IMG/VR virus record: IMGVR_UViG_3300025280_000001
Span: 4,524 to 68,523 of that record
Length of the DNA stretch: 64,000 nt
Direction: 5' to 3' (one strand)
From: a virus
The notes under the pieces are model-generated. The model ran no database searches and had not been told where the DNA came from. It worked only from the letters and a program-made list of their open reading frames with translations. The position numbers and the translations under genes were made by a program. Of this stretch, positions 1-64,000 are shown piece by piece. Each line of letters opens with the position of its first letter. Within the stretch, counting starts at the first letter, position 1.

Positions 1-284
1 ATTCATTGGATGCAGCTCATATGTTTTTGACAATTTTTGCTTTAATAGCACTTAATTTTAGAGATTTCTCTATGATACATGATTCTTATGGGTGTCACGC
101 ACCCTTGGTTAGTGTAATGAGAGACGCAATACGAAAGGAGTTTTATGAAATGCATAAACCACAACTGTTAGAAAAATTTCGGGAAGAAACCCAAGAACTT
201 ATTGGGAAAGTGTTACCTAAGTCACCTATTACTGGAGACTTGGATATTAATTTAGTGTTAAAATCAGATTACTTCTTCTCATGA
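1..284 (+). CDS. T7-like single-subunit RNA polymerase, C-terminal fragment (5' truncated by window)
   Basis: SLDAAHM (cf. T7 HSQDGSHL), motif C IHDSYG and the family-typical C-terminus SDYFFS. Confidence 0.93.
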   Translation, partial: SLDAAHMFLTIFALIALNFRDFSMIHDSYGCHAPLVSVMRDAIRKEFYEMHKPQLLEKFREETQELIGKVLPKSPITGDLDINLVLKSDYFFS

Positions 285-508
285 CTCATTTCTTTATAGA
301 CAGTGAGCATGATATGGAGGTGAACATAACATATTTAACCGAGCTTGCAAAATCAAAAGATTATTCTAAGATAGACATAACATTCCCTTCTAAGTTTATG
401 ATGATGACTTTTATGGATAATCTTTTAAATAATTTTGCCGATGAACACGTACCAGAACATACTAATATGGACATTAGTATCTTTGTACCAGGAGGAGATA
501 ATGAATAA
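281..508 (+). CDS. hypothetical protein
   Basis: 75-aa ORF with ATGA overlap on the RNAP stop. Confidence 0.6.
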   Translation: MTHFFIDSEHDMEVNITYLTELAKSKDYSKIDITFPSKFMMMTFMDNLLNNFADEHVPEHTNMDISIFVPGGDNE

Positions 509-758
509 GAATGATGTTGTTTGGAATGGTATTAAATATAATTCCAAGAAGGATCCTAACCTTAACGAACTTCAGGAGATGCATATGAATGAAGAGATAA
601 ATTTATATGAACCTATTGAAGCTTACTATGTTAAGTGGGATCATGATATAGATGGTGATAATCATAATCCTATTGAAGAGACAAAGGTAAGGAAAGATCT
701 TCCTTGCATTTCTCAGCAATGGAAAGAGGATTATAATAGGAGATTAAAGAATGGCTAG
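501..758 (+). CDS. hypothetical protein
   Basis: GGAGGAG RBS before ATG at 501; overlaps neighbours. Confidence 0.6.
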   Translation: MNKNDVVWNGIKYNSKKDPNLNELQEMHMNEEINLYEPIEAYYVKWDHDIDGDNHNPIEETKVRKDLPCISQQWKEDYNRRLKNG

Positions 759-1404
759 AGTATTATGTATTGGAGACTTACATTTACCTGCTATCCACCC
801 TGACTACCTACAATTTGTAAAGGATTTGAAACGAAAGTATAAAACAAATACTACTGTATTTATAGGTGATGTGTTAGATCATCACTCGATATCGTTTCAC
901 CAAAAGAATCCTGAATTGCCATCTGCAATTGATGAGCATGAGCAAGCTATTAAAGGTATGAAGGCGTGGAAGAAGGCGTTCCCTGAAGCTATGGTATGCA
1001 TTGGTAACCATGATGAACGAGTACATCGTTTGTCAGCTACTGCGGGGATTCCTTCTATGTATCTGGTAGATTACGTAGAGTTATATGATACACCTAATTG
1101 GGAATGGGACTACTCATTTCTAATTGATGATGTTATGTATACTCATGGCACAGGAGCAGGCGGTCAACGACCAGCCTATTCTGCTGCTATAAAGTTAGGA
1201 CATAGTGTGGTGATGGGTCATGTACATAGTAATGCTATGCTACAGATTTTACAATCACCAACTCAAAGGATCTTTGGTTTAAATGTAGGGTGTGGTGTTA
1301 ATACACATCACCGTGCTATGAATTATGCTAAGAATCATTTGAGTAAGCCAGTACTAGGTGCTGGTGTTATTATTGATGGAAAGCCATCATTAAAGTTAAT
1401 GTAA
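751..1404 (+). CDS. calcineurin-like metallophosphoesterase
   Basis: GDLH, GDVLD, GNHD, HG and GHVH motifs. Confidence 0.9.
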   Translation: MARVLCIGDLHLPAIHPDYLQFVKDLKRKYKTNTTVFIGDVLDHHSISFHQKNPELPSAIDEHEQAIKGMKAWKKAFPEAMVCIGNHDERVHRLSATAGIPSMYLVDYVELYDTPNWEWDYSFLIDDVMYTHGTGAGGQRPAYSAAIKLGHSVVMGHVHSNAMLQILQSPTQRIFGLNVGCGVNTHHRAMNYAKNHLSKPVLGAGVIIDGKPSLKLM

Positions 1405-1450
1405 TTTGAAAAATTTTGCTGAAAATTTTTAGAAAGTCAGCATTATTTAC

Positions 1451-1478
1451 TTGACAAATTACAAATGTATGGTATAAT
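1451..1478 (+). promoter_or_regulatory. host sigma70-type promoter
   Basis: TTGACA-16 nt-TATAAT with extended -10 TG, in the intergenic gap before the SSB gene. Confidence 0.85.
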
Positions 1479-1519
1479 ATCCATATAAGATTTTCAAACA
1501 GTCAGATAAAGGAGACAAA

Positions 1520-2050
1520 ATGACAATGACAGCGAAAATGAAACAGTTTGTAACAGAAACTTTAGAGGTAGTATACGGACATCTTCATCGTCCAGATGAT
1601 AAGTTCGGAGCTGATTCTGCTAATCACAATATAACTGTGATCGTAGATAAAGACTTTCAAGTTGTACTTGATAACCTAGAAAAAGAATCTGGAGCAACAA
1701 AGATTAATGGTATGCGTGTTGATGATGATGGTCGTACTTTACTAAAGGTCAAATCAAAGATCTTTGTTAAGAAGGGCGATCAAACATTCCCATGTCGTGA
1801 TGCCAATTCAATTAAGACTGAGGCTACACCCTTTGGTGGAGACAAGGTTAGACTACGATTGAATCCTACAATTCTAGAGAGAGACAACAGTATGAGTATC
1901 TATCTTAATGGATGTCAAATTGTTGAGAAGAATGCTTTAGATACTGGTGGATTTGATACAGTAGAAGATGGTTTCGATGGCAGTACTTGGACAGCACCCG
2001 CTGCTACACAAGAATTACCTGCTGAAACCGAAGACCCCCTACCATTCTAA
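1520..2050 (+). CDS. single-stranded DNA-binding protein (T7 gp2.5-like)
   Basis: HLHRPDDKFG, SIYLNGCQIV, acidic tail ending LPF; position in the replication module. Confidence 0.8.
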   Translation: MTMTAKMKQFVTETLEVVYGHLHRPDDKFGADSANHNITVIVDKDFQVVLDNLEKESGATKINGMRVDDDGRTLLKVKSKIFVKKGDQTFPCRDANSIKTEATPFGGDKVRLRLNPTILERDNSMSIYLNGCQIVEKNALDTGGFDTVEDGFDGSTWTAPAATQELPAETEDPLPF

Positions 2051-2463
2051 TGGAGTGGGTCTTTCCTATAAGCCCCATTGCAGCGAGTAGACCCCGTGTG
2101 TCAAAGCACGGGGCTTACTTTGCTGGTGCTTATAAGAAATTTAGAAAGGAAATGATAGATTTAATTCCTACTATTATTGGTGATGATTTTATACCACTTG
2201 AAAAACAACTCAAGGTAGACGTTGAGTTCTATATAACTCAACCAAATAAAACCAAACTAGATTCACCTAGAGCAGACATAGATAATTTTCTTAAAGCCTG
2301 CTTTGATTCTTTAAATGGTTGGTTATGGGAAGATGATCGTCAAATTATTCAGGTGTATGCAAGCAAAGAGTGGGCACCTAAAGATACTTCAGGCTATTTT
2401 GTTATAGGCATAGAGGAAATCGAAAGGATTACTAGAGATGTATTTAGAAAAAATCGTGATTGA
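2050..2463 (+). CDS. RusA-like Holliday junction resolvase
   Basis: RPRV, ADIDNFLKACFDSL, WEDDRQI. Confidence 0.9.
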   Translation: MEWVFPISPIAASRPRVSKHGAYFAGAYKKFRKEMIDLIPTIIGDDFIPLEKQLKVDVEFYITQPNKTKLDSPRADIDNFLKACFDSLNGWLWEDDRQIIQVYASKEWAPKDTSGYFVIGIEEIERITRDVFRKNRD

Positions 2464-2564
2464 AGAAGATGATGAAGGCTGTGTAATTATTGACGATGGG
2501 GAAGGAGAATAAATGGTTGTAGTTTATTGTATATTTTTTGGTATTTATTTATGGGGGATAATTA

Positions 2565-2960
2565 ATGGAAAAGTTTAAAAAAGTTTTAGCCAGTACTATG
2601 GCTGTATTATTAGGAGGATGTAGTGCTATACATAAAGTATTTGTTCCATCACCTAGCGCAATGGAACAAGCTATTCAGGTCATGGATACGCCTGTCAATA
2701 ATTGTAGCCCTATGCTTGGTTGGCTTGGTGGTATCTGTACCCTTTCTGGTATGGCTCTGCTTGTGCTGTCTGGTGGTCGAATGGGATACCAGCCGTTGAT
2801 CGGTGGAGTTTTATTCGTAATATTAAATTATGCCCTAGCTTTATATGCTAGTTGGTTCTTCCTTCCTATGGTGGTTGCAACAGGTGCAATCTCATTAGCA
2901 TGGGCAGGTAAAATAGTTATGGGGATTTATAAGGAGAAAAAAAATGGTAGAAATATTTGA
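2565..2960 (+). CDS. putative membrane lipoprotein
   Basis: lipobox-like LLGGC after a basic/hydrophobic N-terminus, plus about 3 hydrophobic segments. Confidence 0.6.
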   Translation: MEKFKKVLASTMAVLLGGCSAIHKVFVPSPSAMEQAIQVMDTPVNNCSPMLGWLGGICTLSGMALLVLSGGRMGYQPLIGGVLFVILNYALALYASWFFLPMVVATGAISLAWAGKIVMGIYKEKKNGRNI

Positions 2961-3072
2961 TACAGTGGTTGGAACACTATGTTATACGGCGGTAGTCTTT
3001 ATAGCAGGTGCTCTTATTGGTAAACCAATGTGGGAATGGATGCGTAAAAGTATGCCTTGGTCGGGGAAATAA
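2944..3072 (+). CDS. small single-TM protein (42 aa, not in ORF track)
   Basis: AAGGAG RBS; MVEIFDTVVGTLCYTAVVFIAGALIGKPMWEWMRKSMPWSGK; stop abuts the primase ATG. Confidence 0.7.
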   Translation: MVEIFDTVVGTLCYTAVVFIAGALIGKPMWEWMRKSMPWSGK

Positions 3073-4761
3073 ATGTCTAAGGTAACAACAAGAGAACAAT
3101 GTCCTGCCTGCGCCAGTCGTGGGCAGGACAACTCTCAAGATAACCTAGCAGTATATGATGATGGTCATAAATATTGCTACGCTTGTGAGTATAGAGAGAA
3201 TGGTAAAGGAACAACTATGAAAACTAGTTCCAAACTTAATAAGTTTTATTCAGGTAATCCCGTATCTAATAGGGGTATTACAGAGAAAACTATGAGAATG
3301 TATGGATATGAAACTATATCGAATGACGGTAAGAGAGCAGAGATTGCTTCGTTCTATCGTGATGGTACAGTAATAGCCCAACATCTTAGAGGTCCTAACA
3401 AAACCTTTAGATGGGTCGGTGATTCGTCTGCTCCCACACTATGGGGACAGCACCTCTGGAAGAACACTGGCGGTAAACGCTTAGTGATTACAGAAGGTGA
3501 GTACGATTGTATGACAGTAAGTCAACTGTTTAATAATAAGTGGGCAGTAGTTAGTCTACCAAATGGTGCAGCAGGTGCAATCAAAGCTATTAAAGATAAC
3601 CTTGAGTTTGTTAGTGGCTATGATGAGATTGTTCTTATGTTTGATAATGATCAGGCAGGACAAGAGGCAGCACAATCTGTTGCAGAGTTTCTTCCACCTT
3701 CGAAGTGTAAGATTGCTACTCTACCATACAAAGATGCTAACGAATGTTTACAAAAGAATGACTCTCAAGCTGTAGTTACGGCTGTATGGGAAGCACAACA
3801 GTACAGCCCAGACGAAATTCTTCACGTTAAGAATATAGAGAGTACGGTTAATGTCGACAGTACTGTATACCCCTTCCCCTTCCACTCACTGACTGAGTTT
3901 TTGGTGGGTCAAAGGTCAGGTGAGATTACACTATGGGCTTCTGGTACTGGGTCTGGTAAGACTACTATCATCAGAGAACTAATATACGATCACTTGGTAA
4001 ATGGTAGATCTGTTGGTGCTATCATGTTAGAGGAAGCACCACAAGAAACTATGGACGATATGATATCTCTTATGATTAATAAACCAGTAAGAGTTATCCG
4101 TGCTACTAGAATGATGAACGAGTTAAGAACTAAGCTTGGTCAAGATCCTATTAGCATGAGTATCATTGATGACTTAACAGATGAAGAATATGCAGAAGCT
4201 AGGAAACAACTTAATGATACTAACTTCTATATATATGATCATCTTGGAAACAATGGATTGAAGAACCTGTGTTCACGTATGGAATACATGGCTGTGTCTT
4301 TAGGTGTAGAGGTTATCGTGCTTGATCACATAACAGCCGCAGCTACTGGTCTCATGGGTGGAGACAGGGATTATGATGGAGGATCATCCGAAAGACTTCT
4401 TATTGATAATATCATGAAAGAATTCAGAGGACTTGTTTCTCGGACTGGTGTTAGAATAGATGTAATATCCCAACTAAAGAAGACTAATAAGGCTTACGAA
4501 GAAGGAGATAGGATTACTCTTCAAGACCTAAGAGGTTCTGGTTCACTATCCAGTGTTCCAAATACTGTTATAGGATTAGAAAGAGATAGACAAAACCCAG
4601 ACACTATGATTGCTAACACCACAACAATCAGAGTATTAAAGAATAGACTTACAGGTAAGGCTGGGGTCGCAACATGCTTATACTATGACCATGACAATGG
4701 TAGATTAACTGAACTAGACTGGGCACTAGATGATGAGGGTAAGGTTTTACTACACACATGA
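3073..4761 (+). CDS. DNA primase/helicase (T7 gp4-like)
   Basis: Zn finger CPAC..CYAC, TOPRIM ITEGEYD/FDND, Walker A GTGSGKT, DLRGSGSL, RVLKNR. Confidence 0.97.
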   Translation: MSKVTTREQCPACASRGQDNSQDNLAVYDDGHKYCYACEYRENGKGTTMKTSSKLNKFYSGNPVSNRGITEKTMRMYGYETISNDGKRAEIASFYRDGTVIAQHLRGPNKTFRWVGDSSAPTLWGQHLWKNTGGKRLVITEGEYDCMTVSQLFNNKWAVVSLPNGAAGAIKAIKDNLEFVSGYDEIVLMFDNDQAGQEAAQSVAEFLPPSKCKIATLPYKDANECLQKNDSQAVVTAVWEAQQYSPDEILHVKNIESTVNVDSTVYPFPFHSLTEFLVGQRSGEITLWASGTGSGKTTIIRELIYDHLVNGRSVGAIMLEEAPQETMDDMISLMINKPVRVIRATRMMNELRTKLGQDPISMSIIDDLTDEEYAEARKQLNDTNFYIYDHLGNNGLKNLCSRMEYMAVSLGVEVIVLDHITAAATGLMGGDRDYDGGSSERLLIDNIMKEFRGLVSRTGVRIDVISQLKKTNKAYEEGDRITLQDLRGSGSLSSVPNTVIGLERDRQNPDTMIANTTTIRVLKNRLTGKAGVATCLYYDHDNGRLTELDWALDDEGKVLLHT

Positions 4762-5354
4762 TGATAGTGACAGGTAGTCCCAGAGCAGGGACAAGTTTAG
4801 TTATGCAAAGTTTAAAGATCTTTGGGTTACCTATCGAGGGTGCGAAATTCCATGAGGATTTTCCTATCGTCGAAGGTAACCCAAAAGGTTACTACGATAT
4901 ACCCTTTCAAGAACAGATCGATGCTGCTAAGAACGGTGGCTTTGGAGATAAGTATGAGGGTAAGGTAGTTAAGTTATTCGGTGAGTCACTACTTCTTGCT
5001 GACCCATCTATAGTTACTCATATAATTGTATGTAAACGAAGAGACACAGGGGCACAAGATCGTAGTTGTATGAAGCTTATTAAACAGGAACGAGAGTTTG
5101 ATAATGATTCAGAGATACGTAATAACCTTATAACTATTCTGAAGGATGTAACTTTAGAACAGTTAGCATATAGAAGAGATGCTTATAATCACATGATAGA
5201 AACATTTCTTTCGCGTTGGTCAGGATATTCTATGGATGTTTATCTTGAAGATATGAGATACAATACAGTAGCTACACTAACAGAGTTACAAGACTTCTTC
5301 GATGCTGGAGGAAAAAAAGAATTAAAAAAAGCAATTGAAAATGTAGGAGAGTAA
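4758..5354 (+). CDS. sulfotransferase-family P-loop protein
   Basis: N-terminal IVTGSPRAGTSLVMQ (5'-PSB loop-like) and NPKGYYD. Confidence 0.7.
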   Translation: MMIVTGSPRAGTSLVMQSLKIFGLPIEGAKFHEDFPIVEGNPKGYYDIPFQEQIDAAKNGGFGDKYEGKVVKLFGESLLLADPSIVTHIIVCKRRDTGAQDRSCMKLIKQEREFDNDSEIRNNLITILKDVTLEQLAYRRDAYNHMIETFLSRWSGYSMDVYLEDMRYNTVATLTELQDFFDAGGKKELKKAIENVGE

Positions 5355-5355
5355 T

Positions 5356-7050
5356 ATGAAAAAACTATTGTTTGATATTGAGACCGATGGTCTTAATGAA
5401 ATAGTTATAAATGGGAAGGGCAACGCAGTCCCCGAAGGGACTAAAGTCTTTTGTCTTTGTACAAGAGACTTCGACACTGGATCAGTCAATGCGTATGTTG
5501 GACCCGGCATTAAAGATGGTGTTGAAGCATTACGTTGTGCTGATTTAATTATAGGTCACAATATATTAATGTTTGACATACCTTTCTTAGAGAGACTGTA
5601 TGGTAAGATATATACCGACACCTGTGATACCCTTGTAGTATCTAGGTTAATGTATCCTGATCTACATAACCACCCACTTGGTGGTAACTCTCTAAAGCAT
5701 TGGGGTAAACATTTAGGGATAGAAAAGATGGAGTATGATAACTTTGATTACTTCTGTGAAGAGATGCTTGAGTATTGTCTTCAAGATGTAGAGGTTAATG
5801 CTGAGATCTACAATACCCAACAAAATTTTATAGAGAAATATAAAAAGAACATAGCACTAGAGCACATAACAACTAAGATCATATCACTACAAATTAATAA
5901 TGGTTTTGGTTTTGATTTAGAGGCTGCGGAACAGTTGCAGATGCAGTTGTTATGTGAGAAAGCTAAGATAGATGATAGGATGCGGCACATATTTCCCCCT
6001 ATTGTAGAAGAGAGATGGTCTGACAAGACGGGTAATCGTTTAAAGGATAAAGTAACTGTCTTTAATCCCGGATCACGGCAACAGATAGCATCTCGCTTAA
6101 CTACGAAGTATGGATGGAAGCCACCCCTAACAAATAAAGGTAATCCTAAAGTAGACGCGGCTGTACTTAAGAAGTTAGATTATCCTGAGGCTAAGGAACT
6201 TGTAAACCAGTTTGATATAATGAAACTAGAAAGTCAAGTTGCTGACTGGATCAAGAGAGCGTCTGCTTCTAGGGATGGTAGGATACATGGTAATGTTAAT
6301 GTACAAGGAACTGTGACTGGTCGTATGACAGCTAGTCAACCTAACATGCAGCAAGTATCTGGTGATAGTAGAGCAAGAGCTTTGTTTAAACCAAGAGATG
6401 GCTGGGTACAGGTGGGTATAGATGCTAGTGGATTAGAAGCTAGGATGCTGGCTAACCGCATGGCACCTTATGACAGCTTAGAATATGGTAAGATTATTCT
6501 TAATGATGATATACATGAAGCTAATCGTAAGGCTGCTGGCTTAACAAACCGAGATCAAGCAAAGACTTTCTTCTATGGTCTGATCTATGGTGCTGGTAAC
6601 CAGAAAATAGGTGAGATAGTTGGTAAGAATTCTTGGACTGGTGGTAAACTAAAAGAAAAGTTCTTCAAGAATATCCCTGCAATCAAGAAGGTTATGGATA
6701 ACTGTGCTTTTCAGGTTGCTGATAAGAAAACTATTACACTACTGGATGGTAGAGAGGTACCATGTAGAGCTAAACATGTAGGTCTTAACGTACAACTACA
6801 GGGTGACGGTGCTATCGTGATGAAGCTAGCTTTATGTATACTTATAAACAAACTAAGTAAGTATAAGGGTAAGTATGGATTAATGGCTACTGTACATGAT
6901 GAGTGGCAGTTCGAATGTGATCCTATGATAGCTGAAGAACTAGGTAAACTAGGTTGTGAAGCTATTAAGGAGGCAGGTGAGCGGCTAAGTTGTGTCATGC
7001 CTCTTGCTGGTGACTATTGCATTGGTAAGGATTGGAGTGAGTGTCATTAA
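5356..7050 (+). CDS. family A DNA polymerase (T7 gp5-like)
   Basis: exo DIET/GHNILMFD/YCLQD; motif A DASGLE, motif B RDQAKTFFYGLIYG, motif C VHDE. Confidence 0.97.
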   Translation: MKKLLFDIETDGLNEIVINGKGNAVPEGTKVFCLCTRDFDTGSVNAYVGPGIKDGVEALRCADLIIGHNILMFDIPFLERLYGKIYTDTCDTLVVSRLMYPDLHNHPLGGNSLKHWGKHLGIEKMEYDNFDYFCEEMLEYCLQDVEVNAEIYNTQQNFIEKYKKNIALEHITTKIISLQINNGFGFDLEAAEQLQMQLLCEKAKIDDRMRHIFPPIVEERWSDKTGNRLKDKVTVFNPGSRQQIASRLTTKYGWKPPLTNKGNPKVDAAVLKKLDYPEAKELVNQFDIMKLESQVADWIKRASASRDGRIHGNVNVQGTVTGRMTASQPNMQQVSGDSRARALFKPRDGWVQVGIDASGLEARMLANRMAPYDSLEYGKIILNDDIHEANRKAAGLTNRDQAKTFFYGLIYGAGNQKIGEIVGKNSWTGGKLKEKFFKNIPAIKKVMDNCAFQVADKKTITLLDGREVPCRAKHVGLNVQLQGDGAIVMKLALCILINKLSKYKGKYGLMATVHDEWQFECDPMIAEELGKLGCEAIKEAGERLSCVMPLAGDYCIGKDWSECH

Positions 7051-7558
7051 GAATTATAAAGTATTTGTTATGTTTTACAGTGGGCTTAGTAAGCCGTGTA
7101 TATTTAAATCCTTAATGGACTTAGGTAAACTATTCTTTATACCAGGCGCTAACTTGGAACACGTATGTTTATTCCTGCATGGAGAGGATGAAGATCTTAT
7201 GTATCATGTAGGGAAAAGAGAAACTGTGGGGTGGAGAAAGGCTAAGTGGATGCATAAAGCATTCTATCCTGACAAGGCTGTATTCTTTGGCACAAAGTCA
7301 GTAAGTAAAGAGTGGATTGATGCATGCCCCATCATTAAGTTTAATTTTATAAAAATATTATTATGGTATTTTGTTACACGGTGGTTCAGTAAATGGATGC
7401 CTAAAGATAACTGTGCTATAGTTACATGTCAATTGTTAAGGGAACTTGGTTATCCTGTAAATGATAATGTTGTGCCCACATTAATGTGGAAGGAGATAAA
7501 TAATGCAGATGATACTAATATCTGGTCAAGCTGGAGTAGGGAAGAGTATGCTAGCTAA
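7037..7558 (+). CDS. putative permuted papain-like (NlpC/P60, YiiX/LRAT-type) protein
   Basis: EHVCL (His) precedes DNCA...LLRELG...P (Cys); GTG start at 7037 inferred. Confidence 0.45.
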   Translation: MSVIKNYKVFVMFYSGLSKPCIFKSLMDLGKLFFIPGANLEHVCLFLHGEDEDLMYHVGKRETVGWRKAKWMHKAFYPDKAVFFGTKSVSKEWIDACPIIKFNFIKILLWYFVTRWFSKWMPKDNCAIVTCQLLRELGYPVNDNVVPTLMWKEINNADDTNIWSSWSREEYAS

Positions 7559-8228
7559 GCTAATAGCTGAAGAAGTGTTTAGACTTGGTCTAAAGCCAGT
7601 CTTTCTATCCTTTGCTAGTCCACTCAAAGAAGACGCTGTTCGTAAAGGTTACTCTAAAGAAGATAATCCAGTAAAATATAGAGAGTACTGTCAAGAGATA
7701 GGTGCAGCCAGAAGAGAGGAAGATCCAGACTATTGGGTTGTAAAATTTGATGAGTCTCTTCAGGATATAGTAAAGGAAGAAAAGAAAGATATAGAAGCTA
7801 ACGCTAAATACTGGGAGAGAGTAGTGATTGTTGATGATTGTCGTTATGTAAATGAACTAGCATACGGGGTTTTATATAATGCAACAACTCTGTTCATGGC
7901 TTATGGAGAAAGAACTATAGAAGATTTCGAATGGAGGAAACACCCCTCCGAAGAAATGTCTCGATCTCTAGAGAATGGAGAAGACATACTGTTACACCAG
8001 TTTAGTGATGTGGTTTATAATGATTCCTCTGAATCTGATCTTATTAAAATAGTTAAAGCTAATGTTCCTATATGGTGTGGCACAGAAATAGAAACAGATG
8101 AGGAAGAAATAGATGCCTTGCCTTTACTACAAGATGTTATGGACAATCTAATGGACATGCTATTCCTATCAGATCCCGAAGAAGAAGAGGAGGAAGAGGA
8201 TGAAGATACCGAAGACAGCGATTCTTGA
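7503..8228 (+). CDS. deoxynucleoside monophosphate kinase-like P-loop kinase
   Basis: SGQAGVGKS, SFASPLK, DYWV, DDCRYVNE, HPSE; acidic tail. Confidence 0.8.
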   Translation: MQMILISGQAGVGKSMLAKLIAEEVFRLGLKPVFLSFASPLKEDAVRKGYSKEDNPVKYREYCQEIGAARREEDPDYWVVKFDESLQDIVKEEKKDIEANAKYWERVVIVDDCRYVNELAYGVLYNATTLFMAYGERTIEDFEWRKHPSEEMSRSLENGEDILLHQFSDVVYNDSSESDLIKIVKANVPIWCGTEIETDEEEIDALPLLQDVMDNLMDMLFLSDPEEEEEEEDEDTEDSDS

Positions 8229-8952
8229 TGCTGATATAATAGCATATAAAGCTGCGTGTTATGTAGATATAGAAGGCTATGATCATATGGAAGACCGTAT
8301 TAATGATGACATAAAGCGATGGACACCTAAAGAAACAGATTCTATTGTAATATCCTTCTCATGTAAGAGAAGAGATAATTTTAGAAGAGGTGTATGGGAA
8401 GGCTATAAAAAGAAAAGAGATTCTAGTGTTCACCCAGATTCCTTAAGTGATTGCCGTGCATATATGTCCGATAAGTGGGAAACTATAGTAGAGCCGTCGC
8501 TTGAAGCTGATGATATAATGGGTATATATGTATCAAGAGGAGAGATGCTCGGGGTTACAATAGATAAGGATCTAAAGACAATCCCAGGATATCACTGGAA
8601 CCCTGATAAAGATAAGGCTATACGCTACATATCAGAAGAAGAAGCGGATAGGTTCTTCCATCTACAGTGGATGACTGGTGACCCAACTGATGGTGTCCCT
8701 GGTCTTTGGAGAATTGGTCCAAAGAAAGCTACCAAGTTATTGGACGAATGGGATATTGATAAGTGGGACGAAGAGATATTAAAAATGTATGATGAGTGTA
8801 AGCGAGTAGTAGAGCTAGACGTAGACTCTAGAGACTTTGCATTATCTATGGCTCATAGTGTTAGGATACTACGAGCTAATGAATATGACTTTAATACCCA
8901 ACAGGTAAGCTTATGGTTACCTATAGTTGGGTCTAACAATAATAAGGAGTAA
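8200..8952 (+). CDS. 5'-3' exonuclease (T7 gp6-like)
   Basis: DADII, LEADD, DKDL, GDPTDGVPG..IGPKKA. Confidence 0.93.
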   Translation: MKIPKTAILDADIIAYKAACYVDIEGYDHMEDRINDDIKRWTPKETDSIVISFSCKRRDNFRRGVWEGYKKKRDSSVHPDSLSDCRAYMSDKWETIVEPSLEADDIMGIYVSRGEMLGVTIDKDLKTIPGYHWNPDKDKAIRYISEEEADRFFHLQWMTGDPTDGVPGLWRIGPKKATKLLDEWDIDKWDEEILKMYDECKRVVELDVDSRDFALSMAHSVRILRANEYDFNTQQVSLWLPIVGSNNNKE

Positions 8953-8954
8953 GG

Positions 8955-10853
8955 ATGGATCAATTTCAGGAGTTTGTTGTAACAAGAAGTTACTGTAAAT
9001 GGATAGAAAATTTAGGGAGGAGAGAAAGCTGGAATGAATGCGTAGATCGGTATTACGATTACTTTGGAGATCGCTTTCCAGAAATATTGGGAGAGGATTG
9101 GGACGAAATAAGAAGATCGACTATAGACAGAGAAGTCTTCCCCTCTATGAGAGCACTCATGACCGCAGGAGTTGCGGCAGAGGTAGACGATACGTGCCTA
9201 TACAACTGTTCTTACCTACCAATAAATACCGTTAGATCCTTTTCAGATGTATTATATATACTCTGTTGCGGGACAGGTGTAGGGTTTTCCTGTGAATTTA
9301 ATGAGATATCACAGCTTCCAGATATACCTGACATAGAAAGAGATGATAAACTAGAAATAATTGTTAAAGATTCCAGACGGGGCTGGGCAGAGGCGTTCAA
9401 TGACCTATTGTCAGCCCTATATTCTGGTCTGCATCCCACTTGGGATACATCAGCAGTACGCCCCAAGGGTTCTAGACTAAAAACCTTTGGTGGTAGAGCA
9501 TCTGGTCCTGAGCCACTGGAAAGATTGTTTAAGTTCGTAGTTAAATTATTCTACGAAGCTAATGGTCGTAAGCTACATCCCATAGAGGTACATGATATTA
9601 TATGCATGGTGGGAGAGATAGTCATATCTGGTGGAGTTAGGCGTAGTGCCTTGATATCTTTATCAGACCTTGATGATCGTGCCATGAGGATGGCTAAGTC
9701 TGGTGCTTGGTGGGAAACATCAGGTCACAGAGCCTTAAGTAATAACTCTGCTGTATATATCAGCAAGCCTAACATGGGTAGATTTCTTGAAGAGTGGTCA
9801 TCTTTATATGATTCACGATCTGGTGAGCGTGGTATCTGCAATAGAGAAGCTATGAATAATATAGCTTTATCTTCAGGTAGAGAGCCTGCTTCTTGGGGAA
9901 CCAATCCCTGTAGTGAAATAATACTAAGACCAAAACAATTTTGTAACCTGAGTGAGGTAGTAATAAGACCTTATGATAACCTTGCTACACTTCGAAGGAA
10001 GGTTAAACAGGCTACTATTTTAGGAACAATACAATCAGCGTGTACCAGATTCACGTACTTAGATCCAGAGTGGAAAGCTAACTGTGATAAAGAGAGACTG
10101 CTGGGCGTATCATTCACTGGTATATATGATAACAAACTAATGTCTACTCCAAGTAAAGAGTTAGAAGATATACTAGTAGAGTTAAGAGATGTTGCTGTTG
10201 AAACTAATAAAGAATGGGCAGAAAAGCTAGGCATTGATCCTTCAAAGTCTATTACATGCTGTAAACCATCTGGTACTACGTCATGTGTAGCTGGAACTTC
10301 ATCTGGGATTCATCCTAGGTATTCAAAATATTATATAAGAAGAGTTAGGATTGATAAAGACAATCCACTATGCTTATTCATGCAGGATATGGGTATACCA
10401 AATGAACCGTGTGTTCAGAAGCCTGATACTACTACGATATTTTCCTTCCCGATAAGTTCACCAGATAGTATACTAACATACGAAACATATGATCCCATGG
10501 ATCACTTAGAGCTATGGCTTATGTATCAAAAGCATTGGTGCCATCACAAGCCCAGTGTTACTATAAACTATGATGATACTAACTTCATGTCTATTGGACA
10601 GTGGGTTCATAATAATTGGGATTGGGTATCTGGGATTTCCTTTCTGCCACATACTGATCATATCTATGAACAAGCTCCGTTTGAGGCTATAGATGATGAG
10701 TTATACAGAGAGTTAATTGATGCCATGCCTAGAAATATTGATTGGCAAGACCTTAGTTTATATGAGTTAGAGGATACTACTACTAGCTCACACTTATTAG
10801 CGTGTACAGGTGGAGCATGTGAAGTTGTAGATATTACAGGAGAACAAGAATGA
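8955..10853 (+). CDS. nrdJ: class II (B12-dependent) ribonucleoside-triphosphate reductase
   Basis: PSMRAL, GTGVGFS, GGVRRSA, TNPCSEI, KPSGT, C-terminal CTGGAC; no beta subunit gene adjacent. Confidence 0.92.
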   Translation: MDQFQEFVVTRSYCKWIENLGRRESWNECVDRYYDYFGDRFPEILGEDWDEIRRSTIDREVFPSMRALMTAGVAAEVDDTCLYNCSYLPINTVRSFSDVLYILCCGTGVGFSCEFNEISQLPDIPDIERDDKLEIIVKDSRRGWAEAFNDLLSALYSGLHPTWDTSAVRPKGSRLKTFGGRASGPEPLERLFKFVVKLFYEANGRKLHPIEVHDIICMVGEIVISGGVRRSALISLSDLDDRAMRMAKSGAWWETSGHRALSNNSAVYISKPNMGRFLEEWSSLYDSRSGERGICNREAMNNIALSSGREPASWGTNPCSEIILRPKQFCNLSEVVIRPYDNLATLRRKVKQATILGTIQSACTRFTYLDPEWKANCDKERLLGVSFTGIYDNKLMSTPSKELEDILVELRDVAVETNKEWAEKLGIDPSKSITCCKPSGTTSCVAGTSSGIHPRYSKYYIRRVRIDKDNPLCLFMQDMGIPNEPCVQKPDTTTIFSFPISSPDSILTYETYDPMDHLELWLMYQKHWCHHKPSVTINYDDTNFMSIGQWVHNNWDWVSGISFLPHTDHIYEQAPFEAIDDELYRELIDAMPRNIDWQDLSLYELEDTTTSSHLLACTGGACEVVDITGEQE

Positions 10854-11044
10854 AGCAAGAATATTTAGAAGCAATTAAACTTAGGGCTAAAATCGGAGGC
10901 ATGCTAACACCAGCAGATCAGATTTTACTCATTAAGGATTTAATTCACAGAGTAGATACTATAGAGGAAAAGTTAAATGAAAAGACTACCACTGCTAGAT
11001 CCGGAAATAGTAAAGTATCTAAAAGAAAAACTACCACCAGTTGA
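10850..11044 (+). CDS. hypothetical protein
   Basis: ORF coupled to the RNR stop. Confidence 0.55.
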   Translation: MKQEYLEAIKLRAKIGGMLTPADQILLIKDLIHRVDTIEEKLNEKTTTARSGNSKVSKRKTTTS

Positions 11045-11162
11045 ATATAATATAAATCTAGAAAAAGATGAGTTTTTTAATCAGGCTGTGTATAGGGCAG
11101 GTCAAAGAGATGTCCTAGCTATGCTTGAAGTAATTTTGAAAGATCAGGAAAGGGGAAATTAA
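10977..11162 (+). CDS. small conserved podophage protein upstream of the head module
   Basis: LKEKLPP...YRAGQRDVL pattern typical of this position in T7-like phages. Confidence 0.6.
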   Translation: MKRLPLLDPEIVKYLKEKLPPVEYNINLEKDEFFNQAVYRAGQRDVLAMLEVILKDQERGN

Positions 11163-11163
11163 C

Positions 11164-12147
11164 ATGGCTGTACCAGATGAGAACACATCATCGATAGATA
11201 ATAGCTTGCAACGAAGGATCCAAGAAGGTCACTGGCGAGGCAAAGAAGGAAATTGGTCTGATCAGTCAGGTAGTGAGTGGTTCTCACCACCAAAATGGCT
11301 TGGTGTAGATCCCGTTATGACAAGACCTTTTTACTTAAATCCAGACATCATGCCACCATCAACCCCGGACCCACCATTCTGGGAAAACTTATCAGAATGG
11401 GACGTAAGACGAGAGGGTCGTAAATTACCTAGAACAGGTGTAACTTTAGCATCAGATGTTGAGCATGGTACAGAAAGATCTGGCGGTGGTGCGAGACCTG
11501 GTAAATCTGTTGGTTCTATGGGTAGGTATGGTGATACAAGGGTTGCACACCTTACACCAGGTGAGGTTGTTCTTCCTCAAGTAGCAGCACAGAAACTAAG
11601 ATCACAGATTGAAGCAATTATTGGTAAGGGTGGTATAGAAAGACATACGGTTGGCTCTCCTCAAGCTTCTGTTAATCCTGAGACTGGATTAGAAGAACAC
11701 TTCAGTATTGGAGGGTTCCATCCTTTCAGAAGCAGTTCGTATACTGGAAGTTCTAAAAGAAGGCAGGCAGCATCCAATCAAAAGCAGTGGTATGAGAAAC
11801 AGTCCAAGAAACTGGCAGCCCAATATCGTAAGCAAGTAGACAAACTACAAAAAATAATGAACAGAGCTATGCGTCAACAAGATCGAGATAGAAGAGTTGC
11901 TGCTAAAGAAGAAGATGCAAAACTAGTTAGGGCTAAGATTGAAAACATACACGCTCAACGAAAAATTTCAAAAACATTTATGGAAAAAGAAAAGGGTATT
12001 GGTATAGCAACTGGAGAAGATATAGCTACTGCGCCTCTTGAAATGGCTGGACCTAGAGTTACTAGCGCTAGCCCAAGACGTAAGGTATCTTACACAGGCT
12101 CTGCTGTCCCCACTTTACAAGTTGGCGGAAGCTTTAGACCAGCATAA
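11164..12147 (+). CDS. putative virion protein
   Basis: GRYGDTRVAHLTPGEVVLP...NPETGLEEH motif plus coiled-coil; upstream of portal. Confidence 0.55.
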   Translation: MAVPDENTSSIDNSLQRRIQEGHWRGKEGNWSDQSGSEWFSPPKWLGVDPVMTRPFYLNPDIMPPSTPDPPFWENLSEWDVRREGRKLPRTGVTLASDVEHGTERSGGGARPGKSVGSMGRYGDTRVAHLTPGEVVLPQVAAQKLRSQIEAIIGKGGIERHTVGSPQASVNPETGLEEHFSIGGFHPFRSSSYTGSSKRRQAASNQKQWYEKQSKKLAAQYRKQVDKLQKIMNRAMRQQDRDRRVAAKEEDAKLVRAKIENIHAQRKISKTFMEKEKGIGIATGEDIATAPLEMAGPRVTSASPRRKVSYTGSAVPTLQVGGSFRPA

Positions 12148-12158
12148 GGAGGTATAAC

Positions 12159-12494
12159 ATGGGAGGAATATTTGGATCTGATGTAACGGTAGCAGCCCCA
12201 CCCGACAATTCAGATATGTTAAAATGGATGGCTGAGCGTGATGATAGAAACAACGCTTTGTATGCAGAGAGACAAGATCAGATTATGGCAATGGAGAATG
12301 AGAGGCTTGAAATGGAATCCGCAGCTAGGTTATCTGTTCAAAAAGAAGAAGCTGATATACTTAGGAAAGCTCAGTCCCTAGAAACATTAGCACAAGAAGA
12401 AGCTAGATTACAAGCGGTTGATGAATCGGATGCTGATATAGATAATATAATTACTGGTTTCTATGGTAGTATGTTTGGTGATAGACCAGAGTAA
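12159..12494 (+). CDS. putative virion/tail-assembly protein (gp6.7/7.3 position)
   Basis: MGG start, helical, directly before portal. Confidence 0.5.
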   Translation: MGGIFGSDVTVAAPPDNSDMLKWMAERDDRNNALYAERQDQIMAMENERLEMESAARLSVQKEEADILRKAQSLETLAQEEARLQAVDESDADIDNIITGFYGSMFGDRPE

Positions 12495-12497
12495 TAT

Positions 12498-14189
12498 ATG
12501 AAAGAAAAAATTGCAGACAGATACAAGAAACTAGACTCTAAGAGAGCATCTAAACTAGAGCGTAGTAGATATTGTGCTTCATTATCAGTCCCCTCATTAC
12601 TGCCTCCTTATGGTTGGACAGAGGAGACAGCACTACCACAGCCCTTTAGTTCTGTTAGTGCAAAGGGAGTAACTGCTATGGCAAGTCGTATGTTAAGTGC
12701 ACTACTACCACTAAATGATATGCCCTTCTTTAAGTTTGAACAATCAACAGGCATGCAGCCTGATCCAGAAATACGGGCGTATCTAGAATCTTTAAGCTAT
12801 CAGGTATATAATAAACTAGCTTCAAAAAACCTAAGAGATATTCTATATCAAGTTCTACAACATCTTATTGTTGTGGGAGACTGTCTTCTAGTTATGGAAG
12901 ATGACTATACATTCAGAATGATTAGGCTTGATCAATATGTTTGTCGAAGAGATGTAAGAGGTGATGTTCAGGAGTTGATACACCTTGAGTTTGTTGGTGT
13001 AGAGAACACTGAAGATGTAGACTCTGTATTTCCTACCGATACAGGAATGCTTGGGCGTACTGGATATAAAACTCTATATTGTAGAGTAACAGCAGAAGAA
13101 GACGGTACTTGGAAAATGAGAAGAGAAGACTCTGAAGGTAAACTTGTTAGTGAGGGTGTGTATACAGTTAATCCTCACATAGTCCTAAGATGGACTGGTG
13201 TTCCTGGTGAAAACTATGGACGCTCTCATTGCGAAGATTTGATAGGTGATATCAAAACACTTGAAGCATTTACCGAAGGATTAATTGAAGGGATTGCTGC
13301 TGGCTCATGTTTTTGGGTTGGTGTAGATCCTGCTGGTATTACAGAAATACAGGACATATCTGGTGCACAGAATGGTGCAATCATTGGAGCAAGAGCACAA
13401 GATGTATTTACCCTATCTCCCTCAGGTACTATGAGTCCTCAGATAAGTGCAACACAGACTGGTGTTGAGCAGATGCGGCAAGAAATAGGCAAAGCATTTC
13501 TTATGGATTCAGCTAGTATGCCTCAAGGAGAGAGAGTTACAGCTACTGCTGTAAGAATGGTTGGACAAGAGTTAGAAAATGTACTAGGTGGTGCCTTCTC
13601 ATCTATTGCTCGTAATCTAATGAGACCTATTGTTGAACGAACGGTCTTTCTTATGATTTCTGAAGAAGAAATAGATCCTAGAATTGCTGATGAGTTTACT
13701 GAAAAGGGTGAACTAACAGTAGAAATAGTTACTGGGTTGCAAGCATTGTCTAGAGATTCTGATTTACAGAAGCTTATGCAAATGGGTGAGATGGTACGAA
13801 ACTTACCAGAACAAGCTATGGCTATGTTTAAATGGGATTCTTATGGAAGAGCACTTATATCTTCGTTAGGATTTAATGCAGACAACTGGATTAAGTCAGA
13901 AGATGATGCTTACCAACAACAACTACAACAACAACAAGATCAAGCAGCTATCCAAGGACAGGCTTCTCAAGCTCAGATGATGGCTCAAGCTGTAGCACAA
14001 ACAGGACAACAAGCTGCAATGCAAGATATAGAGCAAACTGGTGGAGCTGGCGTTGAACAAATGCTAGCACAACTAGGGATGAGTGGGGAAGATCTAGGTG
14101 CTGGGGCTGGTGGACCAGGTATGGATATGAGTCAGCTACAGGGCTTAGAAGAAGCTTTAATGTCTGGTGAATCAGGAGGAATGGGCTAA
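12498..14189 (+). CDS. portal / head-tail connector (T7 gp8-like)
   Basis: GVTAMASRM, GENYGRS, ERVTATAVR, ELENVLGG; Gln/Gly-rich tail. Confidence 0.96.
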   Translation: MKEKIADRYKKLDSKRASKLERSRYCASLSVPSLLPPYGWTEETALPQPFSSVSAKGVTAMASRMLSALLPLNDMPFFKFEQSTGMQPDPEIRAYLESLSYQVYNKLASKNLRDILYQVLQHLIVVGDCLLVMEDDYTFRMIRLDQYVCRRDVRGDVQELIHLEFVGVENTEDVDSVFPTDTGMLGRTGYKTLYCRVTAEEDGTWKMRREDSEGKLVSEGVYTVNPHIVLRWTGVPGENYGRSHCEDLIGDIKTLEAFTEGLIEGIAAGSCFWVGVDPAGITEIQDISGAQNGAIIGARAQDVFTLSPSGTMSPQISATQTGVEQMRQEIGKAFLMDSASMPQGERVTATAVRMVGQELENVLGGAFSSIARNLMRPIVERTVFLMISEEEIDPRIADEFTEKGELTVEIVTGLQALSRDSDLQKLMQMGEMVRNLPEQAMAMFKWDSYGRALISSLGFNADNWIKSEDDAYQQQLQQQQDQAAIQGQASQAQMMAQAVAQTGQQAAMQDIEQTGGAGVEQMLAQLGMSGEDLGAGAGGPGMDMSQLQGLEEALMSGESGGMG

Positions 14190-15469
14190 TGGCTAATCAG
14201 AGATATACAGGTTCGGCTAGTTTAGCAGCAACTGGCGGTGAAAAAGGTGTAGTTAATATAGGTGCAACAGAGTATACTGTAGGCACAAATTCTACGGTTA
14301 TTGTAGTCGGTACTGATAGAACTGATTCATTCTCATCAGTAGAATATGACTTAGGATCCACCCCTATTTCCGGGAAGAGAGTTACTCTGGGAATAGATGT
14401 TGATGCTAATGGTGGTACTGTTACTAATGTTGCGGCTACGACTACTTTTACATTTGATGGTGCTTCTAAGACAGACAATTCTTCTATTGTTTTAATAGAC
14501 GGTCATGGTACATCTAAAACCTATGTAGGTAGGACTCGATTATTTTCAACAGCAACCGTCACTATTACAGACTTTACTGAACTAAACAGTACTGATAAGG
14601 TAAACCTAATTGCTACTGATGGTACCAACTACGATTTTGTTAATGGTGACCAAAGTTCGGTGGCAGGGACATGGGAATCCACAACCTCTAACAATGCTAC
14701 CGCTACTAATTTAATGAATGTCATCAACACCTCATCGGGTCCAGCTGGAACTAGATTTACTGCTACGGTAGATGAGGCAACTGTAACTATAACTCAAGCA
14801 ACAATAGGCAGTGATGGTAATACCACAGTTACTTTAACGGACACTGGAACTGCTGGTATGACAAAGACAAACTTTACTGGTGGACAGAATATAAGATCAG
14901 ATGAATTTACTTTGGTAGATAGTGCTACTACAACAGGTGATAACTTTATTGCTTTAGTAAATGGATCTAATGGTCACAATGGAACAATCACAGCTGCTAA
15001 TTCTAGTGGTGCTATTACATTAACACAAGTAGTAAAGAGTATAAAAGGAAATACATTAATAACATCAGATACTAATTTCGATGCTGCTTGTACTGGAGAT
15101 GTGCCAGACGCTGCCTTTACAGGCGGAGCTGATCTTAATTTTTATGCAGAATTCTCACCCACTGGTAATGCTAATGAATGGACTGTATTTGATGCATACG
15201 GAGGTACAGGTGCTTTAGTCTATACTCATAATAGATTTAATCCTACTGGTATAGAGATTGCTAATGATTTAACCTTAACGAATGGAAGCTTTGGAATCTA
15301 TAGTTTAGACTTAACTTCTATTAATGCTCCGTTTATTAGGTTAGGAATTAATTCACAAGGTAGAACACTACCAGATGACTTAGGATTTACATTTAATATA
15401 TCATATCCCGTTGACTATGACAAGGGTATAGATAAAGAAACATGGTCTGAAAAAGGAGAACGAAACTAA
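14189..15469 (+). CDS. putative virion decoration protein with nested Thr/Gly-rich beta-domain inserts
   Basis: Thr/Gly-rich; flanks resemble the 15469 ORF; two VTITQ..G..GN...FTGG units. Confidence 0.6.
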   Translation: MANQRYTGSASLAATGGEKGVVNIGATEYTVGTNSTVIVVGTDRTDSFSSVEYDLGSTPISGKRVTLGIDVDANGGTVTNVAATTTFTFDGASKTDNSSIVLIDGHGTSKTYVGRTRLFSTATVTITDFTELNSTDKVNLIATDGTNYDFVNGDQSSVAGTWESTTSNNATATNLMNVINTSSGPAGTRFTATVDEATVTITQATIGSDGNTTVTLTDTGTAGMTKTNFTGGQNIRSDEFTLVDSATTTGDNFIALVNGSNGHNGTITAANSSGAITLTQVVKSIKGNTLITSDTNFDAACTGDVPDAAFTGGADLNFYAEFSPTGNANEWTVFDAYGGTGALVYTHNRFNPTGIEIANDLTLTNGSFGIYSLDLTSINAPFIRLGINSQGRTLPDDLGFTFNISYPVDYDKGIDKETWSEKGERN

Positions 15470-15915
15470 TGGCAGTAAAAGAAACCATAAACAAGGGGTG
15501 GAGCCCAGTCTCAACAGGAGATGGTTTTTATATTACCACCACCCAAGGTGAAAATGATGCACTGAGTGCAGCTACTGTTGCCCCTGTAACCCCAGCTATT
15601 CCAGCTTCTACAAGACTAAGCGGAAGTAAGATAATGGTATTCATTGATGTGAATACAATAAGCGGTTCAGTAGGAACAACTGATATATTCATGGAAATGT
15701 CACCCGATGGTGTTAATTGGACTTCTCATGAAACCACTGGTCAAGACTATATCGAACTATCAACTACATTTAATCATAATGCTACAGGTTGGACTGTTTT
15801 AATTGCAGACCTACAAGAATTTAGATCTCCATATTATAGGATTGGTTTTAATTCTCAAGGAAATACTATGGGAACAGTTATGCGATTCCAAATGGGTTAC
15901 TCCTATGCTAAGTAA
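15469..15915 (+). CDS. putative virion decoration protein (paralog of the 14189 ORF core)
   Basis: SGSKIMVFIDV, EMSPDG..WT, DL...PYYRIGFNSQG shared with the 14189 ORF. Confidence 0.55.
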   Translation: MAVKETINKGWSPVSTGDGFYITTTQGENDALSAATVAPVTPAIPASTRLSGSKIMVFIDVNTISGSVGTTDIFMEMSPDGVNWTSHETTGQDYIELSTTFNHNATGWTVLIADLQEFRSPYYRIGFNSQGNTMGTVMRFQMGYSYAK

Positions 15916-15920
15916 TCACC

Positions 15921-16964
15921 ATGGCTATAGACAATGACCCTATCTTTTCCCTAGATATAATAGGGGCATCGGAGGATGTTACTAGTACTAACTGTGTATT
16001 AAGACAGAATAAAACAAGAATGCTAGGTCGTGGTAGTATGGATAATATGGTATCTATACGTAATGAAACACTGTTTAACAGGGGTTGGAGTGTACCAGAA
16101 TCATGGGATCATGACTGGACAAAAGACCTTGGTCCGGTGTGGACACCTGAAAATCTTACTAATATAGAATCATGGATACTACCAGAGTATTTTCATCCCG
16201 AAGAATCAGATGAAACTAAATGTGTGTGGGCTAATAATAGAATAGGCTTTGATGAAGATGCAGAAACTCTTGGTACTGGTGGTTTTGAACAAAACGATTC
16301 TGGAAAGATGCCTGTGTTTCTTAGAAACACTAGCCATAGAAATTTCAATGGTTTAAAGTTTGATGGTACTAACGATGTTATGCGAGGTTCGTCTGGTGCT
16401 ATGTGGAATGTGGGCACAGCTAATTTCCTATGCTATGTAGCATTCCTACAAACCGATAGCGATGAGAAACAGCCCGTAGTTGCTAAGGATGACAAAGGTT
16501 CTTTTCTTCTTGAAGCTGATTGGTCAAGCTCTAATATTTCTGCAACATTTAATATGGCTGACAATGAACTACTTGTACGCATGAATACAGGTGCTGATGG
16601 TTTCCAAATTATAGGATTTGGTAGAGGAGCAGGAGTACCTACCGTACAGAAACAATGGGCAAGATCATATAATTTCGGCACTGAAACAATTGCTTTGTCT
16701 ACTGATACAACAGACTTAGATGACGCACAAAAACCAGGGCTTGGTGATGCAGTCGGTGCTTCATTTAGTGATGAGTTTGATGGTGTTATATATGAAGTGA
16801 TTTTTGTAAATGATGATTTGGGTGTAGGAACTAATATTAGTGATGGTACTAAAGATAAGATAGAGGGTTATTTAGCGTGGAAATACAATGTACAGGGTAA
16901 TCTTTACTCTGGACATCCATATGAGAACGAACCACCACGAATGGATGACTTAAGAAGAGCATAA
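15921..16964 (+). CDS. LamG/concanavalin-A-like lectin-domain virion protein
   Basis: LKFDGTND, FDGVIYEVIF, KIEGYLAWKY. Confidence 0.7.
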   Translation: MAIDNDPIFSLDIIGASEDVTSTNCVLRQNKTRMLGRGSMDNMVSIRNETLFNRGWSVPESWDHDWTKDLGPVWTPENLTNIESWILPEYFHPEESDETKCVWANNRIGFDEDAETLGTGGFEQNDSGKMPVFLRNTSHRNFNGLKFDGTNDVMRGSSGAMWNVGTANFLCYVAFLQTDSDEKQPVVAKDDKGSFLLEADWSSSNISATFNMADNELLVRMNTGADGFQIIGFGRGAGVPTVQKQWARSYNFGTETIALSTDTTDLDDAQKPGLGDAVGASFSDEFDGVIYEVIFVNDDLGVGTNISDGTKDKIEGYLAWKYNVQGNLYSGHPYENEPPRMDDLRRA

Positions 16965-16995
16965 ATGTTTGTATTAATTTTAAAGGAGAATTCAA

Positions 16996-17166
16996 ATGGC
17001 TAAGAATAATTTAACTGAAGCAGAAAAGAAAAAGCGAGCTGCTGCACGGAGAGCTGCTGCACGATCTAGTGCAAAGTCTGGTGCAAGTGGTAGTGGCACG
17101 AAGTCTAGATCAAAAAAACGAGCAGCATACAGATCAGCAAAAGCTAAGACTAGCGGCGGTCGTTAA
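16996..17166 (+). CDS. small K/R/A/S-rich basic protein (56 aa, not in ORF track)
   Basis: AAGGAG RBS; MAKNNLTEAEKKKRAAARRAAARSSAKSGASGSGTKSRSKKRAAYRSAKAKTSGGR. Confidence 0.8.
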   Translation: MAKNNLTEAEKKKRAAARRAAARSSAKSGASGSGTKSRSKKRAAYRSAKAKTSGGR

Positions 17167-17168
17167 AC

Positions 17169-17405
17169 ATGCCACCAGAAGATCCATGGGAGACTCATGA
17201 CGGCAAGACTAATGGTTGGGATGAATACAAAAGATTAGTCATTAATGAGCTAGAAAGAACTAACCATAGATTAGATGTAATGGATAAAAGATTATCAAAG
17301 ATAGAGAAACATATTGTAGTATTACAAACTAAGGCAGCTATGTGGGCTGCCTGTATTGCAATAATGATTTCAGGGGGCTTCGGTCTCCTAACTAAAATCC
17401 TTTGA
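17169..17405 (+). CDS. coiled-coil plus C-terminal TM protein (XhlA/holin-like)
   Basis: RLDVMDKRLSKIEK followed by a hydrophobic C-terminal helix. Confidence 0.55.
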   Translation: MPPEDPWETHDGKTNGWDEYKRLVINELERTNHRLDVMDKRLSKIEKHIVVLQTKAAMWAACIAIMISGGFGLLTKIL

Positions 17406-17441
17406 CTCTGGGGAACAGAATTATCGTAAGGAGATAAAGAC

Positions 17442-18482
17442 ATGGCACAATTAGGCGACCCTTCGCAGATACCTCAAGCAGAATTGCTTGGAGCAGAACA
17501 ATCATTAACACCTGGAGCTGTAGAATACAGCCCAGAAAACTCAACAACACCTGGAGCTGTACCTACAGCTGATGCTACAGCTGAGCAGCTAGCAGCATTA
17601 TCTCAAGATCCTACAGCAGTACCTGACGATTTCAATCGTCTGAAAGAACGGGCTGCATTTGAATCTTATGTACAGAATCAAGGGGAAACTATACCGCCTA
17701 ACTTTAAAGATGCTGGTGCATGGTTTGATTCCTTGAAAGAGGCACAGAAAAACTATACCCAAGGACAACAGGATATAGCAGACCTAAAGCGTACATATGC
17801 TGAGAACGATACAGTTAATCCTAACTATCAGGCTCCAGTAGAGACACCGCCTGAAGCCCCTCAGCCAGTAACTGATGGAGTTAATCCAGAACTTAGGATA
17901 CCTAGCCCATCAGAAACTCAAGAGGTAGAGACGGAATCGCATTCTCAGCCTGCCCTCTCTGAAGAGCAGTGGCAAGCTTGGGGCATGGAGATAGCAGTAA
18001 AGGGAGACCTTACACCAGAAACTAGAGAAGAAATTAAACAAGCAGGTTTTACCGATAGAATGGTAGACGATTTCTTAGGTGCTCAAAAGGCACGAATGAG
18101 AGAAGCATATGGCGATGCCGCTACTGTTGTTGGTGGGAAAGATAAACTAGACAATCTCTTTAAATGGGCTGCTGAAAGCTTATCATACGAAGAACAAGTC
18201 CAGATTAATGTTGGACTATCAAGCCCCGCTTATGAAGTAACTCTAAGAGGCTTGAATGATATGTACAATACAAGATCAAATAAAACAGCCAAGGCTAATG
18301 AGCCTGCCAGTTTACAAAACAGACAACCAGTAGCTGATACTCAGGCTGGTTATGTAGCATATTCAACTAAACGAGAGTTTTATGCTGACAGAAACAACCC
18401 TCGTTTTAAAACAGACAAAGCGTTTCGTGCTGCTGTAGAACAGCGTATGGTGCGAACCGATTATAACAGATTACCAAATTAA
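17442..18482 (+). CDS. capsid scaffolding protein (T7 gp9-like)
   Basis: VGGKDKLDNLFKWAAESLS, NPRFKTDKAFRAAVEQR; precedes MCP. Confidence 0.9.
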   Translation: MAQLGDPSQIPQAELLGAEQSLTPGAVEYSPENSTTPGAVPTADATAEQLAALSQDPTAVPDDFNRLKERAAFESYVQNQGETIPPNFKDAGAWFDSLKEAQKNYTQGQQDIADLKRTYAENDTVNPNYQAPVETPPEAPQPVTDGVNPELRIPSPSETQEVETESHSQPALSEEQWQAWGMEIAVKGDLTPETREEIKQAGFTDRMVDDFLGAQKARMREAYGDAATVVGGKDKLDNLFKWAAESLSYEEQVQINVGLSSPAYEVTLRGLNDMYNTRSNKTAKANEPASLQNRQPVADTQAGYVAYSTKREFYADRNNPRFKTDKAFRAAVEQRMVRTDYNRLPN

Positions 18483-18661
18483 GAGGTGATAGACTCTTAA
18501 TAAACTACCAGACTAGCTGTCTTGTAGTGATCTTCCGTTCAGGAAAGGTTGCTTGATGGCTAAGAGGTCGTAGATGAATACTCCTAGGGGAACAATTGAA
18601 GTCTATGTATATATTTTCTATCATATATTAACACAGTCTTTAATTTCTAAGGAGAAATATT

Positions 18662-19921
18662 ATGACATCATCAGGAAGTCCCCAAGGGGACCTACTCAAT
18701 ACCCATCTACCCTATCGCGGAGACGTGGCGGCGGCAACGTCAGGCACTAGTCAGATAGCTGGTTCAGGTGACGGTAAATTATGGCTCCCGATTTGGTCGG
18801 GAGAAGTTATTCATGCTTATGACGAATACAATACATTCGAAAGCTTGGTAACAAGTAAAACAATAGCAAGCGGACGCTCAATGCAATTCCCAATCACGGG
18901 AACAGTTGACATCCAAGCCGCTTGGAACGCAGGCGAAGAATTAGTAGGCGGAACAGATGCTAAGTCAACCACATTCAATGTGAGTCTTGACGCGCGTCCT
19001 ATCGCAGCATTCTTCGAAACTGATAACATCGACTTGATGATTACTCAGTGGGAATACCGAGCAGAATTGGCACGACAAGCAGGTCTAGCACTTGCTAATG
19101 CTCGTGATAAGCAAATCTGGTCATTCCTTTGTCGCGCTGGTGCAACCAATCAACTTGGTGCAACAACAGATCCTCGTCCACAAATGGGTTTGGATACTGT
19201 TATTTACGGCGGTACAGTTGAAGCAAATGCAGATCACCTTGGTGCTATGTGGGGTACTGCAACTGTCAAAGAACGAACAGATGCTGCTCTTGAACTCTTA
19301 GCTTCTCTTGAGAAGTTCTTAGTTCACTTGCAAGAAAATAACATTGACGCAGGTCAAGTTTACTGTGCTGTTTCACCTCAAGCGTTCATGGATATCCGTG
19401 CGTTAGGTGTAGCCAGAGTAGATACTGATCTGAACGATGGTGGTAACCAACTTATGTTCAACGGCTCCGCCGTTGGTGGATTTGGTACTGGACTAGGTGG
19501 ACCTTTAACACAAGGCATGGCTAAGATTCGGGATACCCTAACTTATATGGGTGTTACCATTGTGAAAAGTAATCACATTATGACAACTGATATTTCAGAT
19601 TCAAGTTCAGCTGATATTGGTGAGGCTCGTTACGGTCTTAACTTTGCTCTTGCTAAAGTTGGTGCTGCTATGTGGACACCTGAATGCATTGCTTCTCTTA
19701 AGTTGCAAGGCGTGAAGGTAGATACTGTAGATGATATTCGTCGTAACACACAGTTCACTGTTGCTTCAACAATGAATGGTACTGGTGTTCTTCGTCCAGA
19801 ATGTTGTGCTCTGTTCTCAGGGTACGAACCTACGGATGCAACTCCAACTCGTACAGACGTTGCAGCTGCTGGAACTGGGCTCGATCTTGCTGGCGCAGGT
19901 GCAGAGTACACAGCAGTGTAA
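18662..19921 (+). CDS. major capsid protein (T7 gp10-like)
   Basis: IWSGEV, KTIASGRSMQFP, GLALANARD, GTGVLRPEC; strong RBS. Confidence 0.95.
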   Translation: MTSSGSPQGDLLNTHLPYRGDVAAATSGTSQIAGSGDGKLWLPIWSGEVIHAYDEYNTFESLVTSKTIASGRSMQFPITGTVDIQAAWNAGEELVGGTDAKSTTFNVSLDARPIAAFFETDNIDLMITQWEYRAELARQAGLALANARDKQIWSFLCRAGATNQLGATTDPRPQMGLDTVIYGGTVEANADHLGAMWGTATVKERTDAALELLASLEKFLVHLQENNIDAGQVYCAVSPQAFMDIRALGVARVDTDLNDGGNQLMFNGSAVGGFGTGLGGPLTQGMAKIRDTLTYMGVTIVKSNHIMTTDISDSSSADIGEARYGLNFALAKVGAAMWTPECIASLKLQGVKVDTVDDIRRNTQFTVASTMNGTGVLRPECCALFSGYEPTDATPTRTDVAAAGTGLDLAGAGAEYTAV

Positions 19922-19952
19922 TTTAGTTTATAATTTAATTATTATATACATC

Positions 19953-19990
19953 GGGTCCCTTGCCTCTCTGAGGTGAGGGACCTTTTTTTT
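19953..19990 (+). terminator. intrinsic terminator after MCP (T-phi position)
   Basis: GGGTCCCTTGCCTC-TCT-GAGGTGAGGGACCT followed by a T run. Confidence 0.92.
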
Positions 19991-20004
19991 ATAGGGAGAT
20001 AATC

Positions 20005-20658
20005 ATGGGAAGTATATCAAGACTTGAAGCAGTGAATCACATGCTGCTTACCGCAGGTGAGAGCATAGTCGCAGATTTAGACGATAGCTCTGGTATAGAT
20101 ACAGGCTTAGCCGAATTTGTTTTAGACCAAGCTTCGAAAGATTATCAACTTAGGGGACTGGCTAGCAATAAGTTTGTAAAGAAGTATAAACTATCGTCTG
20201 CTGGTGAGATTGTTTTACCTGATAATGTCATTGCCGCTGAACTAGTATCTAATCATACTGATACTGATGGCAATGTTATTATAGGTATAGATCGTCAGAA
20301 GAAACTATTCAATATAGTTAACAATACATTGGATTGGAAATCAGATACAGAATATAAAGTAGAGATTGTATTTGAATTAAGTTGGGAAGACCTGTCAACC
20401 CCAGGACAAAGAGGTATACTTTCTTCGGCTATGAGACAATATCAATTAATTGTACAGGGAGATGATATCTCCGATAGATACCTTGGGGAAGCTGAAGGTA
20501 TACACAGGGCTAGAGCTAAAGCAGCTGATATAAATGATAGACGCTCTTCTATATTTAATAGTGGTAGCCGTATAATGCTCCGTGCTTTGACTAGAGAATC
20601 AGGAGGTGCTGGTAATGATCCTGCACGGTTTAGGTTCTGGCGGCATAGAGGAGTATAA
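20005..20658 (+). CDS. tail tubular protein A (gp11-like)
   Basis: LEAVNHMLLTAGE; synteny after MCP. Confidence 0.9.
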   Translation: MGSISRLEAVNHMLLTAGESIVADLDDSSGIDTGLAEFVLDQASKDYQLRGLASNKFVKKYKLSSAGEIVLPDNVIAAELVSNHTDTDGNVIIGIDRQKKLFNIVNNTLDWKSDTEYKVEIVFELSWEDLSTPGQRGILSSAMRQYQLIVQGDDISDRYLGEAEGIHRARAKAADINDRRSSIFNSGSRIMLRALTRESGGAGNDPARFRFWRHRGV

Positions 20659-20660
20659 AG

Positions 20661-23492
20661 TTGAGTAAGTATAACCCAACTACAATCCCCATAAACTCTC
20701 TTTCGGGAGGAGTAGGACGACAAGCACAGTCTAAAAGACTACCGTCTGAAGCACACACCCTTGAAAATGTATTCTGTACATTAGAAAGATCTGTGGAACG
20801 CAGAACTAATACAGAAATGGTGTTAAATGAGAACGGTGCAGTAGAAGCTTTGGGTAGAGGTGGAGATAATACCTGGTATCATTGGTTTGCTATAAGTGAA
20901 GAGTCACGGTTTCTTATTTCAGTGAATCAAGATGCCACAAAAAAAGAATTAATGCTAGATATATGGAAGCTTTCAGGTGATGGTGCTATATCTAAAGTAT
21001 CCGAAGATAAAATAACAATTGAAGATGAATGCTTTAAATATTTAACATATAAGATAGATAATACTAAAGAAAATATTAAGTCAGTTGCTATTGGAACTAG
21101 CTTACTTCTTTTAAATACCGAAGTTAAGGCTGGCTTTACTTCAGATGGTTCTTTTACCACGATGTACAATTTGGATGGTAGCAGGAACAACGAAGAAGAT
21201 ATAACAGGTAAAGAAGAAGATTATCAGACAGCAGCATCTGTAGATAGGAAGCAAGATGCGGTATTATGGAGTCAGTTTAGTAGTTTCTTACCGGGAGATG
21301 TGGTTATAGATGATGGAGATATTAATACTGAAAATTCTGCGACGCGTGGTATATGGCAGGTTAACTTAAATATAGAGGGGGAAACCGTTGGTCCTGAAAA
21401 TAAACATCCCTATTATGCATATAGAAATGACAGGGATAGAGGTACAATAGAAGACATTGCAAACGCTCCTCCATCTTTTACAGATCTAGCAGTAAAGGAT
21501 ACTTATTATATTAAAAAAGGTGGCGTTCGTCACGCTGATTGGGGAACATTTAAGCTAGAGGATAGTAGTGATGCTGAAACAGTTATTTCGGATGGTGCTC
21601 AAATAAGGTGTAATGTTGCTACTGGTGGTTCTGAGGTATGGAAGATAAACAAATGGAGACCAGTGCATGATGATGATGGAAATAGGCGGTATACAGAATT
21701 TATATCTGTTAAAGACTACGTGTATCCAGATCCAGATAAATCCTACTTGGGTCAATCTGTTACAGACCTAACAAAACTTAGGCTGCCTCCAGATTCTAGT
21801 GATATAATAGATAGAAATAATGCTGAAACAATGATTAAAAATCTCTATCCTTCTACAGGTGATTCTGTTGGTAGGGGTAAAATATATTACTTCTCTACAC
21901 CATATGCATCCTTAGTTCCAGGATACTATAGAGTAAAGAGCTTTGAAGATCAGCCGTACTTACATAACGTAAGAACACCCGATAAGATGTCCTTGTTAGA
22001 TAAGAATAGGATGCCTATGCAACTGGACTATGATCCAGATACTGATGAATGGCTTCTTAGAACTATAGGATGGGATCCACGAACAGGAGGTACTGAAGAA
22101 TCTAATCCAGGACCAAGTCCGTTTCGTAATGCGGATGGGACAGCCCGTCAATCAGAGATTACAGCTATAGCTTTTTATAGGGATAGGTTATTTCTTGCGG
22201 CTGGTGATGTATTATTCTCTAGTAGGCTAGGAGATTTTGATAATTTCTGGATTAAGGATCCAAGTAATATTGTTTCTACAGATCCGCTTGATCTCAGTGT
22301 TAGTTCTAATAAGTATTCACCTATTAATAGTATGATACCTTTCAATGATTATCTATTTATTAATACCGCTGGTGATACCCAATTTGAATTGATAGGTTCT
22401 GAGAATCAGATAACACCCTTTACTGCAGAGATTGCACCAACAACATTTTTCTCGACAATATCTACGCTAGAACCACAACTAATGGGTACTCAGATTTATT
22501 TCTTTGCTGAAGGTCGTTTGTATATATACTTTGGACAAACACAAACTAATATCAACCAAGCTGTAGATGTATCTTTGCATTGTCCAGGTTATTTACCAAA
22601 AACACCTAAAGCTATAACAGTATCTCCCGCACATAATTCAATTTATTTTGTAGATAGCGATAATCCTAATGAAATATTTACATATGTTAATAGATTTGCA
22701 GGAGATACAGTTGTACAGAATGCTTTCTTTAAACAGATATTAGATAGTAGTATTAACATTCAAGACCTAACTGTATTTGGTGACTACTTATATATTACCG
22801 CAAGAGAAGAAGGATATAGTACAGTATACTTACAAAGAATGCTGCTAGATACAGCAGGAGAAATTAGAAATGACGCTCTGTTGGATAACAAGTTTATATT
22901 AGGAGAAGGAAACTATTCCTCTGAGTCGGGTTATACCTCCTATAGTATAGAGAATATAGCTTTGAATAGTATAAATAAGGTTGTAGTTAGGAGTTTTCAC
23001 GAACAAGGCGGGTCGGTATATGATGCCTACGCTACTACAGTAGATAATTATCCCTACCCAGTAACTACTGTAAGGGTATACGGAGATGTGACGACATTAC
23101 CACTTGAAGCTGGTACTTCTTATAAGTCTTTAATAGAATTATCTGAGCAATTTGTAAGAGATGATAAGAATAATGTAAGGAATGGGGTACTTAATTTAAG
23201 AAGCCTATCTTTGCGTCATGCTAATAGTGGATCATATAATGTAGAGATAGCACGAAGATCACGAACGCCTGAGATATATGAGTTTACCCCTTTTTATGTG
23301 GGTACTACGGGAGACGAACCATTTCCATTTAAGAATTTAGAAATAGATGGAGAATTTTTAATGAGAGTATTTGGATTATCTAATGAATTAAGTATTAAAA
23401 TTGAATCAGATTATCCAGTACCATTTAACATAACAAATATAGAATTTCGGGGCAAGTTTAGTTCCCGTGATAGTTTACTTGAAAGACGATAA
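20661..23492 (+). CDS. tail tubular protein B (gp12-like)
   Basis: SLSGGVGRQ, FYRDRLF, SRLGDFDNFW, DPLD; TTG start with GAGGAG RBS. Confidence 0.9.
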   Translation: MSKYNPTTIPINSLSGGVGRQAQSKRLPSEAHTLENVFCTLERSVERRTNTEMVLNENGAVEALGRGGDNTWYHWFAISEESRFLISVNQDATKKELMLDIWKLSGDGAISKVSEDKITIEDECFKYLTYKIDNTKENIKSVAIGTSLLLLNTEVKAGFTSDGSFTTMYNLDGSRNNEEDITGKEEDYQTAASVDRKQDAVLWSQFSSFLPGDVVIDDGDINTENSATRGIWQVNLNIEGETVGPENKHPYYAYRNDRDRGTIEDIANAPPSFTDLAVKDTYYIKKGGVRHADWGTFKLEDSSDAETVISDGAQIRCNVATGGSEVWKINKWRPVHDDDGNRRYTEFISVKDYVYPDPDKSYLGQSVTDLTKLRLPPDSSDIIDRNNAETMIKNLYPSTGDSVGRGKIYYFSTPYASLVPGYYRVKSFEDQPYLHNVRTPDKMSLLDKNRMPMQLDYDPDTDEWLLRTIGWDPRTGGTEESNPGPSPFRNADGTARQSEITAIAFYRDRLFLAAGDVLFSSRLGDFDNFWIKDPSNIVSTDPLDLSVSSNKYSPINSMIPFNDYLFINTAGDTQFELIGSENQITPFTAEIAPTTFFSTISTLEPQLMGTQIYFFAEGRLYIYFGQTQTNINQAVDVSLHCPGYLPKTPKAITVSPAHNSIYFVDSDNPNEIFTYVNRFAGDTVVQNAFFKQILDSSINIQDLTVFGDYLYITAREEGYSTVYLQRMLLDTAGEIRNDALLDNKFILGEGNYSSESGYTSYSIENIALNSINKVVVRSFHEQGGSVYDAYATTVDNYPYPVTTVRVYGDVTTLPLEAGTSYKSLIELSEQFVRDDKNNVRNGVLNLRSLSLRHANSGSYNVEIARRSRTPEIYEFTPFYVGTTGDEPFPFKNLEIDGEFLMRVFGLSNELSIKIESDYPVPFNITNIEFRGKFSSRDSLLERR

Positions 23493-23503
23493 GGAGCAGA
23501 TAA

Positions 23504-26500
23504 ATGACAACGTATGACAATCAATCTAATGCAACAGGGGTAATATATACGCCTACATCTAGCGATTGGTCACTAGATGTAGACGGAACATATAAGGTAA
23601 ACATATCATCACTATCCCTCGATCCAAAAGTTACAACAGCAGATCAAATAGTAGTCATACGCCAATTTGATTTCGATACTATTGTTTCAACTCCTAGCCC
23701 TCTCCTAACAGGTGCCGAAACTTGGGAAGTGTGGACACTACCTAAAGCTAACTCATCTGGTAGTACAATGTATTCTCTTTCTGGCGATGGTAGTTCTGTG
23801 ACGGTAAACATGTCTGTTACCGCTGCTGATTATTTGTATCAAAGAACTGTAGGTAATACTACTACAGAAATTCAACTACCTGTATTTGATTCCTCAGCAG
23901 ATACTGTATATATCATGCGTAAGACTCAAGACCTAATGAACTATATTAACTGGACAGCTGGATCAAGAATTACAGCGTCTCAACTTAATCATGGGTTACT
24001 TCAGTTACTAAATATATCCCAAGAACTATCTGTTATGCAGGATAATAAGAATACCTTAGATCCCTTTGTTGGGAAACCTGGTGGTATATGCCCTCTAGAG
24101 GCAGACGGTACAATATCTAATACATACATCGGTTCAGCAACATTAAGTAATACTGTTGGTGATGGTCTAGAAGGGGATGGTAGTAGTACTACTCCTCTAA
24201 AGGTAGACCTTGCTGGAACAGATGGTGTAGAGAGTGGTCTTGCTTTCGATGGAAGCGGTGATCTTAAAGCTGATACTATAGATAACCTAACATCCTCGAC
24301 TGAAGTTTATAAACCATTATCAGCTAAGCAAGGATATACTCTTGATCAAAAGATTGCAGGACTCGATTCTGCCTTTACATACAAAGGTACTATAGATATT
24401 GATGCTGGAGCTGGTCAAGCTGCACCATCTGCGGTTGCTGGCGATACTTATGATATTATCGAAGGTGACGGGGGTACAACTACAGTAACTTTATCAAACT
24501 TTAATAATATATCCGCCACTAAAGGAGATATCATTAGATACAATGGCTCAGCTTGGGTCGAAGTAGATCAAGCTCAAGTTGTTAGAGCCGATGGTACAGT
24601 TGCTCTTAATACAGCACAGGTAGCTGTAACACAAAGTGCAGCTGATAGTACTACTAAGGTTTCTACTACAGCTTTTGTACAACAAGAAATAACTGGAACC
24701 AAGCTTTCAGAACTTAGTGATGTAGAAACTGATACAGATGACACAGGCGGTAATATGATAGTTTGGGATACCGACTCGTGGGAGCCCCTAAGACTAGAAA
24801 CAGTAGACTATACTAAACAAGTCATTACTACAGGGAGCGATCTATCAGCAATAGACGGAGTAACATTGTCTGGTACTCCTTCAACTGGACAAGTTTTAAA
24901 TGTAGGTGGGGATGGACAATGGGTCAACGCCACTGTTTCCAATGATTCATATGTAGCAACAGTAGCAAGCTCTGCTGATGCTGGTGGAGGTGCTGATGAT
25001 AGTGCTGCTGTATATACTGCTTGGAATAATGCGAACTTAGGACACGGGGGAATACCTACATCAAGTACTCTGTCATATCTAGAGTTTGCTGGTGCTAAGC
25101 ACCTTATGAGTGCTACCAATAATGGTGCTCCTGCTGGTACTAGATTAAGTTTTACCGCTAAACAAGGTATTACCTACAGAAACGGAACTCTTCAGTTTAA
25201 CGAAGTGACACCTTTTGATGGTACATGGACTACGATGCTCACTACTAGTGGTACTACCCTAAATACAACAACTCTTGAGAATGATAATGACTACCCTGCT
25301 GAATGGGGAGACTACTATATAAAGGTACCTACATCTGGCGTTCCGTTTATGTTTGAGGGTGCTTTAATTAGAATAGGAACTAATGACGCTTTGCAATCCT
25401 CTATTCCTCTCGGCTGTGACAAAGAAAGCACAGTAAAAGTTCGCGCTGGTGAAATGAATGTTGTTCAAAGTGTTGATAGACCTACTGGAAGAGTACGTCT
25501 CAAGTATCCTATTAAAGCAAGAATAGATGATCTTGAAGAGATTATAATTCCTACTGTTTCGGCAACGGCTGCTTATGTAGACATTGTCCTTGATGATCCT
25601 ATACCAGCATCAGCTGATAACGATACTATAATTTTAGAGAGAGCAGACGGTACGAAAGATACCTTTACAGCTACAACTGGTACTCCTGCCGCTAATGAGT
25701 GGGTTCATAGTACTGCTACAGATACCTATGGTGCAAATATGGCAACTGAAATAAATAGCCATCCTTCATGGGTTGCTGCTTATACAACAGGTACTAATAC
25801 AATAAGAATAACCCAAGCTATTGCTGGTGTAACAGGCAACACCGCTGTTGGTGGAACCATACTTGCAGGTGATGGTGTTGTTGGTAATCCTATAACTCCT
25901 TCCCTAGCAGGTGGAACCTCACCACAAATTTCTGATCAAGTATTCGATAATATGGTATTTGAGGATCTCAATACAGGATTCTGGGAATTAGATACAAACT
26001 CAGTAGCTGGTACTGGGAGTACATCAGTAACCGTAACCCTACCAAGAGATCATGGCTTAGCTAATGGAGTAACATTCACTGGACAAATGGATTCCTGTAA
26101 TATATCTGGTGGCGTTAGTGGTACTCCATATTATTCTGATATAAATACACCGATAGTTTATACTGCGGTTGTTGATACTGATACAGGTAGTAGTAATACC
26201 CTTACCGCTACATTAAATAATTCTAAAACTCTAGATACTGGAAATTTTGGTGGTAGGAATGCTCAATTACACTATGGTGAAAATAATGGAATCTACTTAA
26301 CGTATGCTAAGAATATTACATTCCGAAACTGTACCTTTAAGGGGTTTGGTATAGCTGTATGGTTAAAGTTCTGCGATAATATCACCTTTGAAAGCTGTAC
26401 ATTTGAAAATGGATCTAATATCCCGCGACCTTACTATGTAAATCAGTTGGCGACTGGAAAAAGATTAAGAATAGATGGGGGTTGTAGAAATATTACCGTT

Positions 26501-27838
26501 AAGGATTGTAACTTTAATAACGACAATACAGCAATTCATATGACAGCCGGTTCTAGTGCTACATATAGGGCTATTTATGATTTACATATAGATAACAATA
26601 AAATGGATGGGTTCAGTTTTGGACTATATCAGAGTGCAAATCCTGCAACAACTCTTTTAATAGAATCTAAGATTACAAATAATACTATAACTTTGAAGTC
26701 ACACAATTCCCGTAGAAATTGCCGCCAGTTGAGTAGAGAGTGGCGTACTAATTATGCATACGGTATGTATCTCGCTGGATGGAATTTAGAGATTAAGAAT
26801 AATAATATAGGTGGAGTGCAAGCCTATGTACAAGAGGAAAACGAAGATGCATTTGATCAAGTGGGTTATGGTAGAGCGGACGATGGTGGCAGGGATCATC
26901 CTGTAGGTGGTCCTACCTTTCGCAATGTTTTATACGAAAAGAAAAAGGTTCCTGTAGCCTTTGAGGGTATCCTCGTATTCATCATGGGAGGAGGCAGACG
27001 GAGCTTTTATAATACTTATCAAGGTGGCTTAGGTGCTTCTTCACCATTAACTGGGAAAAATGTAGGTCCAAATGGTGCTGATTCAACATGGGGAGCTCTT
27101 CTGTATACTCCTATTGGTAATTGGGACACACCTTCTTGTAGCCAAATAGAAAATAATAATATACATTCGTATTTTTATGCTATCGCGGTATACTACAGGG
27201 GCGGCTCTTCCGAAGCACCCGAAGCAATACCATCGCCGAGGATAATAGGAAATAATATAGTATGTCTGAGGCGTGGTATATTTATGGTTTCAGGTTATAA
27301 CCAAACTACCTGTATTGAAAATGCTATAGTTAGGGATAACCATATTTTCAATGATCATTGGTCAAAGATTTACGAGAAGGTAACTAGCGTTGAATCAAGT
27401 GATGGTACTAGCGATTTCGATGTCGAAGGTAGTGCCGATGGTATGTTATGGATATATGCTGTCAAGGATGGCGGTACAGGCGGTACGAATCACCACAACT
27501 GTTTTGTAAATCTTTTGGTTGAGTCAAATACTGTACAGTGTACGAGCAATGTATATAAAACTTATCCAATGCGGGTAAGTGGGCAAAGTGGGCTTCATAG
27601 TAGATACTGGCAAGAGCAGACGCATCTGCGTAGCAATAATTTCCTTGGTGGATACCAGTCCCAGCTCTGGAGTCCAACATGGAACTCAACTACACAGGGC
27701 AACAGCCACTCTAGACTAGATGGTGGTTTTCACTATAATTATGCAGATGTTGACTTCGCGGGGGCATATTTTGGAACTGAAACGTCATGGGCTTGGTGGG
27801 CGAATCGTCAGAATGACGATCAACAAGGTACCGAGTGA
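23504..27838 (+). CDS. tail fiber/spike with gp17-like N-terminal anchor and C-terminal parallel beta-helix (depolymerase-like)
   Basis: IMRKT...WTAGSRITASQLN...QE anchor; repeated NITFRNCTF/NITFESCTF/NITVKDCNF. Confidence 0.85.
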   Translation: MTTYDNQSNATGVIYTPTSSDWSLDVDGTYKVNISSLSLDPKVTTADQIVVIRQFDFDTIVSTPSPLLTGAETWEVWTLPKANSSGSTMYSLSGDGSSVTVNMSVTAADYLYQRTVGNTTTEIQLPVFDSSADTVYIMRKTQDLMNYINWTAGSRITASQLNHGLLQLLNISQELSVMQDNKNTLDPFVGKPGGICPLEADGTISNTYIGSATLSNTVGDGLEGDGSSTTPLKVDLAGTDGVESGLAFDGSGDLKADTIDNLTSSTEVYKPLSAKQGYTLDQKIAGLDSAFTYKGTIDIDAGAGQAAPSAVAGDTYDIIEGDGGTTTVTLSNFNNISATKGDIIRYNGSAWVEVDQAQVVRADGTVALNTAQVAVTQSAADSTTKVSTTAFVQQEITGTKLSELSDVETDTDDTGGNMIVWDTDSWEPLRLETVDYTKQVITTGSDLSAIDGVTLSGTPSTGQVLNVGGDGQWVNATVSNDSYVATVASSADAGGGADDSAAVYTAWNNANLGHGGIPTSSTLSYLEFAGAKHLMSATNNGAPAGTRLSFTAKQGITYRNGTLQFNEVTPFDGTWTTMLTTSGTTLNTTTLENDNDYPAEWGDYYIKVPTSGVPFMFEGALIRIGTNDALQSSIPLGCDKESTVKVRAGEMNVVQSVDRPTGRVRLKYPIKARIDDLEEIIIPTVSATAAYVDIVLDDPIPASADNDTIILERADGTKDTFTATTGTPAANEWVHSTATDTYGANMATEINSHPSWVAAYTTGTNTIRITQAIAGVTGNTAVGGTILAGDGVVGNPITPSLAGGTSPQISDQVFDNMVFEDLNTGFWELDTNSVAGTGSTSVTVTLPRDHGLANGVTFTGQMDSCNISGGVSGTPYYSDINTPIVYTAVVDTDTGSSNTLTATLNNSKTLDTGNFGGRNAQLHYGENNGIYLTYAKNITFRNCTFKGFGIAVWLKFCDNITFESCTFENGSNIPRPYYVNQLATGKRLRIDGGCRNITVKDCNFNNDNTAIHMTAGSSATYRAIYDLHIDNNKMDGFSFGLYQSANPATTLLIESKITNNTITLKSHNSRRNCRQLSREWRTNYAYGMYLAGWNLEIKNNNIGGVQAYVQEENEDAFDQVGYGRADDGGRDHPVGGPTFRNVLYEKKKVPVAFEGILVFIMGGGRRSFYNTYQGGLGASSPLTGKNVGPNGADSTWGALLYTPIGNWDTPSCSQIENNNIHSYFYAIAVYYRGGSSEAPEAIPSPRIIGNNIVCLRRGIFMVSGYNQTTCIENAIVRDNHIFNDHWSKIYEKVTSVESSDGTSDFDVEGSADGMLWIYAVKDGGTGGTNHHNCFVNLLVESNTVQCTSNVYKTYPMRVSGQSGLHSRYWQEQTHLRSNNFLGGYQSQLWSPTWNSTTQGNSHSRLDGGFHYNYADVDFAGAYFGTETSWAWWANRQNDDQQGTE

Positions 27839-27842
27839 TAGT

Positions 27843-28064
27843 ATGACTAAAGCCTCTAGAATAGAGAGACTTCAGAACATCTTAATTGAACGGATGCTTG
27901 AAGATCTTGATGATCCAGATAAGTGTACCCCTGGATTATATCAAGTAATCAGGGGTATTATAACAGATAATAGAGAACAATTAGATTCTATACCTAACTC
28001 AACTTTAGATTTTCTAGAGGATAAGTTCAAGGATAGTATCCCATTTAAAAGGGAGGCTTCATAA
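27843..28064 (+). CDS. terminase small subunit (gp18-like)
   Basis: TPGLYQVIRGIITDN...IPF; upstream of TerL. Confidence 0.7.
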   Translation: MTKASRIERLQNILIERMLEDLDDPDKCTPGLYQVIRGIITDNREQLDSIPNSTLDFLEDKFKDSIPFKREAS

Positions 28065-28168
28065 TGCCTAAAGTAGGGAAAAAGAAATTTGCTTATACAA
28101 CTAAAGGAAAGAAAAAAGCCAAGGCTTATGCTAAAAAGACTGGCAAGAAGATCAAAAAGAAATACTGA
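28064..28168 (+). CDS. tiny Lys-rich protein (34 aa, not in ORF track)
   Basis: GGGAGG RBS; MPKVGKKKFAYTTKGKKKAKAYAKKTGKKIKKKY; TAATG and TGATG coupling on both sides. Confidence 0.8.
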   Translation: MPKVGKKKFAYTTKGKKKAKAYAKKTGKKIKKKY

Positions 28169-29850
28169 TGAACATACCCCAAGAAATGCTTGATGATTTT
28201 CGTAATCATCTATGGGGTTGCTTTAAATATCTAGGTATTGGAGAACCTACACCCGCACAGTATGCTATGGCAGAATCACTACAAGGTGGTCCTAAAGATA
28301 TGCAGCTTCAGGCAGGTCGTGGGTTTGGGAAGTCTGTTATTACTGCATGCTTAGCTTCGTGGTTCTTATTACAGAATCCAAACACTGTAATTATGGTTAT
28401 TTCTGCTACTAGTAACAAGGCGGCAGAGTTTATCAGCATGACACGAAGAATCTTAGACGTTGTACCGTACTGTGAGCACCTAAAACCTGGAGATCACACT
28501 ACAGATAATGCTTTTGGGTTCAATGTAGAGTGCCGTAATAAGATAGGACAGGATAAGTCTTGTTTTGCTAGGGGTATTAGCTCTCAGATAACAGGTAGCC
28601 ACGCAGACTTCGTTATTGCGGACGATGTGGAGATTGAGGGTAACTGTGAGACTACACACGCTAGAGATAAGCTTTTGAATAAGGTATCTGAGTTTGAACA
28701 GATAAGAAATGTCGGTGGTCGTGTTATATTTCTAGGCACACCACAAATTAGGGACTCTATTTACAATTCTTTGAGTGAAGGCTATCCTATTACTAAGTTT
28801 CCTGCTGTTATTCCAAATAAACACAACGAAGCAGAGTGTGAGAATGTTAATCAGTGGGTATGGGAGCTTCAGGGAGAGACTGGAGATGCTACTCAACCAG
28901 AAAGATTTAGTAATGAGGTTCTAGAAGAGCGTAAGGCTAAGATCGGACCTCGATTATTCGCACTACACTACAAACTAGACACCTCTCTTGCTGATGCAGA
29001 GAAATATCCCCTAAGATTATCTGATTTAATAGTATTAGATCTAGATCAGGATGTCTGCCCAGAGAAAATAGTGTGGGCTAACAGTGTACCCCTTAAGAAG
29101 ATGCCATCTTTTGGTATGTCGGGTGATATGTTATATGAACCCATGTGGGTATCTGATAACTACACTGATTATGTACAAACTCTGATGTTTATAGATCCAT
29201 CAGGTCGAGGTAGAGATGAAACTGGTGTATGTGTTAGCTCCTTTGCTAATGGCTATATCTTTATTCATGAATTGCTTGGTCTTGATGGAGGATACGATAG
29301 GTCAGTTCTGATAAAGATCTGTCAAATTGCTAGAGATTATGATATTCGTAGTATCTTTGTCGAAAGTAACTTTGGTGATGCTATGTTTTGTCAGATACTA
29401 GCTCCTGTTGTATCAGAAATATGCGGTCGTAACCTTGGTATTGAAGAATTCAGAGTTAAGGGACAGAAGGAAGCTAGGATGCTTGATATATTAGAGCCTG
29501 TCTTGGCTCAGCATAGGTTAGTATTCAACAGAAAGGCTATAATAAGTGAGGAGACACAGAAACAACTCACTAGATTACACGACTCAAGGGGTGCCTTACC
29601 TAAAGATGACAGGGTAGACGTACTATCCGCCGCCATATCACACTGGACAGAGTCTATGCATCTAGATGTAGATACAATACTAAGAAAAAACAAAGATAAG
29701 GCTAGAGATGATGTAGTTAAGACATGGCTATCAGATGATAGGGTTATGGGTTTGTGGGGAGATAAGCTTTCGGGAGCTGTTCTTCGAAATGAGTACCCAT
29801 TTGAGGGTAATAGTAATAGCCTCTGGAAGAGGCGTGGAAGGACTTGGTAG
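28168..29850 (+). CDS. terminase large subunit (gp19-like)
   Basis: AGRGFGKS, ITGSHAD..IADDVE, LGTPQ, IDPSGRGRDETG, ESNFGD, DDRVD. Confidence 0.97.
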   Translation: MNIPQEMLDDFRNHLWGCFKYLGIGEPTPAQYAMAESLQGGPKDMQLQAGRGFGKSVITACLASWFLLQNPNTVIMVISATSNKAAEFISMTRRILDVVPYCEHLKPGDHTTDNAFGFNVECRNKIGQDKSCFARGISSQITGSHADFVIADDVEIEGNCETTHARDKLLNKVSEFEQIRNVGGRVIFLGTPQIRDSIYNSLSEGYPITKFPAVIPNKHNEAECENVNQWVWELQGETGDATQPERFSNEVLEERKAKIGPRLFALHYKLDTSLADAEKYPLRLSDLIVLDLDQDVCPEKIVWANSVPLKKMPSFGMSGDMLYEPMWVSDNYTDYVQTLMFIDPSGRGRDETGVCVSSFANGYIFIHELLGLDGGYDRSVLIKICQIARDYDIRSIFVESNFGDAMFCQILAPVVSEICGRNLGIEEFRVKGQKEARMLDILEPVLAQHRLVFNRKAIISEETQKQLTRLHDSRGALPKDDRVDVLSAAISHWTESMHLDVDTILRKNKDKARDDVVKTWLSDDRVMGLWGDKLSGAVLRNEYPFEGNSNSLWKRRGRTW

Positions 29851-29925
29851 AGCTTTGAATTATAGGTATATCTTGAGTCATTTTTATAAAATAACGAGCA
29901 CACAGAGTAATGTAGGAGGGTTTAT

Positions 29926-30567
29926 ATGCCACCACTAATGATTGGCGTAATGGCAGCAGGAGGAGTCATGTCTTCCATGGGGCAAGCAGACGCTGCAGCA
30001 CAACAAGCAGTTAACGAAATGGCTGCCTTCCGACAGAATGAAAAGAATCGTACCCATGAATGGGCTAACCAGTCATGGTTCCAAGTTCTACAGCAAGCTC
30101 AGAGATGGGCTACTAATAAAGCTATCGTAAAGGATGCTATTAGTACAAGAGAGAAAAATAAATTCTGGGAGAGAGCAAGGCTAGATAACACAAGATCTAC
30201 CATGTCTAAGAATATGGTTAAGGGTTATAACGATCTTACTTCAGTATTAGGAGGAAGGTTAGGAAAGAACTCAGCTACCTCAAGAGCTTTACTAAGGAGT
30301 ACTATGCAAAACTATCACCAAGCTCGACAAACACAGAATATAAGCTTATCCTTAAAAGATAGGGCATATGATGATCAGTATCAAAAGGCTATTAACAAGA
30401 GAGACTTTGGGTTTACTCCTGTTCAAGAGTTTAATTTGAATCAGTACTATGGGGCAGACCCAAATCAAGTATATAAAACTACACTTATGCAGGGCTTAGG
30501 TCAAACTGCTATGGGTGTTGGTAGTGCACATATGAGCTTCAAAGGTGCAGGTGGGACATACTTCTAA
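29926..30567 (+). CDS. internal virion/ejection protein (gp14-like)
   Basis: Gly/Ala/Met-rich hydrophobic ends, Gln/Ala-rich helical body, about 200 aa. Confidence 0.65.
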   Translation: MPPLMIGVMAAGGVMSSMGQADAAAQQAVNEMAAFRQNEKNRTHEWANQSWFQVLQQAQRWATNKAIVKDAISTREKNKFWERARLDNTRSTMSKNMVKGYNDLTSVLGGRLGKNSATSRALLRSTMQNYHQARQTQNISLSLKDRAYDDQYQKAINKRDFGFTPVQEFNLNQYYGADPNQVYKTTLMQGLGQTAMGVGSAHMSFKGAGGTYF

Positions 30568-31544
30568 TGAGTCTAGACTTCCTAAAGAATCCAACTGTTA
30601 AAACCATGGTTGAACAACAGTATAATGATCAGCAGCTAAACAGAACAATGGAATATCTTAAGGACTATAAGGGTTCTGATGTATTTAAAGATTGGCAAAG
30701 GGATGTACCGTTTGATATTACCCCAGAAAATAGAGAATCGTATTGGGATATATATAACAATCTATCTCCACTGGGTGTTAAAGATACTGAAAATGCTTTT
30801 ATTAAATCAGTACAATTAGATTTAGATAATGCACCGACACCAGCAGAAAAACTATTCATACTTAGGGATGGTCAATCTATCTGGAGTGATAATGTATCTG
30901 AGTATTTTAAAGAACAGACTGATATTTTAGGTGGGTATATAACTGCAGATTCTTTGAATAAAGGTCAAGTGGCTTATGAAAAGGATTTCTCTAATAGAGT
31001 AAACTCTTTATATGGTAGAGGTGTAGAGCTAGATGCAATGGTATCTGAAGCTAATCATATTAAAGATGGTATAGAAATAGAAAAGTATGGGATGTGGGAT
31101 AACGCTTTAATACATAATGGAAGATTATCTACTAAAGACGTAGATGGTAATATTACAATGGGTGCTAATGCTGGATTAGATCTTGACGAGAAAACATTAC
31201 CTGCATGGGATGAACAACTAGAGGTATCACGAATTGCTTACAATACTTTAAAGAAGGTTATACCAACAGCACTCAGTATGGCTCGTTATAAATTCTTAGA
31301 CAGTAAGAAGAAAGCAGATATAGCAATGCTCAATAGTGCTGAGAAGGGTGAGCTAAGTAAGGAAAATATTATACCTGCTGTAACTAATATGTTAGTATAT
31401 AAAGATTCAGACACTGAAGACGTAGTTCGTAAGGGAGCTAAAGGAGCTTTTAAACATGCTATGCCTCAAGAAGTTCATAAGATAGGTGGTAAACTTATAG
31501 CTGGTATTATGAATGCTACTATGAAAAGAGGATATGATATATGA
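30567..31544 (+). CDS. hypothetical, probable internal virion protein
   Basis: coupled ORF in the ejection-protein block. Confidence 0.5.
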   Translation: MSLDFLKNPTVKTMVEQQYNDQQLNRTMEYLKDYKGSDVFKDWQRDVPFDITPENRESYWDIYNNLSPLGVKDTENAFIKSVQLDLDNAPTPAEKLFILRDGQSIWSDNVSEYFKEQTDILGGYITADSLNKGQVAYEKDFSNRVNSLYGRGVELDAMVSEANHIKDGIEIEKYGMWDNALIHNGRLSTKDVDGNITMGANAGLDLDEKTLPAWDEQLEVSRIAYNTLKKVIPTALSMARYKFLDSKKKADIAMLNSAEKGELSKENIIPAVTNMLVYKDSDTEDVVRKGAKGAFKHAMPQEVHKIGGKLIAGIMNATMKRGYDI

Positions 31545-32104
31545 GAAATATAGACCAGAGACGAGAAGATTCTAATAGACCTATAGATATACCTGATATA
31601 AATCAGAAGGTAGGTATAGAGAATGTAACATTTTCTAGTGCAGACGCACGGTTTCTAGACTCAAATAGAAATAGATATGTCTCTACTATGCCAATGCAGA
31701 TGAAGGGGTTGGAAAATTCTGAAGCCCGTTTAATGTATGATATGTATAAAACTATGAGGGGTACCCTTTTGGAGGGTGGCAAAGCTTGGATGCAATCTGT
31801 GGCAGCAAAGCAAGCCATGGATGACCCAGCGTTGACTGCGAGGTATGAGATGGAGGCTCGACGAGACGCTACCATGAAAGAGTTTTCTGAGATAGATCAA
31901 GCTGAAGTAGAGCCTAGATGGAGGTCATATAATCGTGATACTGCTAGGGGAACAAGATTTGAGAAAGATAAACGAATAATAGCACAAACAAAACTAAAGA
32001 ATAAAACCATTGAAATTGAAGAGAATGAGACCTTATCTGCGGCTGCAAAGACTGCGGCAAAATTGAAACTACATAAGGAGTTTTTAGATGAAGCAGGATA
32101 TTAA
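31541..32104 (+). CDS. hypothetical, probable internal virion protein
   Basis: coupled ORF in the ejection-protein block. Confidence 0.5.
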   Translation: MRNIDQRREDSNRPIDIPDINQKVGIENVTFSSADARFLDSNRNRYVSTMPMQMKGLENSEARLMYDMYKTMRGTLLEGGKAWMQSVAAKQAMDDPALTARYEMEARRDATMKEFSEIDQAEVEPRWRSYNRDTARGTRFEKDKRIIAQTKLKNKTIEIEENETLSAAAKTAAKLKLHKEFLDEAGY

Positions 32105-34157
32105 TCCCATACTAGACGACATCTCCCATATCTATTGGGGAGATACTGAAGAAACGGTTAGTGCATTAGATAATATTAGAGATGATTTAATGGATTATCC
32201 AGTAGTACCTAAGTCGGAAAGTATGTCGTATGATGTTACTGATAAAGACACACTCTTTTCTTTATCTGAAAAGATAGGGGTACATCCAGAAGATATAAGC
32301 GAACTTAATGATTACAGACAAGTTAAACCAGGACAAACAATAAATGTACCTCCTACAAAAATGATCTCTACTTATCAAGGTGAAACTATGCCACAAAACT
32401 TTAGGGATGCCGTACCTTCTTTGGGACCGCCGCCAAAATATACTCTATCTCCCTCAGGCGAGACCATTGTACATCCAGATGATTGGGGGGATATAAGTGA
32501 AGCTGCTAATCCATATTATACAGCTAGAGAACAGTCTAATATGGCAGGTGAGATATTTGTACCAGATAGTTTTACTGACTATGATCAGACACATCCAGAG
32601 GCTACCTGGGAAATAGAAGATCCACTAAAGCAGATTAGATTGTTACAACCAGATATTAAGGTTGGTGCTTTAAGTACTTTGCTAGATGTTAGTTCTCTAG
32701 TTCCTCTTGAAGACGATATGGCACAAGCACTACGAGCAACTAATGATGCTAATCGTAGGCTTGAGGAATTTCAAAAGAGTATATATCAAACAGCACTCAC
32801 AGATGGTACCTATCCTACAGATCAGGATGGCACTCCAGTTGGATATGATTCTCAGGAAGTTGCGGATCGTATACAAAGCGATCGACACCTTATACCTATT
32901 TCTGATAGAGATAAAGCTGAACATGCTGCTTTAGTAGAAGCTCTTGATAGAAATATGACACATTACTTTTCTACAAGATCCGGATATTCGTCTGCCCATA
33001 AAGAGCTTCTTTCGAAGTCGGTACTAGATCGAAATGTTCCTAAAGGATTACGTATAGGTGATTTACCATATATAACACCATATAATTTCTATCGGGCAAT
33101 GTATAAAGCTAGCAAAGTTGACTATGATGACGGTTTGAAAATCTATCAGAACAAAGTTAATAAACTTAACCCCAAGCAGAAAGAAATATGGGAGACAATG
33201 TTTGGGACTCAAGAAGGGCTTCATAATAAAATCCACGTAGCAGTAATTCCACATGCTGAGTTGATGGGTAAGTTTACAGGAGTATATGACGTATTCGGTA
33301 ATATGTTATATGAGAAAAACAGACCCCATCTAGGTAAGGAATATGTAATGGATATTACAACACTATCACCTAGAGAGGTAGGCTATGCTGATAAAAGTCT
33401 GTTCATGCAACAAGGTTATCAAGAGGATCCAGAAACATTTGCTGAAGCTATAGGAGATCAAATACAACAAGCTGCAATGCAAGATATAGAGACCGATCTA
33501 TATGAGCCAACAGATCCACCATTTAAAGGTAAGATAAAAGATCTTGACACAGACGATCTACTGATATACCCAATGAGAACGGACCCCTGGATCGACCATC
33601 GAACCGGCAAAAAGCTTAGACATACCTATGCAGAATATCCTCAACCTACTTATTGGGAGTCAGTTGGAGGTCTTGGTACACAAGATCCAGCTAGGGTGCA
33701 AAAACAAGACTTACTAGGATTCGGAACAGATACTCAAGTCTTTTGGTTTCATGGTGAAGAAAGAGTAAATCTACCTGTTGCTGGTCATGAAATTGGGGGT
33801 CATGGAAAACAGGTGAAGATCCCTAGTGCCCCACTAAGACCTAGACCTGATGGATCATTTGAAAATAAATGGGCTTATAGGTGGCATGAAATAGGTGCAG
33901 AGTGGTCTGAAGCTGTAAGGAAGTATAGAGTGCAGCGTGGTGATAATACCTTAGCTCCTTTAGATCTTAATGATTTTACTACTTACCTTGAAAACAAGAT
34001 TGTTGCTCCTCCCTATCCACTTCCAGAAAATATAACTGAAGTTTATGAGGAGATTCTAGATATAATGCGTAGCTGGAGTGATGAAGAAAAAGAAGCACTT
34101 AGATATATGATTGGTCACGCAGATGAGAATAACCAAGTAATGACAATGTCAGCATAA
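32088..34157 (+). CDS. LysM-domain protein with possible C-terminal zincin-like motif
   Basis: YDVTDKDTLFSLSEKIGVHPEDISELN...KPGQTINVP; GHEIGGH ... HEIGAE. Confidence 0.7.
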   Translation: MKQDINPILDDISHIYWGDTEETVSALDNIRDDLMDYPVVPKSESMSYDVTDKDTLFSLSEKIGVHPEDISELNDYRQVKPGQTINVPPTKMISTYQGETMPQNFRDAVPSLGPPPKYTLSPSGETIVHPDDWGDISEAANPYYTAREQSNMAGEIFVPDSFTDYDQTHPEATWEIEDPLKQIRLLQPDIKVGALSTLLDVSSLVPLEDDMAQALRATNDANRRLEEFQKSIYQTALTDGTYPTDQDGTPVGYDSQEVADRIQSDRHLIPISDRDKAEHAALVEALDRNMTHYFSTRSGYSSAHKELLSKSVLDRNVPKGLRIGDLPYITPYNFYRAMYKASKVDYDDGLKIYQNKVNKLNPKQKEIWETMFGTQEGLHNKIHVAVIPHAELMGKFTGVYDVFGNMLYEKNRPHLGKEYVMDITTLSPREVGYADKSLFMQQGYQEDPETFAEAIGDQIQQAAMQDIETDLYEPTDPPFKGKIKDLDTDDLLIYPMRTDPWIDHRTGKKLRHTYAEYPQPTYWESVGGLGTQDPARVQKQDLLGFGTDTQVFWFHGEERVNLPVAGHEIGGHGKQVKIPSAPLRPRPDGSFENKWAYRWHEIGAEWSEAVRKYRVQRGDNTLAPLDLNDFTTYLENKIVAPPYPLPENITEVYEEILDIMRSWSDEEKEALRYMIGHADENNQVMTMSA

Positions 34158-34169
34158 AGGAGAATAGTA

Positions 34170-37100
34170 GTGACAGATGTACCTCGCAATGAACAGTCTA
34201 TGATAGACCCTAGCACAATAAAAGAATCCCCAGAAGTCGAAGAGGTGTGGGAATCATCTTATGATTATGATGTCTTTACTTCTGGTAAAGGGTGGGGATC
34301 TGTGGAGGTATCAACTGAAGGTCGTGGTAAATATTCTCAACCTACAGCTGAAGAGATAAGAGAGAATAGAGGAAGAAAACTCCATTACGGATATAACAGT
34401 AAAGAAAATAGATTGATGTGGTCACCTATAGATAAAGTTCCCCCGAAAAGTGATTACATTCCTAAACCAGATATTACACAAGAAGAATTAGATACTGCAA
34501 TAGATTCACTACAACAAAGATCTAATCATATAAATAATAGACTAGAGCAATCCTTAACAGGAGATTCTGTAGATACAGATGATGGTATAACTATAACCAG
34601 CAACTGGATAAATAAAATGATTGATGAGGTTAGAAGTAGACTATCATCATCAGGTAAAGTAAATGAATACTTATTAAACCCATTTTATACAAGACCTGAC
34701 AAAGATGGAAAACCTGAAATACCTGCATTACAGGATCCGTTATTTAGAGAGATACTAGCAGACGGTGCCTTAGAAGCACACGAAGAAGAATTATTTAAGA
34801 AGTATCTTAAGGAAGGGACACTATCTTCTTACTCTACTATGGAAGGTGAGTTTGTTCAGAAAGTAATTCCACATCCAGAAATTGCTCCTCGTATGAAAGA
34901 TTATAATTGGTTATGGAAACGATATACTGAACATACTAATAAATATAATAATATGAAGTCAGAGGTTGATGCAATTGAAAGGGTTATTCGCACAGAGTTA
35001 GATTCAGAAACTAAAGATTATCTAATGGAAACACTAATAGATAACTTTGGATGGGTTAGAAAAGACTTTACAGATAGGGGTATTGTATTAACTGACTATG
35101 CTCGTAGTATTATTGATCAGAATGAATGGAATGATACAAGAGAAGATATGGATGATACATCCCTAGTCTATCCAGACGGATCTTTTGTTCCGGAGGGTCA
35201 TTATTATGACACAGCTACCGATACGTCTATACCTATTGAAGATTCTAATATAAAAAGAGAATTAGGTATTGTATTTAATCAGGAAAATGTACCTGAAGAA
35301 GTTGTTAATAACTTTAGGGAACTTCCTGATACACTACAAGCTTTTATTATGAAAGACCAGACATCCCTAGTCTATCCAGACGGATCTTTTGTACCAGAAG
35401 GATACTATTATGATATTGAAAAAGATCATACTGTAACTATATCAGAAAAGGTGGACCAATATAGGAAAAACTTTAAACATAGTAAAGAAGAATTAGAAGA
35501 CCTACAAAGATTTTTTAAATTAGCTCAACTGCAGGCTGGTAGAGCGAATGAATTTAGTAGTATGAGTGATAAGGAGTTAGAACAGTACATTACGAGTAGG
35601 ACGAAAAAGAGAGATGCAAAACTTAAGGGTATTACTATAGGTACTCCCCAGTTTCAGACAACTTTAGAAGCTATTACTAGAAGATTTGACGAAAGGTTTG
35701 GTACAAACTACCACACATGGGAAGACTTAAACCAAGGTCTATTAGCGGGTGCATTATCCAGTAGACAAATAGTATGGATTGAGGATATGTATAGATGGGG
35801 GATGCAGAGATTGCCAAAGTCTTCTGCTACCGCCACTAATCTATCAAAGATGGAGAAATCATCTTTCGATAGAAATAATGATAGAGGCTTTGACGTTCCT
35901 TGGGATCCCAAAATTAAAATGTTACTTGGAGGAATAGATCCTCAAGATTTAGAAACCATTCTTAGTGATCGAGGTGCTACATATAAGAATCTTTGGAAGG
36001 AGTTTATGCTACTAGGTAACGAGTGGAATAAACAGAAAGAAAATTATAAAAATATTCTTCTTGGTAATCCAGCTATGGAGAATTGGGATACAGAAATGGT
36101 TTCCCCAGAAATGTCTAGATTAGATCAGGTATTGAATAATATGTTCCTCCCTATTGAGCAGATGTTATTTATGCATGCTTCAGGAGAGCTGGGTTTTTGG
36201 GAACCAGGGTTTGAACAGTGGTCATTATTTGCTGGTAGAATGTATGCTAAGGAATACGGCAAGCGACAAAGCGGGGCTAGTGATAACTTTAATACACATC
36301 TTAAATACGCACTACATGTTATACATACTATGAGTGGAGAAATTACTCCCGAAGTAACCTCTGCCATGTTATTTCTTTTTGGACTCAAAGCTGGTTCTGA
36401 AGAAGTAGATGATAAAGTTTTCATGACAAAAGCACTACAAGCTGCTGGACAGCCTGTTGAAGCAGCGGCAATACTTGGAGTAACTCTAGAATATCTACTC
36501 CAGTTATCAGGTGGAGATATGACTTCTCTTGATCCTAATAATATTAATCAAGCAGTAAATACTGTTACTTATGAAATTGCGTCTGCAATATCTGCTGCGT
36601 CTTACGCAGCAACTACAGACCGTTTTGCATTAGAGGCATTACTACCTAAAGGTACTATTAGAGACATGACCCGAATATCACAAAATATTAGGTTTCGTAC
36701 ACCAAGTGCTGAAGCTATGGAGGGTGCCTTTGATCCTGAAATAAAGCTGGGTCAGGAACAAGCATACGAATTGCAGCAGACAGAGTATGATGAAATGCTT
36801 CGACTTTCCGCACCGTTATTGCCCTCACTTGCAGAAGGTGGTGAAATGCCTGATGTAGAGAGTATAGAAACTTTACTTGTAGAGGCTGCATTGGGCTCTC
36901 CTGCAATTGAGTCATTGCTATCGGCTGACTGGGCAACTGACGCAACTAATAGAGAGAAACTATTATATGTATTTAGAACTATGATGTTAACGGAAGAGTC
37001 TGCTTTGGCTTTTAAGGGTGCAATGTTTACAGCTTTAATAGCTAACAAGAGAACTCCAATGGCTGGAACAACAGAAAGAAATATGATGCAGATGAAGGAT

Positions 37101-38147
37101 GTCTTTCTATTCTGGGAAACATATTTGAATAGACAGAACACAGCAATCATTCCGTACACATACAGAAATGGAGAGTTTATCCCTGCTACAGCATCACATA
37201 CTAAAGAATATGACTATTCTAAATGGGCTAATCCAACTGAAGAACAGCCTGATGGTGGGGTATTAAATGTATCTATATATAACGATCTCAATCAAACAAA
37301 AGAAACCCAAGCAGAAAATGATGAAACAACAAGAAGAACTATGCTTAGAAACTTTAGCAATATAACAGTAGCAAATCCAAATATAATACAACCAATTAGA
37401 CCGGATATGATAGGACCTGCAATTAATAAGGTTATGGATACTATTCACGAAATTAATAATCAGGGTAAAGAACCAGTAGGATTAATTGAAGCACAACTAC
37501 TTTTAGCTTTAGAATTAGTAGAGGGTGAACATAAATTAGATGCGGGAATAATTCCAGTAAAGTTAGCAAAGTTAGCAAGCTTTGTTAAAGCTTTTCGAGA
37601 AGGCGACAGACTTAGTAAGATATCTTATGGACTAGAGTTAGGTAGAAGTAAAACAACTGGGGGTATTAGGGGTATGCAACAAGCTCCGCACATTCGAATT
37701 AATACGTATGAGATGGAAACCACTTATCAGCCTGGGGGGTTTGCAGGTTTGTTTCTTGAAACTAAGAGCGAACAAAAAATTATTAACTCCTTTACTATAC
37801 CGTGGATGGCTTTCCATAATGACGACTGGAAAGGAACTACGGCTGAAAAAGAGGCAGGTTTACAGGGAAGCGTTAAAGATTTTATGTTAGTAAGCAGAGA
37901 AGATTGGGTTCAAATTATGACAGGTAAGGAGAATATTCCCGCTATTGGTGGGTATATGGAATGGGAAGGCAGAGCTGATCAATATAACGTCAGGGGCTTG
38001 AAGAAGAAGTTTCTTGATAAATATGAAACATCCCATAATATCCATAATGGAATATATGGAATAAAGGTAGAGTACTACGGGGCGAATGGTAAATGGCAAA
38101 CCAACATAACCCGTGATTATACTAAAGTAAGAGTAAGAGTAAAATAA
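34170..38147 (+). CDS. large internal virion protein (gp15 position)
   Basis: 1325 aa, GTG start after AAGGAG, immediately before the giant gp16-like gene. Confidence 0.55.
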   Translation: MTDVPRNEQSMIDPSTIKESPEVEEVWESSYDYDVFTSGKGWGSVEVSTEGRGKYSQPTAEEIRENRGRKLHYGYNSKENRLMWSPIDKVPPKSDYIPKPDITQEELDTAIDSLQQRSNHINNRLEQSLTGDSVDTDDGITITSNWINKMIDEVRSRLSSSGKVNEYLLNPFYTRPDKDGKPEIPALQDPLFREILADGALEAHEEELFKKYLKEGTLSSYSTMEGEFVQKVIPHPEIAPRMKDYNWLWKRYTEHTNKYNNMKSEVDAIERVIRTELDSETKDYLMETLIDNFGWVRKDFTDRGIVLTDYARSIIDQNEWNDTREDMDDTSLVYPDGSFVPEGHYYDTATDTSIPIEDSNIKRELGIVFNQENVPEEVVNNFRELPDTLQAFIMKDQTSLVYPDGSFVPEGYYYDIEKDHTVTISEKVDQYRKNFKHSKEELEDLQRFFKLAQLQAGRANEFSSMSDKELEQYITSRTKKRDAKLKGITIGTPQFQTTLEAITRRFDERFGTNYHTWEDLNQGLLAGALSSRQIVWIEDMYRWGMQRLPKSSATATNLSKMEKSSFDRNNDRGFDVPWDPKIKMLLGGIDPQDLETILSDRGATYKNLWKEFMLLGNEWNKQKENYKNILLGNPAMENWDTEMVSPEMSRLDQVLNNMFLPIEQMLFMHASGELGFWEPGFEQWSLFAGRMYAKEYGKRQSGASDNFNTHLKYALHVIHTMSGEITPEVTSAMLFLFGLKAGSEEVDDKVFMTKALQAAGQPVEAAAILGVTLEYLLQLSGGDMTSLDPNNINQAVNTVTYEIASAISAASYAATTDRFALEALLPKGTIRDMTRISQNIRFRTPSAEAMEGAFDPEIKLGQEQAYELQQTEYDEMLRLSAPLLPSLAEGGEMPDVESIETLLVEAALGSPAIESLLSADWATDATNREKLLYVFRTMMLTEESALAFKGAMFTALIANKRTPMAGTTERNMMQMKDVFLFWETYLNRQNTAIIPYTYRNGEFIPATASHTKEYDYSKWANPTEEQPDGGVLNVSIYNDLNQTKETQAENDETTRRTMLRNFSNITVANPNIIQPIRPDMIGPAINKVMDTIHEINNQGKEPVGLIEAQLLLALELVEGEHKLDAGIIPVKLAKLASFVKAFREGDRLSKISYGLELGRSKTTGGIRGMQQAPHIRINTYEMETTYQPGGFAGLFLETKSEQKIINSFTIPWMAFHNDDWKGTTAEKEAGLQGSVKDFMLVSREDWVQIMTGKENIPAIGGYMEWEGRADQYNVRGLKKKFLDKYETSHNIHNGIYGIKVEYYGANGKWQTNITRDYTKVRVRVK
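35157..35392 (+). repeat. 32-bp exact intragenic direct repeat (35157-35188, 35361-35392)
   Basis: ACATCCCTAGTCTATCCAGACGGATCTTTTGT twice; peptide TSLVYPDGSFVPEG(H/Y)YYD. Confidence 0.95.
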
Positions 38148-38157
38148 GGAATATTAA

Positions 38158-41100
38158 ATGGTAAGACCAAGACAATCCCCAGCAGATTATTTACCCCCAC
38201 TACCGGGACCGAGCCCTGATGATATGTTTCATATGGGGTCACTAGATAGGGAGCTAGATGCAGGATATTATTCAAAGATTCCTGAAGCACCACTAGAAGC
38301 GTGGGGTGAGGATACTCTATACTCATCGAAGACTATACATGAATCTCAAAAACCCTATCAGGTAGAATCTATTAATCTTGCGACAGGTGATTATCAAATA
38401 GGACCCCTGTCTTTACTAGAGTCTAATAGATTAGGTATGGCTTTAGTTCATACTGGTGGTATGTGGGGTTCAAATGCACAAAATACAAATCTTGTTGCAT
38501 CTATGATGTTTGCTGGTAGAAGAGAATTAGCTGGTACATTTATGGCACTAGATGAGGACATGGAAAAAAACTTAAAAAACTTCATAAGTCCTCTCGCTTA
38601 TAGTAACTGGCTTAAAGGTGTTAATGTTCATCTACCCGAACTTGATAAGCCAAGTACCTATATACCAGTTAGGACACAACATTTCGAACCTATGTTTATT
38701 GGTGAAGCGTGGGAACAGTTTAATCCAAACGATTTATTCTTAGAAGAACCACATCCAGATTACACACCAGATAAGGCTTGGGCTTTGATGTGGGAAAAAA
38801 ATCCTGGATTTATGAATAGAATCTCTAAACTCGGAGCTAATGAAGAATACTTTGCGGATGCTAAAAACGAACATGAGTGGATGCATAATGCCAACATGTT
38901 GATAGAGCTAAACTATATAACTAAGAGTAAGATGTGGAGTGACGATACTTCTTGGTGGGGAAAGAATGTAAGTGGACAGTTATATACCTTTGTTGTAAGC
39001 GGTATCTTAAATGAACCAGATATGGTTGGAGAAATGCTTGTAGGATTACTTCTTACAGCCGCCACTGCAGGTATTGGTGGTGTAGCCCTTACTGCTAAAA
39101 TAGCCACTTATATGCGCAAGGGTGTTAAGATAATGGATGAGCTTGCCGAGCTTCGGACATTTGTTAGTAAGGTATTAAGAATGTCTAGGGTTACAAATTT
39201 CCTACCGTCTGCTATTCCTCATACGTTTATGACACGGGGTGGGAAGGTAGCTCTAAAGTCTAGGTGGTTTAATCCTTTTGCAAACAAGGGTCGTAATATC
39301 TTTATGGCTAATGCAGCTGAAGGAGCTCTTACAGGTACTCTTGCAGAAATTGGTAACCAACGAAGAAAAATAAATTGGGAACTACAAGACGAGTATGATT
39401 GGGAAATGGTAGCATGGCAGGGCGGTCTTGAGTCTATTATAACCCCATTCATTAACCCCGCATTTGTTTTGGGAATGAAGGGTTTACAAAGAGGTAGTAT
39501 GAGAACTATGCAGTTCAGTAGTCAGCTTATGACTGAATTGACTGGTACTGATATAGATCTAGGAGCTAAGCTTCCAGATGTTGTAAAGAATATTGTAAAG
39601 GTATGGGGACAACCAGAATCTGCAACAGATAGAATTACTCTAGATATTCTTGGTAATATGGCTTGGAAGAATTTAGAAAATATGTTAGGCTCTTTAGATG
39701 CTGATGGTAGAAAAGTAACTGGTCAAAGACTTGGTCAAATACTAGCTATGTTACTAGAAGATGGTAAACTAGACTCTCTACAAGGTCTGGAAACGACTCT
39801 TGAACTAATGATTAAAGAGGCTACTGTAAGAAAAGATGATGGTACTACATATATTGATCATAAGAAAATGGATCTTCCAATGGCAGTAGCAAAATTAGCC
39901 GCTATTGCAGCTAAGAAAAGGGGTCTGACAGCTGATGAAATAGGAACACACGAAGCTACAGCTTTCTTCTTTATTCATGGAGAAAGAATAGCTTCAGAGA
40001 GAAATAAGAAAAACATAAAAAGGAAAGACGGTTCAGAACCTGTAGGAGATAATAAATGGACTGCTCCTGATATTATTACAGAAGCGCTTGGCGGTACTGA
40101 GATAGATATTGCAGTATTCTTTGACGAAGCAATGAGAGCTGAGGTTGATGAGGAGTTGACATTAGGGGGTTTAGATCCCAAGTTTGCTAGTAAAAGTCAG
40201 GTTGCTGCAGCTTGGGAAAAAGCTATGGTTAAACGTGGTGCAACATTTGCAAAACGTGCCTCAGCAATAATTGATGAACAAGAGAAACTTATAAAAGAAG
40301 TTTCTGAATTAATTGAGGCAGCTAGACAAGCACTGGATATACGAGAAGGTGATGCTAGTTATTATATGAATGAACTAGTAGCTTCGGATCCTGAGCTTAA
40401 AAGAAGATTGGTAGAGTTAGAAAACTTTACTAATGATTTGCAAGCATTATTTAATCAGATATCAGAAATACGGGCTTTAAGGGAAAGTGATTTGCATGTT
40501 AAAGATCAAACCCAAGCTAATTCAATGCTAGATATAGCATTAACTTCTGATCGCGTTGGCGGTATGATGGCTAGATTAAAATTAATAGCTAAGGCTTTAA
40601 ATATAGATGTTAAAGGAATTAGTAAAATTTCAGATATGGTTGCTATACTAAAACAAAGAGTTTCACAGGATGAGAGATTTGATTTAGAAGCATTCAAACC
40701 ACTAGCAGAGCACCTAAGTTTAGAGCTTAGTGAAAACCTTGCTGTAATAACCGAAGAGCAATCAAACTTAGAAAAGGTTCTTATAGACAACCTATTTAGA
40801 ACAATTGCAAACTATCATAATGTATATAAAAACTCAAGTCCACATGTTATAGACCAAACCATTGATGGTGTGAAGATTGATCGACAATTCCAAGCAATAG
40901 TTAATTCTATTATGAGAGTAAACGACTCTAATTATGAGGTACTGAATATAGATAACATGACCAATACTGGTGAGTGGAATGTTACTGAATCAGGAACCAA
41001 AACCGATACTACAGAACCTATATTTCTTACCGATAAGATTCTATTAAAGGATAAAAAATCCGGAGATGTTTTAAGTAAAGGCGAGGGCACCATCCACCAT

Positions 41101-44100
41101 GTTGAAGCACACTTATTAGATAAGGCTGATCCTCGTCATAAAGAATATGTTCCTCCGCCCCCACCACCGACAACAGGTGGACACCCATCAACACCGCCAA
41201 GTAAGATTAATGAACTAAGAGAGAAGGCTGGTTTTGAACCTGTAGAAGTAGAACTATCTGGTGATCCAGAAAGTAATTCATTTGTTCCCTTAGATTTTGC
41301 TGAAAGTGTCACAGTCTATCAGACTCTTCAGGAATTAATAGCTAAGGCTGAAGAGGCTGGAGATACAAAACTAGCAAAAGAACTTAAAAGAACACTGTCT
41401 GCATTAAGATTCTTTGCTGAGAACCATCTAGATACTCTTCCTATTACTGAAGCAATTGTTGATATACAGACAAAAACATTAGCTATTACAAAGAGAATGA
41501 ATGAGATAGATGAAGAGTTTATGAATAATGAAAAGTTTAAAGCAAACTATCAAATAGAAGCAGATGCTCAAGTTGTTGCAGTATTATCTACAAGAATAAA
41601 GAACAGTGCTGATAGGGGTAAGATTAAAGAAAATGATGTTGTTCTTGATACAGAATCACAGGAAGCATTATCTTCCTTAGAAGATAGCTATAAGATTAAG
41701 CCTAAGAAAGGTGTATCTCATTGGAAGAGATTAGCTAAAATTAGAACCATGCTTGAAAAGAAATCTGCTAACTTTGGGGCTAAATACTTAAAGGCTAAAG
41801 AAAAACACAACAAAGAGATTACAACCCATAGCGATGAGATAATGAGACTTAAGGAGAAACAGAGATCCGAAATTCACAAAATAAATATGCGTGTTATTGA
41901 AGCTCATTTAGGAGAACATACAGGTCTAACTCTAGCTACAGGTAGAGAAATTGCAGAACAAGTAGCAACGCACCAACTTAAGTTAGCTAGGAAAGAAGCA
42001 GATTGGAAATTCTTTTGGGAAGAACAATCAACAATGACCTTAAATGATTTTATTTTTCAATATCTTAATAACAATCAATATGTAAGAACGAGAATACTCA
42101 AAAAACATGGTACTAAAGAAGAGGGTTATACAAAGAAACAGCTACAAGAATATTGGGATCAGGCTATAAAAAAAGAAAAAGAATTAATTGATCGTCTGCA
42201 TGTAGGTAGAATGATGGCTACCCAAAGAGTTATTAATAACCTAGCTACTGAAATCCTAGAAGAGAAGGGTGTTACGATAGATAACTGGAATCCTGAACAT
42301 AGGTTTACTCTAGATACATTACCAGATCAAAGACTTGCAGCACTTGCTGCGGGTGATGGGGTCACATCTCATATAGAAACAAAACTAGAAGCAGTAACCT
42401 TATTAAGTCAGTTTGCTAGAAGAATTATATATATGCTCAACACTCCGAGATGGAGTGACGAAACAACACTGAAGTGGGATAAGGTTAAAAAGGCATTGCC
42501 ACCGGGTATTAAAAATCTTCGGATAGAGATTGTATTTGCACATGCCCTAACTCCTGACTCTAAAAATAAAGCTAATACAGAAATGCTTGAGGTGTTAGAA
42601 TTAGAGTTTGATGTTGAACTACTAAAGGGAGCGTTAGCGGATCTAATAACATTACTAGATCCCGCAATTAAAGAGCAATATAAATATACAGCTAGAATGA
42701 TTAGAGAGGCTCAAAAAGATCCTACCGATACTCATAGTGAATACAGTTGGTATGCAGCACAGAGAATTGTTACAATGTTATGGGATGCCATGCTACCCGC
42801 TTATCGAGACGAGTTCTTAGCTAATGAAATCCATCCGGATCATATAGGTCGAGGATATAAACTTGTACACAGTAAGGGAGTTACTACTAAGTGGGGAACT
42901 GAGTCTGATTATATTATTGCGGTAGGAGAAGAAGCTAAGAATATGCTTTTAATCTTACCAGAGGGAATAAGAAAGCTTGCTCTTGAAAGGCTTGGTATTA
43001 AAGAAACAGCTATTATTGCTGATATAGATCCCAACACACTTTTAACAGCTATGGCTAGTTTTATGCATAAGAAAACTGCAGCGGATTTAGCAAAATATGG
43101 TAATGGTACAGAGGATTACAATTCAGCCTTTACTACTGGTCGGGGTATAATTGAAATTGTTCTAGATAGATCACCGGGTACTATGAGACGAGTAGTAGAT
43201 AAGTCTGATCCTGAAGGTGTTGTTGATAACTTTACTGAACTTAATGAAACTAGTAAAGAATCCGCAAAACGATTTAAAAAACCAGAAAAAGAAAAAAGTA
43301 AAGTTCTATTACCTCCACATACAGGTGATATAAATATGTTTGGTCCTCTAGAAGAGTGGGGACTTATACGTACCCTTGAGGATGAAGTATTCCGTAATAG
43401 AATTAAATTCTCTGCACATGTAGAGATAACTGATTCTATCAGAAACCAATGGGCTGATCCGAACAGAGTGTCTAATGTTAAAGAAGATGATATGTTTAAT
43501 GTTGGTCGAAGACTTCCGTTTAGACTTACACCTTATATTAATAATAGACTATATAAAGGAACAACACTGGATCGCCAAGAACTATTGGAAGCTTTGTTTA
43601 CAGTACAGTTAGATATGCCAGCAGTAGTACAGTCATTTATTTATGATGCTGTTATTGGACACAGACAATTCTATGCTAGTGAAGCTAAAACTACTAGTGA
43701 AATTATTACTACTGGTTGGGATACAGTGATGCCGTCAACTAACTTGGCTTGGGTGAATATCCTACAACAGTTGAATCCAGAGCTTCTTCAAGCAGAGAAT
43801 GTAGACTCTCCACTTGTACAACTTGTATTGGAAGAGGCATTAAGATGGGAAAACCAAACTGATCCTGATACTGGGAAGACAAGACCCTTCAATGAAATTA
43901 TTAACCAATACAACTATGGAGATCAATCATGGCAAGGTGCTCACCTATTCTGGTTTCTCAATCGAAAAGGTGATGAGTTTATAGCTGAACTACAAAGGAT
44001 TCATGATGAAGGAGAAATGGGTTGGAATGAAGATCTTGAGGATAGATATATTACAACAGCCGTGAAGTGGATACATGAATTATTATCTACTGATAAGGAT

Positions 44101-47100
44101 AGTAGAATGGATATCTTTAGAGACTTATTCAAAAAGGTTGGTATTACTGAAGATACAGACTATGATACTATCCGTACTATGCAAGAAGAGGATGGCAATC
44201 GAGTTAAGATACTAAGAGATGCTTTATTCAAGCCTGGTCCTTTGATGACTTTATATGGTGGCGGTAAAGAAGCACAGATGGTTTATTATAAAGGCGATGG
44301 TCGAGTAGATTTAGTTAGATTAAATGAAGAATTAGACGTTGCTATAACTTTAAAAGATATAGAAAACTTACAAGACTTTATGTTTGGTGGTTTCATGTGG
44401 GAAGGTACAACGATATTGCATGATGCTATGGACTATAGTGTCGAACTAAAGAGAGCAGTATTTAAGTTATTAGCTGTCGAAGGAACTGGTGGTGCCCGTA
44501 GTCAGGCAGCAATAGAATCTGCTAGAGCGGGATTACAGAAAATTTCTGATGATGACGGTGGAGATTATGGTAGAATGCTGATGAGAGCTAGTGATGCCTT
44601 AGTTCTTTTACGAGCTAGAATAGCAGATATATCAGAGTTTACAGAAATTCCCGTAAAAATTATTGAAGAGAGATATGCTACAAGATTAAGGTGGGTTAGA
44701 GGATACCTGAAAAAGAAAGCTAAAGCAAATGAGTTGGTTGATGAATATGATATGGCAAGACTCAATGAGTTTTTATTAGGGGATCGTTTGGGTTGGAGAG
44801 ATGTAGAAAACTTACGAGCACAGAACCTACAAAACTCTGTTGCTCATTATATGAACTTAGATCATATGCGTATTCAAGCACGGATGGAAGGCTATAATTT
44901 TGATCAAGACGATACTATGGGTCTAGAAGAGCTAGCCCTTTACTTTACACAGATGAGATCACATGATTCAAAACGGTGGTATCATACTGTATATGATGCT
45001 ATGAATGTACAGCCAGTTAATGTTTCAGCGTCTAAGATTGCTACTGTATATGAAGGTATAATGAATACAGATAGATTTGCTGCTAGAGTAGAAGAGCTTG
45101 CTAATGATCCTGACGATCCGAAAAGTACATCTCCAGAATTCAATGGTATGTCTCAAGCCGAAGTATTTGCTTTATCGGAAATGCTACAAGAAGAAGGCGG
45201 AGCTCCCTTCGGAATGTGGGATATTAAAGTTAATAATTACCATGCAGCTAAAGAACGGTTTGGTGCTTTAGATGAACGGGGTCAATTTATTAAAGACGCA
45301 GATCGTAAAAAATGGAAGGTTTGGGCAGAACGAGAAATTGAGGATGCACTCCTAAGAGATGAGATGTTATACGAAGCATCATATGGTCCATTAGCTTTAA
45401 CTGAATATGAGCAAGGTGGAGTAGTAACTACTAAGGGTGGAAGAGAGTTTGATATATTCTCTGAGATGGATCCCGAAAGAATGTATGGTACTATTGCACA
45501 AAGATGGCATACTGCTGATAAGGCAGCAGAGGTTGAACATAGACAGATAGTGAATCTTATTAATAAATATGAAGCATTCAGATCTATGGGTACAGAGACT
45601 GAGGCAGCAGGTCGTCAGATTCTAACTAGAGTAAGCCAGTGGAGTGGTATCCCTATTGATCTTCTTCCTACCATTAAAGAGCTGGGTATTAGAATTGGTA
45701 CTAATAGATATCCAGTAGAATCACCTTATACTAGAACCGTTAAACCTTTGGGTGACGAGACTCACGATGTAGATGACTTCATTGGAATTCAAACTGCACA
45801 CCCTGGTGGATATGCTGCAATGAGACCCGCTATTAAGAAGGTAGCATGGGATCAGGTTGGATCTTTAGCTCTCCGTAAATTCTATTATGATCGAAAGATT
45901 AATGATCTAGAGACTAGAATTAATCCATACTTAGATCCAGCAATAGACCCCTCAATACGTCCAGTTGAATCCCTAGAAAATATTTTACCAGAGCACAATA
46001 GAACAGACTTCCCTATTCTAAGTGATAAACAAAATATTCTTTATCCAGAATCTTTAAGGGGTTTCGAAGCAGAAAACTTACTATCGGGTAGAGCCGCTAC
46101 AGTGCAGTCTATACGATTTAAGCTAGAGGAAAAAATAGATATATGGGCAAGAAATCAAGGTTGGGATATTCAGTTTCTAAAAGAACATAAAGAGTTATAT
46201 CTCTCTCTATACTATATGATGAAACTTGATGACATGTTTGGATATGTGGATTCAGGATATAGACCTCCAGAATATGCAGAAGCATGGAATATAATGAGAC
46301 AACTAGAAACCGTTGGTCGAGCTACAAGAGCTAATAAGCCTGGTGAAATGTTTAAAGCTAAGTATGATATTATAGAAAAGATTAGAAAGATATATAGAAT
46401 ATCTCATGGTATGCTTACAAGAACTAGATCTATGATAGATTTACATGATAAGGGTGCTGTATTAGGTACTGTATATGTTCCTGGAAAAGGTAAGATGACT
46501 TATGAAGAAGCTTTAGTATCTGGTATACTAGGTCCTAATGCTTTAACTCCTGCTCTAGAACTAGGTTTACAAGCTGCTGATCTAATGGTACTTGATGCTG
46601 ATAATAATCTTGGAGAATATATAGCCACAACCGAAACCAAGGAAGGTACTCAAGTTATCCAAGGTATAGATAGTAATATGTTAGTTACAAAGCTTCCAGA
46701 ACAGTTTGGATTAGATACTATACTTATAAAGATGTTAGAAGATACTGGTAGATTAACTAAAGAACAAATAGCAGGATACGAAGCTGGCTCTTATAAATCT
46801 ATTATAGATCCGACTGGTAAGAATGGAATAACTAGCTATGAGCTTCTGGGTTTTGTTCAAGAAGTATTTAGAAGAAATAGAGAAGACAGATTGTCTAACT
46901 ATGATTTAGTAATCTTTGAGGTACGTGAGGAATCAGAAGGTAGGTTTACTCCTCTTAATATTCAGGTAGCTTCTAGAAGAGATCATACTGGTGTACAGGC
47001 TATTGTTAAGAGAGATCCTCTCAATACAGGTATAACTTTAACACCCCGATCCTATATTGGTCCAACCAAACGATTTGCTATGACTCCAGAATCTATATTC

Positions 47101-50100
47101 CATGCTTTGAATACTTTGGGTAACTTCCATGCTATAGAGATGATGGAGTATACACTAAGAACGGGTATGAGATTAAATGTACGAGAAAAGGTACAACCTG
47201 ATGGTACTGTTGTGCTTACACCTAGAGAAGCTTTATCAGATCGTATGAGACAGGATATGGGTTTTAGTTTTAGACAAGACAGAAAAAATGAACAGCTTTT
47301 ATATGAAGCCTTTAGATTAATGTTGGGTGAAGATACTCATATGGATTTAGTAGAAGAAACAAGAGAGATAGATGGCAGTAAAACTAAATTCATAAATGCT
47401 CGTACATATATAAATCATAATATAGATATCAAGTTCCATAAAGATGGACCGTCATTCTCTACTAGTGTTCATCGTGCTGCTCTTATATCTCCCTTACAGA
47501 GAGTTATGCAGAGGCTAAACTACTTTGGATCTAATAAATTAAATGGTGACTTAGATGCATTTGTTGAAGCTCGTGAAGAAGATCTACTAATGGTTATAGG
47601 TACAATGATTCGTAAGCCTGAGATTACAGCAGAAGAGATGTCAATAATTCTACCATTTATTATGGAAGAAAAGGTAATAAAGAAAGATGGAGAGTCTACT
47701 CCTGTTCTCGAACACATAAGAGATTTGCAAAGTAGAGCTGAATACTTCCTACAAGAAATTTTAAATGAGCTACGATGGAGAGAACTTTCTAGTACTGTTA
47801 AACACCTACATGAAATCAATACCCCAAAGATTGTTGATAAGCGTACTGGTAGGATTATGAATTCATGGCAATCAAAAACAATACCATTTGATTGGATTGC
47901 TAGATCTTTCTGGGAAAATGTTAGTGAAGAATCATTTAAGGTAGATTTAAATGAAACAGAATTTTATGAACAAGTATATAAACCACATGCAGAAAAGATA
48001 TGGGATAGTGTTAAAGCAACATACTCCAAGACTCATCATAAAGATATATTAGATTTTCTTGAGCGACATAAAGAAGAGCTTATGGAATTAAGTTATAAAA
48101 ATGCTTTAGAAACAATGTTTAATGAAAACCTAGAGGAAGAACCACGAGCAGAATCTGTCTTACTAAAAGAAGATATGGATGCTAGGTGGAGAAAAATACA
48201 AGAGATAGATCCTCAGAAAATTAAACAGCTTAGAACGAAAGCGGCATTACTCAAGAGATGGGAAGGTAGTACCACTATTTATCCACACCTTGTACATGTA
48301 TTAAGTAGTATTGATACGCTTGTTAAAGATAAAGTAATAACCGAACAGGTTGCAGATGCTACCCGCTCAATGTTGGCATGGATGGCTGAAAAAAATCCCC
48401 AGATATTTGTTAACATGAAATTTGAATCAAAAGAAAATATCCCAGGAATATATGTAGCGTTTGCTCAAAAGGTAAATCAAGCTGAATCTGGAGTTACCTT
48501 CGATGGTATATATAGAAACGATCCTGAAGCTGGGGTAAGATATGAACCAGATGAGGACATGAGAACAACAAAGAATTTGTTGTATCTAACTGGACTATCG
48601 AATGAACAAATAGATGCAATGCCTGAATTCCAAGAAGGATGGTTAGATGGTGTGGATGCTATGTCCTATGTTGTAGGATTTGATATGGAAACAACTATTG
48701 CTGCTACTCCAGAGGGTAGAGATATTCTTATGGCATCTATAAAATCTCGTACAGATGGAGATGCAAAAGGTACCTATGAAAAGAATCTATGGACAGCTCA
48801 ACCTATACCAGGATATGCTAATATCCGAAACGAAATAGAAACTATTAAATCAAACCATACACGAATAACTCTGTCTGAAGATGGTACACATTATCACGCT
48901 GTTGGTAACCCTGATAAAAAATATGCCCGTGTTACACAGGCTATTAGGGGAGATGTCGATCCTAAAGAAATGAACCAGAAAGCTATGGATATCGGTACTA
49001 ATATAGATGTAATAGTAAGAGACTTCTTTGCTGGAGAGCTAAAGGGGTATCTGAATTATCATACTGATGGTAACCCACATATAAAAACCGAAGAAATATT
49101 TGATAGTTTTATCGAACAACTAGAAGAACTGAAGCAAAAATTTGACCGTAATGGTGATGAAGTTATAGCTAATAACATAGTATTATATAGTGATGAACTT
49201 GAAATTGCTGGTACTGTCGATCTGTTAGTATACAATGAAGATAAACAAACTATTAGTATCTATGATATGAAAACTAAACGAAGAGGTGCAAAGGCAGGAG
49301 CTGGGCGTAGTGGTTTGTTATATAATGTAGATACAAAATATGAAGCTGGAAGTTATAGAGATAAGTGGACGAATCAATTAAATCTTTATTCCATATTATT
49401 AAACCACACCCACAATATAGATACAGAGACTCTTGGTATTATACCAATAGCTGTTGCTTATGATGGAAGAGTGAAGGCAAGAACTACAGATGAACTTACT
49501 CTATATGAAACAGAGTCTATCAAAGAACTTCCAGAAGTTACATTACTAGCTAGAGATGAAGGTGCTTCAAGAAATACACTAGCACAAGATGGTGGTAGAA
49601 TAACTCAAGAGCAAGCTCAAGATATGTTGAACACTCTTGAGATGCATCAGAATCGTGGCGGTAAGGTAGTTACTCATAACGGTAATGAGTTTGACTTATT
49701 AACACTTGGGCATATAGCAGATAATCCTAGACAAGCCGCTAGGATTGCATTAAGAGGTTATGATATAATGCAAATACTTATGTATGCTGAACCAGAACCT
49801 GGCAGATCACTAGATTGGTTTGGATTAAATGATGCTGGGCTAAATACAATAGGTAGAGGTAAGATAGACGAATCCGGATTAGCTCCACTATATTCACAGC
49901 AAATGCTAGGGCAAGAATTAGAAGACCTTACTGGAGAGGTATCATCTGAAGCAATAGCTAAAATCAAAGAGATGGACCCAGCAATGGCTGGAGATAAATT
50001 ACGCATTTATGTAGAAGACGATGCAAACTTAACCGCAGATCTTCTTGTTGGACTATGGGAAAAGAGTCAATCAGATAATAAAGCTCTTGATATTACTAAC

Positions 50101-53100
50101 GCTAAGGGAGCAACTAGGGTTACTATGCATAATGCACACCCATCTTGGAAGACAGCTTCTGAGATAGACTCTGTTCCAGGATCTGTAAGAAAGTTTAACA
50201 ACAACGGTTTGATTACACCACGCTCTACACATATACCTGGAGATCCTTCACTAGATCCTGCATATCTTATTGGGTTGGATGCTGCAAAGCTTTCAACAAT
50301 GGATACAGCTTCTGCTGTTGAGATTATTTTCCATGAGGTTATGGAGGTTGCTATCTTAAAGTATATGAGAGAAGATACCGCAGCGTTTGATAATCTCGTA
50401 GAAATGTTAGAACGTAAAGAAAATATAAAACTATTGGAGAGAATGATATTAGCTCAATCTGGTGGTAAGAGCGGACCCTCAATTAAAGCAAGAATGGAAT
50501 ACTTTACAAGTTCGCCAACTGAACTTATTGCCGCCTTTGCTTCATACTATGTAGCCGCTAAAGTATTGGGAGATCCAGAAGGAGTTGTAGCTCCAATTAT
50601 AAATGATCTTCATAAGTCTTCAGCTTGGAGTAAGCTAAAGGAATTTATGAACAAAACATTTAGATGGGTTGGAGATATCTATAGAGATATGTCACATGTA
50701 TTTGTTTCATTCATAGATGAGCCAGGTGGTCAGCGTGAGTTTGATGATCTTATGACCCTATTAAATACAGTGTTCGGTCTAGATCAAGAAGGTAATATGC
50801 TATTAGATGCTAATAATGATTTATCTAAACCACGTTATTCAAAAGACTGGAGATATGATACGCCTTATCAACTAGCCGAAGAACCAGCAGAAATATTAGA
50901 GGGTGGGGATAAAGAGTATCTAAAGAAATATAATAAGATACAAACACTCTCGGATGAGTTAGATGTACTGATGGCAAACGGAAAGGGTAGTTCTAAAGAA
51001 TATCGAAACAAGAGTCTATTATCCCGTAAGCTTCATGGAGAAATGGTTCAGTATGGATATGTTAATAATAATCCAAAAACCATGATAGGTACTGAAGGTG
51101 GTGAAGGTGGTCGTCATGTTCAAGGTCTTACTAGAGGAGAACAACTATCGTGGGAACAAATTATACGTAGAGATTGGTGGCTTGGTAGTGGTCCCGATGG
51201 ATTAGCTATTCTGAATTCAGGAAACATATATCTCAAGGCAGCCTTTGCGCATATGACAAGTCAAAAAATGTCGGACTATTTAGGAGGGCACCTATCACAG
51301 GGAGTGGGTGGAACCGCTAGATGGTTTGCTGATTTCTTTGATAGGAGTGGGGTTTCTAAATATGTTATGGATAATGCAAAGAAATTTATTCTTGCATCTT
51401 CTGGTGCAAATGTTACATACAATAGTCCATTTGTAATATCAGTTATACTAGCAAATATGATGGTTGATGGGGCGACTATTACTAGGAGTTCAGTATTACC
51501 ACACTCAAAGGGTATTGTTTCTGTTCAGGCAGCACATAGAAAAGCAACAGGATTTGAAAAGGCTGTTGGTGATACATTCTCACGAGATGTAATTAAACTA
51601 TTTGAAAAAAGCCCATACTATAAGAATGCACTTGAGAGTGGAGAAACTAAGGGAGATCTAGTACAGAATCTTCAAACTGAAATTATTAAGATTCTAGTAG
51701 ATCAAAAAGATAAAAGAGATTATAGCGGTATTGAAAAGTATGATGATGGTATTCAAAAAGGTATAAAGAATCTAGATGCTACATTTAGAAGTTTTGTTAA
51801 TCAGATATTTGGAATGTCCAAAGAGCAGGGTAGAGCTTATATGGAAAAAGATACTGAAATGGTTCCTTGGTTAGTTAAATCTACAAACACTGGAGAAACA
51901 TTACATGCTGCTACCCAAAGAACTAGACCTGCACTTAAGAAATTATTTACGGATAAAATATCTTCAGCAAGTAAGGAATATATTCATCCTGTGTTAGCGT
52001 ATACGGCTGGATTATTACCTAAACCATCAAGATTAAATAAATCATTAGAGATGATGCAAATTATTCATCCCGCATGGTATAGGTTTATTGCAACGAAAGC
52101 TCTGTTAAATTATAGAGCTATGGCTAATGATCCTACAATTAGTTTAAATGCTTTCGTAGCTTTAACAATGAATGCTACTGTTAGAAGTGCATGGAATAAA
52201 GTTACATCTGATGCTATGTCTGCTAAGGGTGATAGACATCTGATGTGGAATGATCTCGATGGTTTTGCTGTTAAGGATCCTAAAGGAAAACCTTATGATA
52301 TGAATGAGGTTAAAGCTAAGATACGAGAGAGATATGATATGTTACTTGATGGTGAAGCTCTTGGTGATGATTTTGGTTTAAACAATGTTATCGACGAATT
52401 GTTTGATCTCAATAATCATCTAGATCCCCATGATAAAGTTAGATCATTTTATGTTGCTTCTAAGACTAGAAGAAATAAAGACTTCTCTAGTGTAATGGAT
52501 TTTATTCTTAATACATTCCTAGAGCGAATACACCACCAAGCTTACTTTGTTTATGATAGTATATTTACTCCTAAAGTATCTGAAGCACTAGCTATACCTG
52601 AAATTAGAAGTTATTTAGAAACTAACCCCGCTATACTAGCTAGAGCTGTATCTCGTTCACAGGGTCATAGAGCTCATGAGATAGATATGTTTAAGGAGAT
52701 TACTAACACAAATCTAGATTTCAGTGAACTACTAAGTCTATTTGGGGAGGTTGCTAGTACTAAAGGTAGTGTCTTTAGGATGACAGATGGTAAAGGTAAA
52801 GACCTTACCGAAAAAGAACAGGCACAATTATCTCATGCTTTAAATGTAACCTTTAAACGTAAGTATGAAGTACTCAGAGGCGTTGCTGCTAGATATGATA
52901 CAAGCGAAGATACCTTCGCAAACAGCTTAGGAGAGGGTTCTAACTGGATTGTTAAGTCTGTATACGGTACTAACCTAGCTATGGCTACTTCTGTAGTGGA
53001 AGGAAGCATGGCTGGCTTATTAAGTACTATAGGATATAACGATGTAAAGGGGCTTATATTCCCGTTTTTAGCCTATTTAAAGCCCCTTATGAGGCAGGAT

Positions 53101-54855
53101 AATGAGGTTGCTAGGGGTATGATATACGGTCTTAGGCTTCTAAAGGGCGATACAACACCAGGCTTGGTTGATCTAGATACTAGTATACACCCCGCTGATA
53201 CCGATCTTTACTTCGCCAAACAGCGTAAGAATTGGTGGGCAAGACGACCCGAAGCAATTACACACCACGCTTCACGAGTTAATGAACAACTTAAGTCAAT
53301 GATTGATTTGCAAATGAGAAAGTTCATGTATGATAAACTTAATAAGGGGCAGTGGAGAGATTTAATTAATCTTATTGCCTCTGGATCTAGAGATGCTAAG
53401 ACAGGTAAGCTACTAGAACACCTTGAGTTTGAAAAAGATCCCGTTGCTTGGAGAAAACGAGAGGAAGCAAGGGTAATGGCAGCTAATAGGAAGCTTCCTG
53501 CCGACCAACAACAGGCAGCAAGAGAAAAACCAGGCTATGACCTAGAAGCATTGCTAGATGATAGCAAAGCTAGCTGGAGGTTATGGAAAAAGCTGGCAAC
53601 GGAGAGTGGATGGGGAGCCAAACAGTGGAGATCGGCTATGATTGCCGCAAAACACGGTCTTATGACCCACGAAGCTCTAGATAATTTTATTATTATGGAA
53701 TCTGAAGCCCGTACTATAGCAAAAGCCGAAGGTTACGGGAAGGAGGGGTTCTTTCACCTCTATAAAATGAGACAGTGGACAGAAATGTTTGCTAAAGAAG
53801 AAGATGCAGCTGGTATGCTGGATGTATATGGTAATACACGTAATGCTTTACAAGAATTTATAGAAATAGTTATGGTAGCCCCTAATATTCTAGACTTGAA
53901 TGTAGTCCCAAGTGCTTTGTGGGCTATACTTCACCAATATAGAACATATCCAATCCTATTTACTGCCCAAAGAATTGTTAGAGACTCATCTAACTATGAT
54001 CCCTTTACCTGGTCTTTAAGAGTTGTATCTAATTTGCTCCTAGATATGCTATATACTCTATTAACAATGGTAGCTGGTGGTTATAGAATACAAGATATGC
54101 AAGATGACTGGGAAAAAGAACCTGCGTCAATGATAGCATTATTAGCAACACGGCTACCCATGTTTGGTTTCTATGGTTCAGCTGCATTTGAGCTAATGAA
54201 TCTTGTTGCATCAGGTAGAAAGGGTGCTGTAATGGCTCCTGTATCCCTTGCAGGGCTTGCAGGATTCCTTGGAAACTTAGTTAATGTTGGTAAATCAGGC
54301 ATAGAAGCAGCTATTCCAGGTGGAAAATTATGGGATACCGATGGTGATACACAAGACCTTATTAACTTATTAAGAGTCATTCCTTATTTAGGTGAGTCTG
54401 TAGTTAGGATGGGACTACATCAAGCACTTCGTAGTAAACAATCCAGAGGTGCTATCACAAAATATGGACAGAATAGAGAGTTTTTCAACTTTGGTCTGAC
54501 ACGAAAGCAAATGATGGATCAACCTAAGTATTACTTAGCAGAGCTTATAGGTGAATTAGCTCCACACCTTATCCCCGAAGATATACAAGACTTGGATGTA
54601 GAAGATTGGGTAGCCATTAAATCAGGAGTAGAGTCCCTGCCCCTTCAGCAGCCCGAAGAAGCAACTGGTGTTGATACTCCAGTCGGAACGACTCCAGATC
54701 CTGACCCCTTCACAGCGGCAACAGAACGCTCTCTACGGGCTCCGAGTACCCTCGGACTGGGCAAGCTAGACAAATTCATCAAAGCTCCTATGCCGACTCC
54801 TAAGGGGATTACGGGAGGAAAGCGAACTTGGGACATACAAGATAAAATCGACTAG
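38158..54855 (+). CDS. giant polyvalent virion protein: gp16-like ejection protein with N4-vRNAP-like RNA polymerase, DEDDy exonuclease and PD-(D/E)XK nuclease domains
   Basis: 5565 aa; DQSWQG, RDALFKPGPLMTLYGGG, VYDAM; FDMET/HNGNEFD/YVEDD; AGTVDLL..IYDMKT..QLNLY; Gly/Ala hydrophobic segment near the N-terminus. Confidence 0.75.
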   Translation: MVRPRQSPADYLPPLPGPSPDDMFHMGSLDRELDAGYYSKIPEAPLEAWGEDTLYSSKTIHESQKPYQVESINLATGDYQIGPLSLLESNRLGMALVHTGGMWGSNAQNTNLVASMMFAGRRELAGTFMALDEDMEKNLKNFISPLAYSNWLKGVNVHLPELDKPSTYIPVRTQHFEPMFIGEAWEQFNPNDLFLEEPHPDYTPDKAWALMWEKNPGFMNRISKLGANEEYFADAKNEHEWMHNANMLIELNYITKSKMWSDDTSWWGKNVSGQLYTFVVSGILNEPDMVGEMLVGLLLTAATAGIGGVALTAKIATYMRKGVKIMDELAELRTFVSKVLRMSRVTNFLPSAIPHTFMTRGGKVALKSRWFNPFANKGRNIFMANAAEGALTGTLAEIGNQRRKINWELQDEYDWEMVAWQGGLESIITPFINPAFVLGMKGLQRGSMRTMQFSSQLMTELTGTDIDLGAKLPDVVKNIVKVWGQPESATDRITLDILGNMAWKNLENMLGSLDADGRKVTGQRLGQILAMLLEDGKLDSLQGLETTLELMIKEATVRKDDGTTYIDHKKMDLPMAVAKLAAIAAKKRGLTADEIGTHEATAFFFIHGERIASERNKKNIKRKDGSEPVGDNKWTAPDIITEALGGTEIDIAVFFDEAMRAEVDEELTLGGLDPKFASKSQVAAAWEKAMVKRGATFAKRASAIIDEQEKLIKEVSELIEAARQALDIREGDASYYMNELVASDPELKRRLVELENFTNDLQALFNQISEIRALRESDLHVKDQTQANSMLDIALTSDRVGGMMARLKLIAKALNIDVKGISKISDMVAILKQRVSQDERFDLEAFKPLAEHLSLELSENLAVITEEQSNLEKVLIDNLFRTIANYHNVYKNSSPHVIDQTIDGVKIDRQFQAIVNSIMRVNDSNYEVLNIDNMTNTGEWNVTESGTKTDTTEPIFLTDKILLKDKKSGDVLSKGEGTIHHVEAHLLDKADPRHKEYVPPPPPPTTGGHPSTPPSKINELREKAGFEPVEVELSGDPESNSFVPLDFAESVTVYQTLQELIAKAEEAGDTKLAKELKRTLSALRFFAENHLDTLPITEAIVDIQTKTLAITKRMNEIDEEFMNNEKFKANYQIEADAQVVAVLSTRIKNSADRGKIKENDVVLDTESQEALSSLEDSYKIKPKKGVSHWKRLAKIRTMLEKKSANFGAKYLKAKEKHNKEITTHSDEIMRLKEKQRSEIHKINMRVIEAHLGEHTGLTLATGREIAEQVATHQLKLARKEADWKFFWEEQSTMTLNDFIFQYLNNNQYVRTRILKKHGTKEEGYTKKQLQEYWDQAIKKEKELIDRLHVGRMMATQRVINNLATEILEEKGVTIDNWNPEHRFTLDTLPDQRLAALAAGDGVTSHIETKLEAVTLLSQFARRIIYMLNTPRWSDETTLKWDKVKKALPPGIKNLRIEIVFAHALTPDSKNKANTEMLEVLELEFDVELLKGALADLITLLDPAIKEQYKYTARMIREAQKDPTDTHSEYSWYAAQRIVTMLWDAMLPAYRDEFLANEIHPDHIGRGYKLVHSKGVTTKWGTESDYIIAVGEEAKNMLLILPEGIRKLALERLGIKETAIIADIDPNTLLTAMASFMHKKTAADLAKYGNGTEDYNSAFTTGRGIIEIVLDRSPGTMRRVVDKSDPEGVVDNFTELNETSKESAKRFKKPEKEKSKVLLPPHTGDINMFGPLEEWGLIRTLEDEVFRNRIKFSAHVEITDSIRNQWADPNRVSNVKEDDMFNVGRRLPFRLTPYINNRLYKGTTLDRQELLEALFTVQLDMPAVVQSFIYDAVIGHRQFYASEAKTTSEIITTGWDTVMPSTNLAWVNILQQLNPELLQAENVDSPLVQLVLEEALRWENQTDPDTGKTRPFNEIINQYNYGDQSWQGAHLFWFLNRKGDEFIAELQRIHDEGEMGWNEDLEDRYITTAVKWIHELLSTDKDSRMDIFRDLFKKVGITEDTDYDTIRTMQEEDGNRVKILRDALFKPGPLMTLYGGGKEAQMVYYKGDGRVDLVRLNEELDVAITLKDIENLQDFMFGGFMWEGTTILHDAMDYSVELKRAVFKLLAVEGTGGARSQAAIESARAGLQKISDDDGGDYGRMLMRASDALVLLRARIADISEFTEIPVKIIEERYATRLRWVRGYLKKKAKANELVDEYDMARLNEFLLGDRLGWRDVENLRAQNLQNSVAHYMNLDHMRIQARMEGYNFDQDDTMGLEELALYFTQMRSHDSKRWYHTVYDAMNVQPVNVSASKIATVYEGIMNTDRFAARVEELANDPDDPKSTSPEFNGMSQAEVFALSEMLQEEGGAPFGMWDIKVNNYHAAKERFGALDERGQFIKDADRKKWKVWAEREIEDALLRDEMLYEASYGPLALTEYEQGGVVTTKGGREFDIFSEMDPERMYGTIAQRWHTADKAAEVEHRQIVNLINKYEAFRSMGTETEAAGRQILTRVSQWSGIPIDLLPTIKELGIRIGTNRYPVESPYTRTVKPLGDETHDVDDFIGIQTAHPGGYAAMRPAIKKVAWDQVGSLALRKFYYDRKINDLETRINPYLDPAIDPSIRPVESLENILPEHNRTDFPILSDKQNILYPESLRGFEAENLLSGRAATVQSIRFKLEEKIDIWARNQGWDIQFLKEHKELYLSLYYMMKLDDMFGYVDSGYRPPEYAEAWNIMRQLETVGRATRANKPGEMFKAKYDIIEKIRKIYRISHGMLTRTRSMIDLHDKGAVLGTVYVPGKGKMTYEEALVSGILGPNALTPALELGLQAADLMVLDADNNLGEYIATTETKEGTQVIQGIDSNMLVTKLPEQFGLDTILIKMLEDTGRLTKEQIAGYEAGSYKSIIDPTGKNGITSYELLGFVQEVFRRNREDRLSNYDLVIFEVREESEGRFTPLNIQVASRRDHTGVQAIVKRDPLNTGITLTPRSYIGPTKRFAMTPESIFHALNTLGNFHAIEMMEYTLRTGMRLNVREKVQPDGTVVLTPREALSDRMRQDMGFSFRQDRKNEQLLYEAFRLMLGEDTHMDLVEETREIDGSKTKFINARTYINHNIDIKFHKDGPSFSTSVHRAALISPLQRVMQRLNYFGSNKLNGDLDAFVEAREEDLLMVIGTMIRKPEITAEEMSIILPFIMEEKVIKKDGESTPVLEHIRDLQSRAEYFLQEILNELRWRELSSTVKHLHEINTPKIVDKRTGRIMNSWQSKTIPFDWIARSFWENVSEESFKVDLNETEFYEQVYKPHAEKIWDSVKATYSKTHHKDILDFLERHKEELMELSYKNALETMFNENLEEEPRAESVLLKEDMDARWRKIQEIDPQKIKQLRTKAALLKRWEGSTTIYPHLVHVLSSIDTLVKDKVITEQVADATRSMLAWMAEKNPQIFVNMKFESKENIPGIYVAFAQKVNQAESGVTFDGIYRNDPEAGVRYEPDEDMRTTKNLLYLTGLSNEQIDAMPEFQEGWLDGVDAMSYVVGFDMETTIAATPEGRDILMASIKSRTDGDAKGTYEKNLWTAQPIPGYANIRNEIETIKSNHTRITLSEDGTHYHAVGNPDKKYARVTQAIRGDVDPKEMNQKAMDIGTNIDVIVRDFFAGELKGYLNYHTDGNPHIKTEEIFDSFIEQLEELKQKFDRNGDEVIANNIVLYSDELEIAGTVDLLVYNEDKQTISIYDMKTKRRGAKAGAGRSGLLYNVDTKYEAGSYRDKWTNQLNLYSILLNHTHNIDTETLGIIPIAVAYDGRVKARTTDELTLYETESIKELPEVTLLARDEGASRNTLAQDGGRITQEQAQDMLNTLEMHQNRGGKVVTHNGNEFDLLTLGHIADNPRQAARIALRGYDIMQILMYAEPEPGRSLDWFGLNDAGLNTIGRGKIDESGLAPLYSQQMLGQELEDLTGEVSSEAIAKIKEMDPAMAGDKLRIYVEDDANLTADLLVGLWEKSQSDNKALDITNAKGATRVTMHNAHPSWKTASEIDSVPGSVRKFNNNGLITPRSTHIPGDPSLDPAYLIGLDAAKLSTMDTASAVEIIFHEVMEVAILKYMREDTAAFDNLVEMLERKENIKLLERMILAQSGGKSGPSIKARMEYFTSSPTELIAAFASYYVAAKVLGDPEGVVAPIINDLHKSSAWSKLKEFMNKTFRWVGDIYRDMSHVFVSFIDEPGGQREFDDLMTLLNTVFGLDQEGNMLLDANNDLSKPRYSKDWRYDTPYQLAEEPAEILEGGDKEYLKKYNKIQTLSDELDVLMANGKGSSKEYRNKSLLSRKLHGEMVQYGYVNNNPKTMIGTEGGEGGRHVQGLTRGEQLSWEQIIRRDWWLGSGPDGLAILNSGNIYLKAAFAHMTSQKMSDYLGGHLSQGVGGTARWFADFFDRSGVSKYVMDNAKKFILASSGANVTYNSPFVISVILANMMVDGATITRSSVLPHSKGIVSVQAAHRKATGFEKAVGDTFSRDVIKLFEKSPYYKNALESGETKGDLVQNLQTEIIKILVDQKDKRDYSGIEKYDDGIQKGIKNLDATFRSFVNQIFGMSKEQGRAYMEKDTEMVPWLVKSTNTGETLHAATQRTRPALKKLFTDKISSASKEYIHPVLAYTAGLLPKPSRLNKSLEMMQIIHPAWYRFIATKALLNYRAMANDPTISLNAFVALTMNATVRSAWNKVTSDAMSAKGDRHLMWNDLDGFAVKDPKGKPYDMNEVKAKIRERYDMLLDGEALGDDFGLNNVIDELFDLNNHLDPHDKVRSFYVASKTRRNKDFSSVMDFILNTFLERIHHQAYFVYDSIFTPKVSEALAIPEIRSYLETNPAILARAVSRSQGHRAHEIDMFKEITNTNLDFSELLSLFGEVASTKGSVFRMTDGKGKDLTEKEQAQLSHALNVTFKRKYEVLRGVAARYDTSEDTFANSLGEGSNWIVKSVYGTNLAMATSVVEGSMAGLLSTIGYNDVKGLIFPFLAYLKPLMRQDNEVARGMIYGLRLLKGDTTPGLVDLDTSIHPADTDLYFAKQRKNWWARRPEAITHHASRVNEQLKSMIDLQMRKFMYDKLNKGQWRDLINLIASGSRDAKTGKLLEHLEFEKDPVAWRKREEARVMAANRKLPADQQQAAREKPGYDLEALLDDSKASWRLWKKLATESGWGAKQWRSAMIAAKHGLMTHEALDNFIIMESEARTIAKAEGYGKEGFFHLYKMRQWTEMFAKEEDAAGMLDVYGNTRNALQEFIEIVMVAPNILDLNVVPSALWAILHQYRTYPILFTAQRIVRDSSNYDPFTWSLRVVSNLLLDMLYTLLTMVAGGYRIQDMQDDWEKEPASMIALLATRLPMFGFYGSAAFELMNLVASGRKGAVMAPVSLAGLAGFLGNLVNVGKSGIEAAIPGGKLWDTDGDTQDLINLLRVIPYLGESVVRMGLHQALRSKQSRGAITKYGQNREFFNFGLTRKQMMDQPKYYLAELIGELAPHLIPEDIQDLDVEDWVAIKSGVESLPLQQPEEATGVDTPVGTTPDPDPFTAATERSLRAPSTLGLGKLDKFIKAPMPTPKGITGGKRTWDIQDKID

Positions 54856-54923
54856 GGGGTCGAGAATTTACGTGACCCCTTAATAGGGTTTGGACTGGGG
54901 CTGACCCCCCCGTACCCCCTATT
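54855..54923. other. inverted repeats at probable genome end/start junction
   Basis: GGGGTC..GACCCC (54856-54879), AATAGGG..CCCTATT (54882-54923), C/G runs; late-to-early gene switch and composition shift. Confidence 0.45.
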
Positions 54924-54962
54924 GGAACATTCCACTTGGCGCTTGCGCCGGAAAGGAGTCTT

Positions 54963-55199
54963 ATGATTAATTTCATTTTGGCTTTCCTACTAGTGTGTGT
55001 TACTACTCTTGTAGTAGTTTCCTTATGTCGTCGACGTGCGCGTCGTCGTGCTACTGATCGATCTTTGCAAAGACTGCTTCACGAGATAGGTTGGGCAGTA
55101 TCGAACGATGAACGTCGTGCTGACAAGTCTGTAGACCCTGTGGTTAAACACAAGGATACAGAGACATCGCCATCTGATGATTCAGAAATATGGTGGTGA
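54963..55199 (+). CDS. small membrane-anchored protein
   Basis: AAGGAG RBS before ATG 54963; N-terminal TM helix followed by RRRARRR. Confidence 0.65.
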   Translation: MINFILAFLLVCVTTLVVVSLCRRRARRRATDRSLQRLLHEIGWAVSNDERRADKSVDPVVKHKDTETSPSDDSEIWW

Positions 55200-55445
55200 T
55201 CAACTCCGGTGCCCTCCCGCAAGGGAGGGATGCCGAGCCCTTTCGGTGGTAGAGCTGCCATGACGAGCAGCTGAAGAGAAAGCAACCACTGCGCCATGGA
55301 TGGTGGGTCGTGGTTGGTGGGCTACGGTTTGAGAAGCCACTAACATTGCGGGGGATGCCGACGTTTGTGCGGCATTCAAGTAGTGGCTTAGGCTAGTAGT
55401 CGAGCTCGTAACTGACCTGGTGAGCACTAGCCAAGACGATAAGGA
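55200..55445 (+). promoter_or_regulatory. structured leader or ncRNA upstream of the divergent RNAP
   Basis: CCCTCCC-GCAA-GGGAGGG; AAGCCACTA/TAGTGGCTT; GGCTAGT/ACTAGCC; AGCTGC/GCAGCT. Confidence 0.55.
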
Positions 55446-55468
55446 CACATCTCAAAGGAGACTCTACT

Positions 55469-57433
55469 ATGAAAAGTCCTTCTTCCCCCGCAAGTGGAGA
55501 CCCCACTTGCAGCCTACTTCTTCCCGAAGTAGCAAGTATTTTAGATACTTACGGCAGCGATAAGTTACTCGCTGCCGCAAAATTGCTGCGAAAGGGCGGT
55601 ATGGGTAATCACGATGTGGTTAACCAGCTCGTCAATGATGTAGCCATTCATGCTGGTCTGACTGGTGAGAGTGGTGGTACAGCCGCAGCAGTTGCAGTAT
55701 TTACCTACTGCAAGGTCATGGCTCGTAAGCATGGTGTTCGTCGCATGACGGACAAAGCACCATTGTTTGAATCTGAAGTGCCAGGTACACGCCGTTTCGT
55801 TGGCTCACGCCGACCTGACTGGTCGCTGGACTCAGCATCTGAAGGTTACGTAGGCGAGAAAGTAGCTGCTGTTCTGAAATGGATATCAGCTAAGGGTTTC
55901 AAGGTTCATCAAGCTTTTGCTGCTGAACTTCGACTACTCCCCCGTGGAGTTCTTTGTACAAAGCCTAACAAAGACTACCGTGACTTAGATACAGGCGAAC
56001 CTCTAAGCCAAGCACAGTCAATAGTGACAGCACTAGATTATGCTGCAGAAGCAGGAGATCGTCTCGTATATTGGATCGTCTTTATGGATTTGGATGGACG
56101 TATTTATTATGTCGCTCCAATTTCACTGCAAGCTGCAGACGGTGTAAAAGGATTAGTATGCCTACCAGAAGCGAAAGCTCTAACCGACCAAGGTTGGGCT
56201 GATCTGTGGTGGAACCACTCAAAGGAGTGGGGAATCCGTGACATGCAAGACTGTCGAGAAATCGTCAGCTCTGGTATCGTTGCGTACCACGCAACTGGTG
56301 GCAAGCTAGACGCATACGCCCATGCGATGCACACTGTACAAGCAGACGATACCAATATGTACCAACTACCAGTTGGTCTCGATGAGAACTTCTCATCTGC
56401 GCTGATAAATGCGGGACTTTCTGGTTGTGAAACCTCAGCTCAGAACTCTGGTCTCTTAAGGTTACCTGACGGTAGCTATACAGAAGGTTGGAGTAGTACG
56501 AGTAAGGAAATGAGTACTGTGGAACTTGTTGATGAGATTCCTGTCGATAAGCGTAAGCCATTCATTAAACCGGGTGGCACCACACTATCTTATAACTCTG
56601 GTACAGAAACCGCAGCTCTAGCTTTCATGTTTGGTAAAAAATGTGAATATGCTTTCAAGGATACCTTGCATATGAAATGGCAGGTCTTTAGGAAAGCAGC
56701 TAAAAGTAAGCCGCTACGTCTCGTAAAAGCCTTGCTCAACAAGAAGAATACGGATGTTAACGCTCACAACTGCATGATGGTAGCCTTAGAATTCTCAGGT
56801 GCCATAGAAGAAGCATTAGATAAAGCTTTGCCAGCAACGCTAGGTAATGCCTCGTTCTTGAATGATGTGTCAGCATCGTGCCAAGAGCAAGGACTGCCGC
56901 GTGAATGGACAACTCCAATGGACTTGACTATTAAGGTCCTTCCCTATCGCCCAACTAAAGAGACCATATCTGAGGGTAAGCGAAAAGGTAAATTGGTTAC
57001 GGTAAGGCTCGCCGCTGGTATTAATTGGACAGAAACCCGTGGTGGTCGCACAAGGTCGACCATGTTACACGTAGCATTTATATTAAACGATGGCGACTTG
57101 TCACTAATGCCTCAATTGATTCAGAGTATTGAAGCTGCTATACTTCAAAAAGCCATGTATGATTTGATTCAGATGGCTATAGATATATGGCTGTCTTCTG
57201 CCCATGACTGTATGTATGCTCATCCAAATGACATTCGTGTTATAGACCGTGTGTTGAGTAAAGCATTTATGTGGGTTATCAAGCGATTCAACTTGGAAAA
57301 AGTCTTCGCCCATGTTGGCGTTGGCGCTGTCTATCCTGATGGCACTCCTGTCGTTAGGTCTAATCGTGATGCTATACTTAATCGAATCTCTAGTGAAATG
57401 AATTTGTGTGGTCTCCCCGCACCAATTAAGTAA
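55469..57433 (+). CDS. divergent, N-terminally short T7-superfamily RNA polymerase
   Basis: DLDGRIYY, PVGLDENFSS, RKPFIKPGGTTLSYNSG, PQLIQSIEAAIL, AHDCMYAHP in canonical order. Confidence 0.85.
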   Translation: MKSPSSPASGDPTCSLLLPEVASILDTYGSDKLLAAAKLLRKGGMGNHDVVNQLVNDVAIHAGLTGESGGTAAAVAVFTYCKVMARKHGVRRMTDKAPLFESEVPGTRRFVGSRRPDWSLDSASEGYVGEKVAAVLKWISAKGFKVHQAFAAELRLLPRGVLCTKPNKDYRDLDTGEPLSQAQSIVTALDYAAEAGDRLVYWIVFMDLDGRIYYVAPISLQAADGVKGLVCLPEAKALTDQGWADLWWNHSKEWGIRDMQDCREIVSSGIVAYHATGGKLDAYAHAMHTVQADDTNMYQLPVGLDENFSSALINAGLSGCETSAQNSGLLRLPDGSYTEGWSSTSKEMSTVELVDEIPVDKRKPFIKPGGTTLSYNSGTETAALAFMFGKKCEYAFKDTLHMKWQVFRKAAKSKPLRLVKALLNKKNTDVNAHNCMMVALEFSGAIEEALDKALPATLGNASFLNDVSASCQEQGLPREWTTPMDLTIKVLPYRPTKETISEGKRKGKLVTVRLAAGINWTETRGGRTRSTMLHVAFILNDGDLSLMPQLIQSIEAAILQKAMYDLIQMAIDIWLSSAHDCMYAHPNDIRVIDRVLSKAFMWVIKRFNLEKVFAHVGVGAVYPDGTPVVRSNRDAILNRISSEMNLCGLPAPIK

Positions 57434-57529
57434 AGGACTCTTATTCTTTCCCTCTCCCTATGCCCAGGTCAGGTAGGTGAGAGGGAGGATGTAATAGCCC
57501 TTGTTGCTATTAGGAAGGAGGTTACTGTT

Positions 57530-57808
57530 ATGGCAGTAAACCCTTACATCGGTACCTTTACTGAACTGTGCTTCAGTAATGGTATAATCTCAATACGGCT
57601 TCGTGTCATGTTCAATGATAATGGAGAGGTGTTGTTCTCAGAGGTGGTTTGTATGGAGTCTTCGAAAGACTGCACTAAAGCCCTGCTTGCTAAGTGGCAT
57701 GCTTCACATCCTGGTGTGAACATATCCTTTGTAGAGTGGGTTAATTTTAGTGACCAACAACCACCTCCTCCTCCAACTACCATGGATTCGCCCATGTTTG
57801 GAGGATAA
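57530..57808 (+). CDS. hypothetical protein
   Basis: AAGGAGG RBS; followed by a terminator. Confidence 0.65.
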   Translation: MAVNPYIGTFTELCFSNGIISIRLRVMFNDNGEVLFSEVVCMESSKDCTKALLAKWHASHPGVNISFVEWVNFSDQQPPPPPTTMDSPMFGG

Positions 57809-57829
57809 CTAAGGGGGATGGGGGAGACC

Positions 57830-57869
57830 AGGGGGCACAGGATCTAGGTCTTGTGCCCCTCTTTTTTTT
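57830..57869 (+). terminator. intrinsic terminator
   Basis: GGGGCACAGGAT..GTCTTGTGCCCC followed by a T8 run. Confidence 0.88.
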
Positions 57870-57991
57870 ATAAGCGACGGTTTATGATGCGTCCGCACTA
57901 CCGTGCAGACTTGGCGAGGGGGCGTAGGTTCGGGAGTGCGGGCTGTAACCGTGCCGAGGTAACCGACGAGGCTTCAATGGAGTACAGAACC

Positions 57992-58222
57992 ATGGCTAAC
58001 GATACGAAAGTAGCGAAAGCGAAAGTCTACAGACCCAAGGGTAAGCCTGCAAGGGCTACCAAGGACCTTACAGCAGCTGAAGCACAGGACCAAGCGGACC
58101 AGTGCGTTAGTATGCAAGGGACCTACCAAGAGTGGAGCATGAAATCATGCGTAAAACTCAAGAATAGGGCAGCAAAGGCTGGCGTAACGCTCGATATCAA
58201 TGACTTGTACAAGGGTGCATGA
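57992..58222 (+). CDS. small basic hypothetical protein
   Basis: GGAG RBS before ATG 57992 (MANDTKVAKAKVYRPKGK...); followed by a terminator. Confidence 0.65.
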   Translation: MANDTKVAKAKVYRPKGKPARATKDLTAAEAQDQADQCVSMQGTYQEWSMKSCVKLKNRAAKAGVTLDINDLYKGA

Positions 58223-58258
58223 AGCAGGGGGTGTCTGTAAGGGCACCCCTGCTTTTTT
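58222..58258 (+). terminator. intrinsic terminator
   Basis: AAGCAGGGGGTGTCT-GTAA-GGGCACCCCTGCTT followed by a T run. Confidence 0.85.
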
Positions 58259-59390
58259 CTTTTCTGCTAACACTGCACGACTCTCGCAAGAGAGTATGCT
58301 ATAGCTCACGCTCTCAAGAGGAGTACAGTGTTAGCAGAAGGGAAGAAAGATATGGACAATCGACACTGTCCAAGAAAAGTGTTGGATGCTGACTTGTGAG
58401 GGCGGAACATCCCTAGATCCACAAGGTTCATATCCTAGGTATGAGCAACAACAGCAGTCACAGATTCAAACCACTGTTCCTTCTTGGGTAGCAGCAGAGC
58501 TACCAAGAAGACAACAAGAATATAGGTCTGGAAAGGACCCAGGTTCCTACCTCGGTAGGGAGAAGACTGTTGGCAACGACAGTCACTAATCCGAATTAAC
58601 CTTTCCTGAGGCGCACCTAGTATAAGACAGGTGTGACAGGTGAGACAGATGGGCACTTCCTGCGGGATGCGGTCTGTCCCTGTCCTCATGCACACATGCG
58701 TGTGTGTGTGAGGATAGACACTTTTGATGGACGTTATGATAGTCCGTTAGCTTTACACCAGCTAAAGGTGTAGTTCAAGAGCACAAGATGCTAACTCTTG
58801 GAAGGCAGAAGTATTACGATCCAATGGATGTGACATGGAGGAAACGCCCAGATATGGGAACACACTCCGTCGTTGAAATAATACACGGTGGTCCCCTCAC
58901 ATCCAACTAATAATCGGGGAGTAGCAGTAAGGGTCTCCGTTCGAGTAACCAAGATATTCGGAAGGACTTTGCATCCGTACGCTTGGATATCTGCTACTTC
59001 CCTTTAACTAATGCTCGACGGAGCAGTTCGTGGCTGAATAATCTCTTCAGTAAGGAGATAAGGCACACAGTAGACCGTGGTGGTCTGACCAATGCACATA
59101 ATGTGTGAGGTCATCCTCGTAACTGAGGATAAGGTGATAGATGGTTGTAACAAATAATATTGCTCCTCTGTCTTGTAGGTAATAAAAGAATCCTACCGAA
59201 CACAATATACTTTCTGCTACCTGATCAGTAGTGGGACTGGGATAATGCCCCAGTGCAGATACGTCCAAACTGCGACAACAAAGCGGACGCAATATACAGA
59301 GTTTTTGCTGTGCTGTGACCTCTCTACAAAAGGTGAGATGCTCCGGCTTAGTCCACCATTGTTTAATAGACCATAAACGGACTACAAACT
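58255..59390 (+). ncRNA. candidate large structured non-coding RNA (family not recognised)
   Basis: no credible ORF; roughly 20 back-to-back stems, GNRA loops, + strand G-T wobbles, long-range pairings. Confidence 0.5.
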
Positions 59391-59405
59391 AACAGGAGGT
59401 ATCTT

Positions 59406-59666
59406 ATGACGATGCACACAAGAGGACTGGAATCAGCACCCCCAACAGAGATTATTCAACTAATTGATGGGGAATATGTTAAGAGAGCCCCAACCAAAGA
59501 GGAACTGGCACGTATGCCTGTACTTCAGATGGTAACAGGATTTACGTGTGACCACTGTGGCAGCACAGACGTAGAAGAAACAGGGCTACATAAGAGTAGC
59601 TATGGTCAATGGATAGTAACTAAGTGTGGTAACTGTGATGTTACCGTGATGTACAAGACAGAATAA
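59406..59666 (+). CDS. small Zn-ribbon protein
   Basis: AGGAGG RBS; CDHC...CGNC. Confidence 0.7.
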   Translation: MTMHTRGLESAPPTEIIQLIDGEYVKRAPTKEELARMPVLQMVTGFTCDHCGSTDVEETGLHKSSYGQWIVTKCGNCDVTVMYKTE

Positions 59667-59677
59667 GGAAACAACAA

Positions 59678-60052
59678 ATGGGAATACAATATCCATATGT
59701 AGAGATTGCTGGTGAACCAGAGGTCAGAGGCAAATGCAGAGTCAACCTATGGGCAGGCAATGGTGATTATACTACAGTATACAAGGGTTTAATAAACCAA
59801 GAACAACTAAGGGATACGCTGATGCCTATCCTAAAGCAGTACCCTGCCATTAGAGTGAGGGTAACGGACATTAAAGCTAGTGACAAAGACTATCTCCATA
59901 TCTTTAGGATACGAGATACTCGTGAGGCTGTCACTCCGATACGATCGTTCGTAAGAACACACAATGAGGTACCTAATCCATTCAGAAATCGTAAGCGATA
60001 CCAGATGGTGAACCCAAATGCAACGGTATCCTTTGAGTCCCTTGACCTATAG
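59678..60052 (+). CDS. hypothetical early protein
   Basis: AAGGA RBS, 124 aa. Confidence 0.65.
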   Translation: MGIQYPYVEIAGEPEVRGKCRVNLWAGNGDYTTVYKGLINQEQLRDTLMPILKQYPAIRVRVTDIKASDKDYLHIFRIRDTREAVTPIRSFVRTHNEVPNPFRNRKRYQMVNPNATVSFESLDL

Positions 60053-60138
60053 TTGGGTCTTCAGTATAGGTTAACTATAGTACAGTATTATAGTTTATAA
60101 TCGTATTGTAACAGACTTAACTAAGGAACAAGGAATAC

Positions 60139-60450
60139 ATGAGGCTACTAGGTACAAAAGATAAGATAAGCATGCACCTAGACAGCGGAGAATGGGCTAC
60201 AATAGTAGACATAATTGAAGCAGTATATGGTGAGGCAATACTAGGGAACACAGCTATAGAGAACCTGAGGTACGCTTATGGCGAACCATTGGGCGGACAA
60301 CAGCTAGAGAAACTAGGGAACGCAATAGAACAGTTCATAGAGGACAACGAGTTAGGTCGTGTCGAGATCGGATACCATTCGATAGACACTAAGAGACTAG
60401 AAGACTTCGTTTACTTTATAAGACAAGCAAAGGAGTTTATAATAATATGA
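60139..60450 (+). CDS. hypothetical early protein
   Basis: AAGGA RBS. Confidence 0.65.
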   Translation: MRLLGTKDKISMHLDSGEWATIVDIIEAVYGEAILGNTAIENLRYAYGEPLGGQQLEKLGNAIEQFIEDNELGRVEIGYHSIDTKRLEDFVYFIRQAKEFIII

Positions 60451-60860
60451 ACAAAAATAAAGACGCATATGAGATTGATGGAAGCGTGGCTATCCGAGAA
60501 GATGGATTGATACACATCACGCAAGTAATGGAGGGACAAGAGATTGAATGGGGTATAAAGCCTGTCTTAACATTAGATGAAAGAGAGATTGGTTTGGAGT
60601 CCGTTTTAGGATGGCACTATAAAATAGCAATGAATGATACTGAAGAATGGCATACCTGTATGGTCAAGGATAAAATAGATGCTATGGTAAAGCTACCTTC
60701 ACTGGTAGAAGAACACTACCCATTTGCCTTCCAACCAGACTGGAAAAGTGCTATGAAAGAACTAATCTCTGAAGCATGGGATCATATAGGTTACCCTAAA
60801 GATGTGGCAAATGCTATAAAGAATGAGATATATGAACACCGAAGAGAGGATATCCTATAA
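60447..60860 (+). CDS. hypothetical early protein
   Basis: AAGGAG RBS, ATGA overlap. Confidence 0.65.
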   Translation: MNKNKDAYEIDGSVAIREDGLIHITQVMEGQEIEWGIKPVLTLDEREIGLESVLGWHYKIAMNDTEEWHTCMVKDKIDAMVKLPSLVEEHYPFAFQPDWKSAMKELISEAWDHIGYPKDVANAIKNEIYEHRREDIL

Positions 60861-61162
60861 TGAAAGATATATATATCAAAACAAATAACCCAGATGAAGA
60901 AGAAGATGCTCACTATCTAATAGGATGGATAGCCCAGTGTGCTATGAAGTATGTTATATGTAGAAATTCTGGTGTCTTTACTGATGAATATGATGACAAA
61001 GATAATTGGCTGGAAGATCTAAAGGATGCAACTGAGTCTCTATTAGACTATCGTTGTAACGAACCACCGAAACCAGACCACGTTAGAAAAGGATCATCAT
61101 CTCAACAAGGAACCTTACAAAGTGACGTAGAATATGACGACGAAGGTCATGCCGAAGATTAA
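60860..61162 (+). CDS. hypothetical acidic protein
   Basis: TAATG coupling. Confidence 0.6.
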   Translation: MKDIYIKTNNPDEEEDAHYLIGWIAQCAMKYVICRNSGVFTDEYDDKDNWLEDLKDATESLLDYRCNEPPKPDHVRKGSSSQQGTLQSDVEYDDEGHAED

Positions 61163-61197
61163 CCAGATAATAGAAATAAATATTAGGAGACAGTACA

Positions 61198-61539
61198 ATG
61201 GGACTAGATCAATATGCAATGAGTAGATATGTAGAAAAACCTAGCTTCACATGGCGTAAGCATCCTAACCTACAAGGTTGGATGGAACGACTATGGTTTT
61301 CACGAGGCAATGAAGGTACCTTTAATACGGTACAGCTTCACTTAGGTGAAGAGGAGATTGAGTGGCTTCGTAGAGACATCGAAGCAGGTGATCTTGCTGG
61401 TGAAGATGGTGACACTGAAGGATTCTTCTTTGGTGGTAACTCTGATGAGTACTACAAAGAACAAGACTTACAGTTCTGTGACTGGGCACTAAAGGAAATC
61501 AAAGATGGCAAAGAAGTCATCTATGATTCATGGTGGTAG
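61198..61539 (+). CDS. widespread phage protein of unknown function
   Basis: MGLDQY...WRKHPNLQGWM...GFFFG...YDSWW signature. Confidence 0.75.
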   Translation: MGLDQYAMSRYVEKPSFTWRKHPNLQGWMERLWFSRGNEGTFNTVQLHLGEEEIEWLRRDIEAGDLAGEDGDTEGFFFGGNSDEYYKEQDLQFCDWALKEIKDGKEVIYDSWW

Positions 61540-61542
61540 GCT

Positions 61543-61830
61543 ATGACATGGAATAATATGTGCGGATGGTGTGAAGATACTCTTAGAGAACCTGATTCTC
61601 CTAATGAGCCTTGTCATAGGTGTAGACCCCTTCCTAGTCCTTTAGATGGACTACCAATGGGTGAGCTAAGTAATGAATGTGTAAGTGAATATTTAGATGA
61701 TCCTTGTAATGATGATGCGTTTGGGGCTGCTGAAATGGCAGATGAACCGCCATGCCCTAAGTGTGGTTGCGAAGAGTCGGGCTGTCATGAAACAGGCTGT
61801 CTCTCTGAAGACTGGGAGGATGACTTATGA
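61543..61830 (+). CDS. Cys-rich acidic protein
   Basis: CGWC, CHRC, CPKCGC. Confidence 0.55.
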   Translation: MTWNNMCGWCEDTLREPDSPNEPCHRCRPLPSPLDGLPMGELSNECVSEYLDDPCNDDAFGAAEMADEPPCPKCGCEESGCHETGCLSEDWEDDL

Positions 61831-62024
61831 TAGTATGTAGTGAATGCGGCGGTACTAATATTTCCGAAGGACATATAGCAATGTATGATCCTAATGCTTA
61901 TAACCAAGACATACCTATTTATGGTGGTTTAGACTACCCTTTAGAATATACTTGGTGTTATGATTGTGATCAAGAAAACGTAGACTTTATAGATGAGAGT
62001 GAATATGAATCGAGCGACGAATAA
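61827..62024 (+). CDS. small Zn-ribbon protein
   Basis: CSECGGT...WCYDC. Confidence 0.65.
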   Translation: MIVCSECGGTNISEGHIAMYDPNAYNQDIPIYGGLDYPLEYTWCYDCDQENVDFIDESEYESSDE

Positions 62025-62238
62025 GTTTCACTGTGATCTAAAGAAAAAGGAAATGGATATGAATGAATACGAAAGAATATATAAGAGGTATACCTATGGT
62101 AACCTAGTAGGTATCATCCAAGCTTTTGCTGAAGTATGCTCTGATAGAGCAGCAGATGCTGGCTTTGCTTGTGAACTAGGTAATAACTATGACCCTATCT
62201 TTAACTTTGAGGAAGAAGACGATGAAGAAATGGTATAG
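61993..62238 (+). CDS. hypothetical protein (start uncertain, possibly 62053)
   Basis: ORF in the tandem early-gene array. Confidence 0.5.
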   Translation: MRVNMNRATNKFHCDLKKKEMDMNEYERIYKRYTYGNLVGIIQAFAEVCSDRAADAGFACELGNNYDPIFNFEEEDDEEMV

Positions 62239-62470
62239 AATAGAATTAAATGTAACTAGTACTGAATTCTCAACATGTGAGTGCTATGTCGAGGCAGAGT
62301 CAGAGAGAGAAGCTCATGAAGAGTTTGAGCTGAACCCCGATGCGTATGAATGGGATGACTGGCAGGTTCAGGACAGCGAGATACGTAGCTGGGATGTTTG
62401 GAGTGTAGAGCATGACGAGGGGTATACTAAACATATGGCAGAAGAGGAAACTAAAGATGCAGAAGTATGA
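62222..62470 (+). CDS. small acidic hypothetical protein
   Basis: GAGG RBS; MKKWYRIEL...VEAESEREA. Confidence 0.6.
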   Translation: MKKWYRIELNVTSTEFSTCECYVEAESEREAHEEFELNPDAYEWDDWQVQDSEIRSWDVWSVEHDEGYTKHMAEEETKDAEV

Positions 62471-62675
62471 GTTTACAATAGAAGAACTGAACTGTTATAC
62501 TATAACCTTAGAGGTTGAGCCTAATGAAGACCAAGATCTCGAAAGAGATAGAGCATGGGATACGTTTAATGCTTTGAAGGCTAGATGGTATGACCATCCA
62601 ACTATGATAGAACATGACACACATTGTGACATACAAATGGATGGACCAATGGAGACTATAGATGTTAACGATTGA
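62457..62675 (+). CDS. small acidic hypothetical protein
   Basis: GAGG RBS; MQKYEFTIEE. Confidence 0.6.
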   Translation: MQKYEFTIEELNCYTITLEVEPNEDQDLERDRAWDTFNALKARWYDHPTMIEHDTHCDIQMDGPMETIDVND

Positions 62676-62805
62676 AGAACTAATAATATTACGTGAGGCT
62701 CTTGAGATGTACGCTCAGGGTATACTGAACCGTGAGTTTAGTACACAACTACAAGAGATCGAAAGAAAGCTTAATACTATGATGCAATTCCAAGGGAGTG
62801 GCTGA
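62662..62805 (+). CDS. small hypothetical protein (47 aa, not in ORF track)
   Basis: GGAG RBS; MLTIEELIILREALEMY...; TGATG coupling to the next gene. Confidence 0.6.
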   Translation: MLTIEELIILREALEMYAQGILNREFSTQLQEIERKLNTMMQFQGSG

Positions 62806-63026
62806 TGAAAAGAGTAATACATATTAATCAACATGTGATAAGAAAGAATAGTAAGACTGGTGAACGCCAGCCTGTGATTACTTGTAAGACATACAAGGAC
62901 AACACATACTGTCATGAGCTAGTCATTAATGACCATACCAGGGTGATCTATAGTCCTGATAAACCACTGGCATGTGGTGCTAAGGTATGGATAGAAACAA
63001 CTGAAGAAGTGGAGTGTATAACATGA
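62805..63026 (+). CDS. widespread phage protein of unknown function
   Basis: IHINQHVIRKN...YSPDKPLACGAKVWIET signature. Confidence 0.75.
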   Translation: MKRVIHINQHVIRKNSKTGERQPVITCKTYKDNTYCHELVINDHTRVIYSPDKPLACGAKVWIETTEEVECIT

Positions 63027-63232
63027 AGAAAATAACTGAGCACTGTGACCAGTGTGATGGTACAGATCTATGGCAAGGCTTTGATGTTATGATACCCTTA
63101 GAAAAACTACACGATGGTACATTAACTGCGGATGATTATTCCGATGGTTCTTATAATGAATATGTATGGTGTAACGATTGTGATGATGAGTGTATGATGA
63201 CATATACTAAGGAGGTACCATGCAAGGAGTAA
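63023..63232 (+). CDS. small Zn-ribbon protein
   Basis: CDQCDGT...WCNDC; resembles the 61827 ORF. Confidence 0.65.
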   Translation: MKKITEHCDQCDGTDLWQGFDVMIPLEKLHDGTLTADDYSDGSYNEYVWCNDCDDECMMTYTKEVPCKE

Positions 63233-63393
63233 AGAAGTGGGGCATCATGATTGATGGCAAGTGGTGGATCGAAGAGGATGGTAAGCCTAGTATATACTGC
63301 CTTAAACGTGAGGCAGAGCAAGATGCTGCTGACTTTAACTCAATGCGTAAGAAGGGTGATACACCCTATCAAGTAAGGGAATACAAGAAATGA
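63220..63393 (+). CDS. small hypothetical protein (57 aa, not in ORF track)
   Basis: AAGGAGG RBS; MQGVKKWGIMIDGKWW...; ATGA overlap with the next gene. Confidence 0.65.
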   Translation: MQGVKKWGIMIDGKWWIEEDGKPSIYCLKREAEQDAADFNSMRKKGDTPYQVREYKK

Positions 63394-63572
63394 TACATAA
63401 ACTTTGTGATAAATGTGGCAAGATGGAATCGGTTGATTTTATGTATCGCTTTGACGATGACATCTACTGCGAAGAATGTTGCATTGCCGATGAAATGGCT
63501 TTTGAAAAGAAATGTCGGCATTGGTTACTTAAAAAAGAATTGCCCAATGAGAAAGGTGAATACAAGAAATGA
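63390..63572 (+). CDS. small Zn-binding protein
   Basis: CDKC...YCEEC. Confidence 0.6.
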   Translation: MIHKLCDKCGKMESVDFMYRFDDDIYCEECCIADEMAFEKKCRHWLLKKELPNEKGEYKK

Positions 63573-63775
63573 AATTACAAGTAGATGTAGAACTATATGA
63601 TATAGCTGAAGAGGTATTAGATATCATCGAAAAGAATGGAGATATCGAATTGCTTTGTGATGCTGAGATAACTAGACAGTTCGAGACAATCCAAAAGGAA
63701 CTCGAAGGTATACTCAAGCAGTACCTTAAGGAACTGTTTGATAAGTACTACCTAGAATCAGGAGAACGCAGATGA
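63569..63775 (+). CDS. hypothetical acidic protein
   Basis: ATGA overlap. Confidence 0.6.
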   Translation: MKLQVDVELYDIAEEVLDIIEKNGDIELLCDAEITRQFETIQKELEGILKQYLKELFDKYYLESGERR

Positions 63776-64000
63776 ATGAATTACAATACGTTCATGAAGA
63801 GGATATACGTGAACAAGTGGAAAGTGACTGCCGATTTGACATAGAAGACTATGGTATAGGTTGCTATGAGTGTGGTGATGGAAAATTTACTGATAAAAAC
63901 CTAAGATTGTCCTTGACATCTCAAGAAATTGTGGTACAATACCCTATAGATACAGAAAGTGTGATCTATACAAGAGTACAAGGATGTTATTACTTTATGG
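63772..64000 (+). CDS. hypothetical protein, 3' truncated by window
   Basis: AGGAG RBS, ATGA overlap, open to the window end. Confidence 0.6.
   Translation, partial: MNELQYVHEEDIREQVESDCRFDIEDYGIGCYECGDGKFTDKNLRLSLTSQEIVVQYPIDTESVIYTRVQGCYYFM

What the first reader, a model, noticed from the sequence alone, without database searches (positions are those of the whole stretch)
1..57433. Three distinct single-subunit RNA polymerases in one T7-like phage
Seen: T7-superfamily RNAP motifs at three loci: 1-284 (canonical IHDSYG...SDYFFS), about 43900-45000 inside the giant protein, and 55469-57433. A consensus sigma70 promoter at 1451 adds host RNAP as a fourth. Known: Autographiviridae normally encode one RNAP, while N4-like phages use a virion RNAP plus a split two-subunit RNAPII on a different virion chassis. 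Inference: a transcription cascade (injected vRNAP, then short early RNAP, then canonical RNAP) on a T7-type head/tail module, which I do not recognise as described.
Basis: partly seen in the sequence, partly recalled or inferred. Interest (0 to 1): 0.92.

Follow-up and report, generated by a model that had tools for sequence, protein, structure and literature searches.

The report
Marine T7-like phage, two RNA polymerases
This is the almost complete genome of a large marine T7-like phage that carries the usual phage RNA polymerase plus a second, shortened and very diverged one, next to a 5565-residue protein in which a third polymerase could not be shown; this gene layout was already described in a 2025 survey.

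Summary
The window is 64 kb of a 68.5-kb phage record with terminal repeats. Two of the three claimed polymerases are real.

- **Window 3-284:** this is the C-terminus of an 815-aa T7-type RNAP (PF00940, 9.5e-78).
- **Window 55469-57433 (654 aa):** a diverged T7-family RNAP without the N-terminal domain. Against nine T7-like RNAPs it scores hhalign Prob 98.1, E 7e-14. DxxGR, the motif A Asp, motif B K/R-x3-K-x7-Y and the motif C His-Asp are all aligned.
- **Assembly:** the short RNAP sits directly after the giant gene in two other lineages. Independent metagenome contigs bridge the GC-rich island, so this is not a misassembly.
- **Giant protein (third claim):** not supported. Pfam, PHROGs, PDB, the ESM Atlas and hhalign (Prob below 1) give nothing, while an N4 vRNAP versus T7 control gives Prob 96. 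Only a conserved R-x3-K-x7-Y-G-G stretch resembles motif B.
- **Sigma-70 site at 1451:** a perfect 12/12 match.

The layout (large genome, large protein of 3274-5566 aa, extra RNAP of about 650 aa downstream of it) is published for marine Autographiviridae group AG-10.1 (PMC12361551, sections 17-18). Both AlphaFold models failed, so the fold test remains open.

The parts
3..284 (+). Last 93 codons of the canonical 815-aa T7-type RNA polymerase. The gene starts 2164 bases before the window, at genome 2360.
   Evidence: PF00940 1.5e-19 and phrog_414 2.6e-26. Whole protein PF00940 9.5e-78. Best tblastn identity among the 30 listed rows of 2735 matching phage records is 31% over a short stretch (16% of the query) and 28% full-length (LUZ100); all 2735 matches are below 60%.
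55469..57433 (+). Second, short (654 aa) and highly diverged T7-family single-subunit RNAP. No counterpart of the T7 N-terminal domain was detected. Motifs: DLDGR at 207-211, D305 (motif A), K363/K367/Y375 (motif B), H579-D580 (motif C).
   Evidence: hhalign Prob 98.1, E 7.1e-14; P0001 118-620 aligned to T7 303-853 (residue mapping). phrog_414 9e-12. ESM Atlas 0.95 to PF00940 clusters. BLASTP to the phage's own canonical RNAP E 0.017 over motif C.
38158..54855 (+). Giant ORF of 5565 aa, last gene of the block after the terminase. N-terminal, middle and C-terminal modules are conserved in the giants of related phages.
   Evidence: Homologs P0012, P0013, P0014. C-terminal module found in 9 of 12 related records, in open frames of 2906-5694 aa. 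Colinear BLASTP to 8 further giants.
42955..45597 (+). Function unknown; not shown to be a polymerase.
   Evidence: Present in 12 of 12 giants (hmmsearch, 5.3e-32 or better for the 8 distant giants). hhalign Prob 0.6 to T7-like, 0.8 to N4-like vRNAPs, 0.1 to the short RNAP family. No PDB match with a 10-lineage profile. AF2 pLDDT 43.
44215..44262 (+). Motif-B-like stretch LRDALFKPGPLMTLYGGG (R2020, K2025, Y2033, G2035). It reads R-x3-K-x7-Y-G-G in 9 of the 12 giant lineages.
   Evidence: Identical in at least 11 of 12 lineages. It is the top, but non-significant, local hhalign match to N4 motif B (query 425-471 to N4 660-709, E 0.066).
48961..49443 (+). Nuclease-like insert in the giant (aa 3602-3762).
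   Evidence: phrog_298 'exonuclease' 4.7e-10. Missing at this position in the L022 lineage and placed elsewhere in L026 and L105.
54700..59500 (.). G+C-rich island (45-52% against about 38%) that holds the short RNAP gene, strong terminators and structured RNA.
   Evidence: The same G+C rise lies after the giant gene in L023 and L024. Bridged by contigs of runs not marked as the source.
54856..54925 (.). Unique non-coding element directly after the giant's stop codon, conserved in two lineages whose giants are only about 35-40% identical.
   Evidence: Alignment A5. One copy only in the window.
59012..59206 (+). manA RNA motif (RF01745).
   Evidence: 78.6 bits against a gathering score of 55.2, E 4e-19, full model length.
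1451..1478 (+). Exact sigma-70 consensus (TTGACA, 16 nt, TG, TATAAT), 42 nt before the gp2.5-like SSB gene.
   Evidence: 12 of 12 matches.
63913..63940 (+). Second strong sigma-70-like site (TTGACA, 16 nt, TG, TACAAT), inside the terminal repeat of the record.
   Evidence: 11 of 12 matches. The repeat is shown.
57831..57860 (+). Strong intrinsic-terminator-like hairpin (13 pairs followed by a T run), about 400 nt after the short RNAP gene.

Best explanation
The window is most of the 68.5-kb genome of a marine T7-like podophage of the kind published as Autographiviridae group AG-10.1. It encodes two single-subunit RNA polymerases, not a demonstrable three.

1. A canonical 815-aa T7-type enzyme lies upstream of the DNA-metabolism genes.
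2. A 654-aa, very diverged T7-family enzyme has no detected counterpart of the T7 N-terminal (promoter-opening) domain. It keeps DxxGR, the two catalytic Asp, and the motif B Lys and Tyr, so it is most likely an active polymerase. It resembles N4 RNAPII in size and in lacking the N-terminal domain, but it is one polypeptide.

The short RNAP gene sits in a G+C-rich, RNA-structure-rich island immediately after the giant gene. It stands at the head of the long run of small ORFs that leads to the canonical RNAP.

Inferred mechanism (not shown): host RNAP starts at strong sigma-70 promoters, and the two phage polymerases then read different gene classes from different promoters.

The 5565-aa protein is a mosaic carrier protein with conserved N-terminal, middle and C-terminal modules and movable nuclease inserts. 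It is probably packaged and ejected like T7 and N4 internal virion proteins; this is inferred from its position after the terminase, beside a LysM protein and a 1325-aa protein. Its middle module is of unknown function and is not shown to be a polymerase.
For: Genome and modules.

Canonical RNAP.

Short RNAP:
- hhalign Prob 95.9 (3 sequences), 97.4 (5) and 98.1 (6 sequences, E 7.1e-14) against nine T7-like RNAPs.
- Aligned residues: D305 to T7 D537, K367 to K631, Y375 to Y639, H579-D580 to H811-D812, and DLDGR to DWRGR.
- The motifs are kept in a 701-aa homolog that is 21% identical.
- phrog_414 9e-12 and ESM Atlas PF00940 neighbours.

Synteny and assembly:
- Homologs of the short RNAP start 235-285 nt after the giant gene in L023 and L024 (hhalign Prob 93.5).
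- Contigs from runs not marked as the source bridge 54671-55249, 55233-58754, 58934-59825 and 59398-60093 without differences.

Negative results for the giant, with a working positive control: N4-like vRNAPs against T7-like RNAPs give Prob 96.1 at the same alignment depth, while the giant gives below 1.

Published description of the same layout: PMC12361551, sections 17 and 18.
Against: - The short RNAP does not reach the Pfam gathering score (12.8 bits against 22).
- Its motif B Arg is Lys in its own lineage.
- Its AlphaFold model failed (pLDDT 38) and Foldseek on that model found nothing (0 matches at E <= 0.001). The fold is therefore not shown.
- No phage promoter families could be found, so the division of labour between the polymerases is pure inference.
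- In 7 of 7 near-complete related records the short-RNAP profile found nothing. The gene is not universal in the clade, or it is too diverged to see.
- For the giant, absence of detection is not absence. R-x3-K-x7-Y-G-G and an upstream Asp are invariant in 12 lineages. The paper reports PF00940 in four other AG-10.1 large proteins.
- Virion location of the giant is not shown by any search.
Confidence: 0.75

Rival explanations
1. One reading: the giant protein's middle module (aa about 1600-2480) is an extremely diverged, virion-delivered RNAP of the N4 vRNAP kind, so the phage has three single-subunit RNAPs and an N4-like cascade on a T7 chassis.
For: - R-x3-K-x7-Y-G-G is conserved in at least 11 of 12 giant lineages, with the exact spacing of T7 and N4 motif B in 9 of 12.
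- An invariant Asp (D1830) lies about 190 aa upstream.
- The best local hhalign match of the module to the N4-like vRNAP profile is motif B onto motif B (E 0.066).
- In the window's own subfamily, VYDAMNV resembles N4 IFDGMNI.
- N4 vRNAP is itself embedded in an internal-virion-protein homolog (PMC4819975, abstract and IVP-D passages).
- PF00940 is reported in four AG-10.1 large proteins (PMC12361551, section 18).
Against: - hhalign Prob is 0.1-0.8 to T7-like, N4-like and short-RNAP profiles with a 12-lineage alignment, where the vRNAP against T7 control gives 96.1.
- No Pfam, PHROG or PDB sequence hit was found for the window's giant or for three homologs.
- The proposed motif C Asp (D2280) is replaced by Gly-rich, Asp-free sequence in 8 of 12 lineages, and no invariant Asp follows motif B.
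- The 'NVGRR' stretch lies only 45 aa before D1830, against 112-135 aa in T7 and N4, and it is not conserved.
- None of the 12 related records has a PF00940 match inside a giant ORF at E <= 0.1.
Confidence: 0.12
2. The 654-aa protein is a polymerase-derived protein that no longer transcribes gene classes. It could be a replication-priming or origin-activating enzyme, or an inactive regulator.
For: - There is extreme divergence from all RNAPs (BLASTP E 0.017 to the phage's own RNAP).
- No N-terminal domain was detected.
- Motif B Arg is replaced by Lys in its lineage.
- The gene is absent or undetectable in 7 of 7 near-complete relatives, so it is dispensable for the clade.
Against: All catalytic residues are kept across homologs that are only 21% identical, which argues for selection on catalysis. 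N4 RNAPII also lacks the N-terminal domain and is a true transcriptase (recalled knowledge, not from a call).
Confidence: 0.08
3. The G+C-rich 54.7-59.5 kb segment, with the short RNAP, is a chimeric misassembly from another genome.
For: - There is a G+C jump from about 38% to 45-52%.
- Loose ends and depth spikes occur at about 55.2 kb and 59.0 kb in metagenome contigs.
Against: - The same order (giant gene, conserved element, G+C-rich leader, short RNAP) is seen in L023 and L024.
- The 80%-identical short RNAP and the 88%-identical giant are both recorded with a longest contig of 67118 bases.
- Contigs of runs not marked as the source bridge both borders without a difference.
- The spikes coincide with conserved RNA elements such as manA.
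Confidence: 0.02

Closest known systems
Marine Autographiviridae group AG-10.1 (uncultured viral genomes; Commun Biol 2025, PMC12361551)
   Same: A large genome, a large protein in the published range of 3274-5566 aa (5565 aa here) upstream of the typical RNAP, and an additional RNAP of about 650 aa (654 aa here) downstream of the large gene among small unknown ORFs. The marine origin also matches.
   Different: The paper states that AG-10.1 lacks an SSB gene, but here a gp2.5-like SSB match exists (phrog_112, 8.2e-10). The paper says most large proteins share little or no homology, but here N-terminal, middle and C-terminal modules are shared by 12 giants. Membership by their core-gene tree was not tested, and their supplementary lists could not be opened.
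Phage T7 RNA polymerase (PF00940 family)
   Same: The canonical enzyme is a full-length member. The short enzyme aligns to T7 residues 303-853 with DxxGR and motifs A, B and C in order.
   Different: The short enzyme has no detected equivalent of T7 residues 1-300 and is below the Pfam cut-off. Its motif B Arg is Lys in this lineage.
Coliphage N4 RNAPII (gp15 + gp16, 269 + 404 aa)
   Same: A second, small T7-family polymerase of about 650-670 aa in total that lacks the T7 N-terminal domain (sizes; properties recalled).
   Different: N4 RNAPII is split into two polypeptides and this one is single. Sequence likeness is limited to motif A (hhalign E 0.027). The chassis is T7-like, not N4-like.
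Coliphage N4 virion RNA polymerase gp50 (3500 aa)
   Same: A giant protein encoded with the ejection proteins, and a motif-B-like R-x3-K-x7-Y-G stretch.
   Different: No profile similarity (Prob below 1), no conserved motif C Asp, and no fold evidence.

Membership tests
T7-like single-subunit RNAP (PF00940): canonical 815-aa protein | Pfam RNA_pol above the gathering score | tested here: met
   262.4 bits against a cut-off of 22, E 9.5e-78; 257.6 bits in the six-frame search.
T7-like single-subunit RNAP: 654-aa protein | Pfam RNA_pol above the gathering score | tested here: not met
   12.8 bits against 22; 12.5 bits.
T7-like single-subunit RNAP: 654-aa protein | Profile-profile homology over palm and fingers | tested here: met
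   hhalign Prob 98.1, E 7.1e-14, 452 columns, residues 118-620 to T7 303-853.
T7-like single-subunit RNAP: 654-aa protein | T/DxxGR, motif A Asp, motif B R-x3-K-x7-YG, motif C (H)D, in this order | tested here: met
   DLDGR, D305, K363-x3-K367-x7-Y375 (Arg in the G013 homolog) and H579-D580 are aligned to T7 D421-R425, D537, R627/K631/Y639 and H811/D812.
T7-like single-subunit RNAP: 654-aa protein | N-terminal domain (T7 residues 1-300) | tested here: not met
   Only 117 residues precede the aligned core, and no match to that part was found.
T7-like single-subunit RNAP: 654-aa protein | Right-hand fold with two Asp in the palm | tested here: inconclusive
   AF2 pLDDT 38, pTM 0.24. Foldseek gave 0 matches at E <= 0.001.
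N4-like virion RNAP: giant protein, aa 1600-2480 | Sequence or profile homology to mini-vRNAP or T7 RNAP | tested here: not met
   hhalign Prob 0.1-0.8. No Pfam, PHROG or PDB hit. The control (vRNAP against T7) gave Prob 96.1.
N4-like virion RNAP: giant protein, aa 1600-2480 | Motif B R-x3-K-x7-YG | tested here: met
   R2020, K2025, Y2033 and G2035 are identical in at least 11 of 12 lineages. The spacing is exact in 9 of 12 and one residue longer in the window's subfamily.
N4-like virion RNAP: giant protein, aa 1600-2480 | Second catalytic Asp (motif C) after motif B, conserved | tested here: not met
   D2280 is kept only in the 4 close lineages. The 8 distant lineages have no Asp there, and no invariant Asp follows motif B.
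N4-like virion RNAP: giant protein, aa 1600-2480 | Polymerase fold | tested here: inconclusive
   AF2 with 9 rows gave pLDDT 43.4, pTM 0.26. It was not sent to Foldseek because the model of the verified RNAP already gave only noise.
N4-like virion RNAP: giant protein | Presence in the virion and ejection into the cell | not testable with these tools
   Only gene position is available: after the terminase, beside a LysM protein and a 1325-aa protein.
N4 RNAPII | Heterodimer of two polypeptides | tested here: not met
   A single 654-aa ORF here and single 655-712-aa frames in homologs, against N4 with 269 + 404 aa.
Autographiviridae group AG-10.1 (PMC12361551) | Large genome, large protein of 3274-5566 aa upstream of the RNAP, extra RNAP of about 650 aa downstream of it | tested here: met
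   68.5 kb, 5565 aa and 654 aa, in this order, compared with sections 17 and 18.
Autographiviridae group AG-10.1 (PMC12361551) | Placement in their core-gene phylogeny; absence of SSB | tested here: inconclusive
   The phylogeny was not run. An SSB-like match is present (phrog_112, 8.2e-10), contrary to their description.

The most novel reading that the evidence does not exclude
The middle module shared by all giants of this clade, with invariant R-x3-K-x7-Y-G-G and invariant Asp 1830, 1922 and 1962, is a polymerase so diverged that profile methods fail. It would be delivered with the DNA like N4 vRNAP. That would give a T7-type virion three single-subunit polymerases and a host-independent start of transcription.
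Probability: 0.12. Interest if true: 0.85.

Novelty: already known. Interest (0 to 1): 0.35.

Why it matters
T7-like phages are the textbook case of one phage, one RNA polymerase. A clade that keeps a second, N-terminally shortened polymerase next to a protein of about 5000 residues asks two questions: how two related enzymes divide a genome, and what a podovirus does with such a protein. That the clade exists is in print.

- The short enzyme has a complete catalytic set and is held in synteny with the giant gene across lineages that are only 21% identical.
- The giants share three conserved modules.
- The specific claim of a third polymerase in this genome fails every test that could be run.
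- One conserved motif-B-like stretch remains worth a structural look.

Tried and rejected
- **AlphaFold2:** the giant module (9 rows, pLDDT 43.4) and the short RNAP (3 rows, pLDDT 38) were both too poor to use. Foldseek against PDB with the short-RNAP model gave 0 matches at E <= 0.001 of 191 at E <= 10. The giant model was therefore not sent.
- **ESM Atlas:** no usable hit for giant aa 1701-2400.
- **Searches in the phage collection:** megablast of window 1-25000 and tblastn of the short RNAP both found no match.
- **The search for related loci in viral contigs:** nothing with the short RNAP or its alignment, nothing with a single giant segment, and one locus each with A3 and A6.
- **Homolog searches for the short RNAP:** only 2 relatives besides itself.
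- **The giant module in the 1.84-billion representative library:** 7 proteins at E <= 0.001, mostly fragments.
- **hmmsearch of the A2 profile against PDB:** 0 matches. phmmer of giant aa 3451-4050 against PDB: 0 matches.
- **Two-barrel (crAss or P23-45 type) RNAP:** the giant has only two DxDxD strings, and neither has all three Asp conserved across the lineages aligned there. This idea was rejected.
- **Phage promoter families:** direct repeats and a 14-mer search over 25 intergenic regions gave only ribosome-binding-like and A+T-rich words.
- **tRNA scan:** 0 genes.
- **Expression:** no RNA holder was listed among the 24 runs, so nothing can be said on expression.
- **Records not held:** L023-L026 are not held for the genome search. 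The full gene after the L024 giant could therefore not be read.

Full report
**What the window is.** The window is bases 4524-68523 of a 68,523-base virus record. The first 100 bases or more of the record recur at its end. IMG/VR classes the ends as direct terminal repeats, and CheckV rates the record as complete. All long ORFs lie on the + strand. PHROG and Pfam scans give a T7-like order:
- RNAP, a metallophosphoesterase, gp2.5-like SSB, RusA, primase-helicase, family A DNA polymerase, dNMP kinase, exonuclease and ribonucleotide reductase;
- then the T7-type portal, scaffold, major capsid protein, tail tube A and B, a 1444-aa protein, and the small and large terminase;
- then a block of 213, 325, 187, 689 (LysM), 1325 and 5565 aa.

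After the giant gene comes a G+C-rich island at 54.7-59.5 kb (45-52% against about 38%). A run of small ORFs then leads round the record's end to the RNAP gene. The canonical RNAP is at most 31% identical (28% full-length, LUZ100) among the 30 listed rows of the 2735 matching phage records, and all 2735 are below 60%. Neither the DNA nor the short RNAP finds anything in the phage collection. Marine metagenome runs hold the sequence: 14 of 24 listed runs hold half or more of the sampled words.

**Locus 1.** Window 3-284 encodes the last 93 residues of an 815-aa protein (genome 2360-4807). The fragment matches PF00940 at 1.5e-19 and the whole protein at 9.5e-78; phrog_414 is matched to its end. 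This is an ordinary, if distant, T7-type RNAP.

**Locus 3, the 654-aa protein.** Single-sequence methods barely see it.
- Pfam gives 12.8 bits, below the cut-off of 22.
- phrog_414 matches at 9e-12 for residues 180-262 only.
- Nothing is found in PDB.
- BLASTP to the phage's own RNAP gives E 0.017 over the motif C region.

The database holds only two relatives, at 80% and 55% identity.

I built a profile of nine T7-like RNAPs: T7, LUZ100, Anchaing, a MedDCM phage, f30-Xaj, a pelagiphage, Fri1, KF1 and the window's own enzyme. hhalign of the short-RNAP family against it gave Prob 95.9 (3 sequences), 97.4 (5) and 98.1 (6 sequences; E 7.1e-14, 452 columns, residues 118-620 against T7 303-853). 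The alignment puts these residues together:
- DLDGR on T7 DWRGR;
- D305 on D537;
- K363, K367 and Y375 on R627, K631 and Y639;
- H579-D580 on H811-D812.

A homolog only 21% identical, found in a related record, reads MDGTGR, VDMNLS, R-x3-K-x7-YG and VHDA at the same places. The ESM Atlas places the protein among viral PF00940 clusters (score 0.95). The AlphaFold model was useless (pLDDT 38) and Foldseek on it returned noise. The fold is therefore inferred from sequence, not shown. The protein has only 117 residues before the aligned core, so it lacks a detectable counterpart of the T7 N-terminal domain. In size and in this respect it recalls N4 RNAPII (269 + 404 aa), but it is unsplit, and its likeness to N4 RNAPII is limited to motif A (E 0.027).

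**Is the island a misassembly?** No.
- In two other lineages of the giant gene (L023 and L024; giants 34-37% identical over the long central and C-terminal stretches, 28-30% at the N-terminus), the stop codon is followed by the same conserved non-coding element. A G+C rise follows, and after 235-285 nt an ORF homologous to the short RNAP (hhalign Prob 93.5, with DxxGR and motif A aligned).
- The 80% homolog of the short RNAP and the 88% homolog of the giant are both recorded with a longest contig of 67,118 bases.
- Contigs from runs not marked as a possible source cover 54671-55249, 55233-58754, 58934-59825 and 59398-60093 without a difference.

**Locus 2, the giant protein.** Every test I could run for polymerase homology failed.
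- No Pfam, PHROG or PDB sequence match was found for the giant or for three homologs.
- The ESM Atlas gave no hit.
- hhalign Prob was below 1 against T7-like RNAPs, against nine N4-like vRNAP polymerase domains and against the short RNAP family. This held for the region alone, for whole giants, and finally for a 12-lineage alignment of the region.
- The control at the same depth, N4-like vRNAPs against T7-like RNAPs, gave Prob 96.1.
The same scan did find motifs A and B of the short RNAP.
- A 10-lineage profile found nothing in PDB (best E 0.41, a malate dehydrogenase).

**The giant family.** A portal search gave 53 related IMG/VR loci. Results in 12 of the larger records:

| Query | Records with a match | Near-complete records (of 7) | Notes |
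|---|---|---|---|
| Giant C-terminal module (A6) | 9 of 12 | 7 of 7 | open frames of 2906-5694 aa |
| PF00940 | 11 of 12 | 7 of 7 | canonical RNAP only; nothing inside a giant ORF; one extra 19-bit hit in a truncated 385-aa frame at the start of G006 |
| Short-RNAP profile (A4) | 1 of 12 | 0 of 7 | the match is in G013 |

Eight more giants were fetched. All 12 giants carry the middle module (hmmsearch, 5.3e-32 or better for the 8 distant giants). In the 12-lineage alignment the residues identical in at least 11 lineages include D1830, D1922, D1962, R2020, K2025, Y2033, G2035 and R2273. The motif-B-like stretch reads R-x3-K-x7-Y-G-G in nine lineages, which is the spacing of T7 and N4 motif B. 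It is also the top local hhalign match to N4 motif B, though not a significant one (E 0.066).

I put the chance that this module is a polymerase at about 0.12.

**What the giant is otherwise.** It has conserved N-terminal (about aa 70-480), middle and C-terminal modules. It also has a nuclease-like insert (phrog_298, 4.7e-10, aa 3602-3762) that is missing or sits elsewhere in relatives. By eye, DEDD-like strings flank this insert; that reading of the strings is recalled, not tested. Hardies et al. [quoted passage not shown] The position of this gene fits such a carrier, but no call shows that it is in the virion.

**Promoters.** The sigma-70 site at 1451-1478 is exact. Another site, with 11 of 12 matches, lies in the terminal repeat. 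Promoter-like sites as a class are not enriched in either scan (58 found against 62.3 expected; 25 against 21.5). No repeated phage-promoter motif was found. Any cascade is therefore inference.

**Comparison with print.** A search for two-RNAP T7-like phages led to PMC12361551 (Commun Biol 2025); I read passages and sections 17 and 18. It describes the following among 1253 complete marine Autographiviridae genomes:
- Group AG-10.1 has large genomes.
- It has a large protein of 3274-5566 aa upstream of the RNAP. Eight of these carry PF13482, seven PF02463 and four PF00940.
- Twenty-three members carry an additional RNAP of about 650 aa, downstream of the large gene among small unknown ORFs.

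The window fits this description in every respect that I could check. The exception is a gp2.5-like SSB match here, where the paper reports none. The finding is therefore known at the level of gene content. The paper does not analyse catalytic motifs, synteny of the island or modules of the large proteins, and it does not claim a virion RNAP. Its supplements, which I could not open, may show whether this very record is among its genomes.

**Verdict.** Two single-subunit RNAPs are confirmed and a third is not shown. The arrangement is already described. One conserved motif in the giant deserves a structure.

Noticed in passing
window 59012-59206 (+): A full-length manA RNA motif (RF01745, 78.6 bits against a gathering score of 55.2) lies in the G+C-rich island. 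Metagenome contig depth spikes there (62 in X15), and several contigs branch off at its edges, as expected for an element shared with other genomes.
   Followed up: partly
window 54856-54925; L023 21266-21340; L024 21110-21180: A unique non-coding element directly after the giant's stop codon is conserved across lineages whose giants are only about 35-40% identical. It has the form GGGGTC..AATTTAC.TG....TTAAT.GG...CTGACCCCCC.TACCCC and occurs once in the window. It could be a promoter, a packaging or end signal, or an RNA element.
   Followed up: partly
window 55200-55468: There is a 269-nt G+C-rich leader before the short RNAP gene. At about 55203-55250 many metagenome contigs end or branch and depth rises (34 in X15), which suggests a second widely shared structured element. 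Rfam gave only a chance-level match here.
   Followed up: no
window 48961-49443 (giant aa 3602-3762): A nuclease-like insert (phrog_298, 4.7e-10) is absent at this place in the L022 lineage. It sits near the N-terminal third in L026 and L105, so there is domain shuffling within the giants. PF13482 (RNase H-like) scores 0.053 in homolog P0013.
   Followed up: partly
window 1520-2050 (+): A gp2.5-like SSB and annealing protein match (phrog_112, 8.2e-10) lies 42 nt behind the perfect sigma-70 site. PMC12361551 states that AG-10.1 members lack an SSB gene.
   Followed up: no
window 63913-63940 (+), same as genome 40-67: A strong sigma-70-like promoter (TTGACA, 16 nt, TG, TACAAT) lies inside the terminal repeat of the record.
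   Followed up: no
L093 (G006:C1:2-1156): A 385-aa frame, cut by the contig start, lies downstream of that record's giant gene by circular order. It has a weak PF00940 match (19 bits) and a local T7-profile match (E 2.8e-7). It is probably a third, still more diverged lineage of the additional RNAP that the short-RNAP profile missed.
   Followed up: partly
window 32088-34157 and 34170-38147 (+): The 689-aa protein has a LysM domain (1.5e-5). The 1325-aa protein has an internal 80-nt repeat 204 nt apart (35157 and 35361). Both lie between the terminase and the giant gene and are candidates for ejection or tail proteins.
   Followed up: no
window 57831-57860 and 58227-58250 (+): Two strong terminator-like hairpins (13 and 10 pairs, followed by T runs) stand behind the short RNAP gene. 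Terminator-like sites are enriched in 54-64 kb (13 against 6.1 expected) and in 1-20 kb (29 against 10.2 expected).
   Followed up: no

Follow-up and report, generated by a model that had tools for sequence, protein, structure and literature searches.

The question raised by this locus is what a single gene product of 5565 amino acids contributes to the phage that encodes it. Within the window, the whole 64,000-nucleotide stretch of DNA analyzed here, an initial annotation had read the gene as an injected, gp16-type ejection protein with an embedded RNA polymerase akin to the virion RNA polymerase (vRNAP) of phage N4.

A rare family of giant proteins

38158 to 54855, plus strand: giant ORF (ORF list and translation), 5565 aa, 0 Cys, putative ejected internal virion protein
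42205 to 45507, plus strand: family-conserved central domain (profile A1/A2), aa 1350-2450

The ORF is a real gene, with full-length homologs at 86% (P0003) and 37% (P0004) identity. A profile search with the central domain against 1.84 billion representatives recovered just 18 proteins with E <= 0.001, among them several giants 3397-4994 aa long; the 5565-aa protein is a member of a rare, conserved family of giant proteins. One of the 18, P0020, is a true family member, since its relative on contig L018 (42% identity; a cysteine-free ORF of 3874 aa) matches the family HMM at 6.6e-82. Conservation was counted over 11 sequences from at least four distant subfamilies, with some columns covering 9 or 10 of them.

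Genomic context and ejection

29926 to 38147, plus strand: five upstream ORFs (213, 325, 187, 689 and 1325 aa; 0 Cys each), presumed co-ejected internal proteins
39034 to 39090, plus strand: N-terminal Gly/Ala-rich hydrophobic segment, possibly membrane-inserting (aa 293-311; Kyte-Doolittle scan)
54022 to 54282, plus strand: C-terminal hydrophobic segments (aa 5289-5307 and 5357-5375; Kyte-Doolittle scan)

Downstream of the large terminase gene, the giant gene closes a six-gene block (29926-54855) that is free of cysteine codons. Cysteine is likewise absent from the homologs P0003, P0004, P0006, P0009, P0012 and P0013, as well as from N4 gp50 and seven further segments of N4-like vRNAPs; in nine other phage proteins that were checked, its content ranges from 0.4 to 3.3%, versus zero in the five upstream ORFs. 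These five ORFs showed no PHROG family and no phage match by tblastn, and a LysM domain was found in the 689-aa protein. All four full-length giants examined have a counterpart of the N-terminal hydrophobic segment at aa 266-361. For the C-terminal segments, a similar one occurs in P0006, and in P0004 and P0009 no segment reached the threshold.

Given its lack of cysteine, its place in this block and the hydrophobic segments close to its two ends, the 5565-aa protein resembles an internal virion protein that is ejected, a well-supported reading under which it would be packaged and delivered at infection. The annotated similarity of its termini to gp16 found no counterpart, as neither the N- nor the C-terminal part matched PHROGs, Pfam or PDB; the traits of the IVP-D type that are present are the gene position in the cysteine-free block, the helical prediction and the hydrophobic segments. 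Internal virion proteins are known to carry cytoplasm-bound domains, for example the N4 vRNAP inside an IVP-D homolog, as set out in a part of Hardies et al. (2016, PMC4819975). Of the annotated ejection protein with an embedded RNA polymerase, the ejection half is well supported, while the polymerase half is supported only in part, as detailed below.

The portal, tail tube, primase-helicase, DNA polymerase and a one-piece RNA polymerase (RNAP) of 801 aa match T7-type phage families, and the portal has its best tblastn matches in Autographiviridae and pelagiphages. The genes are T7-type, and not those of an N4-type genome (Schitoviridae core genes, two-subunit RNAPII). The 801-aa enzyme is a canonical T7-like RNAP (PF00940, 6.7e-78; phrog_414, 6e-153), and a second RNAP-like ORF is also present, so that a third polymerase is not needed. 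Canonical RNAPs also occur on the contigs of relatives (3 of 4 records, the fourth being only 55% complete). That the phage has its own RNAP speaks for a rival explanation, in which the central domain is no polymerase but a helical part of a scaffold or channel, or another enzyme, and in which its likeness to motifs A and B arises from chance and selective reading. We regard this as a serious possibility, if one we would sooner bet against.

Conserved residues of the central domain

43495 to 43512, plus strand: FNVGRR (aa 1780-1785), not a family motif
43918 to 43944, plus strand: GDQSWQGAH (aa 1921-1929)
44215 to 44265, plus strand: motif B-like, O-helix-like string RDALFKPGPLMTLYGGG with R2020, K2025, Y2033 and GGG (aa 2020-2036)
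44962 to 45003, plus strand: HDS (aa 2269-2271) and D2280 in HTVYDAM (aa 2276-2282, 44983-45003), Asp not conserved

All strings quoted in the initial annotation are present in the ORF at the residues given there, and its spacings (D1922 to K2025, 103; Y2033 to D2280, 247) are correct, as are the residues it gives for the N4 mini-vRNAP, where positions 559, 670, 678 and 951 are D, K, Y and D (gp50, N4 record). P0004, at 37% identity, retains all four motifs, so that a comparison with it cannot tell them apart, as one with the distant homologs can. Across the family, two of the four assignments were borne out: the Asp and Gly of motif A (D1922, with G1927) are invariant in 11/11 sequences, and so are all three residues of motif B (R2020, K2025, Y2033). 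The motif B block scores first in the domain for seven of eight sequences; its spacing is Rx4K in the 5565-aa protein, and the distant homologs have exactly the Rx3Kx7YG of T7 and N4.

The other two assignments were not. FNVGRR, taken as a DxxGR motif, is kept in P0004 and absent from the distant homologs. Neither candidate for motif C is conserved: in place of HDS the distant homologs read LES, ASS, ESS or GNS, D2280 varies too, and the sole conserved residues in this stretch are S2271, R2273 and Y2275. In other words, the family conserves neither DxxGR nor a His-Asp motif C. Besides motif B, the residues that it does conserve include the following.

43099 to 43107, plus strand: G1648-N1649-G1650, invariant in 11/11 sequences
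43645 to 43647, plus strand: D1830 (F-I-[HY]-D), invariant in 11/11; a candidate for the Asp of DxxGR or for a motif C-like HD
43921 to 43938, plus strand: motif A-like D1922-x4-G1927, 11/11
44041 to 44049, plus strand: D1962-x-Y1964, invariant in 11/11
44818 to 44826, plus strand: A2221-x-N2223 in an RAxNxxNS block (N 10/10, A 9/10)
44911 to 44922, plus strand: D2252-x-x-G2255 (D 8/9, G 9/9), the strongest candidate for a motif C Asp that the family conserves

D-x4-G is also invariant in nine T7-like RNAPs (D537, G542) and eight N4-like vRNAPs (D559, G564), and so is D-x-Y (D569, Y571 and D610, Y612, respectively), which precedes the Arg of motif B by 58 residues in the 5565-aa protein, 58 in T7 and 56 in N4. 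D1830 stands at a suitable distance for the Asp of (T/D)xxGR but is not followed by GR, and its match to either polymerase motif is a candidate assignment. D2252 has no preceding His, and its score against the block PSSM is poor. With D2252 as motif C, the distance from motif B is 219, against 273 in N4 and 173 in T7, and the annotated spacing closer to N4 than to T7 is lost.

That DxxGR and HD are missing from the classical set of four motifs speaks for a non-polymerase domain. Against this, the invariant residues comprise four Asp together with an Arg, a Lys and a Tyr spaced exactly as in Rx3Kx7YG, a set that resembles an active site rather than a scaffold. The retention of motifs A and B with loss of DxxGR and of the motif C His also bears on another alternative: a descendant of the Pol A/single-subunit RNAP lineage that is not a promoter-specific early RNA polymerase. 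Such a domain might bind or translocate DNA and so control genome entry, or it might be a polymerase of the primer-making or DNA-repair type that works with the nuclease of the same protein. This seems to us improbable, as both candidate catalytic Asp and the R, K and Y are invariant, which would argue for catalysis, and as the Gly at motif A +5 and D-x-Y are shared invariantly with the nine T7-like and eight N4-like enzymes. In Pol A DNA polymerases, position +5 is occupied by a Glu steric gate.

Similarity to T7-like and N4-like polymerases

The 5565-aa protein had no match to PF00940, phrog_414 or any polymerase when compared with Pfam and PHROGs by HMMER. PDB sequences (phmmer and profile search) and the ESM Atlas gave no significant polymerase similarity, and a tblastn search of 50,697 phage records with aa 1401-2600 gave no match, N4 gp50 included. 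With hhalign, probabilities were about 0.5% or lower against N4 gp50 (0.1%), a 654-aa ORF, nine T7-like RNAPs and eight N4-like vRNAPs (P 0.54 for the eight-member profile). These uniformly negative standard homology tools favor the non-polymerase explanation. P0020 behaves differently: its top PHROG match is the T7-type RNAP family phrog_414 (E 0.0059; residues 322-414 against profile 532-619), spanning D-x-Y and motif B, the segment predicted; it is the strongest PHROG hit overall, although it holds for one of the 18 members scanned. Against an HMM of the nine T7-like RNAPs, D-x-Y and motif B of P0020 align in register (E 0.0019, 15 sequences).

We also scored how long a colinear chain the protein forms with the 52 invariant columns of the nine T7-like RNAPs, at three tolerances, in a home-made test devised after the motifs had been seen. 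The chains have 14, 14 and 11 members, which none of 500 residue shuffles reached at any tolerance, and the reversed-order control gave 9, 8 and 7. At tolerance 0.35, the pairs include D1922-D537, G1927-G542, D1962-D569, Y1964-Y571, R2020-R627, K2025-K631, Y2033-Y639, N2223-N781, D2252-D812 and R2273-R829; D2252 pairs with T7 D812 at two of the three tolerances. The corresponding N4-like chain is weaker, as 57, 4 and 1 out of 300 shuffles equalled it, and the invariant-residue chain fits T7-like enzymes better than N4-like ones. The annotated kinship with N4 accordingly lacks support, as nothing in tblastn, hhalign or the chain test ties the central domain to N4 over T7-like enzymes. That the order and spacing of the invariants beat all 500 shuffles, and that P0020 finds the T7-type family at the predicted segment, weigh against the non-polymerase explanation.

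The tests for similarity beyond chance disagree, with the invariant-residue test and hhalign of motif B significant, and the PSSM chains and unrestricted profiles not. When hhalign was restricted to aa 1905-2045, motif B scored 23.0 versus a null of 12.7 +/- 2.1 (0/100 column shuffles reached it), a significance limited to motif B. In a larger region, the RAxNxxNS block scored equally well against T7 positions ~318-331, out of colinear order, and local matches of such size can therefore be chance; with N2223 also paired to T7 N781, this second match makes the meaning of the block uncertain. PSSM chain tests with six single-subunit RNAP blocks and with three blocks did not select the proposed sites and did not beat shuffles; in the three-block test, the score of P0001 was reached by 26/200 shuffles, and only P0016 stood at 1/200. 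Both the chance-level PSSM chains and the equal-scoring non-colinear match count toward a non-polymerase domain.

Structure models

Two AlphaFold2 models had mean pLDDT values of 56.0 and 57.8 and pTM values of 0.33 and 0.38. Both are nearly all helix, without a confident palm sheet, at a confidence too low to exclude a right-hand fold. The almost all-helical models, which resemble no polymerase, speak for a scaffold or channel part, as does the alpha-helical description of T7 gp15- and gp16-type ejection proteins in a section of PMC13434306. Confidence is lowest, however, precisely where the palm would sit, so the models cannot exclude a palm. Foldseek of both low-confidence models against PDB gave 0 matches at E <= 0.001 and no polymerase, and the sole match in BFVD was an uncharacterized protein.

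A nuclease region on the same polypeptide

48655 to 50037, plus strand: nuclease region (aa ~3500-3960), a PD-(D/E)XK-type module with DnaQ-like exonuclease motifs on either side

Residues 3602-3762 match the phrog_298 'exonuclease' family (E 2.9e-10), and PF12705 PD-(D/E)XK matches at E 4.5e-4 with 20.7 bits, slightly below the 22-bit cut-off. The exonuclease motifs DMET (3509), HNGNEFD and YVEDD (3951) were picked by eye only. A nuclease region on the same polypeptide, two other RNAP-type genes that could cover transcription, and the control of DNA entry by T7 gp16, as indicated by titles cited in PMC13434306, would all suit the improbable alternative of a polymerase descendant without an early transcription role.

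Proposed reading

The reading that we prefer, and to which we assign about an even chance, is that of an internal virion (ejection) protein carrying a very diverged polymerase module and a nuclease module. The polymerase fold, catalytic activity and substrate of the central domain are proposed from its polymerase-like conserved residues. The phage itself would be a podophage of ~68 kb with T7-type replication, portal, capsid and tail-tube genes. The protein would travel inside the capsid and leave by way of the tail when the phage infects, as T7 gp16 and N4 gp50 do, with the hydrophobic segments near its two ends anchoring it at the inner membrane and the central modules reaching the cytoplasm. 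The module at aa ~1640-2280 may be a very diverged nucleotide polymerase of the Pol A/single-subunit RNA polymerase type, with a putative active site formed by D1922 (motif A, with the +5 Gly typical of RNA polymerases), D1962-x-Y1964, R2020, K2025 and Y2033 (motif B, O-helix) and D2252 (motif C). It could act on the entering genome, most likely by transcribing from the leading end, thereby helping to draw DNA in and to express the first genes. The second module, at aa ~3500-3960, would be a nuclease.

Relation to known systems

The invariant residues of motif A, DxY and motif B, the PNxxHS-block Asn and the motif C Asp of the T7-like RNAPs (PF00940, phrog_414) can each be paired, in colinear order and at similar spacing, with a residue of the 5565-aa protein, the motif C partner being a candidate, and one family member, P0020, matches these RNAPs directly, if weakly. 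Unlike them, the protein stays below every threshold, has neither DxxGR nor His-Asp, and holds its domain within a structural protein, the true PF00940 enzyme of the phage being the separate 801-aa gene.

With T7 gp16 and IVP-D it has in common that its gene is the largest and last of a cysteine-free block beside packaging genes, that it is predicted to be mostly helical, and that it has hydrophobic segments. In contrast, it matches no IVP family in sequence and exceeds T7 gp16 (about 1300 aa) more than fourfold in length. By size, the upstream 1325-aa ORF could be the true gp16 counterpart, and the giant would then be an additional protein.

N4 gp50, the Schitoviridae vRNAP of about 3500 aa (mini-vRNAP, residues 998-2103), differs in showing no detectable sequence or profile similarity; the 5565-aa protein lacks TxxGR, is larger (5565 versus 3500 aa) and has extra nuclease modules, and its phage has T7-type replication and structural genes and a canonical one-piece T7-like RNAP. 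Both proteins are nevertheless giant, cysteine-free and encoded with ejection proteins, both have an enzymatic core in mid-polypeptide (here a putative polymerase), and D-x4-G, D-x-Y and Rx3K are invariants common to both, as is the concept, outlined in part of PMC4819975, of an IVP-D homolog with a vRNAP embedded in it.

The hub domains of the polyvalent proteins of phages and conjugative elements (MuF, ArdC-N, methylase, SNF2 ATPase), as given in the portion of Iyer et al. (2017, PMC5512222) used here, were not found in the 5565-aa protein, and that portion mentions no polymerase-like module of this kind. As described there, however, polyvalent proteins resemble it in being multi-domain, probably packaged with the DNA and delivered with it, and composed of enzymatic modules and large uncharacterized regions.

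A cysteine-free gene block in a phage with T7-type genes

The window covers most of a 68,523-bp single virus record, and the gene families matched in it (PHROG, Pfam) are those annotated for T7-type phages. All sizeable genes of the window are carried on the + strand.

Genes of the window recognized by PHROG and Pfam matches
3073-4761, + strand, primase-helicase
5356-7050, + strand, family A DNA polymerase
+ strand, ribonucleotide reductase
12498-14189, + strand, portal
+ strand, scaffold
+ strand, major capsid protein
20005-23492, + strand, tail tube A and B
28168-29850, + strand, large terminase

Among phage records, the portal comes closest to Autographiviridae and pelagiphages (about 32% identity). 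The two ends of the record are identical over 127 bp (G000:C1 1-127 and 68397-68523), which could reflect either the overlap of a circular assembly or a terminal repeat of short length. A 1444-aa ORF (23504-27838, +), which may encode a tail fibre or spike, separates tail tube B from the terminase; no family matched it except a weak calycin-like one (E 0.0019, below the cut-off).

On the 3' side of the terminase gene follow ORFs of 213, 325, 187, 689, 1325 and 5565 aa, in this order. The last (38158-54855, +) encodes the giant protein P0001, in which the initial annotation placed a polymerase domain (aa 1778-2285). None of the six has a PHROG family, except for a nuclease match within the 5565-aa ORF, and tblastn of the 1325-aa and 689-aa ORFs against phage records was without match.

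The giant had been read as an injected virion RNA polymerase. Its role as an ejection protein is well supported, if indirectly, by the absence of cysteine, the gene block and the hydrophobic segments. There is no cysteine among the 5565 residues of the giant, nor in its family members P0003, P0004, P0006, P0009, P0012 and P0013, nor in the five upstream ORFs (29926-38147), and the cysteine-free block thus comprises six consecutive ORFs (29926-54855, +) with 8304 aa in total. Nine other phage proteins that we checked contain 0.4-3.3% cysteine. As in the giant, cysteine is missing from N4 gp50 and from seven further N4-like vRNAP segments. A Gly/Ala-rich hydrophobic segment is found near residue 300 in all four full-length giants examined, and P0001 and P0006 have hydrophobic segments near the C-terminus too. 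No sequence similarity was found between the giant and T7 gp16, a protein of about 1300 aa; the 1325-aa ORF, which is close to gp16 in size, may be its real counterpart. The 689-aa cysteine-free neighbour (32088-34157, +) carries a LysM peptidoglycan-binding domain (aa 48-88, E 1.5e-5). As stated in an Alteromonas podovirus paper, lack of cysteine is a requirement for passage through tail and periplasm (PMC3821669), and Hardies et al. describe podoviral internal virion proteins as hosts of lysozyme domains and cytoplasm-bound domains, with the N4 vRNAP sitting in an IVP-D homolog (PMC4819975). In recent N4 work, vRNAP is counted as the third of the ejection proteins (PMC13434306).

A rare family with shuffled nuclease modules

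The giant belongs to a very rare family. A word-index search returned two full-length relatives, P0003 (86%) and P0004 (37%, 5729 aa), and found no longer family proteins. Among 1.84 billion representatives, a profile of aa 1350-2450 (hereafter, the domain) matched only 18 proteins at E<=0.001, including giants of 4994, 4650 and 3397 aa as well as fragments. Searches of IMG/VR returned only the loci L004, L013/L014, L015 and L018, and two loci at 36% identity came from one metagenome scan. The homologous frame is open over the entire 9.5-kb locus L013, and in L018 it extends over 3874 aa until the contig edge ends it.

The giant, cut into four overlapping pieces and searched against Pfam and PHROGs, matched nucleases only, and weakly. 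Residues 3602-3762 match phrog_298 ('exonuclease', 2.9e-10) and also the PD-(D/E)XK family PF12705 (4.5e-4, just under the cut-off); a reading by eye adds DnaQ-like motifs around this region (DMET at 3509, HNGNEFD, and YVEDD at 3951). The PD-(D/E)XK piece (window 48655-50037, +; aa 3549-3768) aligns with aa 1070-1292 of P0004, and since it lies some 2500 residues earlier there, modules have been shuffled between the giants.

Conserved residues of the candidate polymerase domain

For the proposed polymerase, each sequence string that had been quoted was found in the giant at the residue given for it, and the N4 numbering is right as well: in the N4 record, gp50 has R, D, K, Y and D at mini-vRNAP positions 424, 559, 670, 678 and 951. 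The 37% homolog P0004 keeps all four proposed motifs, so it is the distant members that discriminate between them. We therefore relied on an alignment of 11 sequences from at least four subfamilies. Invariant or near-invariant in it are G1648-N-G1650, G1661, P1730, R1746, P1792, D1830 and P1859 in the N-terminal half of the domain; D1922, G1927, D1962, Y1964, R2020, K2025 and Y2033 in the motif A/B region; and N2223, G2245, D2252 (8 of 9), G2255, R2273 and Y2275 on the C-terminal side. The motif A aspartate (D1922) and motif B (R2020, K2025, Y2033) are invariant in this alignment and therefore hold as family invariants. The remaining assignments fell, as none of them is conserved in the family: unrelated residues replace NVGRR of FNVGRR (1780-1785), the proposed DxxGR, in distant members; the position of HDS (2269-71), one choice for motif C, reads LES, ASS, ESS or GNS; and the other choice, D2280, is lost as well.

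The invariant set of the family is what the active site of a Pol A or single-subunit RNA polymerase (ssRNAP) would leave. As a reference, invariant columns were taken from nine T7-like RNAPs (52 columns) and eight N4-like vRNAPs (31 columns). Three patterns, D-x4-G of motif A, D-x-Y and R-x3-K of motif B, are shared as invariants by the giant family and the two reference sets, and the distance from the D-x-Y aspartate to the motif B arginine is 58 residues in the giant, 58 in T7 and 56 in N4. The giant family and the T7-like set share an invariant motif B tyrosine; this residue is absent from the N4-like invariant list, although N4 itself has it (Y678).

We then searched for the longest chain of positions matched in residue, order and spacing between the T7-like invariants and 34 positions conserved in the family. 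In this home-made test, devised after the motifs had been seen, the chain was 14, 14 and 11 positions long at the three tolerances used, lengths reached by none of 500 residue shuffles at each; the reversed-order control gave 9, 8 and 7 members, and a first run with two nulls had ended at 0 of 1000 for both. Pairs between giant and T7 at the middle tolerance include D1922-D537, G1927-G542, D1962-D569 and Y1964-Y571 for motif A and D-x-Y, and R2020-R627, K2025-K631, Y2033-Y639, N2223-N781, D2252-D812 and R2273-R829 from motif B onward. Against the N4-like invariants the chain was shorter (9) and less exceptional, being reached by 57, 4 and 1 of 300 shuffles.

Among 18 family members searched against PHROGs, the best single match was to phrog_414 (T7-type RNAP), with residues 322-414 of P0020 against profile positions 532-619 (E 0.0059), and when this stretch is aligned by an HMM of the nine RNAPs, the D-x-Y block and motif B fall in register (E 0.0019 in a set of 15 sequences). 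P0020 is a true family member, because its 42% relative in L018 is the 3874-aa frame, which is cysteine-free and matches the family HMM at 6.6e-82. In hhalign of aa 1905-2045 against the whole RNAP alignment, motif B scored 23.0, compared to 12.7 +/- 2.1 for column shuffles, none of 100 of which reached it. With aa 1800-2270, an out-of-order match of a RAxNxxNS block to T7 residues ~318-331 scored equally. This block (window 44818-44860, aa ~2221-2235; aa 1419-1450 of the L018 ORF) gave repeated weak matches near T7 RNAP 318-331, probably by chance.

Direct searches for a polymerase

Direct searches returned no polymerase. No PDB sequence matched the domain, its profile, the C-terminal 2065 aa, the nuclease region or a 654-aa ORF downstream of the giant at E<0.1; tblastn of the domain against 50,697 phage records was without match; and the ESM Atlas returned only unnamed viral clusters, at 0.89. 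With hhalign, the family reached probabilities of at most 0.5% against N4 gp50, the nine T7-like RNAPs, which come from phage records, and the eight N4-like vRNAPs, and its match to the 654-aa ORF was not significant. The initial annotation had favoured kinship with N4; given these probabilities and the shorter chain, nothing favours N4 over the T7-like enzymes. In a PSSM chain test with six conserved ssRNAP blocks, the proposed sites were not selected and scores were no better than those of shuffles, and a three-block version stayed at chance level; motif B was the only block standing out, ranking first within the domain in 7 of 8 sequences.

AlphaFold2 models of aa 1350-2450 (18-row alignment; mean pLDDT 56.0, pTM 0.33) and of a 591-aa core of the L013 homolog (16 rows; 57.8, 0.38) are nearly all helix, with the lowest confidence where the palm would lie. 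For these low-confidence models, Foldseek against the PDB gave 0 hits at E<=0.001 and no polymerase, and the only match in BFVD was an uncharacterised protein from an uncultured virus.

Taken together, we consider it about an even call whether the giant carries a polymerase; a very diverged ssRNAP-type core is plausible but unproven on these sequence patterns. If real, its active site would comprise D1922 and D2252 with R2020, K2025 and Y2033. The reading as an injected virion RNAP is confirmed in part: the ejection half has good indirect support, and the polymerase half is plausible, with motifs A and B kept and fold models of low confidence.

RNA polymerase and RNAP-like genes of the phage

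The phage encodes a canonical 801-aa T7-like RNAP (G000:C1:2402-4807; phrog_414 6e-153, PF00940 6.7e-78), and the window opens inside its gene, with the final 93 codons at 3-284 (+). Canonical RNAPs occur in three of the four contigs with a giant homolog, the fourth being only 55% complete. In an 82-kb relative (G002:C1:39576-40737; L021, L022, L025), two open frames, of 620 and 259 aa, divide the canonical RNAP match between them. The giant gene is immediately followed by the 654-aa ORF (55469-57433, +), which has 11 cysteines and contains MDLDGRIYY (DxxGR-like), RKPFIKPGGTTLSY (motif B-like) and AHDC. Its match to phrog_414 (9e-12) is confined to aa 180-262, that to PF00940 is at 0.05, and the ORF looks like a second, divergent single-subunit RNAP; tblastn against phage records was without match, and BLASTP against the giant's domain gave nothing. 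One of the contigs with a giant homolog, G004, has a similar RNAP-like frame, of 595 aa, shortly downstream of that homolog. The G+C content is 0.43-0.46 at window 52001-60000, a stretch holding the giant's C-terminus, the 654-aa ORF and the small ORFs that follow, versus 0.36-0.42 elsewhere in the window. Since canonical RNAPs are present, a virion polymerase would be an addition, as in N4, rather than the phage's only RNAP.

A possible virion-borne polymerase and the infection strategies of T7 and N4

Leaving the polymerase aside, a cysteine-free ejected protein of 620 kDa poses questions of capsid packing and tail passage for a 68-kb phage. No description of such a protein was found in the literature searched, which is weak evidence of absence because supplements and subscription journals lay outside the search.

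In the most far-reaching reading, which we regard as rather unlikely, a rare podophage lineage of the T7 supergroup would deliver a third, virion-borne single-subunit polymerase within an ejection protein of 4650-5729 aa, besides the canonical T7-like RNAP and the second, divergent RNAP-like gene, with nucleases injected in the same polypeptide. Either the N4 strategy would have been invented independently, or the giant would be a relic, the polymerase in the last ejection protein being older than the split between T7-like and N4-like phages. If the giant does carry a polymerase, which is the even call made above, ejection proteins would be able to bring several enzymes into the cell at once, and the domain would be a very diverged new branch of the single-subunit polymerase family, of biotechnological interest. 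The N4 study describes the delivery of single-subunit RNA polymerases with the virion as a trait that marks N4-like phages alone (PMC13434306); the giant would then be the largest protein of this kind, in a phage with T7-type genes, and would link the infection strategies of T7 and N4.

Follow-up and report, generated by a model that had tools for sequence, protein, structure and literature searches.

Can an RNA polymerase (RNAP) that lacks most of the T7 promoter-binding domain still transcribe a phage genome, and what help would it need to do so? The question arises at a locus of a marine podovirus genome of 68.5 kb, of which 64,000 nucleotides (the window) were analysed. Single-subunit RNAPs hold a central place as tools and as models of transcription; to our knowledge, the only well-studied minimal one is the heterodimeric N4 RNAPII. 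The enzyme encoded here is a single-chain minimal RNAP of N4 RNAPII size that sits on a separate deep branch; its fixed association, in an otherwise T7-like genome, with a 5565-residue protein carrying motifs like those of the N4 virion RNAP (vRNAP) is relevant to the relationship between the transcription strategies of T7 and N4. A full-text literature search of limited coverage, confined to main texts, returned no such phage; an earlier description is possible. The locus comprises the following features, each given with the evidence on which it was called.

38158..54855, + strand: giant protein, 5565 aa, candidate for a polymerase delivered with the virion; residues ~3600-3760 are exonuclease-like (ORF, two homologs, phrog_298, context)
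43504..44970, + strand: segment of the giant protein (residues 1783-2271) with ordered T7/N4-like motifs (motif invariance, side-by-side comparison with T7 and N4 vRNAP, shuffles)
54936..55199, + strand: predicted membrane protein of small size, encoded between the genes for the giant and the RNAP (hydrophobic N-terminus; 59% identity over 51 aa in locus L003)
55200..55468, + strand: GC-rich, weakly structured 5' leader of the RNAP gene (GC content, shuffle folding)
55469..57433, + strand: short single-subunit (T7-fold) RNAP, P0001, 654 aa (ORF, residues, sequence/profile homology, fold, invariant residues, dN/dS, tree)
57530..57808, + strand: p92, conserved protein of 92 aa whose C-terminal tail is acidic/aromatic; cofactor candidate for the RNAP (tblastn, alignment A6, dN/dS)
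57831..57870, + strand: terminator-like hairpin (13-bp stem) and T-run 3' of p92
57992..58222, + strand: p76, conserved protein of 76 aa whose N-terminus is basic; may be a cofactor that binds nucleic acid (conservation, alignment A7)
58227..58260, + strand: terminator-like hairpin (10-bp stem) and T-run 3' of p76
59012..59206, + strand: manA RNA motif (RF01745; 78.6 bits against a gathering score of 55.2)
59678..60052, + strand: conserved protein of 124 aa that closes the module (93% identity in L002; 38% in L006 and L007)

The short polymerase and its family

The RNAP gene is an ATG-start ORF, and its product carries each residue at the position that a first-pass annotation of this DNA had named (D207 in DLDGR, D305, K367, Y375 and D580). 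DxxGR occurs only once in the protein (DLDGR, 207-211) and is joined by motif A (D305), motif B (K363/K367/Y375) and motif C (H579-D580); DLDGR aligns to T7 D421-R425 (DWRGR in the T7 sequence that we fetched), and D305 and H579-D580 align to T7 motifs A and C (D537 and H811-D812). D207, R211, D305, K367, Y375, H579 and D580 are invariant in all 15 sequences of the alignment that includes P0013, an ordinary Pfam RNA_pol member (A1), and in all 14 family members once P0013 is removed (A5), with identities of 18-26% to the distant members. Because they are invariant in homologs, these residues are not a chance pattern, and the view that the catalytic residues are intact is borne out; degeneration of the catalytic Asp residues in homologs, which the annotation had named as evidence of a decaying gene, is seen in none of the 14.

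Motif B had been read as atypical (R-x4-KPG-x5-Y) and as a signature of ancestry shared with the giant protein, and neither reading held up. The stretch in the short RNAP (RKPFIKPGGTTLSY, beginning at residue 362) keeps the canonical K-x7-Y spacing of T7 (R627-x3-K631-x7-Y639), as do all 15 aligned sequences, and position K-4, equivalent to T7 R627, is K363 here and K or R in 15/15. Judged from its sequence, the motif is unusual only in the Arg at -5 and the 'PG', and KPG is found in just two of the 14 members (P0001 itself and P0002; P0003 has KPP at this position). The corresponding stretch of the giant protein (RDALFKPGPLMTLY) begins at residue 2020 of its 5565-aa ORF. Since KPG is not family-wide, it does not mark an ancestry common to the two proteins, and no similarity between them was detectable by BLASTP (best E 0.6), phmmer (none) or profile-profile comparison (E 0.13).

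To which polymerases, then, is the short RNAP related? It matches phrog_414 'RNA polymerase' (9e-12), and the A1 profile matches human (2.2e-18) and yeast (4.8e-17) mitochondrial RNAPs (mtRNAPs), T7 RNAP (~1e-13) and N4 RNAP2 (6dt7_B; 5.3e-07); hhalign pairs A1 with T7 over residues 194-610 (T7 408-842; probability 96%, E 2e-09). Without P0013 this support is weaker: the A5 profile matches mtRNAP at 4.9e-07 and T7 at 0.02, and hhalign with T7 covers residues 196-352 only (probability 12.6%, E 0.0023). Against the Pfam RNA_pol family (PF00940) the RNAP scores 12.8 bits, under the gathering cut-off of 22, which is reached by none of the 14 A5 members (top, P0003 at 19.4 bits).

The RNAP matches only 12 other representative clusters in a set of 1.84 billion protein representatives; tblastn against 50,697 deposited phage records gave no match, and IMG/VR searches with P0001, P0004, P0009, A3, A8 and A9 gave no further genomic contexts of the family. 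In a tree that is only indicative, coming from a quick search and having long branches, a branch with SH-aLRT 99 sets the 14 members apart, and N4 gp16 joins the canonical T7-like RNAPs apart from them (SH-aLRT 93); clustering of the short RNAP with full-length T7-like enzymes, the other outcome that the annotation had listed against its own reading, is not what the tree shows. The RNAP belongs to a small, deeply divergent, previously undescribed clade known from uncultured phages only. Its ORF is single and intact in 6/6 related loci, and dN/dS against an 80%-identical ortholog is ~0.31 (0.128/0.414).

The AlphaFold2 model of the RNAP (pLDDT 86.8, pTM 0.87), for which the alignment used was A1 with the ordinary RNAP P0013 in it, has T7 RNAP as its best Foldseek match (8.5e-16), followed by mtRNAPs. 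VIA-align superimposes the model on T7 RNAP 8dh5_M with Z 26.2 (rmsd 4.3; 472 residues aligned; model 78-647, T7 251-882), on the T7 initiation complex 3e2e_A with Z 23.4 (model 30-648, T7 191-883), on yeast mtRNAP with Z 25.3, on N4 mini-vRNAP with Z 17.9 and on N4 RNAPII gp16 with Z 16.9 (312/404 residues aligned); aligned identity to T7 RNAP is 12-14% in these structure comparisons. A DNA polymerase identity was considered and rejected: Pol I matches fall ~10 Z units under those of RNAPs in VIA-align (best Z 16.4), the protein has the DxxGR and His-Asp motifs specific to RNAPs, and a separate DNA polymerase (DNAP) is encoded by the phage. On the combined evidence of sequence and model, the short RNAP is a genuine single-subunit RNAP of the T7/mitochondrial/N4 fold with a complete catalytic core, and its predicted activity as an RNAP is close to certain.

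The truncation is real as well. The much-reduced N-terminal region reported in the first pass is confirmed by the hhalign pairing, in which ~190 residues precede the palm as against ~407 in T7, and by the structural alignment, which begins at T7 191/196: nothing in the protein corresponds to T7 residues 1 to ~190, where the AT-rich recognition loop and the bulk of the promoter-binding domain reside, and the thumb is short. A specificity-loop-like β hairpin (about residues 497-541) matches the position of the T7 specificity loop. The aromatic C-terminal foot had been called absent; model residues 647/648 align with T7 882/883, so the foot is modified instead, and the claim stands to the extent that FAFA itself is not present, the protein ending in NLCGLPAPIK, with a Cys (C647) and a six-residue extension, as against DFAFA in T7. 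At the C647 position, most relatives in the 15-sequence alignment have F or W (e.g., PFG, LFG, VWG, PWG).

The giant protein upstream

The giant protein matches the phrog_298 exonuclease (7.8e-10) and has two homologs besides itself. In L004 and L007, the two loci whose upstream flank exceeds 1 kb, the short RNAP is preceded by the C-terminus of the giant; the only relative found in IMG/VR (L012) does not differ from P0018, and this 55%-complete record stops before the expected short-RNAP site. Is this protein a polymerase too? Four RNAP motifs follow one another in the correct order and are invariant in three distinct homologs: NVGR (1781-1784), GDQSWQGAH (D1922), R2020-x4-K2025-x7-Y2033-GGG and SHDSK (H2269, D2270). 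Their spacings are 138/103/245, compared with 135/111/281 in N4 vRNAP and 112/94/181 in T7, and the composite four-motif pattern, which was picked after the motifs had been seen, appears in 7/20000 shuffles. The motif region has no Pfam match at E up to 10, and its only PHROGs match is phrog_2020 (unknown function; E 0.12-0.17); tblastn of the region against phages gave no match, and no shorter homologs were found. By hhalign, E values for the giant against T7, N4 mini-vRNAP and A5 are 0.23, 0.23 and 0.13, none significant, and the predicted fold of residues 1350-2500 is unusable (pLDDT 36.9). Taken with the motifs and their order, the giant is probably the partner virion RNAP.

A proposed two-polymerase programme and its rivals

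The giant, the short RNAP, p92, a terminator, p76, a second terminator and the manA RNA form a module that recurs in distant relatives. p92 has tblastn matches in 5/6 loci (35-79% identity) and a dN/dS of ~0.35; no known family was found for it, and the ESM Atlas offered nothing informative on either p92 or p76. p76 is found downstream, by tblastn, also in 5/6 loci; a longer TTG-start ORF from 57851 is probably not real because it overlaps the terminator hairpin. The manA RNA occupies the same relative position in 3/6 loci (L002, L006 and L007). Phmmer and BLASTP comparisons of the window's small proteins with N4 gp1-gp16, gp1/gp2 included, showed no similarity; p92 and p76 may be analogous cofactors of unrelated sequence. 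Upstream, GC is 0.52 across 54856-55468, and the RNAP leader folds with z = -2.17 (4/200 shuffles as stable).

Elsewhere the phage is T7-like in its replication, portal, capsid, tail-tube and terminase genes (its portal is 31-32% identical to those of a T7-like pelagiphage and LUZ100), and it encodes a primase/helicase (phrog_239, 4.6e-154) along with its DNAP; a tRNA search found none. Searches of the intergenic DNA for a repeated promoter consensus (direct repeats; 11-mers with one mismatch) found none and returned only the Shine-Dalgarno-like AAGGAG. One candidate phage promoter, TAGTTTATAAT, has 11 matches against 4.3 expected, yet these lie on both strands and are mostly intragenic, and it was rejected.

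How might these parts work together? The explanation that we favour, and consider reasonably likely as a whole, is that an active minimal RNAP serves in an N4-style two-polymerase programme: (i) the giant protein would be packaged in the virion, ejected and used to transcribe the first genes, that of the short RNAP among them; (ii) transcription of the other phage genes would then fall to the short RNAP; (iii) like N4 RNAPII, it would be unable to open duplex promoters unaided; and (iv) it would be recruited or helped by p92, whose tail is acidic/aromatic, by the basic p76, or by both, which nominates the two as candidate promoter-opening or recruitment factors. That the short RNAP is the non-virion transcriptase of this phage and depends on a cofactor is, in our judgement, slightly favoured. 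For the suggested need for a cofactor or a pre-melted template, N4 RNAPII is a direct precedent: according to PMC4496689, this enzyme of 673 aa in total is truncated in its N-terminal domain and thumb, is active on ssDNA only and is recruited by ssDNA-binding gp2. More tentatively, and with some doubt, we suggest that a lineage of marine podoviruses, T7-like in replication and structural genes, runs its N4-style programme with parts that look unrelated: an ejected 5565-aa protein, cryptically a T7-fold polymerase in its central segment, and a single-chain minimal RNAP of a new deep clade that would work only with p92 and/or p76 as new cofactors, all in one conserved, manA-linked module. If true, the strategy of a virion RNAP plus a minimal RNAP would be older or more widespread than Schitoviridae, and a new RNAP/cofactor system of ~650 aa would be available for study.

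The T7-like genes of this phage also invite a T7-style account, in which the short enzyme is the sole phage polymerase, its gene transcribed early by host RNAP, and uses the specificity-loop-like hairpin to read, with no cofactors, duplex promoters of its own; the giant would then be no more than a virion protein, ejected or internal, that carries nuclease domains. The hairpin is indeed kept where T7 has its specificity loop, and neither profiles nor a fold support the giant as a polymerase; however, σ70-like sites around the RNAP gene are not enriched (7 against 6.3 expected), no repeated phage promoter was detected, nothing corresponds to the N-terminal elements by which T7 RNAP binds and melts promoters, and chance is an unlikely source of the four motifs of the giant, with their order and invariance. 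We regard this account as unlikely, though it is the strongest of the rivals. Could the enzyme instead make primers or R-loops for DNA synthesis and not be the main transcriptase? T7 RNAP and mtRNAP act in primer/R-loop formation at replication origins, mtRNAP primes replication, a minimal architecture devoid of promoter-binding elements would suit such a role, and the first-pass annotation had proposed one; but the phage already encodes a primase/helicase, and the gene lies among small early-type genes and terminators, outside the replication block, which makes this role improbable. The remaining possibility, that the enzyme is what is left of a T7-like RNAP, in decay or catalytically dead, draws on the strong divergence, the sub-threshold Pfam score and the replacement of the C-terminal aromatic by Cys and a six-residue extension, and is set against invariant catalytic residues in 14/14 members, the low dN/dS, ORFs intact in every related locus and a confident full-length fold; we give it very little weight.

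Comparison with known polymerases

Set beside T7 RNAP (PF00940), the short RNAP shares the right-hand fold, the DxxGR, A, B and C motifs, the K-x7-Y spacing and a hairpin at the specificity-loop position; it differs in length (654 vs 883 aa), in having nothing to match T7 residues 1 to ~190 and in an LCG followed by a six-residue tail where T7 has FAFA. Mitochondrial RNAPs (human POLRMT, yeast Rpo41) give the best profile matches (with A1 and A5 alike) and similar folds (Z 23-25), and these enzymes rely on accessory factors for promoter melting; unlike the short RNAP, they are cellular, ~1100-1350 aa long, and have large N-terminal extensions.

The giant protein resembles N4 vRNAP gp50 (mini-vRNAP, PDB 2po4/3c3l) in the central position of its putative polymerase segment, in motif order and spacing, and in a motif B of the form K-x-P...Y-G-[SG]-G. 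According to PMC10654107, reference N4-like vRNAPs of Schitoviridae span 2,842 to 3,820 aa and are filtered by ExDGxxxG; the giant falls outside this description, with 5565 aa and YGDQSWQG as its motif A, and no profile similarity to N4 mini-vRNAP was found. By this criterion the genome would not be placed in Schitoviridae, and its portal resembles those of the T7-like pelagiphage and LUZ100.

With N4 RNAPII (gp15 + gp16; PDB 6dt7) the differences are that the short RNAP is a single chain here and in 6/6 related loci, that it has no specific sequence affinity to either subunit (hhalign of A1 with gp16, E 1.4e-4, probability 53%; with gp15, E 0.054), and that the phage around it has T7-like structural and replication genes. 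The likenesses are those of architecture: 654 vs 673 aa, truncation of the N-terminal domain and thumb (for N4, PMC4496689), DxxGR inside the first ~210-270 residues of both, and a podovirus that also encodes a giant protein, here one with N4-vRNAP-like motifs. By analogy, the closest counterpart of the short RNAP is the minimal, cofactor-dependent N4 RNAPII.

A minimal single-subunit polymerase

Sequence comparisons and a structural model indicate that the 654-aa ORF at 55469-57433 (+) almost certainly encodes a functional single-subunit RNAP, here called the short RNAP. D207 (in DLDGR), D305, K367, Y375 and D580 lie where the first-pass annotation placed them, and the T7 values it relied on (R425, D537, K631, Y639, D812, C-terminal DFAFA) agree with the fetched T7 sequence. 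Taken alone, the protein falls short of the Pfam RNA_pol cut-off (12.8 bits vs 22), and phmmer finds no match to it in the PDB; it matches phrog_414 "RNA polymerase" at 9e-12. Searched exhaustively with phmmer (E <= 0.001), 1.84 billion representatives yielded 13 proteins of 498-746 aa, the short RNAP itself included; a word-indexed search added two close relatives (80% and 55% identity). Pfam recognizes none of the relatives except P0013, one of the 13 and an ordinary RNA_pol protein (1.2e-54); the best of the rest, P0003, reaches 19.4 bits. M1, D207, R211, D305, K367, Y375, P548, H579 and D580 are invariant in the 15-sequence alignment, and leaving out P0013 adds G106, W341, T371 and E555; the T7 DxxGR and motif A, B and C residues are all among these positions, though distant members are only 18-26% identical. 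The claim that the catalytic residues D305, K367, Y375 and D580 are intact thus holds with or without P0013.

Profile and fold comparisons point the same way. The 15-sequence profile matches human mtRNAP (2.2e-18), yeast mtRNAP (4.8e-17), T7 RNAP (~1e-13) and N4 RNAP2 (5.3e-07); without P0013 it is weaker (mtRNAP 4.9e-07, T7 0.02). Likewise, hhalign pairs residues 194-610 with T7 408-842 when P0013 is included (probability 96%, E 2e-09), and the N-terminal palm only when it is removed (12.6%, E 0.0023). An AlphaFold2 model built from the same 15 sequences, P0013 among them, with no templates, is confident (pLDDT 86.8, pTM 0.87), and Foldseek ranks T7 RNAP first (8.5e-16), followed by mitochondrial RNAPs. 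VIA-align superimposes model residues 78-647 on T7 251-882 (Z 26.2, rmsd 4.3 A, 472 aligned) and 30-648 on residues 191-883 of the T7 initiation complex (Z 23.4); yeast mtRNAP gives Z 25.3, N4 mini-vRNAP Z 17.9, N4 RNAPII gp16 Z 16.9 (312/404 residues aligned) and the first DNA polymerase I in the ranking Z 16.4. The possibility that the gene is a relic was rejected on the invariant catalytic residues, the confident fold and a dN/dS of 0.128/0.414 in a nucleotide comparison with the 80% ortholog.

Which parts of a T7-type enzyme has this protein dispensed with? Some 190 residues precede the DxxGR-bearing palm, versus ~407 in T7 (hhalign), bearing out the proposal that much of the N-terminal promoter-binding domain is missing. 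The structural alignment starts no earlier than T7 residue 191; the short RNAP therefore appears to have no counterpart of the preceding region, to which the AT-rich recognition loop of T7 and most of its promoter-binding domain belong. The helix before the palm (residues 181-195) is short in the model, consistent with a reduced thumb, and a hairpin-containing segment at ~497-541 (strands 511-515 and 531-539, with a poorly modelled tip) aligns with the T7 specificity-loop segment. The aromatic foot had been called absent; judging from model and sequence, it is altered, not deleted, because residues 647/648 align structurally with T7 882/883 and the position of C647, in a C-terminus that reads L-C-G then LPAPIK, is F or W in most relatives (in two, the chain stops one residue past the Gly).

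A conserved module in a T7-type genome

The 68,523-bp record, of which the window covers bases 4524-68523, has direct terminal repeats and an estimated completeness of 100%, and every sizeable ORF of the window lies on the + strand. A PHROG scan identifies the gene set as T7-type, with replication-type genes (Gp2.5-like SSB, RusA, primase/helicase at 4.6e-154, DNA polymerase at 4.2e-123, exonuclease, ribonucleotide reductase) and structural genes (head-tail connector at 3.1e-106, major head protein, two tail-tube proteins, large terminase). Counterparts of the connector in pelagiphages, rhizobiophages and Pseudomonas phage LUZ100 share only 31-32% identity with it. The terminase is followed by several large unannotated proteins, a 5565-aa ORF (38158-54855, +; the giant protein) and the short RNAP. 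One protein of the post-terminase block (689 aa, 32088-34157, +) matches a LysM domain (1.5e-05) and may thus be a virion or ejection protein that binds peptidoglycan.

The short RNAP lies in a GC-rich island (54856-60052; 0.43-0.52 vs 0.37-0.39 elsewhere, the giant gene included) with p92 and p76, two small proteins named for their lengths, and a non-coding stretch. The GC-rich leader of the RNAP gene (55200-55468, +) folds slightly better than its shuffles (z -2.17, with 4/200 shuffles doing as well), weak evidence of structure. Features downstream are:

57530-57808, +: p92
57831-57860, +: strong terminator-like hairpin (13-bp stem) and T-run directly after p92
57992-58222, +: p76
58227-58250, +: strong terminator-like hairpin (10-bp stem) and T-run directly after p76
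59012-59206, +: manA RNA (RF01745), 78.6 bits, gathering score 55.2
59678-60052, +: p124, a 124-aa protein
manA RNA in metagenome loci, 68.6-69.3 bits: L002 3563-3758; L006 4746-4941; L007 7907-8102

For p76, the ATG start at 57992 is more likely than the TTG-start ORF 57851-58222, because the p92 terminator hairpin overlaps the latter.

A degenerate-pattern scan of metagenome contigs recovered six loci with RNAP relatives 80, 55, 27, 25, 24 and 24% identical. In both loci with >1 kb of upstream sequence, the ORF preceding the RNAP gene encodes the C-terminal end of a homolog of the giant protein (L007, 30% over 945 aa; L004, 38% over 173 aa). On the downstream side, 5/6 loci give tblastn matches to p92 and p76, and L004 has size- and pattern-matched proteins at their positions that are only 22% identical in alignments; p124 occurs in three loci. 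Both p92 and p76 are under purifying selection and match no family searched. Between the window and L007, p92 is better conserved (42%) than the RNAP (24%). Its C-terminus carries a conserved acidic/aromatic tail (DDWF, DDFR, SDFF, MFGG), resembling the tails with which SSBs recruit other proteins; the p76 N-terminus is basic.

The manA RNA, which sits in a putative phage early region, is kept downstream even where the RNAP is only 24% identical; in the other three loci the sequence ends too early or none is seen. It falls within ~1.2 kb (58223-59405) that has no convincing + strand ORF except a weak 67-aa frame (58386-58589); outside manA this stretch gives only sub-threshold Rfam matches and may hold further structured RNA.

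The giant protein and the order of transcription

Sequence and model together show a catalytically intact enzyme with a predicted minimal T7 fold, genetically coupled to the giant protein and two small conserved proteins. The giant protein itself probably contains a polymerase, to judge from four motifs:

residues 1779-1796: M-F-N-V-G-R-R...PYINN
D1922: GDQSWQGAH
K2025 and Y2033: R-x4-K-PGPLMTL-Y-GGGKE
H2269-D2270: SHDSK

These are in the right order, invariant across three distinct homologs (38% identical over the region) and, side by side, look like those of T7 and N4 vRNAP. Their spacings are 138/103/245, versus 135/111/281 in N4 vRNAP and 112/94/181 in T7. A composite regular expression matches 7/20,000 residue shuffles of the protein, a rough guide since the pattern was picked after seeing the motifs.

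Kinship between the two proteins had been proposed from an atypical motif B. Both strings are where they were quoted (residues 362 and 2020), yet the motif is not atypical in its spacing: K-x7-Y is common to T7, N4 vRNAP, the short RNAP and the giant protein, and the position four before the K (R627 in T7) is K or R in 15/15 short-family sequences (K363 here, with R362 one residue earlier). Nor does it argue for shared ancestry. "KPG" occurs only in P0001 (the short RNAP) and its relative P0002, with KPP in P0003 and P0004; by sequence it is therefore a local trait of that sub-branch rather than a mark of common descent with the giant protein. BLASTP and phmmer detect no similarity between the two proteins, and the best local hhalign alignment sets motif B on motif B at E 0.13.

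PHROGs and Pfam scans of the giant protein give no RNAP match, an AlphaFold model of the motif region from a three-sequence alignment failed (pLDDT 36.9), and no further homologs appear in the collections searched. In the main rival scheme, which is T7-style and strikes us as rather unlikely, host RNAP makes the short enzyme, which works unaided, and the giant protein has only a structural role. The surroundings of the short RNAP gene show no enrichment of Sigma-70-like sites (7 vs 6.3 expected), and no repeated phage promoter was found. We tentatively favor a relay of polymerases. As the record may start and stop at arbitrary points, its genes can be lined up in a single series, from the giant gene through the short RNAP and small early-type genes to replication and structural genes. 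By analogy with N4, in which early RNAs are made by the virion RNAP (available text of PMC4496689), the giant protein would be ejected and transcribe the first genes, the short RNAP among them; with help from p92 and/or p76, the latter would then take over transcription of the remaining genes.

Relation to known systems

By analogy, N4 RNAPII is the functionally closest system: in the available text of PMC4496689, it has 673 aa, a truncated N-terminal domain and thumb, and activity on ssDNA only, unless recruited by the ssDNA-binding gp2. The short RNAP is nevertheless no member of the N4 RNAPII group; it consists of one chain, where gp15/gp16 form a heterodimer, and shows no specific affinity for either subunit. 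A quick maximum-likelihood tree separates the 14 family members by one branch (SH-aLRT 99, length 1.22) from N4 gp16, P0013 and five canonical phage RNAPs; the family thus does not cluster with canonical phage RNAPs, in a tree that is indicative only (22 rows, 628 columns, long branches, arbitrary root on N4 mini-vRNAP). The giant protein, at 5565 aa, also sets this phage apart from N4-like phages as defined in the available part of PMC10654107 (vRNAP of 2,842-3,820 aa with an ExDGxxxG motif). It is, by sequence, multi-domain, because an exonuclease-like segment at ~aa 3600-3760 matches phrog_298 (7.8e-10); such nuclease-type modules are not described for N4 vRNAP.

Searches of 50,697 phage records with the short RNAP and the giant motif region (tblastn), and with the 14 kb around the short RNAP (megablast), brought up no match. 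A full-text literature search returned N4 papers and no account of such an arrangement, although supplements, which lay outside the search, may list such contigs. What appears new relative to these systems is a deep clade of minimal single-subunit RNAP within an apparently undescribed podovirus lineage.

Follow-up and report, generated by a model that had tools for sequence, protein, structure and literature searches.

Weinberg et al. (2010, PMC2864571) described the manA RNA as a riboswitch candidate; they reported it from marine metagenomes, from T4-like cyanophages and from two gamma-proteobacteria, often within potential 5' UTRs. In a cyanophage genome paper it appears beside the wcaG and glnA RNAs (PMC9964418). 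A preprint reports that manA RNAs assemble in vitro, several of them into decamers and one into an icosahedral cage of 60 subunits (10.64898/2026.07.01.735769). Our search of the literature on manA function after 2010 found nothing beyond this 2026 preprint, and over that time manA has remained an orphan riboswitch candidate. Two other systems invite comparison with the locus described here. GOLLD and ROOL are large, structured, phage-associated RNAs whose function is not known, and phage T7 has a non-coding concatemer junction similar in length to the region discussed below.

The DNA analysed here (the window, 64,000 nucleotides) is bases 4524-68523 of a 68,523-base virus record in IMG/VR, of the class with direct terminal repeats. 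The two ends of the record have 127 identical bases in common. These are probably an assembler overlap, and on that reading the record does not show the physical genome ends. All of the sizeable ORFs are on the + strand. Matches to PHROG and Pfam families include a primase/helicase, a DNA polymerase, a ribonucleotide reductase, a T7-type portal/adaptor, a major head protein, a tail protein and a T7-type large terminase (PF22530, phrog_38), which is at most about 40% identical to the terminases of cultured T7-like phages. The source phage is an uncultured marine T7-like podophage. The terminase is followed by several large ORFs, a 654-aa protein, two small genes, the gap that is the subject of this work (58255-59390) and a series of small ORFs. 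The gap, by far the largest of the genome on a crude ORF map, is thus located between the late (structural) genes and the small-ORF cluster. Each of the two small genes before it is closed by a terminator-like hairpin (57831-57860 and 58227-58250). The second of these, with 10 pairs (6 GC) and a T run on the + strand, resembles an intrinsic terminator and ends a 76-aa gene (57992-58222). On the far side, the small-ORF run begins at 59406, after an AGGAGG site; this ribosome-binding site and the ATG of an 86-aa gene (59406-59666) occupy 59394-59408 (+). We add in passing that one of the large ORFs after the terminase, 38158-54855, is 5565 aa long and that neither of its halves matches a Pfam family. 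Its sole match is a 160-residue exonuclease-like PHROG stretch (phrog_298, E = 6e-10), and it gave no match to virion RNA polymerase families.

A preliminary description of this DNA took the gap to be ORF-free and densely base-paired, and proposed it as a single novel large non-coding RNA. The first two of these points are borne out. The longest ORFs in 58255-59390 have 67 aa (+) and 86 aa (-), and seven ORFs from the gap that were compared with Pfam and PHROG gave only sub-threshold matches. The five stem pairs that had been quoted all lie where they were placed, and three named hairpins (58480-58510, 58565-58584 and 58681-58716) read as described. A repeat finder reports 58252-58284/58317-58349, with 33-nt arms that are 82% complementary, and also 58368-58382/58718-58732 and 58916-58927/58991-59002. 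Folding z-scores were computed against dinucleotide shuffles. For 58255-59011 (+) z is -7.18 and none of 20 shuffles does as well, a value far beyond shuffles and beyond coding DNA of the same genome (22 windows of 290 nt: mean z -0.81, sd 0.95, minimum -2.51). Within and beyond it, 58348-58634 reaches -3.98 (0 of 200 shuffles as good) and 58718-59011 reaches -2.86 (1 of 200), while 59207-59405, at -1.62 (13 of 200), is not significant. Windows of 150 nt have a mean z of -3.19 in the upstream part vs -0.99 in 102 coding windows (Mann-Whitney p = 4e-4, an approximate value because the windows overlap).

The + strand folds more stably than the - strand (-406.1 vs -374.7 kcal/mol), and the abundance of G-T pairs had been read as a sign of a + strand RNA. 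This sign proves unspecific, because the flanking coding DNA has a + over - folding bias likewise (Wilcoxon p = 4e-4); the asymmetry is therefore a property of genome composition and not of the gap. The strand of the RNA is settled as + because the manA match described below is on that strand. The region 58255-59390 is non-coding and unusually structured, and a genuine structured RNA is encoded on its + strand.

The comparative support comes from one full-length relative, one truncated relative and tables of contigs. The lineage is a rare one. Among 5.8 billion proteins, the homologues of the 654-aa protein form two clusters, of 80% and 55% identity, and a metagenome scan gave two loci. L003 (6051 bases, the 80% relative) is the only relative that spans the whole gap, and L004 (3673 bases, the 55% relative) stops about 50 nt into it. 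Searches of IMG/VR by protein (the 654-aa protein, its three-row alignment and an alignment of the 76-aa protein) found no relatives, and exact DNA patterns from manA, its 3' extension and the junction of the terminator with the first hairpin found no match there. GenBank phages gave neither a DNA match to the region nor a tblastn match to the 654-aa protein, and blastn of the region against 120 IMG/VR manA loci gave short patches only (E >= 0.25). A separate observation concerns 57861-57991, the leader of about 130 nt of the 76-aa gene (ATG at 57992). Its conservation in L003 and L004 exceeds that of the surrounding coding DNA, RNAalifold predicts 38 pairs in it (2 compensatory), and a second conserved RNA, or else a promoter element, may lie here.

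No family signature had been recognised in the gap, and this needs correction. Rfam identifies manA (RF01745) at 59012-59206 (+, 195 nt), over the full length of the model (1-192 of 192), with 78.6 bits vs a gathering score of 55.2 (E = 2.6e-18). It is the only Rfam family above its curated cut-off in the whole window, and a search for a second manA-like copy in the genome found none. The conserved manA elements CUGAAUAA, UAAGG and GUGGUG are all present. The copy in L003 scores 69.3 bits and is 90.3% identical. Three conserved manA words, combined into one gapped pattern, retrieve at least 120 loci from IMG/VR, and Rfam assigned 18 of 18 of those submitted to it to manA, with 122-197 bits, so that the present copy is by comparison a divergent member. 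For GOLLD, ROOL and other large RNAs there is no Rfam match in 57400-59800 at E <= 10. The same search gave seven further matches, to unrelated families and none at even half its gathering score; the kinds seen below threshold are five microRNA precursors and also a lncRNA region, a snoRNA and an sRNA. ARAGORN found no tRNA or tmRNA in the whole window.

Adjoining the 3' end of manA are three conserved hairpins, at about 59213-59235, 59236-59254 and 59263-59288, in a segment (59207-59290, +) that is 78.2% identical to L003 and lies outside the Rfam model. When manA and these 84 nt were compared between the window and L003 using RNAalifold, 82 pairs were predicted, 5 with compensatory changes, 8 with one-sided changes and 0 broken. 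Three of the five compensatory pairs are in manA, namely in the first hairpin, in the closing helix (GUUCG/CGAAC to GUCCG/CGGAC) and in one inner hairpin. The 3' hairpins hold the other two, together with two one-sided changes and no broken pair. Contigs from other samples carry paired changes within the same runs, 59095 C>T with 59105 G>A and 59141 A>G with 59171 T>C. These comparisons show that the predicted manA fold is present and is kept by compensatory change. Judged by its sequence, manA is the one family-level RNA of the gap, a divergent member with a lineage-specific extension of three predicted hairpins at its 3' end.

From the end of manA to the ATG at 59406 there are 199 nt with no terminator-like site between. 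No conserved expression platform of the riboswitch type is visible: manA is not followed by a terminator, and the predicted pairing of 59257-59262 with the region of the ribosome-binding site loses one base in L003.

Two hairpins upstream of manA are likewise conserved. HP1 (58252-58349, +) is a long hairpin with 33-nt arms, and the 150-nt window covering it has z = -9.65. At its base a U-rich tail is paired with the purine tract AAGGGAAGAAAGA. Of the stem, the lower part is conserved; the apical 50 nt or so are specific to the present genome, and L003 caps the lower stem with a GAGA loop in their place. By a position-by-position count, used here instead of a MAFFT alignment, the 12 pairs of the lower stem comprise 3 compensatory, 1 one-sided, 2 broken and 6 unchanged relative to L003. 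The 5' arm is kept in L004, and 11 pairs of the preceding terminator-like hairpin (58227-58250) are kept in both relatives. The second hairpin, HPc (58625-58685, +), is a two-tier GACAG-repeat hairpin. A tandem 9-nt unit, AGACAGGTG, repeated 2.7 times (58625-58648), forms the 5' arm and is followed by inverted copies, giving three direct and two inverted copies of GACAG; L003 has one copy fewer of the 9-nt unit. With 96.1% identity to L003 over 58635-58685, it is the most conserved of all the segments compared, and it is unique in the window. The 19 pairs of this 51-nt hairpin are all invariant and thus give no covariation information. A 20-mer of HPc matches two unrelated high-GC contigs (L005 and L006) inside coding DNA, which we regard as chance. 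The alignments show that HP1 and HPc, as predicted hairpins, are conserved between the window and L003.

The remainder of the gap behaves quite differently between the two genomes. The gap has 802 nt in L003 vs 1132 nt in the window. Identity to L003 is 83.6% in the RNAP-like gene (that of the 654-aa protein), 73.7% in the 76-aa gene and 94.1% in the next-but-one gene. The variable block 58350-58622 (+), which contains several hairpins, 58480-58510 and 58565-58584 among them, is missing in L003, where 58348-58622 has no counterpart. Similarity to relatives stops directly 3' of a 16-bp CA/TG-rich hairpin (58681-58716, +). The variable block that follows (58718-59005, +) contains a three-hairpin domain, a hairpin at 58825-58905 and a Y-shaped hairpin at 58916-59002; L003 has here an unrelated sequence of similar length (320 nt in the window and 315 nt in L003 for the replaced block from HPc to manA). 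A last variable block (59291-59393, +), with the stem TAGTCC/GGACTA (59349/59379), is also replaced in L003. The identities over 58686-59005 (53.5%) and 59291-59393 (49.6%) are low, the former at the level of unrelated sequence, and in local comparisons their scores are matched by 87 and 62, respectively, of 300 shuffles. As neither block has similarity above that of shuffles, they have been replaced and not worn down.

In all, three stretches amounting to about 700 of 1136 nt are missing or unrelated in L003, although the neighbouring genes are 74-94% identical. What is kept is the terminator, the 5' hairpin, the 51-nt hairpin, manA, the three hairpins 3' of manA, and the ribosome-binding site with its ATG. 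The gap of L003 nevertheless folds well (z = -6.0, and -2.36 for its own specific block). The blocks between the conserved elements are thus shown to be swapped or lost among close relatives and yet to be more structured than coding DNA. Since 58348-58622 is missing there, the long-range stem 58375/58717 has no 5' partner in L003. Homologues collected via the flanking genes support HP1, manA and the 3' hairpins by compensation and speak against the long-range helix, and the proposal of one novel large non-coding RNA is not supported, its architecture not being kept over the whole length.

Further variation is seen in other samples. Parts of the region occur in 24 sequencing runs, 23 of marine or seawater DNA and one a cold-seep metatranscriptome (share 0.05). 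Four of these runs were examined, all of them as contigs, in which the ends of molecules are not visible and parts without coverage are uninformative. In X17, the summed depth is 66-181 over manA vs about 5-25 in the flanks, and 3-8 contigs carry manA. The manA part runs into unrelated sequence, with loose ends before 59030/59031 and after 59213, and its flanks are unrelated in contigs of X15, X17 and X24. Break points in the other samples fall at 58549/58554, 58717/58718, 59213 and 59395. The variant at 58549/58554 has a 39-nt insertion that by eye is like the apical part of HP1, the contigs of X13 and X17 diverge from the window after 58717/58718, and the loose end at 59395 matches L003. As a self-contained module with changing flanks, manA suits the reading of a free RNA no less than that of a cis-regulator. 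Small changes are also found within the hairpins. In X17, all three of the listed changes in hairpin 58480-58510 are in its 6-nt loop, and in an X15 variant of HPc the apical part alone is changed. X15 also covers 58908-59027 with six listed substitutions, of which four keep a predicted pair and two break one, no more than transitions would give by chance.

The RNA library contributes a single contig (X24, 163 nt, depth 53), which covers 59009-59140 only, with three differences. Its manA part is preceded by 31 unrelated nt, and it may derive from DNA. It gives a weak hint that a close relative of this manA is expressed somewhere, and says nothing for the present locus. With one RNA library among the 24 runs, no RNA reads show the locus to be transcribed.

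The surroundings of manA in other viruses are informative in two ways. In three of the 18 loci assigned by Rfam, manA and one to three tRNA genes form an array on one strand, the tRNA genes being 2-138 nt from manA (L040, 2878-3155; L045, 2401-2959; L057, 2795-3072), and in two of these three a tRNA begins 2-7 nt after manA. This position within tRNA arrays fits a stand-alone RNA gene. Secondly, long gaps are rare at manA loci. Fifty of the 120 listed loci extend for 1500 nt or more to either side of manA, and in 27 of the 50 no ORF of at least 70 aa runs over manA. According to a crude ORF heuristic, the ORF-free gap in these 27 has a median of 438 nt (64 upstream, 102 downstream), and in one of the 27 it is 1100 nt or longer. 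The 789 nt before manA in the present genome, against a median of 64 nt, are therefore unusual for the family, and the upstream 750 nt are not explained by the biology of manA elsewhere.

Transcription signals were also sought. On the + strand, terminator-like sites are found at 57831-57860 and 58227-58250, and none from there to 59800. The only strong host-type promoters found on this strand are three consensus sigma70-type sites, at window positions 63913 and 1451 and at genome position 1959. They consist of TTGACA, 16 nt, and TATAAT or TACAAT, with the TG of an extended -10, and the sites at genome 1959 and window 1451 have upstream sequence in common. Within the gap the search gave no promoter, the best sigma70-like sites matching 9 of 12 positions, and no repeated motif of the phage-polymerase type was found in the gaps of the genome. 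Two candidates were discarded: TGCTATAGC, an extended -10-like sequence in HP1, is lost in variants, and TTATAAGCGA, which by eye is common to the X24 contig, has a frequency no higher than chance.

The proximity of the gap to the RNAP-like gene had suggested a system of RNA polymerase and non-coding RNA. The 654-aa protein (55469-57433) has a single family match, 83 residues of phrog_414, "RNA polymerase" (E = 9e-12), and no match among PDB sequences. An AlphaFold model from the three-row alignment has a mean pLDDT of 38 and is unusable. Some of the invariant residues look by eye like motifs of T7-type polymerases. The gene adjoins the gap in L003 too, and in L004 as far as that sequence reaches. 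Both are part of a GC-rich island (54.5-59.6 kb, 0.46-0.475 vs 0.35-0.41 elsewhere) that spans the C-terminal end of the 5565-aa ORF, the 654-aa gene, the two small genes, the gap and the 86-aa gene. The support for such a system consists of this adjacency and the common island. Co-occurrence does not bear it out: manA is found in at least 120 IMG/VR loci, and the 654-aa protein in none there. As manA is common and the 654-aa protein is found in two clusters only, the two are not generally coupled.

On the basis of these observations, we consider that the gap is, on balance, probably a mosaic untranslated leader or RNA operon, transcribed rightwards, with manA as its functional core. The region would be transcribed together with the downstream genes, and manA would fold by itself. 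It might then act in cis on the small-ORF operon, or as a processed, free RNA that assembles with itself as other manA RNAs are reported to do in vitro. The exchangeable hairpin blocks could have generic roles that require structure but no particular sequence, for example in shielding a long untranslated RNA from nucleases or Rho, or as processing sites. Points against this reading are the negative searches for transcript reads, a promoter and an expression platform, and the unusual length of the gap for a manA locus. Of the large-RNA reading put forward in the preliminary description, the structured + strand RNA has stood; the one novel large RNA is not supported, and manA is known. Besides manA there are about 900 nt of hairpin-rich sequence, part of it conserved as hairpins and part exchangeable.

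It is possible, though unlikely, that the upstream part (about 58255-59005) works as DNA and that manA is merely adjacent. It could hold the genome ends with signals by which a T7-type terminase packages DNA or processes concatemers, a replication origin, or a region in which a protein binds the GACAG repeats. The setting suits such a role, since the gap is at the junction of late genes and small ORFs in a phage with a T7-type large terminase, and since the record does not show the true ends if the 127-bp overlap is one of assembly. T7 itself has a non-coding concatemer junction of similar length. Break points of recombination cluster in the gap, and its most conserved segment is HPc, with direct and inverted GACAG copies. 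However, stems kept by compensatory change point to RNA, as do the G-U pairs that add to the + strand fold. The wholesale replacement of blocks would be odd for packaging signals, and beyond the 9-mer array there is no family of direct repeats of the kind that borders terminal repeats.

Somewhat less probable again is that everything in the gap beyond manA and its 3' hairpins is functionless spacer, left over from recombination and from insertions in decay, with hairpins that are due to local inverted duplication and not to selection. That the blocks are dispensable in relatives would fit, some of their z-scores (-2.4 to -2.9) are only modestly past the coding background, and the pairing-neutral substitutions in 58916-59002 (4 of 6) are at about the level expected by chance for transitions. 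But phage genomes of such size are tightly packed and no other gap comes near this one in length, the conserved HP1 and HPc keep their pairs by compensation or unchanged, and the region folds with z of -7.2 here and -6.0 in L003 despite the differing sequence.

We also offer a more speculative reading, which we regard as doubtful. The gap might be a hypervariable cassette locus, in which a fixed frame (HP1, HPc, and the divergent manA together with the hairpins 3' of it) accommodates interchangeable modules of folded RNA, not the same from one co-occurring strain to the next. It would be an RNA-only operon expressed early in infection, perhaps by the putative divergent single-subunit RNA polymerase that adjoins it in the GC-rich island. 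The modules would be scaffolds or decoys and might, for instance, be carried in a manA cage or associate with it.

Least probable of all, and in our view very unlikely, is that the whole 1.1 kb is one large non-coding RNA, of expanded manA type or like GOLLD and ROOL, with HP1, HPc, manA and the 3' hairpins as core and the variable blocks as exchangeable peripheral domains. In its favour, conserved elements stand at the 5' end, in the middle and in the 3' part, the L003 region folds with z = -6.0, and the block between HPc and manA differs little in length between the window (320 nt) and L003 (315 nt). Against it, conservation extends to no long-range helix (58375/58717 being partnerless in L003), about 700 of 1136 nt are absent or unrelated there, manA is found alone with other flanks, the unit is not closed by a terminator and has no Rfam large-RNA match, and the contig tables suggest that the blocks assort independently.

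The mosaic reading can now be set beside the known systems. The T7-like leader or concatemer junction resembles this locus in having a gap of about 1 kb, at a late/early junction, in a phage with a T7-type terminase, but the present gap has no strong host-type promoters. With GOLLD and ROOL the gap has in common the features named at the outset. Unlike them, it has no conserved architecture over its whole length, most of which is exchangeable among close relatives, and it cannot be claimed as a new GOLLD-like RNA. The likeness is one of analogy only, through the manA cages reported in vitro. In the phage tRNA arrays that include manA, it is similarly a self-contained RNA module, co-oriented with RNA genes; here its neighbours in the gap are plain hairpins, and the window has no tRNA.

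The closest comparison is with the manA motif itself. As in that family, 59012-59206 belongs to a marine phage and precedes a gene on the same strand. It differs in that this phage is a T7-like podophage, as against the T4-like cyanophages named in the original account (PMC2864571), and in that the locus adds three conserved 3' hairpins and 789 nt of ORF-free, structured sequence upstream. The locus thus contributes a divergent manA from a marine podophage of the T7-like kind, a conserved extension of three hairpins at the 3' side of manA, and an upstream region that is unusually long, rich in structure and variable between strains. The RNAs that assemble into cages (10.64898/2026.07.01.735769) belong to the same Rfam family, the assembly described being that of other manA RNAs. 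If the present manA also oligomerises, the comparison with RNA-only complexes of the GOLLD and ROOL type would be apt in function.
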